From Dudresnaya verticillata (taxonomy: Eukaryota), in NCBI GenBank assembly GCA_977862235.1, contig OZ374557.1, positions 2,108,001 through 2,172,000 of the forward strand: 64,000 nucleotides of DNA. Reading direction: 5' to 3'. Below the pieces are notes generated by a model. It saw nothing but the letters and a program-made list of their open reading frames with translations. It had not been told where the DNA came from and made no database searches. How positions within the stretch are numbered: position 1 is the stretch's first letter; each line of letters opens with the position of its first letter. This document shows, in pieces, positions 1-64,000 of the stretch. The position numbers were made by a program, and so were the translations under genes.

Positions 1-7
1 GCAGAAA

Positions 8-2755
8 TTGGAGAAAACGCTATCGAAGCGACATCAACGCGAGCTCCACGATTGGGACCGAGACACCCGCACCATTCGTCTGAACCGCCGCGTCAAAATA
101 CCGAGTTATTCGCAGAAGCTAGTCACCCTGACCTCGGAAGCACTCGGACTAATTCATATCGAACCGAAACCTTCGTTACAAAGCCGACACATAGTATGGT
201 TTACGAGTGGGATACACGATGTCAGGCCGAATCACGAGTTTTCGGTGTTGATGGCACACTTCACGGATAAGCCTCGAGCTCTACCGAAGGGAACCGTCAT
301 CGGATACGGAGCTCGAAACCCGCTCGCGATTTTGGCATCCGATCGCGAAGTCGCGGATTCGTTTTCCAAAGTGCTCAACATCTCTACGATATGTGAGCAC
401 GGCGATTCGAAATCACCCGAAGAATCCGTATCCACGAAGGAAAACCGCTCACAAAGGGCGCCGCGACTGCAGCAGCCAAAGCCAATTCGAGTTCCCGCGA
501 TTGGGAAGAACGCGTAAACCTTTCGAACATACCCGACGAAACTATGCGAAACGAGGTCCTCTAGATGCTACGTAAGCACAAATCGATGTGGAACGGAGAC
601 CTCGGAACGATCGCAACCACGGAGCATCGGATCGATCTACAACCCGGGACTCGACCTATTCGTTCGATGCCCTACTGTCAAGGGCCCGCGATACGCGAAA
701 TTGCCTGTAAAGAAATCAACAGTATGCGCGAAGCCGGAGTAATCGAACCAGCCACCTCAGAGTGGGCGTCCCCCGTATTCCTCCCTCCGAAGAAAGACGG
801 AACACTTCGTTTTTTGCGTAGATTACCGAAGACTCAATACGAAGACACTATCCGACGCGTACCCGCTTCCCCGGATGGAAGATTGTATCGATTCACTCGG
901 AGACGCTTCGATTTTCTTGACACTCGATTGTAACAGCGGGTACTGACAGATTCTGGTTGCCCCGGAAGACCGCGACAAGACTACTTTTACTTCGTTTCTC
1001 GGAACTTATCGTTATCTTCGTATGCCCTCCGGTTTGAAAAACGCGCCCGCTACGTTTCAACGGGCACTCGGTATCATTATATCTGGAGTCCTTTGGCAGT
1101 GCTGTCTCGTTTACCTCGATGACATGATCGTTTTCTTCGCGAATCTTCGTGAACACATCGCGCATCTAGATCAAGTTCTCGTGCTACTTCGCAACTCCGG
1201 GTTTTCGTTCAAGATGAAGAAGTGCTTCCTTTTCCGCAAGCGAGGCGACTATCTCGGACACGTACTTTCCCGGGGAAGCTGAATATTGCTGAGAAGGGCT
1301 CCGAGGCATTCCGATACGCGAAGTTCCCGAAGACACTCACGCAAGTCCGTTCGTTCCTCGGTGCGTGTAACGCATACCGAAAATTCGTGAAAGACTTCGC
1401 GACAATCAAAAACAAAGGATAGTCTCTTTCACGAAGACGGAGACGGTCTCCTGCAACGAACGCATCCGACAATTCCGAAGTTAACGCAAATGGTATTGCC
1501 CGAAACGCTCCGACCCCGGTTACTTATGCTAGCGTATGATTCGTTACTCGCTAGCCACCCGGGGCAGAATAGCATGTTCTACTCACTTCTTGAAACGTAT
1601 TACTGGCCTTACATGGCTGCCGATATCGCATCTACGGTCCGAAGTTGCAAGCACTGTGAGAAATCGGATTCGCTTACGAAGGAACCTTCATCGCTTGAAG
1701 CTCTTCCCCGCTACGCGCCAACTCAAATCGGTCGCGATTGAAATCTTAGGCCCGTTGCCACGAACGAAATCCGGACGCAAGTTCATCCTCGTGATTACGG
1801 ATCGATTTACGAAGTTGACCCAGGTGGCTACACTATGCATTATAACCGCGTATCACGTCGCAGTCGCGTTTTGCGAAGTTTGGATCTTCAAGTATGGACC
1901 GCCAGCCTCGGTGCTCTCGGAAAACGGAAAACAATTTACTTCGAAGTTCTTTCAGGGCGTCTGCCGCCTACTCGGGTTATCGAACGTGTTCACCTCCGCA
2001 TATCATCCGCAAACGAATGGACGAACCGAACGATACAACCGGACTATCCTCGCGAGGCTTCGTAACTACGTGAACGACCGCCAAAACGATTGGGACCGCT
2101 ATGTCTCCACGTTAACGTATTCATACAATTGCCACGTTCATCGGTCTACGAAGACAACTCCGTTCAGTCTCGTATTATCGCGACCGCCGCCCGAATTCAC
2201 CGTCAAGCATCGCTCCCGTAAGCACCGACCGAAACCCACGGAGGATATTCGAAACGATTTCATTAAGCGACGCGATTTCGCAATCACCTCCGCAAGAACT
2301 TCGTTGCACCGCGTGCAAAACCGATACAAGCGCAACTTCGACAAACGTATCCGACGCACGAAGAGCCGCGTCAAACCCGGAGACTACATGTTCCTCGATA
2401 CCCACGATGGGAAAACGAAACTTCCGAGGTTTAAGTCCCGCGCGGAAGGGCCGTACAAAGTGCTCTTCAACGATACGCGTACACTCGTAATCAATCGCAA
2501 GGGCCTCGTTGAACGCGTCTTCGCGGACCGCTGCATCTACGCGCCACCACCTACGAATTTGTGACCGTAGATTACGCGACCCGAAGACATTGCTGAAAAG
2601 TTCAACGAAGGCCCCGAGTAATTTGTAGATCGTATCTTCGATCACTCGACAGACGAAGACGGGAAAATCTTTTTTGTATCAAGTGGGACGGCTACACGAC
2701 GCTTACGTAGGAACCTCGTACGCACGTGCCCGAATACCTCGTTTCGCGCTACTTC
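8..2755 (+). pseudogene. pol: pol of E1: PR-RT spacer, RT, integrase, degenerate chromodomain; RNase H deleted
   Basis: SEWASPV, MPSGLKNAPATFQR, VYLDD, HPGQNSM..YYWP..CKHC zinc finger, ITDRFTK, YHPQTNGRTERYN, GPYKV. Several frameshifts and stops. The RT thumb joins the integrase N-terminus directly near 1405. Confidence 0.92.
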
Positions 2756-4445
2756 GCAAGGCTTCGAAGCCAAGCGGACCAGCGTGATCCCGTGATACTC
2801 GCCCACGAATGGCTCTCCGACTGGGACCCCGAGTGGTGCCGTGGCCCTGACTTCGTGATCCGCAACCCGCAGCCCGAATAAAGCCTACGACCACTCGGGT
2901 TGCGCGGCACTCGAATCTTACTACACGAATGGCCCGGCGCCTCACTACGTTCTTGCATCACGTGCTGACTGCGAAAGTGCTTATTTCGATTGCCCCGGAG
3001 CATACGTTGGCAAAGTGCCGCTGGGCGCCCCTCGTGGCCCAACTTCGTGATGCTCGTCTCCGTATTTCGCGACGCGCCTTCGTCGCGCACGACAACTGCC
3101 CGATTCAAAAGTTTGCCTCGGAGCAGACGGCCGCCACCCCGCATAATTTCGATGGCACGCGACGCACGCCAACGCACCCCTCGGCTGCATCACGAAGCCC
3201 TCTCCGCATCACCGTGTCCGCGAGTGATCACCGATTCGTTCGTCACGATGCCCACACGAAGTCGCTTCTCACCCAGTCGGAAGCGTTCCCCGGTATCGCG
3301 ATGGGCGCACCCACCGCTGCGGTGGTGGACACACACTGTGTCCCACGAGCTTCGTGATATTCGACACTGGCGCATCCGCGCACACGGTTGCACCGCGGCA
3401 ATCACATTACAGGAGCTGACACCGCGACGGACGGACACGGTGAACTATTCGTAACTTGCCATACGCGTCTGACGTCATACTTCGAGGCCAATGCCACCCG
3501 CAACATGCACTTCGCCTTCGTAACCCGCGCATCACGCCAACTTCGCTCGATCGCTTGCCTCGGAGCAGCGCAGATGGCGCCTCAACCCCTCTCTTGAGCC
3601 ACGGCGCTCACCCCTTTTTACGACACACCTTCGACACGACCACGGAGGCCTCGACGTGTGCCCTACAACCGCTTGCCTCGTGGATCGCTGACGCATGAGC
3701 CTGCGCCCCGATGCGCCCCCGAAGCAGCTCGCCCACGACAGCCCCGGAGCTCACGGGAATTGCTCAGCACGATCCTCTCCACACCTGCACAGCTCTCCGA
3801 GGAGCGCGTATCCGCAACCGATCCCCCGAAGAACGTCGGCGCGGACGCCTTCTTCTTGAGGAGGGGGCCGTGCACGCAGATCAAGAAGTCTCGATGACGC
3901 AACTCCTCGAAGGAAACACGCGTAATTTTATTCGTAATCAACGTCACACGGATCACGACGAACGAAACCGCACCACGAAAGAGTCCCAGATTCGCACACT
4001 TGAGCACGAAGCTCGTTTAAAAGAGGTTACGAAACTAGATCTACGATGCTAACAACTACGTGACTATCACTTCGAGGCAAAAGAAGAGTCGAGAAAGAGA
4101 AAAACGTTTACTTGAGATGATACCATGAGACCGAAACCACGCCACCGTGAGCTCCGAGAACAAGGAGCTCGATACTGAAAACGAGAAACCACGCAGCTAC
4201 GAAGCTAAAAGAAAAAGCCTCGGTGCTACCACTACGTACAACTACGAGCTACCATACGGGTTCGCGAAGTCGTAAGGCAGGTTATCACCAGAATCGTTCC
4301 CGTTTTCGTCTCGAGTCACACTAAGGAAGTTCGGCGCACACGGATCCGATGTCTGCAATTGTCCGCGATGACTGTCGTAACCTTCGCCACCGCTGGTTCC
4401 GAAGCCCGAAGGGCCTCCGGAGCCAGGCCCATAACGTGAAGCGTC

Positions 4446-6270
4446 TTAACTCCAGTAACCGTAATATTCGCACCGACACTTACCGCTCAACTCGAGGTCC
4501 CGAATACGTTGACGAAGGTCCGCTCTCTCCGCATCCCGATCACGAAGCTGCCTGCGAGGGCGACTCACCTCCGTGACCGCGCGAAGGAAGCTTCCACCGA
4601 GGTCGTCCAACAGCTGCCGAAGAGTCCCATCGGGGTAAATGCCCGCTTCGCGACACGCATCGCTCACGGAGTCGAGAGTGCGAACATCCGTAGGACAGCG
4701 CATCTCGAGACTCGCGACCGAAGAACCCGAAGCGCTCGACATCAACGCAACGGCCCCGGTGCCAAGAGCTGACCCCGGAGTCAGCGACGGCGAAATTGCC
4801 GGAGCTACGGAACGAGGCACACGCGGCAACGGACCAACCTCGCCTCCGATGGCACGAACCGCGGCACTCGGATGCGAAAACGGACCAACTCGCGGACCGC
4901 GCCCCCCGTAAAGGACGGTTGTGCCAATCGAACCAGGCTCCGGAACCCACGTCGTGACCGACCACTTGGGACCGCTGTCCCGTCGGAAATCGCGACGAAT
5001 CGACTGGAGCTGCCTCCGATCCGCATCCTCGATGGCAATCGCGAGTATCTTCGTGAACGGCATCATGCGATCCGAGCCTCGGGGCGAAAGATCCAGATAC
5101 CCGCCATCCTCGGAGAACGACTTCGACCAACGATCACGAACGAAACTACGCAACGAAGCATCGAGCACCCATACATATTGACGCTGCGTGACATCCGAAA
5201 TCAACGCGCGACCAAGCTCGAAGCGATATTCGGAATCCCAAAAACGCAAGAAGCACTTCTTCGTATGTTCCGCAAACAGGTCGAAAACGAGACCGAAGTA
5301 ACGAATCACCCTCGGAGGTGGCACGACTAAGCCCGCGGGGGCCCGAATACACGCAGTATCGAGCCAGAACGAACTCGGAAACATGCTCAGAAGCACGCGG
5401 TCATCGAGACGCGAATTCGTATCCACGCAATCGGGCATCGAGCCCGCGCCACGAAACAGCGCCCAGTCTCCGGCACCGAAGTGCACTCCGAGGATGCGAG
5501 AAATCGAGTCTACGTGACGACCTACGTTTCCCGCGGCGGACTCGAACTCTGGGTAATCACGAAAGCGAGCAACCGCAACCACCGGAGAATCCACGGAGAT
5601 ACCCGCACCCGGTGCCAGGAGCACACGCGCACACGTATCTATGTAAGCAACCTCGTAGGCCGTGGTCACGTAGGAGACGTCAAACGGAAGGCCCGTCGGA
5701 GTCGGATACACGGGGCCAGAATACGTGAAAGACGCCGGCTCCGCTATCATCGCGACCCTCGCAAAGCGCACGAAAGCGGGCGAGATCCAGACGAACACGG
5801 CCATCGTAGGCAGAAACCTCTTCGTGAGTAGCTCCGGAGATCGCGAACGTATCCCACGCGAAGTACAACTGCGCAGACGGAAGCCTCGGAGCACTCTTAT
5901 CCTTTGCCCCGAATTTCGGAGGACCCAACGAAGCACTCGGCTGCCAACTCCGATTCACGAATTGTGGATTCGAACCGCCAGAACGTACGTACGGACTACC
6001 GAGGTCCGCCGCACACGAAGGCCCCGAAGCCCCAATGTCCACCACGTGGGGAATCTCGAGAGTCCGTGGTACGTATTAACCGGCGTCAGCCGCAGGACCA
6101 GCGGCATTAGATGAAGGACCCGAATCCCTCGGAGGCACCGCAGCATCCCGCGTGGGCTCCGAGGCCACACGTTCCGCGGCAGCAGCGAGCTCACCCTCGA
6201 GGCGACGACGAGGCGCATCGACGCGCTCTTCGTGGGACTCGGTTCCCTTCTCGTGACCCTTGTCCACCAT
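4446..6270 (-). pseudogene. Antisense accessory ORF of E1 (unknown family), with one in-frame stop (6076) and one frameshift (~5715)
   Basis: ORF pieces 6076-6270, 5680-6045 and 4446-5936 align collinearly with the E3 antisense protein (YFAWD/VFAWE, DDSGAG/DDGGAA, PTGLPFDVSYVTT/PNGLPCDVSFVTT, WVLD). Confidence 0.85.
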
Positions 6271-6875
6271 CGTAGGATACGTGACACGAAGTTAACCTTA
6301 ACGCAGCCCACGGAGGACGCGCAACACTTGCCCCAACACCGAGACCCGCAATCCACAACCGACCACCGCAAACCACCGAGGCCAACGAAGCAACAATACG
6401 AATGCCATGGAGCGGAGCGAACGATGCGAGAAGAGATGCACACGGACGCAACAGCGCAACACGAAGGAGCCGACGGAAGACGCAAAAAACCGAAGCCAAG
6501 GAGCGGAAGCGAATTGTGTGTGTGCGCGATGATCGGAGAATCAAGGGGCTCGGACCCAACGCAACACGAAGTTGAGATAACCCACGCGGCTCGCGCCCCG
6601 TCTCCGTGATCCGCGCGCACACGCGTCGACGGACGGCGCCGAAGCCCTGACCCGTTCTACGTACGCGAAATATTTTCGTGATTAGCCAATACGAAGGCGC
6701 CATCGCACACGTGATCCGAATTCAAATTCGTAAGCCCCGAGGCATCGCTGCGCGACGAAGTGAGATGGAAGCAAGCTCCGCGCCGCCACTCGGATGGCTT
6801 CATCCCCGCACCACCGAGGGAAACCGGGCCACGCCAATTCGTGATTCGTAACCCGCGACCGGGACGTTCGCTCTT

Positions 6876-6888
6876 GAGGAGGGGGCCG
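6876..6888 (+). other. Polypurine tract of E1
   Basis: GAGGAGGGGGCCG immediately 5' of the LTR TG; the same GGGGGCCG-TG signature occurs in E2 and E3. Confidence 0.85.
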
Positions 6889-8129
6889 TGTGGCATAGAC
6901 GTTGTGCGCAAAACGACTCCGTGGTCTACGTGAAAATAATCGAGAAATACGAATTTCGAAGTAACTCCGTGAATGTGCACGCCACGATGGCAAACGTATT
7001 ACAGTGCGCATACACAATACTGTTCGCGAGCCAAGATGGCATTCGTATTACAGCACGCACGCAATACGAAATCGCAGACACCTCCGGCCGAATTCCGAGC
7101 TGACTTCGTGATCGCGCGCGCCACGATGACATTCGCATCACAGGGCGCACCCGATACAAAATCGCTGACACCTTCGTGATCTTCCCGTTGTTTCCCGCGC
7201 GTAACGACACCGAGGCCCACGACACGCATGCTCCTCCGCATGCATTGCTGGCGCACTTCGTAACCACCACCACACGTGAGACGACCGTTCGTTGGCACGG
7301 AGGCCGTTACGAATCATTTGAGTACGAACCGTCTCCCGCGTTGACGTGTATTAGTGCTCACTTAGTATTACTTATCCAATCGTCTGGCACAACCGCTGAG
7401 GGTTTCCGGTAAGCGACTAGCGCCTGGACCTCGGAGTGTTCGTTAAACGCCTGTTTCTTCGAGTTCGGTGTCTTCGTCTTCGTGACCGCGGATACGGTCG
7501 AGCCTCGCTTTAGATACCCCCGTGCACCCGGAGTTATCTCCGGTGATCAATCGCTCGAGTTCTCCCTTCCGCACACGAATACGTTGACACCGTGGTCCTT
7601 CGTGTTGGTCGCTCCACTCTACCACGCTACCACCCCTTTTCGTTTCTCCGTTAGGCTACGAGGCCATTCGTTAGGCTCCGAGGCCATTCCTTACAGTGCG
7701 AGACTTCCCCGCGTCACTGTAGACTTCGTTATAGCACACTGTAGTCTATTTAGTAGTCGCCCCTCCGGGCTTGAGTAGAACAAGGTAAGCCAGCTACGAC
7801 AGGCTTGCCCCTTTCTGCTTTGGGTTTATTTCCCAGTTCTTCTCCCTACGGCATCCATCTTTCCATAGCCGCCTAGTCCTTCTTTTTCTTTTCCCTACCG
7901 TCAACTTCGTGACGCCCCACGACGGGGACGCAGGGATATGGCCGCTGCCACCCGCATACGGTCCGCCCCGTGCGCGCTCAGGCTTCGACGCCGTTGATCC
8001 GCGACCGTCGACGGCGCGCGCGGCCGACACCACCGCTCTACCACCACCGCTACCACCCTTCGACGGGTCTGGGTGCGATTACGAGACCAGCCGCGCTAGA
8101 CGTCAGTTAGACCTGACGTCTATGTCACA
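6889..8129 (+). repeat. 3' LTR of E1 (~1241 bp)
   Basis: TG...CA ends with a 13/14-bp terminal inverted repeat; follows the PPT; last ~200 bp align with U5 of the E3 LTR. Confidence 0.85.
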
Positions 8130-9784
8130 GAAGCATTGAATTGCATGATTTATTACTTGTCGCCACAGTTCTAATTAGGGATGAAGAGCGCTCCCGTGTT
8201 CAATGTATTAGCAATGCAGCCAAGATCCCGGCTTGGACACCCGCGCATCCACTACCAACTGGGACGTATTCCCACTTATATCTTGTACCGATTGACTTTA
8301 GTAATGCTAATAGATACAATCCTAGGCTAACCTAGACCCCTTTTTGGGCTGATAGACTTTGCGGCTGTGAAGCCCTATTATGGGCATCGGAATAGCTGGT
8401 GCCCTCAGAATACTAACCCAGCGGATTTGTCGGGGAATTAAGCATCTTTTGGTCGTTCGGACGCTCCGCGACTGCAGGGGTAGCCTAGTACGCGACTGTA
8501 CATCGCAAGATAAGCCTCTGTGCAGCACCAGGTCGCAACCTCTATATTTCCTTTAGCCAGTCGCACCGAGTATTTACCGCGCTTCCGCATCCCCCTTACG
8601 GTCCATCTTGTTCTGCTCCTTTTGTAAGCCCCTACCAACCTCCCACGAGCTACGACCCCATAGCGTATGCTACCGGACAGCTGTCCTCTTTTGTTGTGTG
8701 CTGTTTCTGGCCGGTGCCATACTGCTACACCCCCCCCGGAGGGAGTTGGGGGGTAATCTGCAGTGATCAGCGAGGGCTTGAAGTAGCCCAGCCAGTTGCA
8801 CTCGGGCTTGCGGGTTGCCCGGCGGACGGCGCGGTGGTTGTCGACGGCGGGAGCACTGTAAGGTATTTTAAGGTATCTTACAGTGCGACTCTGCGACTCC
8901 GATGTGTCCAAATCAACACCCAGGGTGCCAGGGCCAACAAAGAGGTACTAGGAAAGTTATGATACCTCCCGTTTTTGTGCAACCTCCCGCTAATTGAAAC
9001 AGGGCCCCGCCCCATCTCCGGATTGGTTGCAGTTATCGGGACTCGACTTTACTTTAACGGCTCCTCATTGGCCATGAGAGTGGTGGAATAGTAGAATGGT
9101 TAACTTCTACTGAATCCACCCAGTATGAAAACTCCGTTGGGCACCCGTTGTCGTGAACCGGATTTTGCGTTTGCGTCATCCCTCGAATAGGGCAAGTAGG
9201 AAAACTTGTACGGCTTATGATGTAGAAGCACCGTGCAGTATTGCATTGAAAAAACTCGCCCTGGTGAAAAATCCCTCGCCCTGGTGAGGTAAGATATCTG
9301 CACCTGGATCAGAAGTGAGGCGTCATGCGACGTGCTGGGAAAACCGTTTCAGTCCTCTTCGGTCTGTGGTTTGCGCGATTGCTTGCGTTTTCATCAGAAT
9401 GCTGGCCGCCCTGTCCTGCGTGGGAAAGGACATGCAACATAAGCTGATCGGGCCGAAAAAGACGGCGACCGTAATTCAGTCACAAGATGGCGCAAAGCCC
9501 AGAAAGAGTTCAGTCACGTGGGCCGCGCCTTCGCAATGCTCATATGTGCGAGCCCCCTTGGTTGGCATTCTCGACTGGGTTTGTACTTCGAACGGCGAGT
9601 ACCTATCTTCATGCCGATACGTATTGCACTGCCCTTGATGGAATGTTGAACTCTTTCATCGCCTGTGCCGCTAGGGTCTTTGGTTCTTCCTCCTTTGCGA
9701 AGTAACCTGAATTGCACTTGCTCGTCAAGTTTTGCGCTAAGGCATAGTAACCCTCATCGCGGCTGTAGAAGCTTTGCACATGCC

Positions 9785-11788
9785 ATGACCCATATGTGTC
9801 TAACGGCCCCCGTTGTGGTTGCATTCTCACTGCTACTAATGCAATGCTCTACTTTCGCTTTTGCACAGGGGGAAGCCATGCATGCCCTAATGGATTTAGT
9901 CCCGAAAACACCTGGAAGAGCGCCGCCAAGCGTCATCTCTGCATTTGGCTTGCGACCGTCTTTTGCACCGGCTCCAGTATCAGGTTCTACAACGGCTCCT
10001 ACAACGGCTCCGGTATCGGCTCCAGTATCGGCTCCCGCCATTACTCCGACTCCTGCGCAAACAGCGCCTGCTGCAGATATCTCGTCAATGCCCATTGCAA
10101 CAGGGATTCCGAATACCTCACCAATGGTATCGACTGGGAATCCGGATGGAACAAGCGCCAGTACGCCCACGCAAGTCACTGTTGAAGTGGATGTGACGGA
10201 GGGTGAAGATTCTGTTGCGGAGCCAAATGGCATTGCATCAGAAGATAGTGCGGACATTTCCGAGGCTGGGGATGGCACTGTCTCGGATGAAGGTCATGGT
10301 CAACAAAACGATCAGCAAAGGCCCCCCCAAGATGACGTTAAGGCGGATCCAACTGGTTCTACGTCTGGGTTGTGGTTACCGGTTGACTTGCCCGGAGAAG
10401 GATTCTTCCCTTGCCATCCGAAGAAGGGCTCAGTTGATACATTGGTGACGTGCACACGAGTAGAGATCCCAGATCTGCTTTGCAAACGTTGCGCGCTCCG
10501 GCCGACCACAACTACCGGCGAGTTCCAACAATGTGACAACGTGTTTGAAACCTCTTCTGATTCCTGCAAGGATGCCATGCAAGAATATGCTGTGGCAAAC
10601 AACCACTGCGACCCTGTAAGAGCAGATGCAGTGTCAAGGTGGATTGGGGGAGACAGTGAAGCTGCGAAGACCATCGATTACTTTCTCTACTCTGTATGTG
10701 AGTTATGCTGCGACTGTGTCCCTATGGGTGTCCTGGAACGTGATTTTCGACAACTGAAAGAGAAACATTCCCATTCAGATCCAACGCTGTGGGATTCCAG
10801 ACGCGGTAACTGTCCAGCACATGCGGAGTACGATCTATGTAGAGTGCTACCGTCCGTCACTTACCTTACCAGCATCAACGGCCCAAGTGAAGAGAGGTCA
10901 GCAGCTTGCCCTCCGCTTAACGAATGGCTTAACTCCGAGCGCTCCAGCAACTGGCAGACAGATCCAGCTACATCCATTGAGGCCCCAACAGTCCGGTTTC
11001 TGAACAGTGCACTTGCAGCTTTGATGTGCCACCGCTCTGCAATTTGGAAAAAATGTTACAAGATGGAGAACCTGCAAGATCATATTATGCTACCCAGTGA
11101 TTCTGAGTCAGAATCTGATTCTTCAGACGAAGAATCCCAAATTCCTCCCGAACTGCTTGGAGGGCAAGAAAATAATGTAGCTGGGGGTGAGAAGGGCTCC
11201 GAAAGGCCCGGTTCGTGTTTTCCCGGTAGTGCTACTGTAGAGTTGGAAAGCGGGGTCATTGTTCCAATGGATAAGCTGCGAATTGGAGATCGTGTTCGAT
11301 CTTCGGAAACCACATTTTCAGATGTTTACATGTTTTCGCATCGGGACTTTTCATCATGTGATTCGTTCTACCTACGCATTACAGCTGGAGAACGTTCTGT
11401 TGTGGTGACTGAAGGCCACTTTCTTTTCGCGATTCCAGGCTACAGCCAGGAGCTGGAAGAAAAACTGGTTGCTGCCAACAAGATTGCGGTTGGAGACAAA
11501 GTGCAAATGGATAGTGGACAATGGATCGCTGTGTCATCCATATCAAAGGTGGCAGCCAGAGGTCTTTTCAATCCACATACTGTAGATGGTGATATTTGCG
11601 TTAATGGAATCCGAGTATCCACATTCACTACAGCAGTTGCTATTAGGACAGGTCACGCGTTTTTGGCGCCACTTCGAGCCCTTTTCAGAACGGGATTTTT
11701 TGAAGAAGGGCAGCTTTCGTCGTTTCAGGAGGACCTGATACACTTTGTGTCCCCGGCAAGTGTTCCGTTGTCCTGTGTTGGGTCGTAA
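9785..11788 (+). CDS. Secreted Cys-rich protein with C-terminal hedgehog-type Hint (Hog) autoprocessing domain
   Basis: Intact ORF. Hydrophobic signal peptide (VVVAFSLLLMQCSTFAFA), P/T/S-rich linker, Cys-rich domain, acidic linker, then SCFPGSATV (Cys codon 11216)...LRIGDRV...FSHRD...VTEGHFLF...GLFNPHTVDGDICVNG and an SRR-like HAFLAPLR. Confidence 0.9.
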   Translation: MTHMCLTAPVVVAFSLLLMQCSTFAFAQGEAMHALMDLVPKTPGRAPPSVISAFGLRPSFAPAPVSGSTTAPTTAPVSAPVSAPAITPTPAQTAPAADISSMPIATGIPNTSPMVSTGNPDGTSASTPTQVTVEVDVTEGEDSVAEPNGIASEDSADISEAGDGTVSDEGHGQQNDQQRPPQDDVKADPTGSTSGLWLPVDLPGEGFFPCHPKKGSVDTLVTCTRVEIPDLLCKRCALRPTTTTGEFQQCDNVFETSSDSCKDAMQEYAVANNHCDPVRADAVSRWIGGDSEAAKTIDYFLYSVCELCCDCVPMGVLERDFRQLKEKHSHSDPTLWDSRRGNCPAHAEYDLCRVLPSVTYLTSINGPSEERSAACPPLNEWLNSERSSNWQTDPATSIEAPTVRFLNSALAALMCHRSAIWKKCYKMENLQDHIMLPSDSESESDSSDEESQIPPELLGGQENNVAGGEKGSERPGSCFPGSATVELESGVIVPMDKLRIGDRVRSSETTFSDVYMFSHRDFSSCDSFYLRITAGERSVVVTEGHFLFAIPGYSQELEEKLVAANKIAVGDKVQMDSGQWIAVSSISKVAARGLFNPHTVDGDICVNGIRVSTFTTAVAIRTGHAFLAPLRALFRTGFFEEGQLSSFQEDLIHFVSPASVPLSCVGS

Positions 11789-12492
11789 GCTGCATCCGTA
11801 ACTTTTCTGCTGCGCTTCTGGTGGAAGTCGTGCGACCCTGCAGCAGGTCCTCAGTTGGATCCACGGCTGCTCGGCTCAGACATTCTGTAAGAATCTAGAT
11901 GGCAGAGTGGAATCGCGGTATAACTAATGGCACATGGCTTTCGCCTTCCTGCGTACATCTTGTGCTCAGCTACGTTTCCCACTCCGTTCAGGTACGATGC
12001 ATATCGCTAAACTACATGCTCAGGCCCTGGTTTGTACACTTTGAGTGGTTATTTTATTAGGGCCCTATATCAACGTCTCTGGACCAAGTTGAGAGTATTG
12101 ATTTTGAAAATCACCTTACGCTGAGCCTTCGCAGTTACGGCCCTTGCGTACAACCGCGCTCATATATTAGATTCCTATTCTCCAAAACAAATCTCATTGC
12201 GAAGCTCTGTCAACGACTTGGCACGTCCCACACGAACTGTACAAAGCGATAATGTGCTCTCCATTTCCGAGCATGACGAGGTCCATGTATGTATCCCGCA
12301 TCTTCCGGTGGTGCTCTTGTACGAGTATGGAGTCGTTTCTAGTGTGAATGCTGCTACGCAGACGAGTAGAAAGGGCTACACCCCAGTTGCCGGTAATAAC
12401 TTCAATTCATACACGGCTCATTCTATGAACAACCCTGGAGAATACACTGAAACGGACTGCACGTGACGCAAGGCATTTAGCAGCAATTGTCG

Positions 12493-12689
12493 GGGGCGGT
12501 ACCATCTCACCCTGGGTGAGAGGGGTGAGACGTTCTGGCATCTGATTGGTCCTCAGCGCCGGTCTCCACCCCTCTGGCGGCGCATCGGTCCCCACCCACC
12601 TCTCCACCAATAGCAATTCGTTATTGCCATCGGTCTCCACCTCCCAATTACTTGGCACCTCCTCATTGGCCCCCTTACCAGTCTCCTCC
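12493..12689 (+). repeat. MULE left TIR
   Basis: Reverse complement of 22638-22843, apart from a 9-bp indel and a few substitutions. Confidence 0.95.
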
Positions 12690-13071
12690 CTGCGCGCTAG
12701 GTCGGCCCTCGGCGTCGCGGACAGGGTGGCAAGTAACGTTACAGTGTGACATAGGTGAATGACCGCTACGATTTTCAAATCGAAATGTTTACCCGCGCTG
12801 GGGCTGTCGATGGTGTCGAGATCATCGTCCTCATCATCGCCCATCGCCCCTCCCCATCATCGCCCATCGACTCTCCCCATCATTGCCCATCGCCCCTCAC
12901 TCCTCTCAGGCATCGCAACGGTGTCCCACCCTCCCTCCAGCTGGCCGCTCGCTCCAGCTGGCCGCTCGTGTGGTACAGCTCGCTCCACCTGCTCAGCCCG
13001 CCGGCAACCACCCACTGACGTGCTGTTTGCAAGCCCCAGCCTCCCTGTAGCTCAGGTGCAGTGCAGGGCCG

Positions 13072-14211
13072 ATGGAGGGCAGAAGAGCTACGTGGCAGTC
13101 CGAAGCTCAATGCAGACTTGAAACCCTTCGACGGGTCACTGAGGCTGGCTGTTTGAGGAGTCAGAATGACCGGCAGATCTTCCTGTCATATTATGACCTC
13201 ACCAAGAAGAAGGGGCTCCCAATGGATAGGAATCATTGGTTAAGCCTAGTCTTCGACACCAAAATGCTTAGTACATTTCTAATGGAAGTATCACTACTCC
13301 AGTTCAAATTTGACGGTTCCATGGTTATCCCAAGACAGGGATTTGCGATAATGCTCCGCACGCAAGCCAGAACCGGGCTTTCTTCGCTACATGAAGCCCT
13401 TTCAAGCTTCTGCGGTGCTCTAGTTCGCGCCAGTAGCACGCAAGACGCTCTTGTTGTCATCCTAAAATGCGATGGTACTCATTGGGCTGTTTTAATCATA
13501 CAGGTCAGCTTCAAGAATCAAATTTCGTGTGAATCCACAGCACAATCGCATGGAAATGGCACCGTAATGTGGGGCGATGGATTAGGTTATTCACCCAGGC
13601 TTGGTGAGGAAAAGGTGCTGGTATCGTTTCTTATATTGCTGCTTCGAAGGGCATTTCCGCGTGTCGCATGGGAGGCATCGCCGCACAACTGGATCACGCA
13701 TCGAAAAAGAATAGGTTACGCAACACAGGAAGATGGATACAGCTGTGGATTCTATATCCTGGCCGCAATCTGTTCTTTGGCAATGCAGAACGGCAGAGGG
13801 CACTTTTCCCACATTCAGGAAACGTTCTACAAGCCATATTACAGCGCGACAATCACGAAATCGATTCGAGACGCTTGTTTGCTCTCTGCATTTCAGGCTC
13901 TCAAGTCTGCAACGGGTCAATCGTCTAGTGGGGCTGAAGCACGCCCGGATGTGTATGCGTACAGGAACATGATGGCATATATCCGCAGTACTTGGAAATG
14001 GCCCCAGAGGAATATTCTACCTCCCTCTATGAGACCCATTATTGTGGATAGCGGCAGTGAGAGGGGCACGGAAGAACGGAGCAAACCTGGCGAGAAGGAA
14101 CATAGCAGGTGGCAATCTCTGAATTCCGCCAAGGCGCGTGCGGCAGATCCACCCGAGCCCCCTCCGCAGGAGAAGGATCCGGAAGAATCCTTCTCCTGCG
14201 GAGGAAACTAA
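13072..14211 (+). CDS. Ulp1/C48-family (SUMO-type) cysteine protease domain of the MULE
   Basis: Catalytic motifs in C48 order: GTHWAVLII (His), WGDGLG (Asp), TQEDGYSCGFYIL (oxyanion Gln, Cys). Confidence 0.8.
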   Translation: MEGRRATWQSEAQCRLETLRRVTEAGCLRSQNDRQIFLSYYDLTKKKGLPMDRNHWLSLVFDTKMLSTFLMEVSLLQFKFDGSMVIPRQGFAIMLRTQARTGLSSLHEALSSFCGALVRASSTQDALVVILKCDGTHWAVLIIQVSFKNQISCESTAQSHGNGTVMWGDGLGYSPRLGEEKVLVSFLILLLRRAFPRVAWEASPHNWITHRKRIGYATQEDGYSCGFYILAAICSLAMQNGRGHFSHIQETFYKPYYSATITKSIRDACLLSAFQALKSATGQSSSGAEARPDVYAYRNMMAYIRSTWKWPQRNILPPSMRPIIVDSGSERGTEERSKPGEKEHSRWQSLNSAKARAADPPEPPPQEKDPEESFSCGGN

Positions 14212-15312
14212 GCATAATTCGCCCGCGGCAACGACGCCCGGCGCCAATAATTACATTGAGAAACGCACGTCGCGACATATCGACGCGCGCGTCGACGCGA
14301 CGATATCATTTGGTGCGGGAACTAGAAAATCGCCACCGCGGATGTCTCATGACTGCATCCCCGGTAATAGTACGCTCCTGCGGTAAGTAAGTCCGGCACC
14401 AGGGCATACATTGGAAACCTCTCCTGAAACAGCTCTGAGAGGGGTTTCAAAGGCCGTCTCCCGCAACACGCTGATGACCGGAACTCTCCATGATTTGAGA
14501 GCATTACTTAACTCCTGGGACAGCGACCACGAGGACGAAACCGCGCCCGAGGCGCCCCACGCCGAATCCAGGCGTCGTCGCGGCACTCCCAGCCCTTCCC
14601 TTGGCGAAAATTCGGTAGTGGCAGCGGCATCACCTCTACTCCATTCAAAAGAGGCTTCGCCCCCCATTCCGCAGCTGTCGGCCCAGCTAGCCCCTAGCCT
14701 CCTCCCACCCATGGAAGGCTCAGAGCGGCAAAGGACAGAGAAGAAGGCCGTATTCCACCTACTAGGTCGCACAATGAACTGTGCAGAGTATGCCGCGGAA
14801 TTTGCCAGAACCGGCTTCTACTTCGGAAAGACCTACATGCGCCCTTGTAAGGATGGTATTCATGATTGGGAGGTGCGATTTCGATGTCTCCCTGAGGAGA
14901 CACCAGTTGGGGGCACAAATGCCAGGTATCTTTCGTTTGTGACCACCGCAAAGATGGACACGGATGGGACGTTTGGGCTGGGTGCCAAAACATTCACGAT
15001 CAGCATGTCCATCCCGCAGAGCCTCATTATGAAAGGCATTCGTATGAGAAGAGGTTGGAGGCATTCTATAAGAGCAAAACACTCAGGGAACTGCTTGGAG
15101 TTCATAGTAGTGGCAGTCCGATACTTTCTCAGATTGAAACACGGGTGAAAGACACCCCTTCGATCAACTCCAGGCCAGACAGAGCATTTATTCTGCCAAT
15201 ACCACCCAGTTCTTCTTCGGGGGCCGTAAGTGGGAGTATGATTCCATCTGCAGTTACAGAACCCAAACGAATACAGGTTTCTAGTACTGATTCTGTCGAT
15301 ATTGTCGACTAG
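14138..15312 (+). pseudogene. Disrupted linker coding region between the Ulp1 domain and the transposase
   Basis: 14138-14386 and 14411-15148 share a frame across one TAA; 15055-15312 is in frame with the transposase across one TAG. Confidence 0.5.
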
Positions 15313-15333
15313 GAGGACTCTGAGAGCTTAGGT

Positions 15334-18300
15334 ATGAATGTATTAAGCCCACCACAATCCCAGGTCCCGGGTTCCGGAGGCTCTAATCCAGGACCTACTA
15401 CCGAACGTGAGGAGTTGTCTTCGCCTTCCCTGCTTTTCGAGCCCTGTTCAAGCCCGACCGAGGATCTCAAAGCTTGTATTGAGATATTCATGTTATCTTG
15501 TACGCCTGGTAAACGGGGTTCAGAGGTGCGGAGGGACCTCGAGTTCATCTGCATTAGTTTTGGACTGGACATGAAGTTGAAGCGCTCTCACTGGGATGAG
15601 ATTGATGGATCAAAAGAGATGAACCGTTGTTTCTACACTTGCGCCAGAGAACATGTGGACAACTGTCCTTTCTGGTTCCGTTTGAATAGCTCATGGGAAA
15701 GGCGGGACGATGCCGACTCACTGGGGGGCGATGTTTCAATGCGAAGAGTTCGCAAATACAACATCATTATCCCTGACATCAATCACTCGCACCAACCTAT
15801 AGTGTCCCCCAAGCTCAAATATGCCTTACCTAGCTCTATATTCAAAGAAGCGGAGGATATGCACAACGCAGCTTTTGTGAGCTTTTCCGACGTTGTTCGA
15901 TTTCTGGAGCACAAGTACGGTTTCCTGGTGGACAGTCGCCGTCTACAGAGAAAGCTTTCAAGACAAGTTTCGATTGCAAACCCGAAGGAGCTATCTGCAA
16001 TGCGGTTAGTTCAAAACCTCATGAACATCTGCAATGAGGATCAAGGGTCTTACTGCCGTCTTTCACGCATTGATGAGTCCGGGAGGCTGCACGCAATCGT
16101 TTGGGCCTTCTCTGAGCGGAGAGCAGATTATTTCCAGTTCGGGGTTGTCCCTGGGATATCGGTGGACTGCAAGTATAAAGGGAATGAGTTCTTCATGAAC
16201 CTTATCACCTTTAACGGTAGGACGAGCTGCGGCAAGATCTTCACAGTGATGATGGGTTTTATATCGGATGAAACGGTAGAGACCTTCCGCTGGGTGTTCA
16301 ACGAGTTCAAATATTGCTACTCGGGTATAGTCCCTTGCATCATTGCGATGGACCAGGACGCCGCCTGTATGTCCGCATGTCGTACTATACTACCGACAAC
16401 CTACGTTACGTTGGATGAATGGCACGTGAACCAAAATCAAAAAGGTAACGTGATGGCTTATCTCCAGAAGGGCAAGAGACCTGATCTCTATAAGGACATG
16501 GCAAGAGATTTATTCAAAATGCGAAGGGCATCCTCCGCGTCATCCTTTGAGCAGCACCGCAATGCGTTTGAGCGAACATACTTTACTGCTTTGGGAGCAG
16601 AAGGAGTGCCGAGGTGGTATTTGACGTTGTGTCATAAGAACGCTAGCGCTCTGATGGATTGCTACAACAAAAGTGCTTGTGAACCGCGATTTCTGTTCCA
16701 GAGAAGCGGGTATACGGAGTCTTCGAACTCTGAGTACCGTTCGGCAATATGTGGCAGGAAGGTATCAATGGATTTGATTCCATCCGTTGTGCGTCAGATC
16801 ACCCGGAAGCGGCGAGAAATGCGACTAAGCGAAAGGATGAAGAATAGATCTTCCACGTACTGTCTCAAGTTCTCACCCGCATTAGGTCTTGAAGGTGCAG
16901 CTATTGAATCATTCTGCAACCGTTTCACGAAGTACGCGCTGGATATGTTTCACAGGCACAGCGTGACACAAATGGGGAGGTATACCGTCCTTGAATCTTT
17001 TGTACAGTTGAGAGACCTTTCAAACACTCCTTTGCATCCACCTGGAGCAAGTATATCCGGTGGGCATGAAGTGGCAGTTTTCAAAGTGGGCTGGAGAGGT
17101 ATCACTCAGACGTCTGCCGCACACGTTGCCGCACAAACCCCCAACCCTCCCCCTACTGCAGCAAGATCTGCTGCCGTAGGCTCCCAACCGCACGACCCAC
17201 AACAAGAAGGGCATACCACTGCAGGAGGACATGCCATTCTAGAGAGCCTTCCATTGATGCCGCAGCGAAGTGCCAACTATCTTGAAGCGATAGTGGGGTT
17301 AAGTGAGCGCCTCTCCAGAAGTCAACAGCGATTTATACACCCCCTGGGAAGTACTGAACTATCTCAAGAGAGGGAAGATTATGGTTTTCAGTCGGCAGGT
17401 ATTCAGTCGGCAGTAGGCCGCGGCAACAACAACGATGAAAATGACTTCCCGCGAGACACGCGTGCTGACTTCGACATTACGTCGGAGAACCACACTCCGG
17501 AGGACCTCGCAGCCGCGCTGGTACAGCTGGACGAACGCCATCCCCTTCTCGACTACGACAGAACGTACGAGGTTGTCCTGCTTCGCACTGAAACAGGAAT
17601 GAAATACAGCTGTTCATGCAAAATGTCGACCAGTACCGGGTTTCCATGCCCACATCTTCTTCGCGTCGCAGGTATGTACGATGAGCTGAGAAGCCGTCGT
17701 GGAGGCTCGGAACTTGGCCGCATATTAGGATGTGCCATTGATTACCCTGCGTTGTTCCACCCTTACTGGGAAAAGGACATGAATAAGTGGACAGAGGAAG
17801 ATGTGCAGCGCCAACGCATGCGAATAACAGAAGACTGGAGAAGACGCAATACAGGGGCGGTGACGGGTGTGGAGGTGGGAACCGTCGCGCGATCAGTTCT
17901 CAACGAGGCGGCAGAGCGTCAGGGTCGCGTTGTTGTTACACCTGCTGAACAACAGGAAATACCAGACCGTGATTATGCCGATATGGACCCCGCCATACTA
18001 GCCAGACTGTTCAGAAGAGAAAACGATTACCAGGAATCGTATGCAGGAGCAACCAGCCTCGTCAGAGAAATGCTGAAGTTAGCGGAAAATCGAGGAGGAA
18101 ACATGAGGACTGACTTGTTCTCCTTCTTCGAACGCGGGTGCCAGGCAATGAGGGATGGGCAATCACCGCTGACGAATAATCCCTGCGCTCAACCAAGGAG
18201 GGCCCCCACAGCGCTTACTGACTTTGAAGCACGAGGGGCTGACGGGGTTACTGTGCAGAACCCCAATGAGGTTCGGGGTCGGCGGGGCAGTAGCCAGCGC

Positions 18301-18405
18301 AGACATAGAATTTCACTTGAGGCTCCGCGTAGACGAAGGCGCGTGGATAACCGAGCGGGCTCGCAAACAGTACAGCAGCCACAACCGTCACAGCCTCAAA
18401 CTTAA
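15334..18405 (+). CDS. MULE (MuDR/FAR1-like) DDE transposase with SWIM zinc finger
   Basis: ISVDCKYKGN, GFISDETVETFRWVF, IAMDQDAA, LDEWHVNQN, YTESSNS, and SWIM CSCKMSTSTGFPCPH. Confidence 0.92.
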   Translation: MNVLSPPQSQVPGSGGSNPGPTTEREELSSPSLLFEPCSSPTEDLKACIEIFMLSCTPGKRGSEVRRDLEFICISFGLDMKLKRSHWDEIDGSKEMNRCFYTCAREHVDNCPFWFRLNSSWERRDDADSLGGDVSMRRVRKYNIIIPDINHSHQPIVSPKLKYALPSSIFKEAEDMHNAAFVSFSDVVRFLEHKYGFLVDSRRLQRKLSRQVSIANPKELSAMRLVQNLMNICNEDQGSYCRLSRIDESGRLHAIVWAFSERRADYFQFGVVPGISVDCKYKGNEFFMNLITFNGRTSCGKIFTVMMGFISDETVETFRWVFNEFKYCYSGIVPCIIAMDQDAACMSACRTILPTTYVTLDEWHVNQNQKGNVMAYLQKGKRPDLYKDMARDLFKMRRASSASSFEQHRNAFERTYFTALGAEGVPRWYLTLCHKNASALMDCYNKSACEPRFLFQRSGYTESSNSEYRSAICGRKVSMDLIPSVVRQITRKRREMRLSERMKNRSSTYCLKFSPALGLEGAAIESFCNRFTKYALDMFHRHSVTQMGRYTVLESFVQLRDLSNTPLHPPGASISGGHEVAVFKVGWRGITQTSAAHVAAQTPNPPPTAARSAAVGSQPHDPQQEGHTTAGGHAILESLPLMPQRSANYLEAIVGLSERLSRSQQRFIHPLGSTELSQEREDYGFQSAGIQSAVGRGNNNDENDFPRDTRADFDITSENHTPEDLAAALVQLDERHPLLDYDRTYEVVLLRTETGMKYSCSCKMSTSTGFPCPHLLRVAGMYDELRSRRGGSELGRILGCAIDYPALFHPYWEKDMNKWTEEDVQRQRMRITEDWRRRNTGAVTGVEVGTVARSVLNEAAERQGRVVVTPAEQQEIPDRDYADMDPAILARLFRRENDYQESYAGATSLVREMLKLAENRGGNMRTDLFSFFERGCQAMRDGQSPLTNNPCAQPRRAPTALTDFEARGADGVTVQNPNEVRGRRGSSQRRHRISLEAPRRRRRVDNRAGSQTVQQPQPSQPQT

Positions 18406-20210
18406 CACTCGTAAACGAAATATGCGATCCTCATACACGCTTACGTACGCGCACGAAAGCGACAGAAGCTTCTGGTAGGTGGAGACGAGGTGGAGACAGA
18501 GACCCATCTTAGGCTTAGGCTTACTATAGTACGCACTTGGGATATAGTATGGTCTCCACATCATGCCCACTTAGTCTCCAATTACGTGACAATGTATCCA
18601 TCTCGTCCTTACTTGCGTTCTCGCAAGTGCACGAAAGTGCCGTGGATTCCATCGTCCCCATCGTCCCCATGCCAGTTCCGAACTGGCATCGGGACGTCTC
18701 CAGCTCGTCTCCAAGTCTAGCTGCACAGACTACATAGAGCTCCGGGGCTCTCCAGGGCCACCATTGCTTATTGCCTGCACAAGGTTTTCAATTTACAAGA
18801 GCTGATCACCTCTGCACGTCGACATGCAAGTGCTGTAGTGGTCCTTATCCCCAAAGGTGGTCTCTACCGCATCCACGTCTACATTGCAACGAACTACTTA
18901 CGATATTACTCGTTTGTAGTGGAAGACTCTTTCGCCTTAGCGCCACGGGTGCGACCGCGTCGCGGACGCAAAGACTTCCCAACAGAATTCGAGGCGCTTT
19001 CGTCATCACGAGATCGCGTATCATCCTGTTTCGACCCGCTCGCATGGCGAAGAGCATCTTTAGGAGTTCCCTCCTCCTTATTCCTATGCGAAGAATCTTC
19101 CGTTGCTGTCTTAGCAGCACTGTTTCGAATCGGGTTTTTCGGCACTTTGACCGGGACGGAGCGCAGCACAGGATCCTTAAGTTTGACAACATCTGCCTTT
19201 TCCCCCATGTCCGCAGTTGTCTTTGCAGTGTCCTTGCCATCGGGCCGGGCTGGGGCTCTCTTTGCCCCTGTACACACAGCCCCATCATCTGCCTTTCCCG
19301 TACCATCATTATTGGCATTGACTTCGTGAAGCGAGGGAGTTCCATACAATGCCTGTGCCTCGCTGGCTCCAGCTTGGGATCGCAGCCCAGGGGTGGAATG
19401 GCCCTTACAAGTGGCATTCCCATCCGGCTCGGGGGTTTTGCGTGCCAGCGCAGAGGCCTGCACCATTATGATCGGCGCAGCACCTGTAGCTTCTCCAGTT
19501 CCACCGCTGGAGTCATCGGGGACTTCAACTGCTGGTATCTTACCCTCCGGTTCAGGGCGAGGAGGACGCTCCTGCGTGGCTTGGGCAGAAAACCCACCAG
19601 TCTGAGCCAGTTGAATCATCGTGAAGATGCGGCGAGTTAGCTCAATATCAAATGGGCGAACAGGTCCAGTGTAGTTCAAGCCATCAGCTTGTTGCATAGC
19701 CGCAGCTAGCTGCGATGTCGCGTGCGCAACTGCATCGGCACCTGAAGCTGCAACTGGTGGAGTCGGGGTAGGAGAGGGTTTCGCAGATGCGATAACGGGC
19801 GCAGATGGCTCGAGCGTGGGGGTCACAGTCGCTACCGAAGAGGGAATGGAAGGTGCCGCAACTGACGCAGGAAGACCGTCAGAGGGCGTAAGCTTCCGAC
19901 ATGGGTTCGTCTCAGCATCAGCGGGAGCCGGAATTGCTTCTGAAACAGAGCCGGAGGGTGCAGGGATGGGCTACGGAGGTGATGCGGCGGGCGTAGAGCC
20001 ACAGGGGGTAGCATGGACCGCAGTAGGCGTTTTCAACGCCGCAGCGAGCACTAGAGGTGCTTCATTGGTCGCTATAGGAGCAGAAGCTTGCGTTGAGGGA
20101 GCCGTAGAAGGCGCAGTTGGAGCTGCCGTACAGACTGGAGTCGTACTGGCGATTGCAGTACGGGCAGGAGCTTCAGTAGCAGGCGCAATAATTCTTGCTG
20201 AGGTCGTTGC

Positions 20211-20399
20211 GGCCGGGGCAGGTGCCGCGACGGCCGAACCAGGTAGCGACGCGACGGCCGGAGCAGGTGCCGCAGCACCCGGAGCAGGTGCTGCGACGGC
20301 TGGAGCAGGTGCCGCAGCAGCCGAAGCAGGTGACGCGACGGCCGGAGCAGGTGCCGCGACGGCCGGAGCAGGTGCTGGGACGGCCGGAATAGGTGCCGG
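20211..20399. repeat. ~21-bp minisatellite, ~9 copies (encodes APAPAVA on the minus strand)
   Basis: Repeated GGCCGGAGCAGGTGCCGCGAC-like units. Confidence 0.9.
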
Positions 20400-20609
20400 A
20401 ACAAGTGGTGCAACGGTTGATCCAGGACCAGGAGCTGAAGTCACATGCTTCAGATGCGCGGCGGCCAGGGCAGAGTTCCTCGCCTCTGAGCGGAGCTCGC
20501 CACGAAAAATGCCACCGGACCCGATGAATCCTTCCCGACGGTCTCCGCGGTCAAATCCGCGACCTCTTCCTTGCCCACCCAACCCACCACGTCCACGTGC
20601 AGGCAGTGC

Positions 20610-20672
20610 CCGTCCGCCTCCACGTCCGCCTCCGCGGCCCCCTCCACGTCCGCCTCCACGTCCGCCACCATG
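20610..20672. repeat. 12-bp tandem repeat encoding GGRG (RGG box)
   Basis: CCACGTCCGCCT-like units, ~5 copies. Confidence 0.85.
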
Positions 20673-22637
20673 TCCACCGCTGTGTCCATCACCACGCCCG
20701 CCACCATACCCGACATGGTACTGAGATATGTTCGAGTTTTCCAGAGCAGTAATCGCGTTGTCCACATTCAACGGTTGAATCGCCCGGCCAGTACGCTCAT
20801 CATTGATGAACCACGAAACCACATCCTGCTGAATTATGAGCTTTCGCAGCGTCAGAATCGTGCCTTTTCGGTCAGAAGCCCTTGTGAGCTCCCTAGCGAG
20901 ATGCGAGTAGAACTGCTGATGCAACGACATTCCAAAGCGCCCTAGGCGCCGCTGTTGGTCAGCGAGATCAAAACGCCATCTCCCGGTCCTGATATTGTTG
21001 AAGAACTCCTCCATATCTCTCCACCACAACAAGAACCCTGCGGTTGACTTGTCCAGCATAGCATCCACGAAATCAAGGGCGGGTTCCATTGAGAAGTAGG
21101 AATAGTTCTTCTTCGTCGCGGTGAGATGGGCCAAAACTGGATAGGCCTTGATGATTGATTTGATTTGGTCCTCAAACTAGTCCTTCTGAATGCGGCTAGC
21201 CTTCTCGAGACAGCCCCTGTTGTTGCGCCGAATAGTACGCCTTCGTCGACCGTCATACTCGGTCGGACCTGCTTCCATACCACCATCGTTCAGCAACGAG
21301 TCTTTCAAAGGGAACGCGTCATAGTTGATGAGACCTTCCAGCTTATCGTTCTTGCGCGCAGCAAGGGCTAGCTGTAGCCAGCTTCGTACGACTTGAATTT
21401 CCTCATGCGTAAAGGATTCCCCGCTGATCAGCGGAACACCAGCAGTAACCTTGAACTGCTCCACGCCCGTAGGCACCGAATGGGGCTCTCCATATAGATG
21501 TTCAACCGGAGGCCCTGGGGGCGGTGTTAGGCGAGCTGCAATCCTCGGCGGGCCTTTTGGCGCGCCCCGAGGTGCTTGAGCCCCCCCGTAATAGTACTAT
21601 ATGCCTGAGGGTTAGGAGCCGTAGCATTGCGAGGGGTTGATGCAGGAGAGCTAGATGCCCCTGCATCTGTGATGCGCACTATTTTCTGGGGGCGGGGTGA
21701 GCGCGAGTTATTTCTGCGAGGAGACTGCGGGCGTCTCTCACTACGACGATTACCTTCATGATGGCGATCAGCGCTTTCTTCTGATGATTCGGAACGAGAA
21801 GAGCGTCTTGATTTCCTTGTCTTCCGCTTCTGCTTCTCACCTGCAACATGTGGGTAGGCATACGGGGATGGTGTCACAGATGGGGCTCCATAAACGTGCG
21901 GGTAGGCGGTCGGTACCATGTACGGCGCAGCGTAGTAGCCATGAGGAGTTGGTGCCGATACTTGTCCCGAGTAAGCAGCCGTACCAGAACCGAAAGGCGC
22001 TGGTGCGACATAAGGTAGCGAAGCATACGGTGCCTGCGCCGGGGGCGGTGGGGGTGGCGGGTATTGTGGCTGTGCCGGGTGCGGTGCTTGCACCGCGGGT
22101 GGGTGATACGGTGGCTGCGCCGAGTGCGATGCTTGTACCGGGGGCGGCTGATAAGGTGGCTGTCCCGGGTGCGGGGCTGGCGTAGGGGGCGGCGGGTGGT
22201 GTGGTTGCGCCGGTTGCGGCGCTTGCGCCGGGGGCGGCGGGTATGGGGGCGCGTACGGTGGGTGCTGCCCGTACGGGTACATTTCGGCTTGTCTTGCGCG
22301 TCTGCGCGAGCCGCCAGCTGGGCTGGGTCGGTAGAAGAAGCGGGAGAGGGGGTGGGAGAGATGTAGAGAGAGCACGGATGGGTGGATGACGGTGGTGATA
22401 GCGACGCGGCGCGCTGTGGGTGGGGTACCACGAGCTGGGCGCTTGATCGGGCAGCAGGCTGCGCTTTTGTGCGCGCACTGGGGTAGGCGCGTTTACCGAC
22501 GGCGGCTGGCCTGCTGGGCTGGCCGCCCCCGTTTTGCCGCCCTTTTGGGTCACGCTCCCACGCGTTGTCACGACAAGCGGCGCAGTCGTGGAGACAGGCA
22601 TCGTGGCGGTGACGGCGAGCGCTGGCCGAACGGCGAC

Positions 22638-22843
22638 GGAGGAGACCGGTGAGGGGGCCAATGAGAAAGCGCCAAGTAATTGGGAGGTGGAGACCGATGG
22701 CAATAACGAATTTCTATTGGTGGAGAGGTGGGTGGGGACCGATGCGCCGTTAGCCCAGCCAGAGGGGTGGAGACCGGCGCTGAGGACCAATCAGATGCCA
22801 GAACGTCTCACCCCTCTCACCCAGGGTGAGACGGTACTCTCCC
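22638..22843 (-). repeat. MULE right TIR
   Basis: Inverted copy of 12493-12689, followed by the TSD CAATTGTCG. Confidence 0.95.
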
Positions 22844-23344
22844 CAATTGTCGCAGCAGCCCCTCTCCCGCTTCAATAATTGCACCATTCCCCGCTGAATT
22901 AATTCGGGAGAGCTCTGTAAGTAAATGTAAGGAACGCGGCCGTCGCTCTGGCGACGGCGCCGGCCGCTGCAGTCGATTGATACTAAGTGCTCGGGTTCGC
23001 CGTCCCTCTCTCGTCCGGGGTACGAGGAAGAGAAAGCATTTGATTATATCAGGTGCACGCTAAGGCGGTCAGCCCCGGCTCTCTATTTCAGTAAACTATC
23101 CGTTTTTGACCTTCCCCCATCATGCAGAACAGCCAGTATCCTGATCTTACAGGATACGTTCCGCGTGAAGTGCAGATTCTGTGTACCACGACAATCCGGA
23201 TTCGGTGCACTCAACCTGCACTCTTCTCGATCGCCGATCTCGATCTACCGGCTTCTCCCGCGATCCGACCCGCCGTTACAAGATGCCGCAGTTGACTCGC
23301 ACCCAGTTCATGGAAAGCTTCTTAAGAAGTTAAATGTTGTGAGC

Positions 23345-23637
23345 ATGGCTGATCAGCCAGCCGTAGCTCTGATCAGTGCTGCCAAGTCTACCCTTGAGCT
23401 CTACACAGGCTCCGAAGTTGCCTCGTCTTCCGACTCGACTGCAGCGCAACAGATCTCTGTGCCTGATCCGAAGGATGTGGTCTCTTTCATGCACCTTGTT
23501 CCACCATCGACTAAGGAGATCTTCCAGGATAACGTCTTCGTGACACCGCTCTTCCCGGTGATGATGCTGTATGGGATTGCGAAGCTATACGGTTTCGACA
23601 ATGCTGACGTCACCTACGTCGAAGAGGTTCTTCTCAC
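23345..23637 (+). pseudogene. 5' fragment of an ORF cut by the E2 LTR; possibly the N-terminus of the KDZ gene
   Basis: ATG at 23345 (MADQPAVALIS...); the protein-like frame is cut at the LTR edge and is in frame with the sequence resuming at 45077. Confidence 0.45.
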
Positions 23638-24327
23638 TGTAATAGAATGGCCACGGGGCCAGGTAGAACGGAAAAAACCAGGACACCTGTCCTATGTGTA
23701 GTAGTATGGCCCGTCAAGGCAGAAACCCGCCAACCGGCAAGGACAGCTGTCCTGACGGTGCACAACACACTAGCTTGGGTAGCTCGGGAAAAGGTTGGTA
23801 GAGACTTTGAAAGGCACAGAGCCTAAGGGAAAAGGGGGGAAATGGGCGGCGCCACCCAGCTCGCACAGAGCAACCGTCGTGTGGAGGCAAGGCTCGTAAA
23901 GCACCTGAAAGGGAGGTTACGGTGAGTCCGTGAATTCCAGAAAAAGGGTAGACCCGAAACCCACCTTGGGTTCTATTCAGGAGGCCCCTGCTACTCAGGG
24001 GCCTATTAAGTATACAGAGCCGAAAATGCTCTTACCTCCTATGAGCTATTCTAGCTGTAATTATTAATCTAATTTTGCTGTTGTCAGTTATAAATACGGA
24101 TTAGTGGTAGTACCGCGTCGGGCCGCGTGAGCGGCCACAATTAATTACCCAATGGCAATTTGCCGTCAAATTTGGTGCCAGCAAGGACGCCAGCGGGGCT
24201 CATCATCCTTACATCGCACGGTGCTTGTGGGCGCCTTACAGCTTGATGCGCGTGGGCGTCTTACACCTTAATGCGCACAAATGACTTACAGTGCGCCAGC
24301 ACTTCTGCTGCGGCTCATTCTTCCACA
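23638..24327 (-). repeat. 3' LTR of E2 (~690 bp)
   Basis: Ends TGTAATAGAATG / CATTCTTCCACA (imperfect inverted repeat); PPT GAGGGGGCCG on the minus strand at 24328-24337; 25-bp tandem units at 24227-24276. Confidence 0.75.
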
Positions 24328-24877
24328 CGGCCCCCTCGTTAGGGCTGAGAGACCCGCGAAGCCAGCAAGGCTGTTTCTATTGTCCCCGTCTTGGGCGAGC
24401 TTGAAATCCCAGTGGGGTATTGGGCCAACGGCTCACTTGTAACCGCCGCCACTGGCGGCCGTTGTGGAACCGTTCACAGTAGTGACAAATCACTTGCTTC
24501 GCCGTCCCAGTCTCGACGGCGCCCGTCTCATAATTGCGACGAACTTTGTGCTCTTTCGCGCGGAAAGCCCCAAGCGGCTGCATACTTCACCAGCATCACA
24601 TCGGCTTCCGCTACAGTTCCCGGGACACATCCACACCTCGTTCAACCATCGTCAGCCGATCTTCCGCGCCTTGCGTCCGGCGACGCCATCTAGCTTTCGC
24701 TTCCTTCCTTTGTGGTGGGCGGTCTGCACCTTACCAATCAACCCATCGAAGAGCGGGATCCGCTGTAACGCGCCTCCTCCCGCGCCCCTCGTTCTACGGC
24801 TTGGCCGCTACTTGCGCTATTGACAAGAGTAGCCACTTTGGCTGTTTAGAAGGCCTGTGCACTCCTTGGAAGTCACG

Positions 24878-27153
24878 ATGAGTTCTAACCAGATGGCTTA
24901 TGGCGCTGCAGGTTCGAGCACCGGTGTGCTGGGCGTTGATGTTGACGAGGTCGGCGTGCCCTTCTCCATGAAGGAGAGTCGCGGTTGGCGCGTACGCACC
25001 GACTTGACGCACCTGAAAGCGAATGCGGGCGCTGACCGTTCCAACATTCGCCGTCGCGGGATGCGCAAGGCGCAGCGCCGCACGTGGCATTCGCATGCCC
25101 GTGCCCGTTTGTCCTTGTTGACGGGGTTGACCCGCCGCCTGCCCACCCTCACGGGTCCGTGTCAGTGGGATTTAGCGCATCCGCGCTTTCGCCATGAGGT
25201 GCGCTACACAGCCACCTTATGCAACAAGCTCAACTTCGAGCTGGAGGAGATCTAACAAGTTCACGATAGTGGCCAGTTCAAGCTGGGGATGGTAGCGCAT
25301 GAGCGCCCGCTGATTCGCAGCGGCAGGGACAACTTCCCTTATACCAAAGCGCGGGTCGTGCGCTGGGATGAAACTTCCAACTTCAAATACGCGTTGGACA
25401 ATCCCCAGACGGCCATGCCGTCCGACCTGGTACGCTTCGAGCGTAGGAATCGCCACCGTACGGGCTGTTTTGTGCCAGTGCACTGCCAAGAGGTCCCCCT
25501 CCATCAAGCCGGATTTCTATAGGGTCAAATACCCTCAAGTTACGGGCGACCATGCGGATCTGGAAGTCTCCTATTCCATGCCGGTGGGCACGCCAACCAT
25601 CATAGCCTATCTTGGCTTAGAGATGATGGACGGTCATGCCGACGAAAACCTCTTATGGTCTATATGTCGGCACGAGTGGGTAGTCATAGTGACTCAGGTG
25701 TTTGTCTACGAAGCCCGTCGGGGCTTGCTGTACTTCATCAGCACTCGTCTTCGTGGAGCCATTCGGGCCATAGGCGCGGCCGCCTTCTTTGCCAACTCGG
25801 CGGATACCGAGGATCTGGACCAGCTATTGGTATTCTGTGAGCGTATCCGCTGGAGCGGTAACACCAAGCGCAGTAGGAACTTGCCAGAGAACACCGGCCA
25901 CGTGACCCGGTCTACGACCGCGGGGACTGGGTCGAGTTCGATCCTGTCAAGTGGCATCCAGTCATTCCCGACTATTTGATGGCACCGATACCCGGGGAGG
26001 GTGAGACCATTGCTCTCGACGAGGGTGAGCGCCGAACGGGCTACACGAAAGGATGGGTCAGCATCCGTTGGCGAGATGAAGGGCCTAAACACCCTGATGA
26101 GGTGCCTCCTTTTGACGACACCGTCAATGGGGAGACTCAGGGGCCGTATGCCCCAGTGTTGCCCCATCATCATCGGGCTGACGCCGAGATTAGGGATCTG
26201 TTTGGTCGGAGGGGCTTGGCCATCCGTTTGGCTGCCCACTGGGGCATTTATTCCCTCAACCTTCACAGTCTTTCTGACTGGGTGGAGGACGTCTTAGCCG
26301 AATATGAGGCTCATTGGATTGGCACCCTGGTCCCATTGAGCGTCTCCTGGCTCATCTGGAGAAGTTGCCCCCATTGGGCGGCCTAAAGGAGGAGCCGGGT
26401 ATCCAGATCAAGAGAGAGCCTGGCTCTAAGGTTCGCCGCGGCATCGACTACGGGAAGCCGGGTTCTTCCGCCCAAGACTCGTCCGGAGCCATCCTGGCGC
26501 CTGGCGCTCGGGAAGCCACTGCGGTTGACGCGTCTAAGATTCCGCGCGAAGAGCCTTCGGCCGGGGTCTCTAACGAGGAGGTCACTATATCATCCAGGAC
26601 CACCGGCGGTCCGGCTGAGCCATCGGCTTCTCGAGTTGGAGTTCCTCTGCGCTCCGTGCTGCCAGGCTCCGTGCCTACGTCTAGCGGCGCGCTACCACGC
26701 GTGGCGCCATCTGGGTCGTTACAGCCGCAGCCGCCGGCTACCAGCGAGAAGGTGGGAGCTTCGTCAGGGCCAAGCCCTACAGTGGCACCGCTTGTGCCTA
26801 TGTCAAGTCAGGCTGAGCTGCCTTCGGGTGGGGCCAAGGAGGTGTCCTAGGCGCCTCAGAGTGATGAGCCGATGGCTAAGGACGACTTGATCGTCAAGAC
26901 GGAACTGGTCCTCAAGGAGGAGGAAGAGTTGGCTCCTGTGGAGGGCGATGTTACGCCGATGGATGTGGACCCGACGACAGCCAACGAGGCTCAAGGCACG
27001 GCAAACGAGGGTACCCGCCGGGGTCGTGGACCGCGTCGTGGCCAGGGTCGGCGGATCATCCGCGAGGTGCGCCGCATCGTGACGACGCGGGCGCCTTCTG
27101 CGCCTAACCCACCTCTTGGCGATGACGAGGTCATTGACCTCCTATCGGATTAG
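24878..27153 (+). pseudogene. Antisense accessory ORF of E2 (unknown family), disrupted
   Basis: Pieces 24878-25255, 25289-25522, 25368-25979, 25976-26386, 26314-26850 and 26872-27153; the core aligns with the E4 antisense protein (PVGTPTIIAYLG/PSLTPGVLAYVG, LWSICRHEWV/VWSIAKTEQV, DLDQLL..ERIRW/DLAGLL..ETFKW). Confidence 0.8.
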
Positions 27154-28156
27154 CCGAGCTATCCCCCTTGTCTTGAGGCATCGAGCCTGGTAGGGGCTAG
27201 AAGCCTACTCCAGCGGCTTAACCACTTAGCAATAAACTTCGTCTTGTATGCGTAACACACTGCTTTGGTAGGCTTCGAGCCTTCACATCCGGTGCCACTC
27301 TTCTTCCTAGTGAGACAGTGGTGCCGTTGCTTGTTCAAGCAAAGTGGGACAACCTATTATTGGTTGACCAATACGCCTCTCTAGCGTCTGTCGCTGCCTG
27401 AGAGCATGCCAGCAATGTCCACAGTCGCTATACAGTGCAGTTCGACGCACTGTAGCGCATTTTGGCGCGAAAGCCTGTATGGCTGCTAATTGGCCACACC
27501 CCTCCGCCACCTTGCTGTAGCCTTTCCGGGGGCTTTTGGTTTCTCGTTACAAGTACCATTTGGGTGCTAGCGCCATGAGCCCCTTAGGCTTACGCAGCCT
27601 CCTTGGACGCCGCCACGGTTTAACGTGTTTCTCGAATTCTCAGCGTCCATTCGCTTGCTTTTCCCAGATGAAATGGGTTCTCACGCGTCTCCCCGTAGTC
27701 GTCCCAACCCAAAGGTGGGAGTCGTGGTATCAAGACTCATGAGTCTGGGGTTAGGAACCTTTTTGCCTTACGCCCCTTACTGGGTTCGACGCTAGCGCCA
27801 TTTTGGTGGGAGGTGGTTAGCAAGCCTCCGGGCTCAATGTCTCGTCCAGTTTGCAGCGTCGGCACCGCTTTTGGAAGCCCAGCTGCTCTTAAGCGCCATC
27901 GTGCTGGTAGTTATTGTCATAATAAATTACAAGTTAGTCATCGGGACTGGGAACCACACACACAGAGGGGGAAGCGGCCTCCCTAGCTTGTGCCTTTCAG
28001 GAGTGTTTCCTTGAGGTAGCCAGGTTTTGGCAACTTTACCTTTCAAGGTATTAGCCTCACGCAGCGTCATTTGCTCCTCAGATAAAGGATCGACTCCTAA
28101 ATCCAGGGCGTGCGCTCGTCTTAGCACACCTTCTTATAGAGTTCACATCTTGATTA

Positions 28157-28305
28157 CCTCTATCCATGTCCATGCATCTATCCAGGATCCAATCCTTCTA
28201 GCATCTATCCATATTATACACCTATCCAGAGTCTTGAATCTTCTTTCATCTATCCATTTCCATGCATCTATCCAGAGTCTTGACTCTTCTGTAGCCATCT
28301 ATATT
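28157..28305. repeat. ~45-bp degenerate tandem repeat (~3.5 copies) in the E2 3' region
   Basis: Recurring CATCTATCCAT..CATGCATCTATCCAGAGTCTTGA units. Confidence 0.8.
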
Positions 28306-28568
28306 GTCTCATCTTTTGAGAGGCTAACCCCTACTTCTGTGCGCCCGGTCATGGGCGAATCCCAATCATAGCCCATAGGCTGCATTCGTATTTGCGCGAG
28401 GGCGTCGGCTTCGGAACCCAGAACCAAAGTTCTACCTCCACTCATATGAGGTGAATCTAACAACCGGGAGATCCGACTCCATACAGCCTAACTGCTGTTT
28501 TGGTTGGGCGCACCCGATCGAGACCCCTTGTAGGCCCGGTGCCTTACTCAGCGCGCGTGCTCGCCACG

Positions 28569-31500
28569 CTAATTGTCAGGGAAAGGTATCCCTTTTTGGC
28601 GGTGATACCTTACAACCAAATTGTGAGGGAGATGCCCCTTTGGCTCCCATGTGTCCTTTGAAGCCGGGCTCTGGAACCACCCCACACGATAGAGGTGTGT
28701 GTCGGGGTCGTAGGAAACGATCCTTTCGTACACGAGTTCGCGTGGTGGTGCCTTCTTGAAGCGCGACAATTTGCGGCTTGACGTCCCTTCAGCCACTGTC
28801 GGCGGAGGTGATGACGCGTCCACGCCCTCATCTCTAGGAGCATTCTCCTGTCGTTGGGGGACAACAGGCGTAGTATGGGCGCCGCTAGGTTTGGCAGCCC
28901 CACCTGTGTCAGCCAGTGTCTCGCTTTCAGCACCAGGTGCTTCGGGATGGGCCGGTTCATTACCGCCTGATGCGGTGTCCATCGGGGACCCAGTGCCGTT
29001 TGTGTTGGGCCCGTCGGTTGACCCAGTTGGGATACTTGAAGGTGCTGCACCTGTCTCCGGTAGAATTTCCACTACCGTGGGAGTCATGTCTAGTGCCAGC
29101 GGCGCTTCGTGTGGCGATGGAGCCAAAGTGACTCGGTCCAAAGAGATTGTTTCTCTGTCGCCCTTGATGTCGAGAACCACCACGTGGGTTCCTCTCTCGA
29201 GAACCGTATATGGCCCAAGGGCTTTCGGAAACAGTTTCACTTCCCTCGCCACACCTGAAGCGTCCTTCACTTTGGTTTCCCGTTCGAGGAATACCCATGA
29301 CCCAGGACGCACCCTTTGGTTAGCCGGTCGAATGCGGTTATTAAAGTTGGTTTCATAGCGCTTTTGCGCTAGTTGAATCCTCGGCAGAGCCGTATCCATG
29401 AGCTTTTCCAGCCGAGCGGTTAGGCGCTTCTTGAAGTTTGTACCGGGCATCCCGTCAATGTCTACCGTTTCCGCTTGTTCTAATAGTAGAGAAGTCGGCG
29501 GATTTGACAAAACCAAGTCAAAAGGGCTAACCCTGTAGCGCGATGCACTGTCGTATTGTAAGCGTATGTGAGCGCTGAAGTGAACTCGTCCCAGTCCATC
29601 TGCTCTTCCGCTATGAAGTGGCGAAGGCCCGCTAGTATGGTGCGGTTGAACGTCTCGGTTTGCCCATTAGTTTGGGGGTGATAGGTCGACGTGAACATAT
29701 TCCGAATCCGTAGGATATCGCACACGGCGAGGAAGAACTTAGAGGCAAATTGAGACTCATTGTCTGAAAGGACGTAACGGGGCGGTCCATAGATAAAGAC
29801 CGAATGGTCGCAAAACGCCTTCGCCACTGTATAGGAGGTTACCGTTTTCATCGGTATCGCTCGCGTCAGCTTTGAGAAGCGGTCCGTCATAACCAACAGG
29901 AACTCATTTCCTTTCCCAGAGCGGGGTAGCGGGCCCAGGACATCGATTCCTACAAACTCCAACGGCATGGTCGCCGGGAAGAGCTTCATATGCGAAGCAT
30001 GTTTCCGCAACTTCACCCGCTCTTGCGCGCATTTGACACAGTTACGCACTGTGGCGTACACATCCAATGCCATCTCTGGCCATATACCTGTCTTCGCAGG
30101 TTATGATACATCCGGGTTCCACCTGGGTGCCCCGCCATCTCGGGATAGTGGGCTAGGTGTAACGCCCTTTCCTTAAGAGAACGAGATATGAGAACATGTA
30201 TCGCCTTGTCGATATACGACTTCCGGACTAGGAGTTCTCGTTCGTCCTCGAGATAACAACCAGGCTTCCCGGCCTCGAGGTTCCTTCGGACCCAGATACA
30301 GAATTCATCTGTTTTCTGCTCACGGAGCAACTCTTCTGTGGTGATGAGGGATAGTCCCTTTTGTCCAGATTCCTTCTCGGCCACTTGGGCGATGAACATT
30401 TCGTCATCCGAATCGGACTCATCGACGGGTTCGATTTACCACGCCTCCAATGGTCGCTTGTTGGGCTCCGGTCGCGACCTTTCGCAGAGTTCGTCCCTCG
30501 GATCAGTCTGGAGGACTAGACACGGGATCTCCAGGTCCGGTTCCCATGGCGTGAAGCCATACGTAGGCAACCGAGATACGGCATCAGCAATCTTATTCTT
30601 TTTGCCTTTTCGGTACTGGACCGTGAAGTCGTATTCCAGGAGGCGTAATCTCCAACGGGCCAACCGTCCCGAAGCATCTGTCATGCTCATCATCCATTCT
30701 AGCGCTTGATGGTCTGTATACAGGTCAAAGTGGGACCTTTCTAGATAGGGTCTGAGCAATTGTGCCGCCCAGACCACTGCTAGGCACTCCTTTTCGCCTA
30801 CAGAATAATTCTTCTCTGCCTTCGTCAGTCCTCGGCTCCAGAAGCCTATCGGGTGTCGAGTCCCGTCTTCTTCGGCTTGCATCAGCGCCAACCAATTTGG
30901 TAGTCGCACGCGTCGGTATCCACCGATAGGGCCTTACCCTCTTGTGGCAACCTAAGAATAGGAGGCGCTATTAGCGCTTTCTTCAACAATCCGAACGCCT
31001 CGCGTTGACGTTCATTGAACTGCGGTAGTTCAAAGCCCACTTCCTTCTGTAGGAGGGCATTGAGCGGAGCTGCCACACGAGCGAAGTTAGGCACGAATCG
31101 CCTGTAGACGTTGCATAGACCGATGAAAGACCGTAACTGGGTCTGGGTGGTCGGCTCCTTGAAGCCTTCGATGGCTTGCGTATTCTCAGTCGCCACTGCT
31201 AATAAACCCGGACGGATGACATGTCCTAAGTAGTCGACACTCTTTGTGAAGAAGTTACACTTCTTAAGTTTCAAGGAGACCCCTGCTTCTTGTAATACAG
31301 AGAGAATCTCTCTTACGTGAGTGATATGCTCGCCAACAGTCGCAGAGAATACGATAATATCGTCGAGGTATACGAGGCACGATTTCCATCGAAATCCTGA
31401 TAACAGGATGTCAACCGTTCGTTGAAAGGTCGCCGGAGCGTTGCATAGCCCAAAGGGCATCCTGCAGAATTGCAAGCAGCCCGCGTGTCATTTAAAAGCA

Positions 31501-33051
31501 GTCTTATGCTTATCCTCCGGGGAAACCGGAATCTGCCAGTAGCCTGAGTTGCAGTCCAAGGTTGTGAAATATTGGGCCTCGCCCAGGGAGTCCAAACATT
31601 CGTCCATGCGCGGCAGAGGATACGTATCCTTCACTGTAATCGCGTTCAGCTTGCGATAGTCAACGCAGAAGCGGAGTGACCCGTCGGGCTTCGTAACTAA
31701 GACGACGGGGCTCGCAAACGCAGAGCGTGCAGGCTCTATAACGCCTTCTTTGAGCATTTTGTCGACTCATCCTGTTCTGCTTGACGAGCTTTAGGACCCG
31801 ACCGATATGATTGAGTAAACACAGGTTTCGAACCTTCTTGGAGCTCAATACGGTGTTCGGTCACCTTGATGGTGCCGCGTTGTCCCTCCCACATACCGGC
31901 GAACTGTTTAAGCATGTTGCGTACGCGGCGCCGATCCGAAGTGGACAGGTGTTCCAGCGCGAGGTCATCGACCGTAATAGCGGTTGACGCTAATGTCGCG
32001 ATTTTGATTCCAGGCTTAGAGTCTATATTAGTCTTCAGAGCAGCAGCAAGCCCCGCCCCCCCACATCGGAAAATGTTTCGGACGAGGGAAGCGTGTCACT
32101 GTCAGGAACATTATCCTCGATGGAGACAGTGTATACCGGCGTCTGCGTGGGCGCCGGTACAGCCTTTCCAAGGCTTTGGTTCTTGGAAAGCCGTTGAGGA
32201 CACGAAGAAAAGTTCGCGACTTTGACGTGAAAGAGCCGGTGCTCTTGAATGTTGACGATTCCATTCGTCAACACGACTTGTCGGCGCTCGTATAAGCGGG
32301 AAAGGGATTCCAGGAAGTGTGTTCCTTTGGCGGAACAGGTAACAGGAACCCATGACTCACTGCCGGGCAGTAAATTAGTCGTTTGTGCGACGCGAATGAG
32401 TCGCGAGGTAGGTAACGGGGGAACGTCCATTGGTTCGTCAGACCTGCCCTCGCGAGGTATACCGCATCGGCGGCGTAGAATTGGGTGAATGGACCCGTCG
32501 CGAAGAACCATGTTCTGTTGGCGGACGCGTAACCCTTCCACCTGGGTATCGATAAATGTGCAACCCAAGATGGCATCTACTGCCAATGCCCTTACGACAA
32601 CGAAAGGTTGTCGAACCGTGTAGGACCCGAGCCTGATTATTAGGGAGACTGTTCCCAGTGTAGTTAGTCGGTGACTTGACGCAGAGGTCAAGTTCACAAT
32701 TGACCGCGTTGTAGAAATCCGTTTCTTGTCTTTCGGTGATAGAACATCCGCGCGGATGAGATTAGGGCCTGCCCCGGTATCCAGTACGGAGAGCACACGA
32801 GTAAGATCGTCAACAGAAGTCCCGATGGACGCAGCTACTTTATAATTGTAGCGCAACAAGGAGCAAACGGGATCCTTACAATACTCGTGATACTTCCGTC
32901 CAGGGGATAAGCCCACGGGACGCGCTAAGATCTTCTTGGGAAGAGAAATGACAGATTCACTGACAACCGGTCGATCCGTTGATGAGAAGCTTTCGAAGCT
33001 GTAGCTCGAGGAGCTGGATTCAACGTACCGATCGGGGGGTTCCGATGTCAC
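28569..33051 (-). pseudogene. pol: pol of E2 (PR-RT-RH-IN-chromodomain), frameshifted
   Basis: VLDTGAGPNLI, FCVDYRKLN, YLDD, TDACDYQIG, EKECLAVVW, TDHQAL, HPQTNGQ, GPYTV, chromodomain YRVGW...DTWEP..HLP. Confidence 0.93.
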
Positions 33052-33089
33052 CTGGGATATGTGGTGTACCGAAACCGGTTCCCCCCTCG

Positions 33090-34667
33090 CTAGTTTTTCG
33101 CCTTCGTTGCGGGCGATAGCAGTAGCGGTGGAGGTGGTGGGAAGGGACGAGGCCCTTGGCGTGGTGACCTGGGCGGTTGCCTCGGAGCGTCGATGGGGTG
33201 GTTCAGTCGAGGTTGAAATTGAACCTGTCGATTTCCCCCTTGACTTGCACCCAAATTTTGACGGGGCTCCATCCGTTGCCCCATGGGCGGCCCGGCGGGC
33301 ACTCGCTCGCTAGCGAACTCCGGTAGTCGGCCAACGGTCGCCAACCACGCTTTTTGCTTGTGTGACAGTTGATGAAACTGTCTTCTTTTTAAAGTCTCAA
33401 AAGACTGCTCATCGGTTCGAGCCAAATGTGGACAGTTGGGCTTTTTACGGCCAATGCCGTAGCATTCGAAGCAGATATCATTGGGTTGGTCTTCAACCGT
33501 CACCCACCCAGGGCGTTCAGTCCTGGTTGGCTGTGCCCAGACTGGGAGCCTATTATTGTAGTTCTGCAGTATCGCGTCAACTTCACCGTGATACGGTTGT
33601 TCGTAGTAATACTGTGTCGACCACGAATCCGATTAGGTCGCTGTTGATGGTGGCGCTTCGTTAGCGATGGCGGCCACGACTGCGTCTTCGCTTTACGCAT
33701 CAGAGCCGCTGCTCTTTGAAGTATCCGAATCGGAGGGGGATGCATCCTTCGCCTGGCGAATTAGGAGCGCCCGCCCTGACTTGTGGGTACGAACCTTCTT
33801 TAAGGTCTTCCTTGGTAGTGTCCTATTCGCTTTTGGCGTTCGTCCGCCACCCACTAGCGCCCGATGGGAATCTCCCTGTGCAGTCGCAAGCTCGACGTAA
33901 TCCGCCAGTCTGACAGTCCTTGGGTCCAAGGACGACGTACTTAAAAGCGGCTTCACCGCTGGTAACAACCCCCGAATAAACCTGGTTATCAAGTCTTGTT
34001 CGCTGTACACCCCATCGACTCGACGCGCTTTGTTCTGCAACCTTCTCGAGAAAGTAAACTCGTCCTCATCTGGCTCCTGCGCCATCGTGTCCATCTGAGA
34101 GGCAATCCTCTCAATGTAGACATCCTTGGCATAGGTGCGGAGAAGGTAATTCACGGCTTCGGGCCATTCGGTGAAACCACCATTGTCGTCACCCGCAGCG
34201 TCAAAATTCGCTTCAAACATATCCTTCGCATCCTTCTCGAGGAACTCGGGGATGACGAGGATAGCGGTACCTTCGCTGATGTGGGCTTGATCGAGCTGCC
34301 TCTTCAGCGTGGCTAAGAAGCCAATAATTGACACTGGGTCACTCCCGTCAAAACGGCGACTCCGCATAACGGCCTTGACACGTTTGATTTTCTTCGTGGT
34401 CGCCTCGGTCACCTCGGGCCCGCGGTAATCATCCAGGTTCAATAACCTATACCTTCTATAGGACAGAACCTGTACGAAAGCGGGGTTCCTAGGAGTCAGC
34501 TCCTTAACACCGGAACGTCGGAGACCCCTCCAGGAAGACCACGACGGTCTAGAATGCGAACGGAAACCCGGTCCTTCTTCATCCGATGGACCTGGATTAG
34601 GGTGAGTCCCTGACCGAGGATTTTCTTTGTGACGATGACTCGAATATCTGTCACGATGAGAATCCAC
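33090..34667 (-). pseudogene. gag: gag of E2 (N-terminus missing)
   Basis: SYRRYRL, FDGSDPVSIIGFL and FIRGLLP motifs shared with E3/E4 gag; degenerate knuckle CFECYGIGRKKPNC. Confidence 0.85.
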
Positions 34668-34714
34668 TTGGTCGCGGTGCGCAGAAGACCCAATTGGTCT
34701 TTTGCACTGGCAGC

Positions 34715-35485
34715 TGTAGTATAGCTGTCAGCACCCTACCAGCAGCGGCTGTAAGGTATGCTGGCAGCCCTGCACTGTAATGGTGCACACGATGACGCCC
34801 GCTGGTGAGTCGTGGTTGGGCAGCGTGCCCTTTTTTTCGTTGAATTAGTAGCGGTCGACCGCATTGCTGCCGGCAGCGGCCGCGCGCCGTGCCACACACG
34901 GCGCGCCCCTGTGACGCTCTCCGGCACCGAGCCGTTGAGAGGGCCGCTGCCCGTTACGCCCCGCGCGCGCCCACGGGTAACCGTTACCCGGACGTGTCGA
35001 CACGTGTATGGGCGCACGCTCGCACACCTCCCGCGTTGGTGTTGTGGGGCGCACCTACTGTAGAAGTAGTCGTAGTGCACATAGTGTAGGGTATTTAAGG
35101 CCGTCGGCCATCGACGGCTCAGTAAACCGGGCAAGCAACAGCTCGCGCTGAAGCTTGCCCCCAGCCTTTCCGGGTTCGATGCCTTTGCCTTACGCCAGCG
35201 GGCGGTTTCTCCTTTTCCCCTTGCCTCGCTAGGATTTCCTCTTTCCTTTTCCTTTCCGTCGGCTTCGTGCCGCTCTTCGACAGGGACGCTGGGATCCGGC
35301 CGCTGCCTACCCGCGTACGGTACGCCCCGTGCGCGCTCCGGCATCGACGCCGTCGATCCGCACCTGCGGGGCGCACGCGGCCGACACCGCTCTACCAACC
35401 CCAACAGCTACCCATCGACGGGTCTGTGTGGCGGCTTCGGACCAGCAAGTATCAGACGTCGGATCGACCCGACGTCTATACTACA
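34715..35485 (+). repeat. 5' LTR of E3 (771 bp)
   Basis: TGTAGTATAG...CTATACTACA perfect 10-bp terminal inverted repeat; direct repeat of 44303-45076; TATTTAA box near 35093. Confidence 0.97.
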
Positions 35486-35486
35486 C

Positions 35487-35504
35487 TGGTCTCCCGACCT
35501 AGAA
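35487..35504 (+). other. Primer-binding site of E3 (probably tRNA-Tyr)
   Basis: TGGTCTCCCGACCTAGAA 1 nt after the LTR; identical 18-mer in E4; implies a tRNA ending ...UCGGGAG-A-CCA (G72, A73). Confidence 0.85.
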
Positions 35505-35552
35505 GTCGTCGAAACCCAAGTACTTCTTGCATCGACGGGATCGAAGTAAAGG

Positions 35553-37979
35553 ATGTCGAGTCCTCCTGACCCGGCCGCTGCCGCATCGGCCGCTACCGGA
35601 AAAGTTGAGGACGCGACGCGTCGCACCTCAGTACTGAGTACCATCGGCGTCTCAGGTACTCCTCTACACGATGTGAGGCTCGAGCGGAGGGCCGCACTGC
35701 AAAAGGCCCTCGCCGGGAGTCTGGTCTCGGTGGCCGACCTCCACCTGCTGTATGAGGAGACCATGGACTCGTTAGCCGAGGTGTACGGCCACCTTACAGC
35801 TTCGATAGCTGCGGCGAAGGCCGACGGCCAGCAAGACCTGGACACGCTTCGACGCGGTCCTTTGGCGTCCATCGAGGACGGAATAACCCGGTCACAGAGG
35901 CTCCTCGATGAGCTACGCCGCCGCGTTGAGTTGATAGAGCGCCCGCCGACGCGGCAACGCCAGCGGGCTACAGGCCCGTCGTCGGCGCACCGCTCTCCTC
36001 CGCGACCGCAGTCACCAGCGGGTGCAGTTCAAGAATTGGCCGCTGCCATACTTGCCGAGCAACGAGCTCGGCATCGCTTTCCTTCACCACCGCCATCTCC
36101 ACCGAGGAGTGCGGCGGGGTCGCACCATCCGAGTCGGGACCCCAATCCGTTCTACGGGGTCGACCCCAGGTTGCTCCAACAAGCCCTCGACGGGCAAAAC
36201 ACAAAGGGGGGACCGACCCCCCGACAGAACGAGGGCCCCGTCTCTGCCTATTGGCATTGGGGCCCACGCATGGCAGGCATCGAGTCTTTAACCACGCTGG
36301 TGCCAGAGTTCGCTAAGGCGATTGACTACCGCTCGTACCGTCTCGATGATGTCGATCAGCGGGACAATCAACAGCAGGTGTGCAGCGGCAACACTGCGAA
36401 GATTGTCAACCGCATGAAGGCCCTGATGCCCCAGCTCGACCGGTTCGACGGCAAGGAGCCGATTCGCCTGCTTGGTGTGCTTCGACAGCTACGCCAAGCA
36501 TTCAATGGCGTTGGACTATCCGAAGGCGCAACGGCGCGGGTGGTGTCCTGGTTCCTCGATGGAACCGCGTCGCAGGTGTACTCGAGTCACCAGTTCTCTG
36601 GGGTGCGCACAACGCAGCGCGGCACCCCACCCTGCTGGGCCTCGGTGGTCAATACCCTCGTCGAGAGGTTCGTCACGGACGACGTCATCGCAGACGCCCA
36701 TGACCAGCTGACCACCGCCAAGCAGAGGGACGCCGAGTCCGAGCTTGAGTTCGCTGCTCGCCTCGAAGCGTATGCGGACGCCTGCGCTGGCGTGTACTCC
36801 GATGAGAACTTGACGCATCAGTTCCTTCGAGGCCTGCTGCCCACGACAAGACCCGCAGTGGCGGAGAAGGTCAGGCAGCTGCCTATGGTCGAACAGACCA
36901 ATTTTAGTACCGTTCGTCGGATTGCCCATAGCGAGGGCACAACCTACCGCGCCCGTTCGGCAAAGGCAGCGCAGCCTACGAACACCTCGGGGCGCGGCAG
37001 GTCAGGTGGCAGCTCGGCAAGCGGCCGTACACTGCTCATCGAGGGCCCACCAAGCTATCCCAGCGGGGAAGTTGCTATCGACAGCACAATGCTGGTGGAC
37101 CCCGACGCCGACGGGTTCGAACCCGTGATGGTCGCACCCGCGCTATCGACAGCCGGGTCGGCCGAGGCCGTCGAGACCCTCGACATTACAGGACGCATCG
37201 ACGCGGTCCTACCCAAGCGCATACCACCGGTCACTCCAACGCAGGAGGCGATGGCACGCGCAGTCATCCCTGATCGACAGGGATGGTACATCTGCTGGTT
37301 CTGCCGCGAGGTCGGGCACATCATGTATTCGTGCCCGTACCTCACGAAGGAACAGCAGACGTACTGCGCGTATGCGAACTGCAACCATCGAATAGAAACG
37401 CAGCCGCATTCGCGCAATATGCTCCAACAGCTCATCGACGAGCGCGCGCCAGCGGGCGCAAGGACAAGGAGCCCCGCACGGCGCTACGACGCGCCGCGGG
37501 GTGGGGACCGACGCTTCGACGCGAGGGGTCCCCCGCAGCGCATGGGAGCACCAAGGTACCGCGGAGAGCCGCAGGGGTACCGCGGGGATCGTCGAGGCCC
37601 ACGCCGCGAGTAACGCCAAGGCGACGCACCGCGGTTCCTGCTGCGCGATAAGCGGGTCGGCTTCGACGAGCCCGCTGGCCGTCAACCTCAGGAATCGACG
37701 CCTCCGAGGGCCGACCCGCGCCGCGAACTGCTCCGAGCAGTTATGACGGTGCAGGAGCACACCGGCCTCACCGCCGACGAGTGGCTTCCGCAAGCGCTCG
37801 ACGCGCGGCACAAAGGAGAGAAAGCCAGCGGGCAGGGAAGCGATTCCCCTCTCCTTTTTGACACGCCTCCGCGATCGACGCGAGGCGCCTCAGGGGTTAC
37901 GAAACACCCAATCGGAATCGAGCACGAAAGTTCGGATTCCGAGGATAATTCTGACCGGGTCGATCCGGAAAAAGAATAA
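35553..37979 (+). CDS. gag: gag of E3 (one in-frame TAA at 37611-37613)
   Basis: DYRSYRLDD, FDGKEPI, FLRGLLP, CCHC knuckle CWFCREVGHIMYSC; 37743-37979 is the same frame. Confidence 0.88.
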
Positions 37980-37993
37980 AGGCGGCGCCGCTC

Positions 37994-39775
37994 GTGCGGT
38001 CGCGCGCACCGTCTTGTTCAACACCAGACCCACCGTCCCTTTCACCTTCGACGGCGTTGGGGGCAGCGAGCCCCCACGTCGAGCGCAGCGGCGCTTCGAA
38101 GGACACGAACGACGTCCCGGTCGACGGGACGTCGTGGGCGACGCGCACCAAACCACCCTGGCCGCCGCGGCGTCGACGCAAGCGACAGGCCAGGCGGAAA
38201 GGGCGCAGCTCCCCGACGGCGGGACAGGCGGTACCTGACGCTCGACGCGAGGGTACCGGGGCTCCCTGCATCGACGCAGAGCCGGCCACTACCCCCGATG
38301 GGTACGTGTGCCTCCTGTCCTCCGAGATTTACCGAGTGTCCGGGTCCCTCGGTGCGGACCCGCGGGTTATGATACCCCACACCATCGCGGTGGACACCGG
38401 CTCCGGGTACAACCTCATCGCTCGAGGTGCCCTGCCCGCAGGCTGGGAGGAAAACGCGTCAGAGATCGACTCCGCGCCACGCCTGGCAGGCGCCGACAAG
38501 ACTCCGCTGAGGCTGTCCGGCGTCGTCCACCTCTCGATGAGGTTGGGGAACACGACGTTCCGCGTGCCTTTCATCGTCGCCGACACGCTCGCGGTCGACG
38601 TACGGATAGGCACGCAGTTTATCAACGCGCACGTGCGCGAAATCGACGTCGAGTCGAGAATGCTGACGCTGAGGAAAGGAGGCTCGGTGCCCATCCTCAG
38701 CCGCAGGAACCCTAGCGAGGGAACCGATCCGGCAACGCAGCCGAAAACCCCATCGAAGGGTTTGTCGAAGAAGCACCAGCGGGAGCTTCTCGACTGGGAT
38801 CACGATACCCACACCATACGCCTCGCTAGGCAGGTGGTTGTCCCAGCCTACTCGCAGAGGCTCGTCTCGGTGACGTCGGGGGCTAGTGGGTTAATCCACA
38901 CGGAGCCCAAACCCTCGTTGCAGTTCCGCCACGGCGTGAGATTGACCAACGGGGTGCACGACATCGAGTCGGAGCGACCCTTCAAGGTTATCTTGGGCAA
39001 CTGGACGGACAAAGCCCGGACCCTACCGAAGGGTACCGTGGTTGGCTATGCGGTCCGCAACCCAGTCACCCTAATAACCCCGGACCGCGACGTCACGGAA
39101 GAGTTCGGGAGGGTGATGAATATCACCACCCTTCCCCACAAAGGGCAGCGGCCCAGGGGAAAGGGGAGCACCGACCCCCCAGTCACGCCGTCGATGGCGA
39201 GGGGCCCCGAGCCCACAAAGCTCCAAGGGGCAGCAACCGCAGCGGCGGAGAGAGGAGAGTCCATCGAGGACTGGGAGTCGCAGGTGGACCTTTCGTCTAT
39301 CGAAGACAAGGTCACCCGCGAAGAAGTCCTCGCCATGCTTCGGAAGCATCAGTCCATGTGGGACGGGAGGCTAGGCACGATTGCCGCTACGCAACACCAC
39401 ATCGACGTGGAACCCGGCACGCGGCCAATTCGCTCAATGCCCTATCGACAGGGCCCCGCTATGCGGAAGCTCGTACAGAACGAGGTCGAGACCATGCTGC
39501 GGGCAGGGGTAATCGAACCCGCCACGTCGGAGTGGGCATCGCCAGTCGTTCTGTCGCCCAAGAAGGATGGAACGCTCAGGTTTTGTGTGGACTATCGACG
39601 TCTTAACACCAAAACTCTGAGCGATGCGTACCCACTCCCACGCATGGATGACTGTATCGACAGTCTTGGCGACGCTGCCATTTTCGCCACGCTGGATTGT
39701 AACGCGGGGTACTGGCAAATCCCTGTCGCAGCGGCTGACAGGGATAAGACCACGTTCACGACGTTCCTAGGGACC
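37994..39775 (+). pseudogene. pol: pol of E3: protease plus RT N-terminal part; rest of RT, RH and IN deleted
   Basis: AVDTGSGYNLI, FCVDYRRLN, LDCNAGYWQI, KTTFTTFLGT, then abrupt loss of homology. Confidence 0.92.
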
Positions 39776-41058
39776 GCAGGCATTCGTTGCCTTTTGCGAA
39801 TGCAATCGATGCCTCACCCTACCCTGCACTGGGCACCGAGCCTAGACAGGTCACCCTTGCGCCAGCGGCAGCGGCAGCAGCGCAAGAGGGGGCAGCAGAA
39901 CGCTGATTCCGGCGCATCGATGCGCGCAGGGCGGCTGCCAGCCAACCAAGCCTGGGGCAGCGGCCCCGGGCTGGTCGCACTCACTCGCAAGCGGCGAGGA
40001 GACGAAGCCGCTACCTCGCCTTCGCACGTGACAGGCGTCGACGCCTCACGCACGCAAGGTAAGGGGCGCTGACCAGCGGCTACCGAAGCCGCTAACCAGC
40101 TCCCCGCACGCGGCGCTACCGCCGCTCACGCCAGTGCAACCCAACACGCCAGCCGCAGCGGCTGCTGGGCGAGAAGGGGTCACACCAGCGTGAGTGCGGA
40201 GCGGGCGCGTCGACGCGTCCAAGGCCGTCGCTGTCGAAGCGAAGTGGTGTGAGACAAAGGGCAGCGGCCCGATCGCCACCTCATGCGGGTGCACCGAAGT
40301 GCCGTTGCACTCCATGCGCAACGGCACCCCAAAAGCGCACGCCACTTTTGGCGTGCGCCTCGGCGCGGGACGCACGCAGCGCATCGAGCGCGAAAAGTGT
40401 TCCGGCTGCAGTACGTACTGTAGCCGGGGGTCGGGAAACACCCAACCAGGTCAGCGGGCCGGAAGGCAACAGCCAATGCAAGGGGTTGCGAAAAATCCCC
40501 AGCCAACGATTGGCTATAATTTGGGCGCAAACCGCCTCCCGACGGGAGCAACAGCAGCGGCTGATCGAGTAGCCAGAAGTGCCGCGCCGCCGGCAAGTGG
40601 GTGCGAGGCAGCGGCCTCGCCGAAGCTAGCCGCTGTGGCACCAGGCACCCAAGACGGGCGCGCAAGGGCAACCACTGTGGCCTCCCCCATGCCAAGGCGG
40701 CATGCCGCGCAGCGGCGCTGGGAGCCACATGGGACCGGCACGCTTGCCTATTGCACCTGAGCAGCGGCTCACGCAAGCCCCGCGTCGAGAAGACCGCTGT
40801 CGTAGCGCAATGGCGATGCACGCGGGCTCGACGCGCGCGCGCAGCACTCACCGTGGGCAGCGGCCCGATGTGGTGAGCTGCTGCGCCGGCGAACGCTCTC
40901 GCCACAAATAAGTTCGCATCGACGCGGGCCGAAGCCATATCCCACCCCTTTCCCTTTTAACATCTCTAACGACGCAGCGGCGTAACTGGACTAAAAGGCG
41001 CAGCGGCGCTCTAATCGCTGGGTGCCACGGCACCCGCAGACACAATGCGTCGATCGCA

Positions 41059-43983
41059 CTATTGGGCAGCGTTGCCCCCGGCCCCCGCTTCCGGCTGAGC
41101 AGTCATCGACGACGCAAAGCCAGGGGCGGAGGGGTCATAACCGGTGGCCTCGGCCGCAGCGCGCGACTGAGTTGGTGCGGCAGCGCCCGCTGCGGTACCC
41201 GACGCGTGGTGCACCGCAGGGGCGCCAGTGGCAGCGGCCGCTAACCCAGCAGGGCTCACTTGCCCCACTGGGGGACCATACCCCTGCGGCATGTAGCCCG
41301 GGGGGACGGGCGCAGCGGCGCCCGGCTGCTGTGGGACTCCACTGCCCTGCACCACCATCGACGGGGTGTAGCCGGAAGGGCCCCATGGGAGCATATGGCC
41401 AGCGGGCCCGACGGCATAAGGCAGCATCGTTTGCTGCGCAGCCTGCGCTGGCGCGTATGACGGCATCGGCTGCTTCGTCGACGCCGGCATCGGGGGCGGC
41501 TGGTACTCCTCTCGTGGCCGCTTGCCGAGGGACCCGACGACTGGGGATGAACGGACAGCACGCCTCAGCTCTTCCTGCAGTCGTTGCGCATCGTGCGCAA
41601 ACCTGTCCCGCTCGATGCGGTAGCGAAGGGTGATGGCGTTCGCAGCAGCGAGGTCGTCATGCGTCCCCGCTAGATGGGCCGCAAAGGCGGCAACGAGAGT
41701 GCGCAGCGGCGCGCCCTCACCCAACTGTACCAGCGCCACGGCGCGGCGTACATTTTGGTCACTCCAGAGGCTCACCGCCACCGGCGCATCGAGCGCATCG
41801 GTTGTGGGCGGCGGCACATAAGCAGCCACCGCCATCGATGGCGGTGGGCCATACCTCACTGCCTGCCTCGACGGCGTATAGGCAGCGGGCAGCGGATCGA
41901 CTGCTGCCTGCTTCTCCTGACCTCCACCCATGGCAGCGGCCGGGGGAGGTGGTGCCACAGCTCGAAGTGCCGGTGCCGCGGCACGTGGCACCGGTGGCAA
42001 GTAGGGCTCGGCCTCCGAGGCCATAACGGCAGCGGCCGACTTGGATGTCCCACTTATGCCCCGACGAGCGCGCGGCTTAGCGGCCCGCTCGACGCGGGCC
42101 ATGTCCGCCATCGAGGCGTAGCCACGATCCTTCCGCGGCGCGCGTGCGCGTTGGATCTTGTGAAAGGTCCCCGCCACCGGGTTGACCCCGCAAATGAACG
42201 CATCGACGCGTTTTGCAAAGTGGCGGCGACGGGTGTGCTTCTCTCTGGCAGCGGCCACGAAGCGCGTCGTGTTCAGCAGCTGCTTGAACTCGAACGTCAC
42301 CGATGTGTTGTCTGGGCCTGCCGCGCCTCGGAGGCGTGGGAAGCCCTGGCGCCCGCTGCGCCACAGTACATCGAGGTACACCAAAATGCGGTCGTCGAGG
42401 ACCCAGCAAATTTCCTTCGATAGGATGTCGGAGGCGTAGTGACGCCACACCTCAAAGGCATATTCGTCGGAGCGCCTAGCGAGGAGCTCTCGATGAACTG
42501 CCTCATTTCCCGCCGTGGCGTAGTGGAAATAACGCTCGATGCTGGGCCACGGGACGATCATGCCAGCGGGCACGTCCCGGTGCGAATACCACTCCGCTGA
42601 GGGAAACCACGACGCGTCGAGCGCCGAGTGCAAGCGGGCACCCGTGGTGATGAGCCCATCACCGGGAGCGCGGCAGGTGGCCCAGTCCCGCTCCCCCATG
42701 CACAGCCCGAGGAGGCGGCGCGCGCATTCGGCATCGGCCAGACCGCGCGCCTCCTCCGGCGTCTCCTCGATGGGGACGTCCCTCAACCAGGCCAACGAGG
42801 CCGCGAGGGGCTTGTGGGACCCATCGACGGGTTTCACAAAAAGGGCTTCGGCGCCCTTATCCACGATCAGCAGCGGATTGATCGTGGTGACGAACGAAAC
42901 GTCACACGGTAGGCCGTTCGGTACGAGCCATACCGGCGATGCGGGCATAAAGGCGTTGTAGGCAGCGGCCCCGCCATCGTCGCTCGCATCTGCCACGCGC
43001 AGGAGACGTTGGACGTCAATCCTTTGCACGGGCAACCGACGCCACTGGTCCAGCGGGATCTGGTGGCGCGGTGCCTCCCACGCGAAGACAGTGGGAGGCA
43101 ATGCGGCTGCATTGGGCACCGCGACACCGAGTCGCTGGGGCCCAATCGTCAGAGACACCCCTCGCATGGTGATCCCCGGCAGAGGGGGAGCCACGGCAGC
43201 GGCCGATGACGACTCGATGGCAGCGGCCGATGACGACTCGATGGCAGCGGCCACGCTTGTGACAGGGGCGGTCGACGCCCCTGCTCCGGGGTCGCCTTGC
43301 GCCGATGCGCTAAGGCCCCGGCGGGGCACGAATGGAGCCGCAGCGGGCGGCTTCCTGCTCCCCCTTGACGCGGAGGCAGTCGATGACCCCGTTAGGTCAA
43401 GGGCACGGGCCGCGGGTGGCGCATCGACGCGCGGAGCAGCGAAGGGCACAGCGACCGGAGCCGCCTCCTCTGGGCATGGAGCGGCAGCGGCCGCCCTACT
43501 CCGGTCCAAGCCTCCCAATCCTCGCAGCGGCGTGTCTTGGGTGGCCACCTCGACCTCCTCATAGCTCGGCAGAGGTCGGGTCGCCTTGCCCCGGGCCAGC
43601 GCAGCGGCTGCTGGCTCCGGGGGCACTTGGGCGGGATATGTGTCAACCGCAGCGGCGGGACGCATCTCCGATGTCTTGGCGGGTGCAGCGGCGCCCGCTC
43701 CAATTTGGTCAGCAGCTGCTGGACCGATATACGCAGTGGCGTTGGCCCCAGCCGCCGAAGCAGCGGCGAGGCCACTGGTCACCGAGTCCGCCACCGCAGC
43801 GGGCGGTGGGCGTGTCAGCGCAGCAGCGCTTTCCCCAAGCGCATCCGGCGCCTGGGGTTGCTGGGCATCTGCCACCGCTTCCGCCGGTGCAACCGTCGAT
43901 GGCGCACCAGCCGGCGGCGGCGTGGTTGCGGGCGCCCCTTCGTCAGGGGCGCCCCGGGTGGCAGACGAGCGCGTCTTGGCCAT
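41059..43983 (-). CDS. Intact antisense accessory ORF of E3 (~974 aa, unknown family)
   Basis: Uninterrupted ORF from MAKTRSS; Ala/Pro-rich ends, Trp-rich core homologous to the E1 antisense ORF, coiled-coil-like segment, GKRPR basic motif. Confidence 0.85.
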   Translation of the reverse strand: MAKTRSSATRGAPDEGAPATTPPPAGAPSTVAPAEAVADAQQPQAPDALGESAAALTRPPPAAVADSVTSGLAAASAAGANATAYIGPAAADQIGAGAAAPAKTSEMRPAAAVDTYPAQVPPEPAAAALARGKATRPLPSYEEVEVATQDTPLRGLGGLDRSRAAAAAPCPEEAAPVAVPFAAPRVDAPPAARALDLTGSSTASASRGSRKPPAAAPFVPRRGLSASAQGDPGAGASTAPVTSVAAAIESSSAAAIESSSAAAVAPPLPGITMRGVSLTIGPQRLGVAVPNAAALPPTVFAWEAPRHQIPLDQWRRLPVQRIDVQRLLRVADASDDGGAAAYNAFMPASPVWLVPNGLPCDVSFVTTINPLLIVDKGAEALFVKPVDGSHKPLAASLAWLRDVPIEETPEEARGLADAECARRLLGLCMGERDWATCRAPGDGLITTGARLHSALDASWFPSAEWYSHRDVPAGMIVPWPSIERYFHYATAGNEAVHRELLARRSDEYAFEVWRHYASDILSKEICWVLDDRILVYLDVLWRSGRQGFPRLRGAAGPDNTSVTFEFKQLLNTTRFVAAAREKHTRRRHFAKRVDAFICGVNPVAGTFHKIQRARAPRKDRGYASMADMARVERAAKPRARRGISGTSKSAAAVMASEAEPYLPPVPRAAAPALRAVAPPPPAAAMGGGQEKQAAVDPLPAAYTPSRQAVRYGPPPSMAVAAYVPPPTTDALDAPVAVSLWSDQNVRRAVALVQLGEGAPLRTLVAAFAAHLAGTHDDLAAANAITLRYRIERDRFAHDAQRLQEELRRAVRSSPVVGSLGKRPREEYQPPPMPASTKQPMPSYAPAQAAQQTMLPYAVGPAGHMLPWGPSGYTPSMVVQGSGVPQQPGAAAPVPPGYMPQGYGPPVGQVSPAGLAAAATGAPAVHHASGTAAGAAAPTQSRAAAEATGYDPSAPGFASSMTAQPEAGAGGNAAQ

Positions 43984-44290
43984 ACCGCACGTCGACGTGG
44001 GCACTCGCGTCGAGCGAAGGGGGCGGAGAAGGCGTAGCACGATACACACACGACAGCGGTCACTGGTGTGCTGAAGTATGTGGGCGAACGGGGGGGTCGT
44101 GGAGAGCGATACCCGCAACCTCCCCAGCGCCGACTCCGCAGCGATCCTTATATGCGCAGCGGCGCAGACGGGCGGGCACGCGCATACACCGTCGACGGGC
44201 GCGCGTGCCAATCACTGTCAACGGCCACTCGGGATTTCCAACGTGGCCCCGGCCCCGGTAAACCTCAACGGCCGTGAGCGGGGCGCTCAC

Positions 44291-44302
44291 GAGGGGGGGC
44301 CG
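44291..44302 (+). other. Polypurine tract of E3
   Basis: GAGGGGGGGCCG directly before the 3' LTR. Confidence 0.9.
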
Positions 44303-45076
44303 TGTAGTATAGCTGTCAGCACACTATCAGCAGCGGCTGTAATGTATGCTGGCAGCCCTGCACTGTAATGGTGCACACGATGACGCCCGCTGGCGAGTCG
44401 TGGTTGGGCGGCGTGCCCTTAGTTTTTTTGTTGAATTAGTAGCGGTCGACCGCATTGCTGCCGGCAGCGGCCGCGCGCCGTGCCGCACACGGCGCGCCCC
44501 TGTGACGCTCTCCGGCATCGAGCCGTTGAGAGGCCCGCTGCCCGTTTCGCCCCGCGCGCGCCCACGGGTAACCGTTACCCGGACGAGTCGACACGTATAT
44601 GGGCGCGCGCTCGCACACCTCCCGCGTTGGTGTTGTGGGGCGCACCTACTGTAGAAGTAGTCGTAGTGCACATAGTGTAGGGTATTTAAGGCCGTCGGCC
44701 ATCGATGGCTCAGTAAACCGGGCAAGCAACAGCTCGCGCTGAAGCTTGCCCCCAGCCTTTCCGGGTTCGATGCCTTTGCCTTACGCCAGCGGGCGGTTTC
44801 CCCTTTTCCCCTTGCCTCGCTAGGCTTTCCCCTTTCCTTTTCCTTTCCGTCGGCTTCGTGCCGCCCTTCGACAGGGACGCTGGGATCCGGCCGCTGTCTA
44901 CCCGCGTACGGTACGCCCCGTGCGCGCTCCCGCATCGACGCCGTCGATCCGCACCTGCGGGGCGCACGCGGCCGACACCGCTCTACCAACCCCAACAGCT
45001 ACCCATCGACGGGTCTGTGTGGCGGCTTCGGACCAGCAAGTATCAGACGTCGGATCGACCCGACGTCTATACTACA
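44303..45076 (+). repeat. 3' LTR of E3 (774 bp)
   Basis: Direct repeat of 34715-35485 with ~20 differences. Confidence 0.97.
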
Positions 45077-48055
45077 GTTATCAAGAAGCTCTTGTGGGAA
45101 AATATTGACGAGACTTGCCCGTGGTGCTTACGAAGACGGGGTATATGACGGATTTGTACAGAGCCTTCCTATGCTTTCGCTACACCATAAGTCAAAGGTA
45201 TCTGTTGTAGCAAGGAAAGAGGGAGGCAACAATTCAGAGTCGTGCTTCGTACCATTGCGATGTGTCTCGCCAGATGGAAGCTACTTTCTTTGCGCTTTTT
45301 GTGACACTGAGATTGCTAGTCGCCATTGCCAGCATGTAACAGAACTGAGAGCGCTCTCCGCGGGTGAACCACCCGCAATTGAGTTCTTCTCCACAGGCAG
45401 TGCTTCGCCGCTGCGATCTGGTCCTCTACCAGGCGGTTTAAATTGGGACCCCATGGATGATGTGGAGTCGGAGTCTACGTACCCCTTGTCCATCGTCAAC
45501 TGTTCTGCAAGTATTCGTATTGATCGTCTCGTTGCTCAGCTGTCTCAGATGGGGCTGCCATACGTAGTCTCAGCCCCAAGAATTTGCTTCATTTGCGGTT
45601 CGGTTCGAGTGTAATCTACTCGACGCTTTCGAGAAGGCATCGTGCTGTCCACAGGCGCAAGCTGTCGAATGTATGTTGAAGACTATGACTGTAGCAAGCA
45701 GGACTGCTCAGCGACTGTTCATTCCGAGGGCCGAGATCACTGGATCCTCTTGCTTTCACTCTCGTCTGCGGCGACACACGTACTCCTACGAAGAGAGCTG
45801 ATTGGCGTAGTTCTAAACAATGGGACGCTTAACAGTCGACTGAGTCAATACCACTCCGAGGTCGTAGCAAATGTGGACTCTGGACTTGTCCCTGGCATAC
45901 AACTTGGGAATGAAACCACATCTGGAGTTCATGATAGGTGGAAGGCACAACTGGTATCAAACTATGAATATTTTATGCCGCAGCTGTCCCCTTCCTTGAT
46001 ACAGGTATTCTCTCAGTTCGTAGAATCTAACGGAGGGTCAGAAGCATTGTGGCATAGCATGCGCAATGTGTGGCGAGAAGGGATGAATGTCCAACCCGAG
46101 AAGCAAAGCTTATCACACGTTACAGATGGCGACACCAATATCCTCGGGCATCACCGGAAGTGGAGAACGACACGGCTTCTACACAAGATGTGCAAGGCGA
46201 TGTGCCAGCTAATGACAATGACCCCAGAGCCAAGTCTTTCTACCTGTGATAATGCGTCGACGAGGATGGGAGACTTCATGCTGTCTGCACCGACGGAATC
46301 TGGAGTGGGTATCAGAAAAAGTTGGCATGTCCGTTCTACAACATCGCACAGTCGTGTAAGCCTTTGACCCCTTCGGGTAATTCTGGTAATATGGGCAGAA
46401 CACCGAAGCGCCCAATTGCCGGATTGCTGCGCCGTGAACGAACTGCTGTGTTTCTAGAGCTTGCATTGAAGGGTTCTCCTTGCATTGATGTCTCAAAATC
46501 AAGTGTTTCGTCAGCAGTATTGGCAATTCGCTTAGCAGACCCAGATATTATTCCTCACCAGTATTTCTCCGAGTTAATATGTGGGAAGAATGCCCGTGAT
46601 CACTTGGACGACATTGGAGAACAAAGTGTGCTTTATCATCTGCGTGCGTTGACGCGAACGGTGTTTGACGCCAGTGTGATATGTGTTCGTTTGTGCAGGG
46701 CGTTGCTGAAATATTTGCGGTCTTGCAAATTAGAGTCACAGCGGCGGAAGCGAAAGAGTAACGACACCGGCAGTCGAGCCTCTACAGAAGTGCCGTTGCA
46801 GAAGAGGGTGAAAGACGCTATTGTTCGCTTCATCACATCATGCAGTCCAGAGAAGCTTGCAACGGCGGGAAGGCAGCAGGTTTGTTGGCATACAAGGCTT
46901 GATGCCGTTGACAGCTCCGAAACGCAAGCATTACTGAAGGATTTGCTGTCTATGTTCCGAGTGCTTATTCTTTCTCCTAGTCCGCAGATGATCACCCTTG
47001 CACCTCTCCCTAGTTTACGAAAGGTAGCTAAGTGTTTTGGCGAAGTTTCTGACGGTAACGAGGCATTCCATGGCATACAGAACATCTTTCTGCAGAAGGT
47101 CCGCTAGCTTGCTTTGGTGAAAACAATGTCCTTCTGCACTTACGCTTGTTGACAGCCGGATTGTTGAGTGTAATCGAGTCTGAATCGTATTTACCTGGGC
47201 TAACGCAAGCAATTGGTAGGACGCTTGAGGGCATGTGTCGTCGCATATCGGAATGGTATGCGGTTTATGACAACTTGCCACGGACGTCTTGCTCAGCAGC
47301 AAAGTTTGCTGTCGAATGGAAGAGTAAGCGACAAGAGGACCTTCGTATCAAGTACCGTGCCTTGCCGGGAGCGAGTGGTCTGGAAGGGCCGGTTCCAAAT
47401 GGCTATGTTACGGCATGCAGAACAGAGGTGTTTTTCCCTGCTCATCCTCAAGTGCGGCCCTTGGCATTTTCGGATCAGTTAAAGAAGCATTCCAGTGTGG
47501 ATGTTTTTGGTTTTTGCTCTAAAGGATATCTTCAGAAGAAAAATAAGTTCACGCCGGGTGCATTGACGTTTTGCTGCTCTTGTGCCCATCCCGTTGTAAT
47601 GGGATTTCGTGTGCTTGATAGGAACAAGGGCCAGCGCGCCGTCCTTGACGTCATTCAGTTTCGATTTGCTGACCCACCACGAAATATTCTGTATGATTTT
47701 GCATGCGGAGTTTATGGTAGTGCTGTGCACACACTATGGTGGGCAATTGACGACAAAAAAATCCTCTGACGCCTTGCACAGCTTAAACCACAATTGTGCC
47801 CCAGCTTTCACACCAGTAGCTCACAACGAGTTGAACATGGTTAACTCGGTGGCTCACGAACAGAGAAATCGCGGAATCTCATCCATCGAGTCAAGTATTC
47901 GTTACTGCGGGCAAGAACTTTACATCGCGCTACTGGCCTACCATACATCTATCCTCAACCTGCGGGTGAAGGCTAGGCTTCTGCATTCGGCAGCAGAGAG
48001 GTCGACATTTCTGAGAAGGATCTTGAATGGGCTTATTTCTATTGCCTTAAAATGA
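45077..48055 (+). pseudogene. KDZ (Kyakuja-Dileera-Zisupton)-type transposase with N-terminal Cys-cluster domains, disrupted
   Basis: CAFC..HCQH, CFIC..C..C..EGRD..TH; VCTDGIW (Asp at 46292); FFP..P..R, CSK...TPG..FCCSCAH..GF, YDFAC, DALH..NH.C, NS..HEQRN. Confidence 0.8.
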
Positions 48056-48296
48056 AGTGTTTGTGCTGCAGTTCTTAGCACGGCATAACAATGTTCTTGG
48101 ATGTTGAAGCAACTTTTTTATACTTTTTATGCCTGTGATTGTTTCTTTAATGCTGTCGAGGCAAATGGAATATTATCCCACGAAGGGATTTGAAAGGAGC
48201 ACTACGACCTTGCTGAACTGCTACACCGCCTCAGCGCCAATCCGTTTCTACACCTCACTCACAATCCATCCTCTCGGTAAACCTTGGTAATTACCG

Positions 48297-48646
48297 GCTT
48301 ATTCCTATTCTATGAAACTGCTACTCAGACGTCATATGACGTCTGACTGCGCTCTAGAGCGTGAGCGAGAGCGGGAGTACGGCGGTGAAGGGAGAGGAGA
48401 TAGGAGTAAAGCACCCAGACGCCGAGTCATATCGGCCGAGTCATATCGGCCTCGGCGTCAGGGTGCTTTACTCCTATCTCCTCTCCCTTCACCGCCGCAC
48501 TCCTGCAGTACAGCTTATAAGGTTATAACCTGTGTGCTCTACTGCGTGACTGTGTGCGTGCTGCTTATTCCTATTCTATGAAACTGCCACCGATATGACT
48601 CGGCGTCTGGGTGCTTTACTCCTTCTATAAGCTCTACTGCGTGACT
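48297..48646. repeat. Palindrome, hairpin and direct-repeat patchwork
   Basis: 47-bp-arm hairpin 48380-48426/48451-48497; 22-bp palindrome 48325-48346; 25-bp direct repeat at 48297 and 48563; 34-bp third inverted copy 48590-48623. Confidence 0.92.
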
Positions 48647-49543
48647 TTATTTGTGCGGCTTATTACTTCGAACTACGTCTAGACGTTATTTCGTGGTTCT
48701 TCACTGTGCCAAAGGAGTACTAGCTCTTTTCTCCGCTATAGCGGCTTTCAAGTATACGTACAGGTAGTCCCGTTCGCGGGACAAATGGGTATTTTCGCGG
48801 ACAGTCTTGACTTGGCCTCACATAGAATATATGTGACGATATTGGGCAAGTTAATATTGGGCTGGTCCCACAAATCCCCCACAGACATGTAATGTCCGAA
48901 TATTCTACTTCACTACATCTTCCAACATCCACATCTTCAATTTCCTACCTACATAACACACAAATACTAATTTGAGTGTATTGGTAAACGCATAGGGGCT
49001 GGACGGGTGGACGCATGCAACTGGGGCCGAGAACGTACTGAGGCAACACACCTGGCATGTGCCTTTTGAAATATGTTTGATTTTTCGAAGGAGGGAGGTT
49101 GCGCTCATTGGAATCTTGAGTTTCTCCTCCATACCGTAATAGAGCCGTTCAGCATCACTCAGACGACGTATGAAACAACTGCTTCTCTCTCTTGCGCCAA
49201 GGCACTATCTTCTGAAGAAGATTGTGGTTTGAGCACGGATCTGCTCTCGTCATCTACCTTCTTAGATCTGTGCATAGCGCTGCATGCTAACTCCTCTTTT
49301 CTATTTCTTGCCAGCGGCTTATTACTTTCTATCAGTGCACAGTGCATGCACTGCGTACGGTCAGCCTTGACTTGAGTAGGTACCCGTTTCTGCACTGCAC
49401 ACGATGACTATTCGCCACAATGAGGCCATTGCCACCCAGGCCCTCAACTGTCTCAGTTGGGTTTACGGAAACTCATGGGAAGAAGAGAGCATGCCGCGTG
49501 ACGTTGCTGCAGTCGCATCAGCGTTTACGACGGCGATTTCTGC

Positions 49544-51263
49544 TTGCATGTTTGTGGAAGACGAGATGAATACGAGCCGCAATCAAGGAAGCGGTTCTGT
49601 TTCGCTTCTGCTGTTCGCGAGACTCCTGGTCCGGGAATAGGGCCGCCCCCGTCATTGGGAGGAGGAGCAGAGCTGGTACGAGGAGTGGCCGAAGAGAATA
49701 GGTTGACTGAATTGAATTCAAAGGACGTGTTCAGAATCCCCGATGAGGTACCCTGCATGGTCACTTCCTATCTTCTCGACGCTTTTGGACACGCGAATCA
49801 CACAGGAAACCTCGACGAGTTAGGATATAAGTATGAAACCATACAGAATCTTGAGATTCAACAAGCTATTGCCGCATTTCATGAGGTTGAGTATAGCCGC
49901 CGCATGGCGGAGGTTTCAGAGGGTGCCCAGGAAAAGAAGAAGGATATCAATGACCTCATGTACAAGAGCTTGGTCCCGGAACAGCTCTTCGGAAACAGTA
50001 TTTCCGTCCCTTTTATGTCTTTGCGGCGTGCTTCGAAATACTCTAAGGAACTAGAACGAACCGTTGTCTCTGCTTTCAACGTAAGAACTAGGAAGGTTTT
50101 GAATCTGCAGGTTTCGAAACCAGATCGGAACAGCAAGGACAAAACTTTCGCCATGTTATGCGTTGATGTTTTTGTTCGGGGCGAGGATAGCAGTGCTTTA
50201 ATGGCCTTGAAGAAGTTGGCTTTTAAAGGGAGAACGAACGTTACAAGTTGTGCACTACATCTTGCAGCAGCGAAGTCTAATTCCGCCAAATCCAAGAAGG
50301 GTAATGTCAGTGCAGTGCAATCTTCCGGCAGTGGTAACAAAGTGTCTTCAGGAAGCTGGTGATCATACCACAACCCAGCATGGAAATCTCTCGAGAAATA
50401 TCGCCACGACTGTATGCGGCGGACCGGAAGCATGCGTTATGAAACCACGGGCTGTCTGTACTCTAATATCCCGGGGCTCTGATAACGAAATTGTTGAGGT
50501 TGGTGTTGGTATGATATACCCATTGGTGACGTTTATGGATGGGGGGATGATCCCTACGGACTCGGTCATGGCGCGTTTTAATTCCATCTTTAACTCGGAG
50601 AGCACAGATGCAGATATGAAATCGAAGGCTATGTCGCGGCCAGTTTTGTGGAAGTGGAATGGTTTGAAGAGAGTTATTGCAATGGGCATGTATAACCACC
50701 CGGTTGGTACTTGCATCATTGTCCAAGACAAACCGTGGGATGCTGCAGGGACCTGCGCTACGTCACTAAGAACCCGAAAAAGAAGGCGGCACTTCAAGAT
50801 GGGAGTAGAAATTGCAAGAGCAGTTGTTATATGCGGACTGCAATTGAATATCAATGTGCATGGAGACACTCTTTATCCTTACTCTGAATGGTACGACAGC
50901 CAAAGAGCCAAGGCGCTTCTCTTGTCCCATTTTCCAGGCGGTAGTGTCCGGACAAAATTGACCGACGCAGTTGGTTCCACTTGCCTGCTATGGGATGGGG
51001 CCATGACAAAAAATGATACACCGGAATGCAGGTTTACAGAGATGGTTCGAGCTTTGTGTTCACAAATTAAGAATTTCTGTTTTGCACCCTTGTATCTCGA
51101 ATTACGCTCAGCACGTACTGTCCTCTCTCTCAAGTCCTACAAGACACTAATGTTCGCGCCCAAATGGAGTATTACTATTTTCGGTATACCATGTATACAT
51201 GTGTCATCCACGGCAATCCTTCGTGCATGGAAGAGAGATGATGAAATTTGTCTGCCACCATAG
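49544..51263 (+). pseudogene. Hypothetical coding region upstream of the helicase, possibly the same gene
   Basis: Two overlapping long same-strand ORFs (272 and 337 aa) ending just before the PIF1 ORF; no family recognised. Confidence 0.4.
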
Positions 51264-51339
51264 TCAGGGCGACCTTGTGCTTTGACTCTCCTAGTCGTAT
51301 TCAAGGATCCTCTCAGGTCAATCGTGTTATTTCCAAAGA

Positions 51340-52905
51340 ATGCAAGCGTTTAGGTTTAACCCAATTAGGTCTGGGGATGACTCTGATTGCGACCATGGCC
51401 AACTACTCGATGCTACGCAGAACAAGATACTCGATGCGTTCATGGCTAGGAGGAGTGCGGCAATAATTGGTGGAGCAGGATCGGGGAAAACATTCTTGCT
51501 TCAAGAAATGGTTAAACGTGCTTCAAGTGCTGCTGGAGGCGCAATGGGGGTGGCAGTCAGCGCTTTTACAAACGAGGCTGCCACAAGGATTGGAGGTTGT
51601 ACACTTCACTCGCTTTTTGGTGCCAAAGCCGGATGGCCTGCATGGACTAAAGATCTTCTATGGAAGTCGCTGAAAGATTTTCCGGCCAAGATACGACGGT
51701 TGCGAGATATTCGGGTTCTCATCATAGAAGAAGTTTCCATGATAAAGAAGAACGAGATTGAAGCCATTGACTTTGTTCTGAGAAAGCTTACTGCGTCGGA
51801 AGAGGAGGGTGCCCGGCCCTTAGGCGGACGTCAACTGGTAGTTGCGGGCGATCCATTTCAACTTGAACCGATAGATGTATGTGACGGGAGTTGTTTGTAT
51901 CAAACGTTTTTCGAGTCGCGAGTTTGGTTCCTAACATTCACAGCGTATGGAGACGGTGTCGTTGGGATTCTGGATGGAAACCACCGACAATCAAATGATA
52001 CCGAGTTTTACCGAATGCTTCGCAGGATTAGGTACGGAGGAGTGACGGAAGAGGACTGCAGCACGCTTAACCGGACGAGCGCAAATTCTAAAATGGAACC
52101 TCCCGCTGCTCACACGCGCCTCTGTTTTCGAAGGTATAAGGTTGCCAAGAGCAACAAAGAACGACTTGCAAGACTGCCTGGTGAGCTAGTGCGTTTCGAA
52201 GGGAGAGATAGCATCATTTCATCTTGCAATGTGCAGGCGCTTCAACGCCGCCTTGAAATGATGGCTAGCGTAGTAGTTGAGCTGAAAACTGGTTGCACAG
52301 TGATTCTGACGAGAAAATGCGGTGAATAAAACCCTGGAACTCGTTGGAAGGTTGGAGGCTTTGGCTCCGGTGGTGGACAGGGAAAAATCCAAGACGTGAT
52401 AGTAACATTGGAGTCATGGAGAGCTGAGGGTGAGGGTGATCGTATACATGTGGTTGATGTTATTAATGTCAAGGCAGTTGGGTTCCAGGTTCACGGCAAT
52501 GATCTGCCCGTCATAGGCACTAGAGTACAAATTCCAGTACTAGTTGCATATGCCATGACGATCCATAGAAGTCAGGGTATAGGTTTGGATGCTGTTGCCA
52601 TTGACTTCACTGGGGAGACGCAGTGGAAACCAAACGGGAATGTCTACGTTGAACTCTCCCGTTGCAGGACATTGGGCGGGCTGTGGGTGAAGGGATTGAA
52701 GACAGATATCATTTCTGTTAGTTGTAGGGCGAGGAAAGTTATGGAGACAATTAAGATGATTCGTGAACACCTACCCGATCGAATTATTGGAGAAGAAGCA
52801 CTCGATAGGTACTTGGAGGAGATCAGGCATGACAAAGAGAACAACATGGTCTGCCCAGTCGCCCTACCCGCGAAACGAACAAGGGAAGTGCTCCATGCAT
52901 CTTGA
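51340..52905 (+). pseudogene. PIF1-family (SF1B) DNA helicase, one in-frame stop at 52327
   Basis: GGAGSGKT, AFTNEAA..IGGCTLHSLFG, IIEEVSM, GGRQLVVAGDPFQLEP, HRQ, AYAMTIHRSQG, YVELSR. Confidence 0.88.
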
Positions 52906-54009
52906 CACAGTAGGAGTGTCACAGGGGATACCGTAACTTCTAATCAATACTCGATGGTTAGACGGACTGGAAAACGAATGTTGCGTCGCGCTGCTCTAAC
53001 AGACACATCCCAAAATTCATCGGAGTAAGGGAATTCCCTTCGATTAATGAAACTGAAACGTTCATGGTCGTACATTTCTTCGTATCCATGAAAACATCAG
53101 AACAGCCAAGACGTGCCCAAGTCGTTTTACTGCGGCGACTACTGATCTATAGTGTGTGACAGATGTCCACACGGTTCATCCCTCTACACTCTCTTCCCCG
53201 GTGAGTGTTCTGTGCTTCTGGTCTTGTGTGCTCTGCTCGTGTGCTCTGCTCTTGTACGGGAAAGGCAAAGTAATTAGGTAATGTAGTTTGTAGTGTAGAA
53301 AGCCATGCCTCGTAAGGTAAACATTGGGGTTTGTACCACTTAGGATTCATAGCTACTGTACCAACAACTAAATTCCTTTTGGTAGACGAAGGTAAATTCA
53401 CCAACCTGTTTTTGCTTCAACTGATACAGGTGGCGGTTATCTTTATCCATTTCAAACTGCATACTCATTGCGAGTAATACTCAATGCGATTAACTAATTG
53501 CGTTTCTAATTCATTCAGAAATTACTGCAATGTTTAATATGATTGAGAAGCCATTCTCGTGTCTTAAACACAAATACAGTGTTGTTGAATGTTTTCTGCT
53601 GCAAAAGCATCGCTTGGTGAATTGTGGTGTTTGAAAGATTCGTAAATGCAAGTTTATGATTTTTGAAGAGGCTGTCTGCTTTTATTCAGTGGAACTACAA
53701 CAAGATTGTTTAAATATTGGTAGAGAATGTTTGCATGAATTATTCACAGAAAATACGAATTGAATGTTTAATAAATTGGAACACGCTTTCAGATGCATGT
53801 AACTCTGAAAAATGGCAATTGTAGTGTTTAATAAATGTAGAGCATCTTTCCATCTTTTTAAGTATTGTAAAGTGTGTATGGAATGTTTGTACTTCATTAG
53901 CGAAGAATAATTCAACTGTATTCATCAAGAGTCAAGAACCTGTTTATTATGTACAGTTCTGGGGGCAATGATGGAAACGGCGGCGAATTGCCGTCGTTTT
54001 TCACCACAG

Positions 54010-54197
54010 CACTGCAGGCCCAGAGGCTTGGAAGGCCGACAGCTCGAACCGCAATAACCGTCGGGGACCCGACGGCTCAAACCGCAAACACCGTCGGGTA
54101 CGTTCTATTTTGGGACCCCGCCGGCTGATCACGGTATACCGTCGGGTAGAAACTCTATTCGGACCGTCGGGCCTGTATTGAGCCCGTGTAGGCCGAC
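54010..54197 (+). mobile_element. Probable terminus of a CACTA/EnSpm-like DNA transposon, interrupted by E4
   Basis: CACTG at 54010 followed by paired CCGACGG...CCGTCGG repeats (54036-54065, 54069-54098, 54118-54146, 54164-54171). Confidence 0.45.
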
Positions 54198-54716
54198 TGT
54201 AAGGAAGTGCCTTTTAGGTCTCTTGTGAACTCAAAGAGTGCACTTAATGAGAAATCCACAGAGCGGGTACCTGGTAGCGGTGGTAGAGCGGGAGGAACCC
54301 AGAGGGTAGACGAGGGCACGTAACCTGATTGGAAGCACGATACTGAAGGTAGTTCACTGGGCGGGCGGTTAACCGGGCACGGGTGACAAGTGTGCTGCGG
54401 TGCCGGTAGCTTGGAGACGTAGTTGGGGCCGGAATGTGCTTACCTTTACTGTTCAGTGACCGCTACGGGAGATACCCTTATATGGTACTCCGACTGTCAG
54501 GCAGCACCCCTCATACTGGGCTATATACACGCCCCCTATCCTAAGCTATAATTTCTAAAATAAATAGGCAGATACTAAGCTACTGACCTGCAGGGTGACA
54601 CTTGGACCAATCATAGACTACCCATCTTGTCCCTGCTGGCGCCCTATAGGTAACGCTATTTCCGCGCATACACGGGTGCAGAGGGCCCATTTCTGTAAGC
54701 CCTTCACTGTATTACA
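54198..54716 (-). repeat. 3' LTR of E4 (519 bp)
   Basis: TGTAAG...ATTACA; repeats 63565-64000; G-rich PPT GGGGGGCTC on the minus strand at 54717-54725. Confidence 0.93.
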
Positions 54717-54899
54717 GAGCCCCCCGAGATTGCGGCCCGTCCTCGGGACGCCAGGGCAGACTGCACGTGTTTCGCGCGAAATCATAACCGTTTGGTATCC
54801 AGACGGCTCGACGCCCATGACCGTCGTCGGCCGGCAATCGATCCCGCGTGCAGCAGTACTTCTCTTCCGCAGCAGCATTATCTCAAAGGTTTTTCCAAC

Positions 54900-57129
54900 A
54901 TGGTCCTACGTCAACCGCAACCAACACCACGCCGTTCACCACCCCGTCGGCGTCGTCTCTCCAGCCCCGACGTGGTCTTTCCAGTCACGCCTTGCGCAAG
55001 CCGCGGAGGTGACTACGCCGCGATGGCCCAGTCTTCCCCCATAGGTGGCCACGGAGGTTTGTCGGTGTTTTCCAATCAGGAGGTTCTGGAGCAGTTTCCA
55101 CTCCAAGGTTACCTCGTGGACGCCAACCTGGACACCTACCGCTTCCGGGCGATCCCCGAAGGTAAGCGCGAGAACCAGTGGGTTGCGCGTCTGCGTCACT
55201 GTCCGCCGAGCGTCCTTATTCCGAATCACTACGGTAGTGACCTCAAGTGGTTGCGTGTCGGGTTTGAAGAAGACTACGTCCCCTCGCTCTACCGCTTCCT
55301 TGAGGGTAACCAGTGGGTGAACGAAATCAAGTTATTTCCCGAGTCACTCCTGGAGTTGAAGCCTTTTCCCGACCTGTGGTGGTTAACCGAGCGGTGGGCA
55401 GTGGATATCTGGACGGAGACGCTCATCCGCAACCGTACCGATGGTCTCCTAGCGGGGTTTCACAATGTTGAAATGTGGAATATCCCCATGGGTCGGCGTC
55501 GGGATCACTACGTGAGGAAACCCAGCTGGTGGCACGCCATCGAAGGTCCGCGCTCATTGCCGTCGTTAACTCCGGGAGTGCTGGCGTACGTCGGCGCCCA
55601 TGCGCGTGACTCCTCGGCAAAGTGGTATTACCCAGTGTGGTCAATCGCCAAAACCGAGCAGGTACTCCACGTAGCGTTGGCATTTCTTCAGGCAGCCTAT
55701 TTTGGTATGTGGGACTCAATGCCCTATACCGAAGCTGGTTACCATGCCCAGGATGGTCTACCGGATGGTCGCCTTTTCCGCTTGTCCAAGACACTCGTCG
55801 AGTCAATCCGCACCCTTGGGGTCGACCTCATTTGTGGGGGTAGTACCTTTTCGGGTGACGACTTGGCGGGATTGCTAACCGCATCGGAGACCTTCAAGTG
55901 GGCCGCCGGCGAGGTTTGGGTTGCTTATGACCCCGAGGTTTCCGAAGCGATGGACCGATTTGGTAGGCGACATAACGTTGATAACCGTCCTGGTCCGCCT
56001 TTCTACTCCTTTGGGGAGGCAGAGGGCATGGGTCGGGGCTGGGGTCACATGGGGCCGAACTCGGATAGAAACCAAGTGGTCGACGACGATGAGACGCCCA
56101 CCTACAGTGGTTACCCCGACAGGACGCGTAGAGCGGCAGGGCCTGGGCCTCCAGCGAGGACCGCGCGCCTGGGTCCGGGGGCGCGTCCGGGGACTCCAAA
56201 GCCACAAGCGGCACCGGGGACAGTAACGTAAATGCGTGAGGCGCGTCCGACGACACCCGCACGGACACCTTCCACTGGCATACCCCCGATGGTCACTCCT
56301 GAGGCAGCGACTCGACAAGTTAACCCATTGGCTTCACCGAGTGGTCCCTCTGGTGCAGCGACGGTCCCAACTGGAATGACCCTATCTGCCTCGGGTCACC
56401 TTAAATTTGGTCGACTTCAAGAGGCGTGTCGCGCTGCGAAAATCGTGGTACCGGCAACCGTAGAGGATGCTCTGGCTGCCGCTCGGGAGTGGGTGTCGAA
56501 GGAGGCACTCCTGACTTGGCTACTCCGGGAGGTGGCCCAGATTGGGAACTTCCAAGTGAACCAACTGGGTACCCATATGGCGACGATGGACCGTTTGGGA
56601 ACCGAAGTGGCAAATGTCGGGGCGTCTCTTGCGAGTATGGCGGCTGCAATGCCGCAGAACGCCACGAGTTTCGTCACTTCCTGTAACAAGTTCACCCGGG
56701 AGGTCTTACGCAAGAGCGATCTTCAGCCGAAGACTTCCGCCCGTGGCGTGACCGATTCGCTTACCCAAGTGGTGAACTATCAACCGGGTGAACCTTTGGC
56801 TCTGGCGTCGTCAGGGCCGGCTCAGGGAGCTGAGCGGCAATCCGCTGCTTCGGCGGATATTACCAACGTGCTTGTGGGGGGGGCCGCCTAAGGAGACTCC
56901 AGCTGGCTCCTCTACCTATCAGGTGACGCAGCCTCTTCCTGCCGGGGTCAATACCAGTGTGGGTACTCCCGTGGAGGTAGGGAGCCGAGCGTCGCTGCAC
57001 GAAGCGACTCCTAGAGTTACCACGCCTGCGGAGACTCGTAGGGCGTCTCCTTTCCAACCCCGTCGCCTTGCGTCTTCTCGTTCGGGCGACTTCGAGGAGT
57101 CGGTTGGGAAACGGTCCCGTTATCAGTAG
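54900..57129 (+). pseudogene. Antisense accessory ORF of E4 (unknown family); in-frame stop at 56229, probable frameshift in a G-run near 56880
   Basis: 54900-56231 and 56232-56891 share a frame; core homologous to the E2 antisense ORF; ends GKRSRYQ. Confidence 0.82.
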
Positions 57130-57386
57130 GTACTCTGATTAGATGAGCCTCAAGGGTGACCTGACGAGTGTCCAATAAAATATCTTCTGTCTTGTGTTGT
57201 ATCTCCCTGTGTGGCTGTCCTTTGTCTTGGTTTCTGTGAGAGTACAGTATACTGTAGGCAAGTAGCGTGGAATAAATAGAAAAAGTGAAGAGGGGGTAGG
57301 ACCTAGTGCCGATTCATTTGACTCCATGAGATAACGCCGTCGCCAAGCCTTTTGATTGGGTGGCGCTGACTCTTCTGAGTGACGTT

Positions 57387-60300
57387 TCACGATGTATACT
57401 TTGGGGTCCGCGAAAATCCATGAACTACACCCCCAGCTCCGGGTGGTGGCGTCTGGTCAAGCCGGCGCCAGTAGTGTAATACAAAGTTGTGAGGGATGTG
57501 CGCGGGAGGCTCCCAAGTATCATCATTGGGTGCGTAACCATACCAGCAAACCTTATATTGGTAACCACTGTCGGTGAGACGGTGCTTAACCAAATGGTCA
57601 ACTGTATAGTAATCCGACTGGGGTGGGGTTGTATGCGGTGGAGGGGCCGAAGGCGGATCCTGCGTGATCTCCGGGTCGGCCAGGGTAGTGCGGGGACCAC
57701 GATGAGGGTCAACCGAAATACGGTCTTGCGAAACGGTATTAAAAAGCCCGTATTGCTTAATCGTAACCGTATGGTTGGGATGTACGGCTGTAACCAAAAA
57801 GGGTCCGGTTGCTTTGGGCAAACGTTTCCTAGAAAGGTTCTGCTCCTCGGCGGGGTCAACTAGGGAAGCCTGTCGTTCACCAACTTGCCGTTTAGTAAAC
57901 TTAGGACGGTCAAGATAGGCCCAATCACCAACAGTAACCGAGAAGAGCCGTGCCACGGAGGTGTCAACGGCAGATTTGTAAAGTTGTTGGGCAGCCGTGA
58001 GGGTGACCTTAGCGGTAGAAATAGCCTTTTGAAGTTTCCGAATGGTTAAACGCTTAACAGAAGCAGCGGTGAGTTGAGAATCCAACTGATTGGTAAAGCC
58101 CGTTGTGGGAGAACCCTGTAGAGGCATAACCGAAGGTTGCCGGGATAGGACGAGATCGAAGGGCGCGGTGCCCGTAGAGCGGTGAACCTGAAGGTTATAC
58201 GCATAGGTAAGCGGATGCACGTAACTGTCCCAGTCACGCTGATGATCTGCGACGTAATGACGTAACCGCTGGACAAGAGTCTTATCGAACCGTTTGACCT
58301 GACCATTGGTCTGGGGGTGGTAAGCGGTTGTAAATAGCTGACGTAACCCCAGGGTTTGGCAGATCGTGGCGAAGAACTTCGACACGAACTGGGGACCATT
58401 GTCTGAAAGCACATATAACGGAACACCATAAGGGTAGACCCAGTGGTCCAGAAAAACTTGCGCAACCGTGCGGGCATTGGTATTCCGTAAAGGTATGGCG
58501 CGCGTAAGCTTAGAAAACCGATCGGTAATAACCAAGACGAAACGGTTTCCATGTACTGTTTTTGGGAAAGGCCCCGCGAGATCCATAGCAAGGAATTCCA
58601 GTGGTCCAGCGGCGGGAAATAACTTAAGGTAGTTCTGATGTTTCCGTAAGGTACCCCGATTTTGGACACACTTAGTACAGTCACACACAACGGCATATGC
58701 GTCATTAGCCATATACGGCCAATAAAACTGTCGCCGGAGGGTGTAATACATTCTTGAACCACCAGGGTGTCCAGAAAGGAGAGGATAGTGGGCTACGTAT
58801 AGGATGCGGGGACGCAGGGACTTTGGCACCACTATCTGAAGTGCTCCATCGAGTGTCGCTTGGCGGATTAGAAAACCATTATGGTCCCACTGAAATTGAG
58901 AGCCAGTGATACCAACTTGGTTAGCCATCTTTTGGCAGTACTCATCCCTTGATTGTGCCTCGAGGAGTTCTTGCTTACTAACCTGACGGGGTAAACCTTT
59001 TTGGTTTGCCAAGTCACGGACGGTATGTAAATTGAGCTGACGCGGGGTGCTATTTTCAACCGCGAGGGTAAAACAGGGGATGTCATCATCTAATGGTGTT
59101 TGGTCACTCCCTGTAGTCGAAAGCCGTGACATGGTGTCCGCCAAATGATGTTCCCTTCCAGGATTGTAGGTGACTAGGAAGTCGAACTCCGAGAGTCTTG
59201 AACGCCAACGTGCTAGGCGACCCGATCATCCGAGAGGTTTAATAACCACTGAAGGGGTTCGTGGTCGGTTCTAACCGTAAAGCGGTCACCTTCAAGGTAA
59301 CGTCGGAGTGTTAAAAGACTCCATACAACGGCGAGACATTCCCGTTCGGTGGCCGAATAATTACGCTCGGCGGAATTAAGAGTGCGACTCCAATAACCAA
59401 TAGGCATCTTATCCCCTTGTTTGGTTTCTTGAAGTAAGCAACAGCCAACCTGAAGGTCGCACGCATCGGTATCGACATAGTAACGGAATCCCTTTCGAGG
59501 TAACGCCAATATGGGTGCCGTTAAAAGACGACGCCGGAGTTTGTCGAAGGCGTCGTACTCATCCTCTGTGAGTGACTCAAAAGTGAAGGGTTGATCCTTG
59601 CGAAGTTTCCTGGAGAGGGGAGACGCAATTCGTGCATAATTGGGGACGAAACGTCGATAGACGTTACATACTCCAAGAAATGACCTTAACTCGGTTTGAT
59701 CCGTGGGAGGTTTCGCCTGGCGTAGTGCGGTAACGTTTTTCGAGGCGACTTCAAGCTTTCCTGGACGTATGATATGGCCGAGGTAATCGACGGAAGCTTC
59801 GAAGAACTTATACTTAGACAACTTAAGAGAAACCCCAGCGGTTCTTAGTAGATCGAGCACAGTACCTAAATGGTGGAAGTGGTCATTAATACTCCGAGAG
59901 TACACGATAACGTCGTCGAGTTAAACCAAAGCGTATTGCCACTTGAATCGAGATAGAATAATGTCGACTGCCCGTTTGAATGTGGCGGGCGCATTCTTGA
60001 GACTAAATGGCATCCTAATAAAACGGTATAACCCTTCGTGGCAGGTGAACGTCGTCTTATCGCGATCGTCGGGATCGACTTCAACTTGCCAATAGCCACT
60101 ATTACAGTCGAGCGTCGTAAATACCTTAGCATCTCCCAGTGAATCAATACATTCGTCCATTCGAGGTAACGGATATGAATCTCGTCTAGTAATACTATTA
60201 AGTCGGCGATAGTCGACGCAAAAACGCAGAGACCCATCAGGTTTGGACACAAGGACTACAAGACTGGCCCATTCTGCCCCAGAGGGTTCAATAACGCCTT

Positions 60301-61383
60301 CGCGTAACATTCGTTGTACTTCCGCCTTTTCGGCTTCCCGAGCTTTAGGGCCAGCTCTATAAGGGTGTTGATAGATGGGTTTTCCCCTTCCATCAACTCA
60401 ATCCTGTGCTGAGTGGCCTTAATGGTGCCCAGTTGGCCTGACCACATTTCTTGATACTCTTGAAGCATTTCCATAATTTGGGATCGAGTAGCACTGTCTT
60501 CGACACCTATATGGACAGTGTCTTCCCAACAGGGTTGCGCTTTTGACTTGTCCCCCTGGATATACGACCGGGGGTCTTCTTGTAGAGTTCCAATACTCAA
60601 AACCTGATCCGGTCTTGGTAACGCATGGCCTACTACTTGTGTCTTTTTCAAGCGAGCAGGGCGATCACCAAAATTGGTCATTAGCACAGGAAAAGCTTCG
60701 ATCGGAAGAAAATCCCTGATCCTGTTTGCCATAATGGTTAACGACTTGTATAGTGACCGCGGGGTATTATGAACCAGGCATAATCCAGATGCACTGGTCC
60801 TCACTGGCACGAACGAACGTGACCTAGGAGGTATGACCCAGTCTTTGGCTATTCTCACTTTGGTAGAAACCGTTGGTTGTGTAGCGTCGGGAATAGTAAC
60901 TCCTCCCATGGAAACACCGAGGATAGGTACTGCTGGGGCATTCTTCAAAAGTAACCTTTGGGGTCCCGGCATGATGGCTGTGACATGTCGATCGATGAAA
61001 GCTGTACCGAGTATAACTTCGGCAGGCATATTAGCAACAACCAGAAAATGGGTCTTCGTATAGAGATTACCGACACGGATATATAAGGGGATGACTCCTA
61101 CAGGTAATATTCGATTATTAGAAGCGTCGACGATGCTACGCGTGGTTTCCTTATACGGTTTGGCTCGCTTTTCCCAACCATTAGGTAACATTTTAACAGG
61201 AACCAGATTGGGTCCGGCGCCAGAATCAATCACGCCCCTTGCGGATGTCATCTGAGATGACCAGACCCCTAACGATAGATCCACTTTGTAGTTTTGCTTC
61301 TTAAGTAAACATACTTCATCATAGTCATCACCCTCCAGGTTATCCACGATATCGGGTCGTAACACAGGTTCTGGAAGGCGCAT
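57387..61383 (-). pseudogene. pol: pol of E4 (PR-RT-RH-IN-chromodomain)
   Basis: VIDSGAGPNLV, FCVDYRRLN, V*LDD (stop at the YLDD Tyr), TDACDLQVG, ERECLAVVW, HPGGSRMY..CTKC, SDNGPQF, GPFLV, YKVCWYGYAPNDDTWEP. Confidence 0.94.
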
Positions 61384-61406
61384 ATTTGCGGAGGGGGTAT
61401 GCGTCG

Positions 61407-63496
61407 TTATGCCTCCTCCTCCACGTTTTCCGCAATGGAAACTCCTTGAGCGGCCTTGGAGAGCTCCACTGAGGGTGATCCCGTGCGTCTAGCCTAGGTG
61501 GGACCCGGATAACCTGTTGAGGAGGAGGCCCCGGGGTTACCTTGTCGATTACCTTGCATGGCTCGGGCTCTAGCTAAACCATAGAGGTTTTGCCTTCTGG
61601 AAGCAATTATGCCAGCGCGAACCGCGGGGGTTACCAATGGACATTCATAAGTGCCATATGGTCTGGGGTAGAACAGATCCAACATGCCCGGATCGGCGCA
61701 CCATCTCGGGATCCCACTGTGGATATTAAAGACGGGGATTTCATAGACTGGTTGGATAAATCTTCACCAAGTTGGAAAATATCCTCTTCATGAATGTCTT
61801 CCATGCCCGATAAACCCTCGGAGGTAGCTGTCGACGTACTCACGGAGTGAGACGGTGGTTTCTCGAAGCCAGCCGCGGCGACGGGAATTACTCCCCTTTT
61901 ACCTTTTAGGTTTGTCGTCCCACGTGTACTTCTATGAGCTTCCCCAAGGTCTTGTGCATATTATGTGATCTGCGTATAGGACAAATGCTTTGAAAAAGCC
62001 AACCGGTTACGAACCGGTGCACGGATACTCGGGAGGAGTCCATCAACGAAGATCGCCTTGAGGCGGTGTTCTGTAAACACCGACCCGCAACGGCGAGCTC
62101 TGGCTCTTACTAACTCTGCGAAGTCCCGTTCCGTTTTTCCTTCTGCTTGTCGCAACGAGATTACGTCAGCATAGGCTAGCGCAATAACCTCATCGGTGGC
62201 ATAAGTTTCCAAAAGGTAATTAACCACTTCGGGATACGTTGTCAACAAATCTTTCTCATCTTCGGAGTCCACAACCATACTGGTTCTTGTCTGTAGCCTC
62301 GCCTGAAGGTTGTCCCTTGCGGTGCCTGTCATAAAGTATTGTAGTAACCAAACGGCAGCTCCCTCATGGACATCATTGTGATTACAGGCATCCTTGAACC
62401 TTGCAAGGAAACCTAAGATGTTAATCGGGTCTACACCCGAAAGCCGAGAGGGTGACATCTGAATAGCCATCCTCTTATAGTAGGTATTTACTTTCCGAGA
62501 GATTCTCGAAGAGTAAAGCCTTGAGCGGTTGTCTAATCGGTAACTTTGAAAGCTAACCACTCTGGTAAATAGGTCGTTGAGGGGTTTAATCCTCCTCACC
62601 CTTGTGGACTTAGACGTCGACCGGCGGCGACGCCGTCGGTCATCATCGGATGAATCATCCGAACTTGAACCATCTGAGGTAACTGACGATGAGTCAGACT
62701 CAGATGAGTAATGTTTCTTCTTGTTTTTCTTTTGTTTGTCCTTCTTCTTCTTCTTTTTAGAATTCTTGGACTTCGATCCATGTCGGTTACTCTTACCACC
62801 TTCGGAGTCCGACAAGCCCCCTTCGGGTTTCTTGTTTGTATCACCAGTTTCGGTTGGAAGAACGATGCCAGGAGGGACGACATCATCCTCCTTATTTTCC
62901 ACTTTGGTTTCCCCTGTGGGTATAGACTTTGGTCCAGTTGAAGGGTCCGCTGCTTGCCCATAGGCCTCGAGAGACTGAGCGACCAACGGGGGAACCATTT
63001 TGGTAAGCATCCCATAGATTGGGCTACTGTCCGGCTGGGTGGTCCATAACTGGACTACCTTGTCAGTAGCCGTGGCGGCGAACTCCAAGAGTGTCCTTGG
63101 ACCTTGTTCTTCTAGAAAGTGTCCCACTAGTGGTTCAACCGTTCGAGGTAACCGAAGGGTCAACTCACCATGTAGCCAGTTGATCAGACGGGGCATCAGA
63201 TCAGTATTGACCCAATGGTTTTTACGGTCGGAATGTAGCGGGGGTTGCCTTGCGACTTCTTTCGAAGGACCTGCTAAGGGTTTACCTGTTACGGGATTGG
63301 TGGATGCTTGACCAGGCGGTTCCTCTTGTTCTACTCCAGGAGTTCTCGGAGGGTGGAGCAAAGACTCCGGGTCCTCAACTGGGGGGGACCAATGGGGTCT
63401 GCTCCGCCTTCTGACCACGACGGGAACTACTTTGAGAGTGAGTTGACATCTTGGAGTAACAGGGGCCTTGGTGGGTTGATTTTCTTCAGTATCCAA
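61407..63496 (-). pseudogene. gag: gag of E4
   Basis: SFQSYRLDN, DPINILGFL, FVDGLLP, frameshifted knuckle CWICSTPDH..YEC; K-rich and S/D-rich tracts; stops at 61961 and 61494. Confidence 0.87.
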
Positions 63497-63544
63497 TTGC
63501 GTTACGATGTTCGTCGTCCTCTTAACGGCTCACCAACCTTGAAG

Positions 63545-63562
63545 TTCTAGGTCGGGAGACCA
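63545..63562 (-). other. Primer-binding site of E4 (probably tRNA-Tyr)
   Basis: Reverse complement is TGGTCTCCCGACCTAGAA, 2 nt from the LTR end; identical to the E3 PBS. Confidence 0.87.
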
Positions 63563-63564
63563 GA

Positions 63565-64000
63565 TGTAAGGAAGTGCCTTTTAGGTCTCTTGTGAACTCA
63601 AAGAGTGCACTCAATGAGAAAGCCACAGAGCGGGTACCTGGTAGCGGTGGTAGAGCGGGAGGAACCCAGAGGGTAGACGAGGGCACGTAACCTGATTGGA
63701 AGCACGATACTGAAGGTAGTTCACTGGGCGGGTGGTTAACCGGGCACGGGTGACAAGTGTGCTGCGGTGCCGGTAGCTTGGAGACGTAGTTGGGGCCGGA
63801 ATGTGCTTACCTTTACTGTTCAGTGACCGCTACGGGAGATACCCTTATATGGTACTCCGACTGTCAGGCAGCACCCCTCATACTGGGCTATATACACGCC
63901 CCCTATCCTAAGCTATAATTTCTAAAATAAATAGGCAGATACTAAGCTACTGACCTGCAGGGTGACACTTGGACCAATCATAGACTACCCATCTTGTCCC
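63565..64000 (-). repeat. 5' LTR of E4 (partial)
   Basis: Direct repeat of 54198-54633. Confidence 0.97.

Follow-up and report, generated by a model that had tools for sequence, protein, structure and literature searches.

An unnamed family of antisense genes between pol and the 3' LTR of Ty3/gypsy retrotransposons, and its possible role in counter-silencing

The window (the whole stretch of DNA that was analysed, 64,000 nucleotides) contains four Ty3/gypsy elements, E1 to E4, and all four carry an antisense coding sequence opposite to gag-pol, between pol (or a pol remnant) and the 3' LTR. The antisense genes of at least two of them (E1 and E3), and likely of all four, belong to one unnamed protein family. 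As an earlier note on this DNA had proposed, this third gene is very probably real and selected, since it has 22 homologues, a core that is better conserved than its tails, divergence that is greatest at third codon positions, and a fold that is modelled with confidence.

The full set of Ty3/gypsy hallmarks (gag, then PR-RT-RH-IN; TG..CA LTRs; primer-binding site; purine tract) is found in E4. The other three have part of it: the 5' end of E1 lies outside the window, that of E2 is cut off, and E3 is deleted past mid-RT. Hence the assignment of all four to gypsy stands as far as these features go, with E3 as an incomplete element, the pol of which breaks off halfway through RT. The features are, in order of position:

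1 to 2850, plus strand: E1 pol (PR end, RT, RH, integrase and, by eye, a broken chromodomain), interrupted, running off the window start
6270 to 4446, minus strand: E1 antisense gene, stop at codon 65, one frame change near 5750-5800; conserved core at about 5000-5930
6889 to 8129, plus strand: E1 3' LTR, presumed start, set by the purine tract at 6876
22927 to 24771, minus strand: probable E2 3' LTR, with tentative boundaries and no partner LTR
24878 to 27153, plus strand: E2 antisense gene, broken by at least two stops and at least three frame changes; family-like motif in 25314-25976
28572 to 34714, minus strand: E2 gag-pol (gag, RT, RH, integrase, weak chromodomain match), interrupted
34715 to 35485, plus strand: E3 5' LTR, primer-binding site next to it
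35553 to 39780, plus strand: E3 gag (open) and pol, ending mid-RT at about 39780, without RNase H and integrase
43983 to 41059, minus strand: E3 antisense gene, a single open frame of 974 aa
44303 to 45076, plus strand: E3 3' LTR, 751/771 identical to the E3 5' LTR, purine tract immediately before it
54199 to 54716, minus strand: E4 3' LTR, 432/435 identical to the in-window part of the E4 5' LTR
54900 to 57129, plus strand: E4 antisense gene, 443 open codons, stop at 56229-56231, 219 codons, frame change near 56890
about 55050 to 55994, plus strand: core of the E4 antisense gene
57390 to 63529, minus strand: E4 gag-pol (gag, PR, RT, RH, integrase, chromodomain), interrupted
63566 to 64000, minus strand: E4 5' LTR, truncated where the window ends

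E3 cuts off the 5' end of E2, and no target-site duplication was found at the E3 LTRs. The primer-binding sites of E3 and E4 are identical over 18 nt, and the 3' part of the E1 3' LTR is 79% like the E3 LTR. The integrases are diverged (46-56% identical). A chromodomain is clear on the E4 integrase (PF00385, E 4e-9), matched below the cut-off in E2 (PF00385, E 0.0085) and seen only by eye, and broken, in E1; E3 has no integrase. Because chromodomain gypsies exist outside the chromovirus clade (PMC12477816), the chromodomain alone is not enough to call these elements chromoviruses.

The earlier note had the coordinates and the antisense placement of the four frames right. Its open reading frame of about 600-970 codons per element is intact in E3 only, the frames of E1, E2 and E4 being interrupted by stops or frameshifts. 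Among 2000 base shuffles of the E3 region no frame exceeded 583 codons, and none of 2000 shuffles reached the 443 codons that are open at the start of E4. In the cores of E1, E3 and E4, each of the other five frames contains stops, which together with the codon-position pattern (see below) rules out that the antisense frames are a shadow of the sense gene. The ATGs lie about 110-620 bases from the 3' LTR, inside the element; the promoter could therefore be internal, as in Grande gene23, rather than LTR-borne.

Homology of the E1 and E3 proteins, as aligned before, is clear: 63/203 residues are identical (31%, tblastn E 1e-17), the local score of 212 compares with 54±7 for shuffled sequences (0/200 as high), and the family profile also matches ~70 more aa of E1, in the upstream frame, with 27.5 bits. 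Nucleotide identity by codon position is 0.45/0.52/0.31, with different codons behind 36 of 59 identical residues. A deep search with E1/E3 as query yielded 22 further homologues, all unnamed public proteins and mostly 16-40% identical across a core of ~330 aa; in the first round 16 of 18 matches were real (two were repeat artefacts), and the next round added six new ones among seven. Identity is higher in the core than in the C-terminal tail both in four close homologues (0.59-0.73 vs 0.31-0.44) and in two distant ones (0.33-0.39 vs 0.19-0.27). Neither the E3 core nor E4 gave a match in word-indexed searches, and no E4-type homologue turned up in any search, of which the single deep one used E1/E3; locus scans of JGI metagenomes, IMG/VR, GTDB genomes and phages gave no related loci. 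We found no description of the family in the literature, although Repbase, subscription journals or bioRxiv supplements (e.g. Bostrychia TE tables) may hold one.

We assume that the 22 homologues reside in retrotransposons. Their genomic context is unseen, and three of the four copies in the window are broken, as might be expected if the gene were a neutral passenger or had been captured from the host. However, the gene occupies the same slot and orientation in four elements as diverged as their integrases, and no named host protein is among the homologues. At least six near-identical variants of a 672-aa homologue lie on separate short contigs, as expected of repeats, albeit resampling of one gene would look the same. 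Taken together, we regard a host gene or passenger as highly improbable.

The kinship of E2 and E4 with this family is less direct. The two match each other with a score of 80 against 36±4 for shuffled sequences (0/300 as high), which bears out their earlier alignment, but with a tblastn E of only 0.01. Against a profile built without either, E2 is the best non-self match in the six frames of the window (E 0.003-0.016), and its glocal score of 30.8 bits (z 9.3) compares with at most 9.3 bits for 12 other test sequences. This match sits at the P-x-hh-x-Y / E motif that the earlier note had singled out as a link between the pairs (E about 0.01), and it covers the same segment as the mutual match of E2 and E4. 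For E4 alone the link did not reach significance (z 1.1-2.9, with a gag decoy up to 3.3), and E4 joins the family because it matches E2. E4 is nevertheless colinear with the family over ~300 aa, including a terminal YDP hairpin motif, and its model has helices in the same order as the family core (pTM 0.64; a partly circular comparison). Hence E2 and E4 probably form a diverged branch, i.e. one family in four elements, as had been claimed, with E1 and E3 clear, E2 moderate and E4 through E2 only. Two unrelated genes in one slot, E1/E3 and E2/E4, are a lesser but serious possibility, which concerns kinship and not function: hhalign of E4 plus E2 against the family gives P 0.055, and P 0.14 with a trimmed profile (9/135 shuffles as high), the N-terminal piece of E2 has no match to the family profile, and among plant eORFs there are 314 groups that are unrelated to each other (PMC6317226).

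The protein is predicted to consist of a compact ~330-aa core of mixed fold, a helix and coiled-coil segment, and disordered tails. In E3, the folded core covers aa ~280-610 (43146-42150) and the helical, coiled-coil-like stretch aa ~730-815, with low-complexity tails. The core model (pLDDT 79, pTM 0.81) has no confident counterpart in PDB (Foldseek, best E 0.8), BFVD (best E 0.98) or VIA (best Z 4.2, rmsd 4.8, 76 aligned; none of 48,161 chains at Z ≥5), where the rows concern mainly residues 228-326 of a core that was folded whole rather than its N-terminal part by itself. Searches with the E4 model reached E 1.4 and Z 3.8 (rmsd 3.0, 88 aligned). A missing match among solved and viral structures is not proof of a new fold. 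Sequence searches of PDB (best E 0.31 and 0.1) and of PHROGs and NCBIfam gave weak matches only, mostly to coiled coils, and the core matches no Pfam family; the search for a characterised retrotransposon accessory domain, which the earlier note had called for, thus gave no confident match. A second helical segment that looked SAP/HeH-like by eye was discarded, as an 11-homologue profile found none of the four window genes significantly and Pfam gave nothing useful for it.

Several charged core residues are strongly conserved (E3 numbering): R325 in 14/14, D374 in 17/18, R422 in 15/18, D432 in 14/17 and E506 in 10/11 sequences. Such residues in a globular core of this size may suggest an enzyme of new fold, acting e.g. 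on nucleic acid or chromatin marks. We consider this quite unlikely: the residues could be structural salt bridges, no enzyme fold was matched, and there is no conserved His/Cys set for metal binding, C359 being the only partly conserved core cysteine (13/17).

Based on this dataset, we tentatively propose, at a probability of roughly 0.4, that the antisense product is a nuclear accessory protein that counteracts silencing. The gene would have a promoter of its own near the 3' LTR and yield a separate antisense mRNA; the protein would enter the nucleus via basic patches in its disordered arms, oligomerise through the coiled coil, and act on the chromatin or transcription of the element, so as to keep its parent out of host silencing. 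The chromodomain of gypsy integrases steers insertion into silent chromatin, and a factor that sustains transcription would be of advantage to new copies. The chromodomain on E4 fits this proposal, as do basic patches in the N-arm of E4 and of 7/12 homologues. However, five of these seven belong to one subfamily, and the other 5/12 have no such patch; the core, with about as many D+E as K+R, is not basic, and neither Pfam nor fold searches revealed a recognisable DNA-binding or chromatin-enzyme domain in it. The gene is broken in three of four copies, as are the pol genes of those copies, and E4 alone scores no better than decoys against the family. The late GK(R/C)xR motif noted before is present as GKRPR in E3 and as GKRSR in the last frame of E4; E1 has GKCRC. 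The exact motif is absent from all 12 homologues scanned, so that it is neither a family feature nor a conserved nuclear signal. Precedents are GENE23 of Grande, a nuclear protein whose gene has a promoter of its own (PMC7264820), and accessory genes of red-algal DNA transposons proposed to modify their own chromatin (10.1101/2025.02.11.637652).

The charge-neutral core without a DNA-binding fold would suit a post-transcriptional role of the same gene, such as export or protection of genomic RNA, suppression of RNA silencing, or nuclear entry and site choice of the pre-integration complex, similar to retroviral accessory proteins. Such roles have been proposed for antisense ORFs (PMC7264820), and short DPY/PNPY-type motifs in the tails of 11/12 homologues could bind host adaptors. 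We judge this reading somewhat unlikely, as DPY is absent from the scanned stretches of E1, E3 and E4, and no RNA-binding domain was found. A gene that is transcribed separately, in antisense, is moreover not bound to Gag stoichiometry. The cores have no transmembrane stretch either, the highest 19-residue hydropathy being 1.1-1.8 in 14/16 sequences and 2.2 only in extra N-extensions of P0029 and P0053; this, together with the antisense orientation, rules out an env-like ORF.

A brake on copy number, by which the protein or its antisense RNA would limit transposition of the family, appears very unlikely. Antisense transcripts can feed siRNA silencing (PMC7264820), and E3 has kept gag and the antisense gene open despite the loss of half of RT, RNase H and integrase. 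However, a single deleted copy carries little weight, no similarity of the antisense protein to gag was found, and a role of the RNA only would leave protein conservation down to ~16-30% identity unexplained.

The role of antisense extra genes in LTR retrotransposons is an acknowledged open question (PMC7264820, PMC11963269). Here it becomes directly testable, because the family provides an intact copy from nature, a set of 22 diverse homologues, a confidently predicted fold without a structural match, and a few near-invariant residues. If the host is a red seaweed, the question bears on the expansion of LTR elements in red seaweed genomes, the silencing machinery of which is little studied (10.1101/2025.02.11.637652).

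Extra ORFs in antisense orientation form an established class (Grande, Retand/TRP28, Boty), and the protein described here is, by sequence comparison, none of those tested. ORFs between pol and the 3' LTR (aORF-3R or eORF-3'R) occur in maize Grande (gene23), rice RIRE2, Silene Retand and bean PvRetro13 (PMC7264820, PMC6317226). All four elements of the window have theirs in this position, and protein-level conservation across families, as in aORF-3R, is likewise seen. The resemblance extends to orientation, size range and a coiled-coil stretch, whereas there is no sequence or Pfam link; the plant elements have Tat/Retand features, the present ones chromodomain-type integrases and probably a red-algal host. 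Retand TRP28 (PF04195) is likewise a conserved antisense domain, lineage-wide and with a proposed regulatory role, but is reported as confined to flowering plants (PMC11963269). Identity with TRP28, Athila ORF1 or the plant mobile domain is ruled out, as PF04195, PF03078 and PF10536 were matched by none of 20 members at E up to 1, nor by 18 proteins at E up to 0.1. The earlier note had treated antisense extra ORFs as a trait of plant Tat/Retand elements, which fits Grande and Retand but is too narrow: brtn of Boty/BcGypsy1 (Botrytis, Sclerotinia) lies antisense in a gypsy element from outside plants (PMC7264820, 10.1101/2021.04.13.439636), as does the gene with the ~330-aa core described here, which is set apart from brtn by description. 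With one partly conserved core cysteine, an antisense gene of the Zn-cluster type (six conserved cysteines) does not apply.

For the role proposed here, the models are transposon self-protection genes, namely VANC of VANDAL elements and the Plavaka accessory genes PAG1-3 of red algae (10.1101/2025.02.11.637652). Among the matches listed for the E3 core in the fold searches, VANC does not occur. A gene of PAG2/PAG3 type is ruled out, as no family member searched has a Pfam match to ParB, adenine methylase, SET or 2OG-oxygenase domains; PAG1, without a defined domain, lies outside this comparison. A stronger form of our proposal, which we hold to be unlikely, is that a red-algal chromodomain gypsy lineage acquired the third gene before its four families split, and that its product, a protein of new fold, would recognise its own element and undo silencing as a counterpart of VANC. 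VANC and PAG1-3 belong to DNA transposons, unlike the gene described here, but in both cases a mobile element carries an accessory protein of its own.

Each of the four Ty3/gypsy LTR (long terminal repeat) retrotransposons in the window, E1 to E4, carries a coding sequence opposite to gag-pol in the same slot, between pol and the 3' LTR:

4446-6270, minus strand: antisense gene of E1
24878-27153, plus strand: antisense gene of E2
41059-43983, minus strand: antisense gene of E3
54900-57129, plus strand: antisense gene of E4

The distance from gene start to 3' LTR is about 620 bases in E1, 110 in E2 (where the LTR boundary is tentative), 320 in E3 and 185 in E4. An earlier note described four antisense reading frames; a coding sequence is present in each slot, but it is intact only in E3. 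The proposed homology of the E1 and E3 proteins is confirmed by 63 identities in 203 residues (E 1e-17), a score reached by 0 of 200 shuffles. Nucleotide identity between the two genes at codon positions 1, 2 and 3 is 0.45, 0.52 and 0.31, and 36 of 59 identical residues are encoded by different codons, which argues for selection on the antisense strand, in this very frame. Frames read from the opposite strand reach lower scores (164 vs 212) and contain stops. The fixed slot is occupied by a conserved, selected gene for a soluble protein, as the notion of a selected third gene had anticipated. That it is a passenger appears highly improbable.

A two-row profile, searched against 1.84 billion representatives, gave 18 matches, of which 16 align across the core, the folded part of the protein of about 330 amino acids. 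A second search added 6, leading to 22 homologues, studied as protein sequences, all of them unnamed ENA or Logan predictions; the records of 20 were consulted, and the other 2 were recognised as such from the second search. Two candidates, P0012 and P0013, were dropped as tandem-repeat artefacts. Sequences contributing 200 core residues or more, 16 in all, gave the identities and the tree, 6 short ones being left out. Core identity is 16-85% (median 24%), and the tree has deep branches and little resolution, stars standing on 5 of 13 inner branches. Full-length homologues share a common plan of disordered N-arm, core, linker, helix plus coiled coil, and disordered tail. Conservation peaks in the core in 7/7 comparisons with homologue P0002, near-invariant positions including W301, R325, P354, F363, D374, P403, F485 and E506 (E3 numbering). 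A late GK(R/C)xR motif, pointed out previously, does not characterise the family; instead, 7 of 12 homologues have basic patches in the N-arm. Short DPY/PNPY motifs, often repeated, occur in 11 of 12 full-length homologues (ids within P0001-P0053) and in none of the E1, E3 and E4 stretches scanned.

In the model of the E3 core, built from 18 sequences, helices predominate, accompanied by short strands and a terminal hairpin (confidence scores pLDDT 79, pTM 0.81). The core has no match in Pfam, and in Foldseek and VIA fold searches no match stood out; the core stays unassigned, as first described. The predicted core may represent a new fold. No transmembrane stretch was found in the antisense protein cores, and no metal-binding Cys/His set or net basic charge in the core. 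That the core is an enzyme of new fold we regard as improbable.

The antisense genes of E1-E4 probably constitute one family. With a core profile lacking both E2 and E4, the best non-self match in the six frames of the window is a piece of E2 (25314-25976, E 0.003-0.016), exactly on the P-x-hh-x-Y-x-G...EW motif previously thought to link the pairs. In glocal alignment to that part of the profile it scores 30.8 bits (z 9.3), and none of the 12 other test sequences exceeds 9.3 bits, the profile part having been chosen after the match was seen, and its hhalign P of 0.014 is the best among 12 single sequences. E4, however, is not significant alone: it aligns colinearly with the family over about 300 residues at z 1.1-2.9 (gag decoy 3.3), and the score of a joint E4 and E2 profile was reached by 9 of 135 shuffles. 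The E4 model (pLDDT 63, pTM 0.64), built on an imposed family alignment, displays the same helix order. The suggested alignment of E2 with E4, which covers the E2 piece named above, stands by score (80, 0 of 300 shuffles as high), but tblastn gives an E of only 0.01.

A transposon cluster gives the window (GC 55%) its character: besides the four elements it holds a Mutator-type element bounded by terminal inverted repeats, a region with a PIF1 helicase, and a single Hint-module gene that lacks introns.

about 6889-8129: 3' LTR of E1, an element extending beyond the window start
8130-8740: suggested further LTR fragment (purine tract, then a minus-strand TGT at 8737)
9785-11785: intronless ORF with hydrophobic N-terminus, Cys-rich middle and C-terminal Hint module (E 3e-29)
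12492-22844: Mutator-type element, long terminal inverted repeats 86-93% complementary
13051-14208: its weak Ulp1-protease-like ORF
15313-18402: its MULE/SWIM transposase
18909-22492: its Pro/Ala-rich opposite-strand ORFs, without Pfam match, possibly another accessory gene
34715-45076: E3
45077-53000: helicase region, with several unassigned ORFs before the helicase, possibly a Helitron-like or other element
48371-48506: hairpin of about 140 nt, before the helicase
51295-52902: PIF1-like helicase

E4 has the full set of parts: LTRs identical at 432/435 positions, primer-binding site, purine tract, gag, protease, reverse transcriptase (RT), RNase H, integrase and chromodomain. Despite LTRs 99% identical, its pol is interrupted by several frame changes and a stop (57390-61488), owing either to an inherited defective family or to assembly errors. 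The 5' end of E2 is truncated by E3, which lies at the junction of the 45077-53000 region and E2 gag; no target-site duplication was found at E3. E3 (LTR identity 751/771) has an open gag and keeps its protease, while pol ends mid-RT without RNase H and integrase, most simply read as an internal deletion. If multi-copy, E3 would be a non-autonomous family retaining the extra gene. By RT and LTR, E1 and E3 are the closest pair; the integrases of E1, E2 and E4 are only 46-56% identical, hence distinct families. An 18-nt primer-binding site is identical in E3 (35486-35505) and E4 (63545-63565) although their LTRs are unrelated. A near-palindromic TTTCGCGCG(G)AAA site, a pattern chosen after seeing the sites, which makes the shuffle count an unfair test, occurs at 24554-24566 and 54770-54781 and nowhere else in the window, about 310 bases before the E2 and 120 before the E4 antisense ATG. 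These sites resemble the E2F consensus.

Based on this dataset, we hypothesize that the antisense gene would be driven by a promoter of its own, close to the purine tract or the LTR, that its product may act in the nucleus and oligomerise through the coiled coil, and that it would counter silencing of the parent element. The last step is proposed because of the chromodomain integrases and transposon precedents; to this counter-silencing role we assign a tentative probability of roughly 0.4. The protein might instead serve as a helper at the RNA, particle or import level, which we consider somewhat unlikely. A copy-number brake would be a quite improbable role.

Literature offers some context. 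Plant extra ORFs are heterogeneous and found mainly in non-chromoviruses (PMC6317226), gypsy elements with a chromodomain are not necessarily chromoviruses (PMC12477816), and three red algae yielded no retrotransposon chromodomains in an early survey (PMC3350952). Hint/Hog genes occur in red algae, mosses and protists (PMC2362128) and are expanded in a red seaweed, according to a Bostrychia preprint that also describes Plavaka accessory genes (10.1101/2025.02.11.637652). On these grounds the host is probably a red alga, a reading with which the absence of introns agrees. No description of the antisense family of E1-E4 was found in the literature searched (Repbase and closed supplements outside scope), and the accessible portions of PMC6338049, PMC6431247, PMC5029228 and 10.1101/2021.04.13.439636 contain nothing on it. 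In Retand, the conserved antisense domain is TRP28 (PMC11963269), and the Grande antisense product is nuclear and made from its own promoter (PMC7264820). The gene arrangement is a known one, here occupied by a protein family that has no name and whose predicted fold found no match; the gene is real and testable. Its slot is that of the antisense ORFs of Grande, RIRE2, Retand, PvRetro13 and fungal Boty, whose function is described as unknown (PMC7264820).
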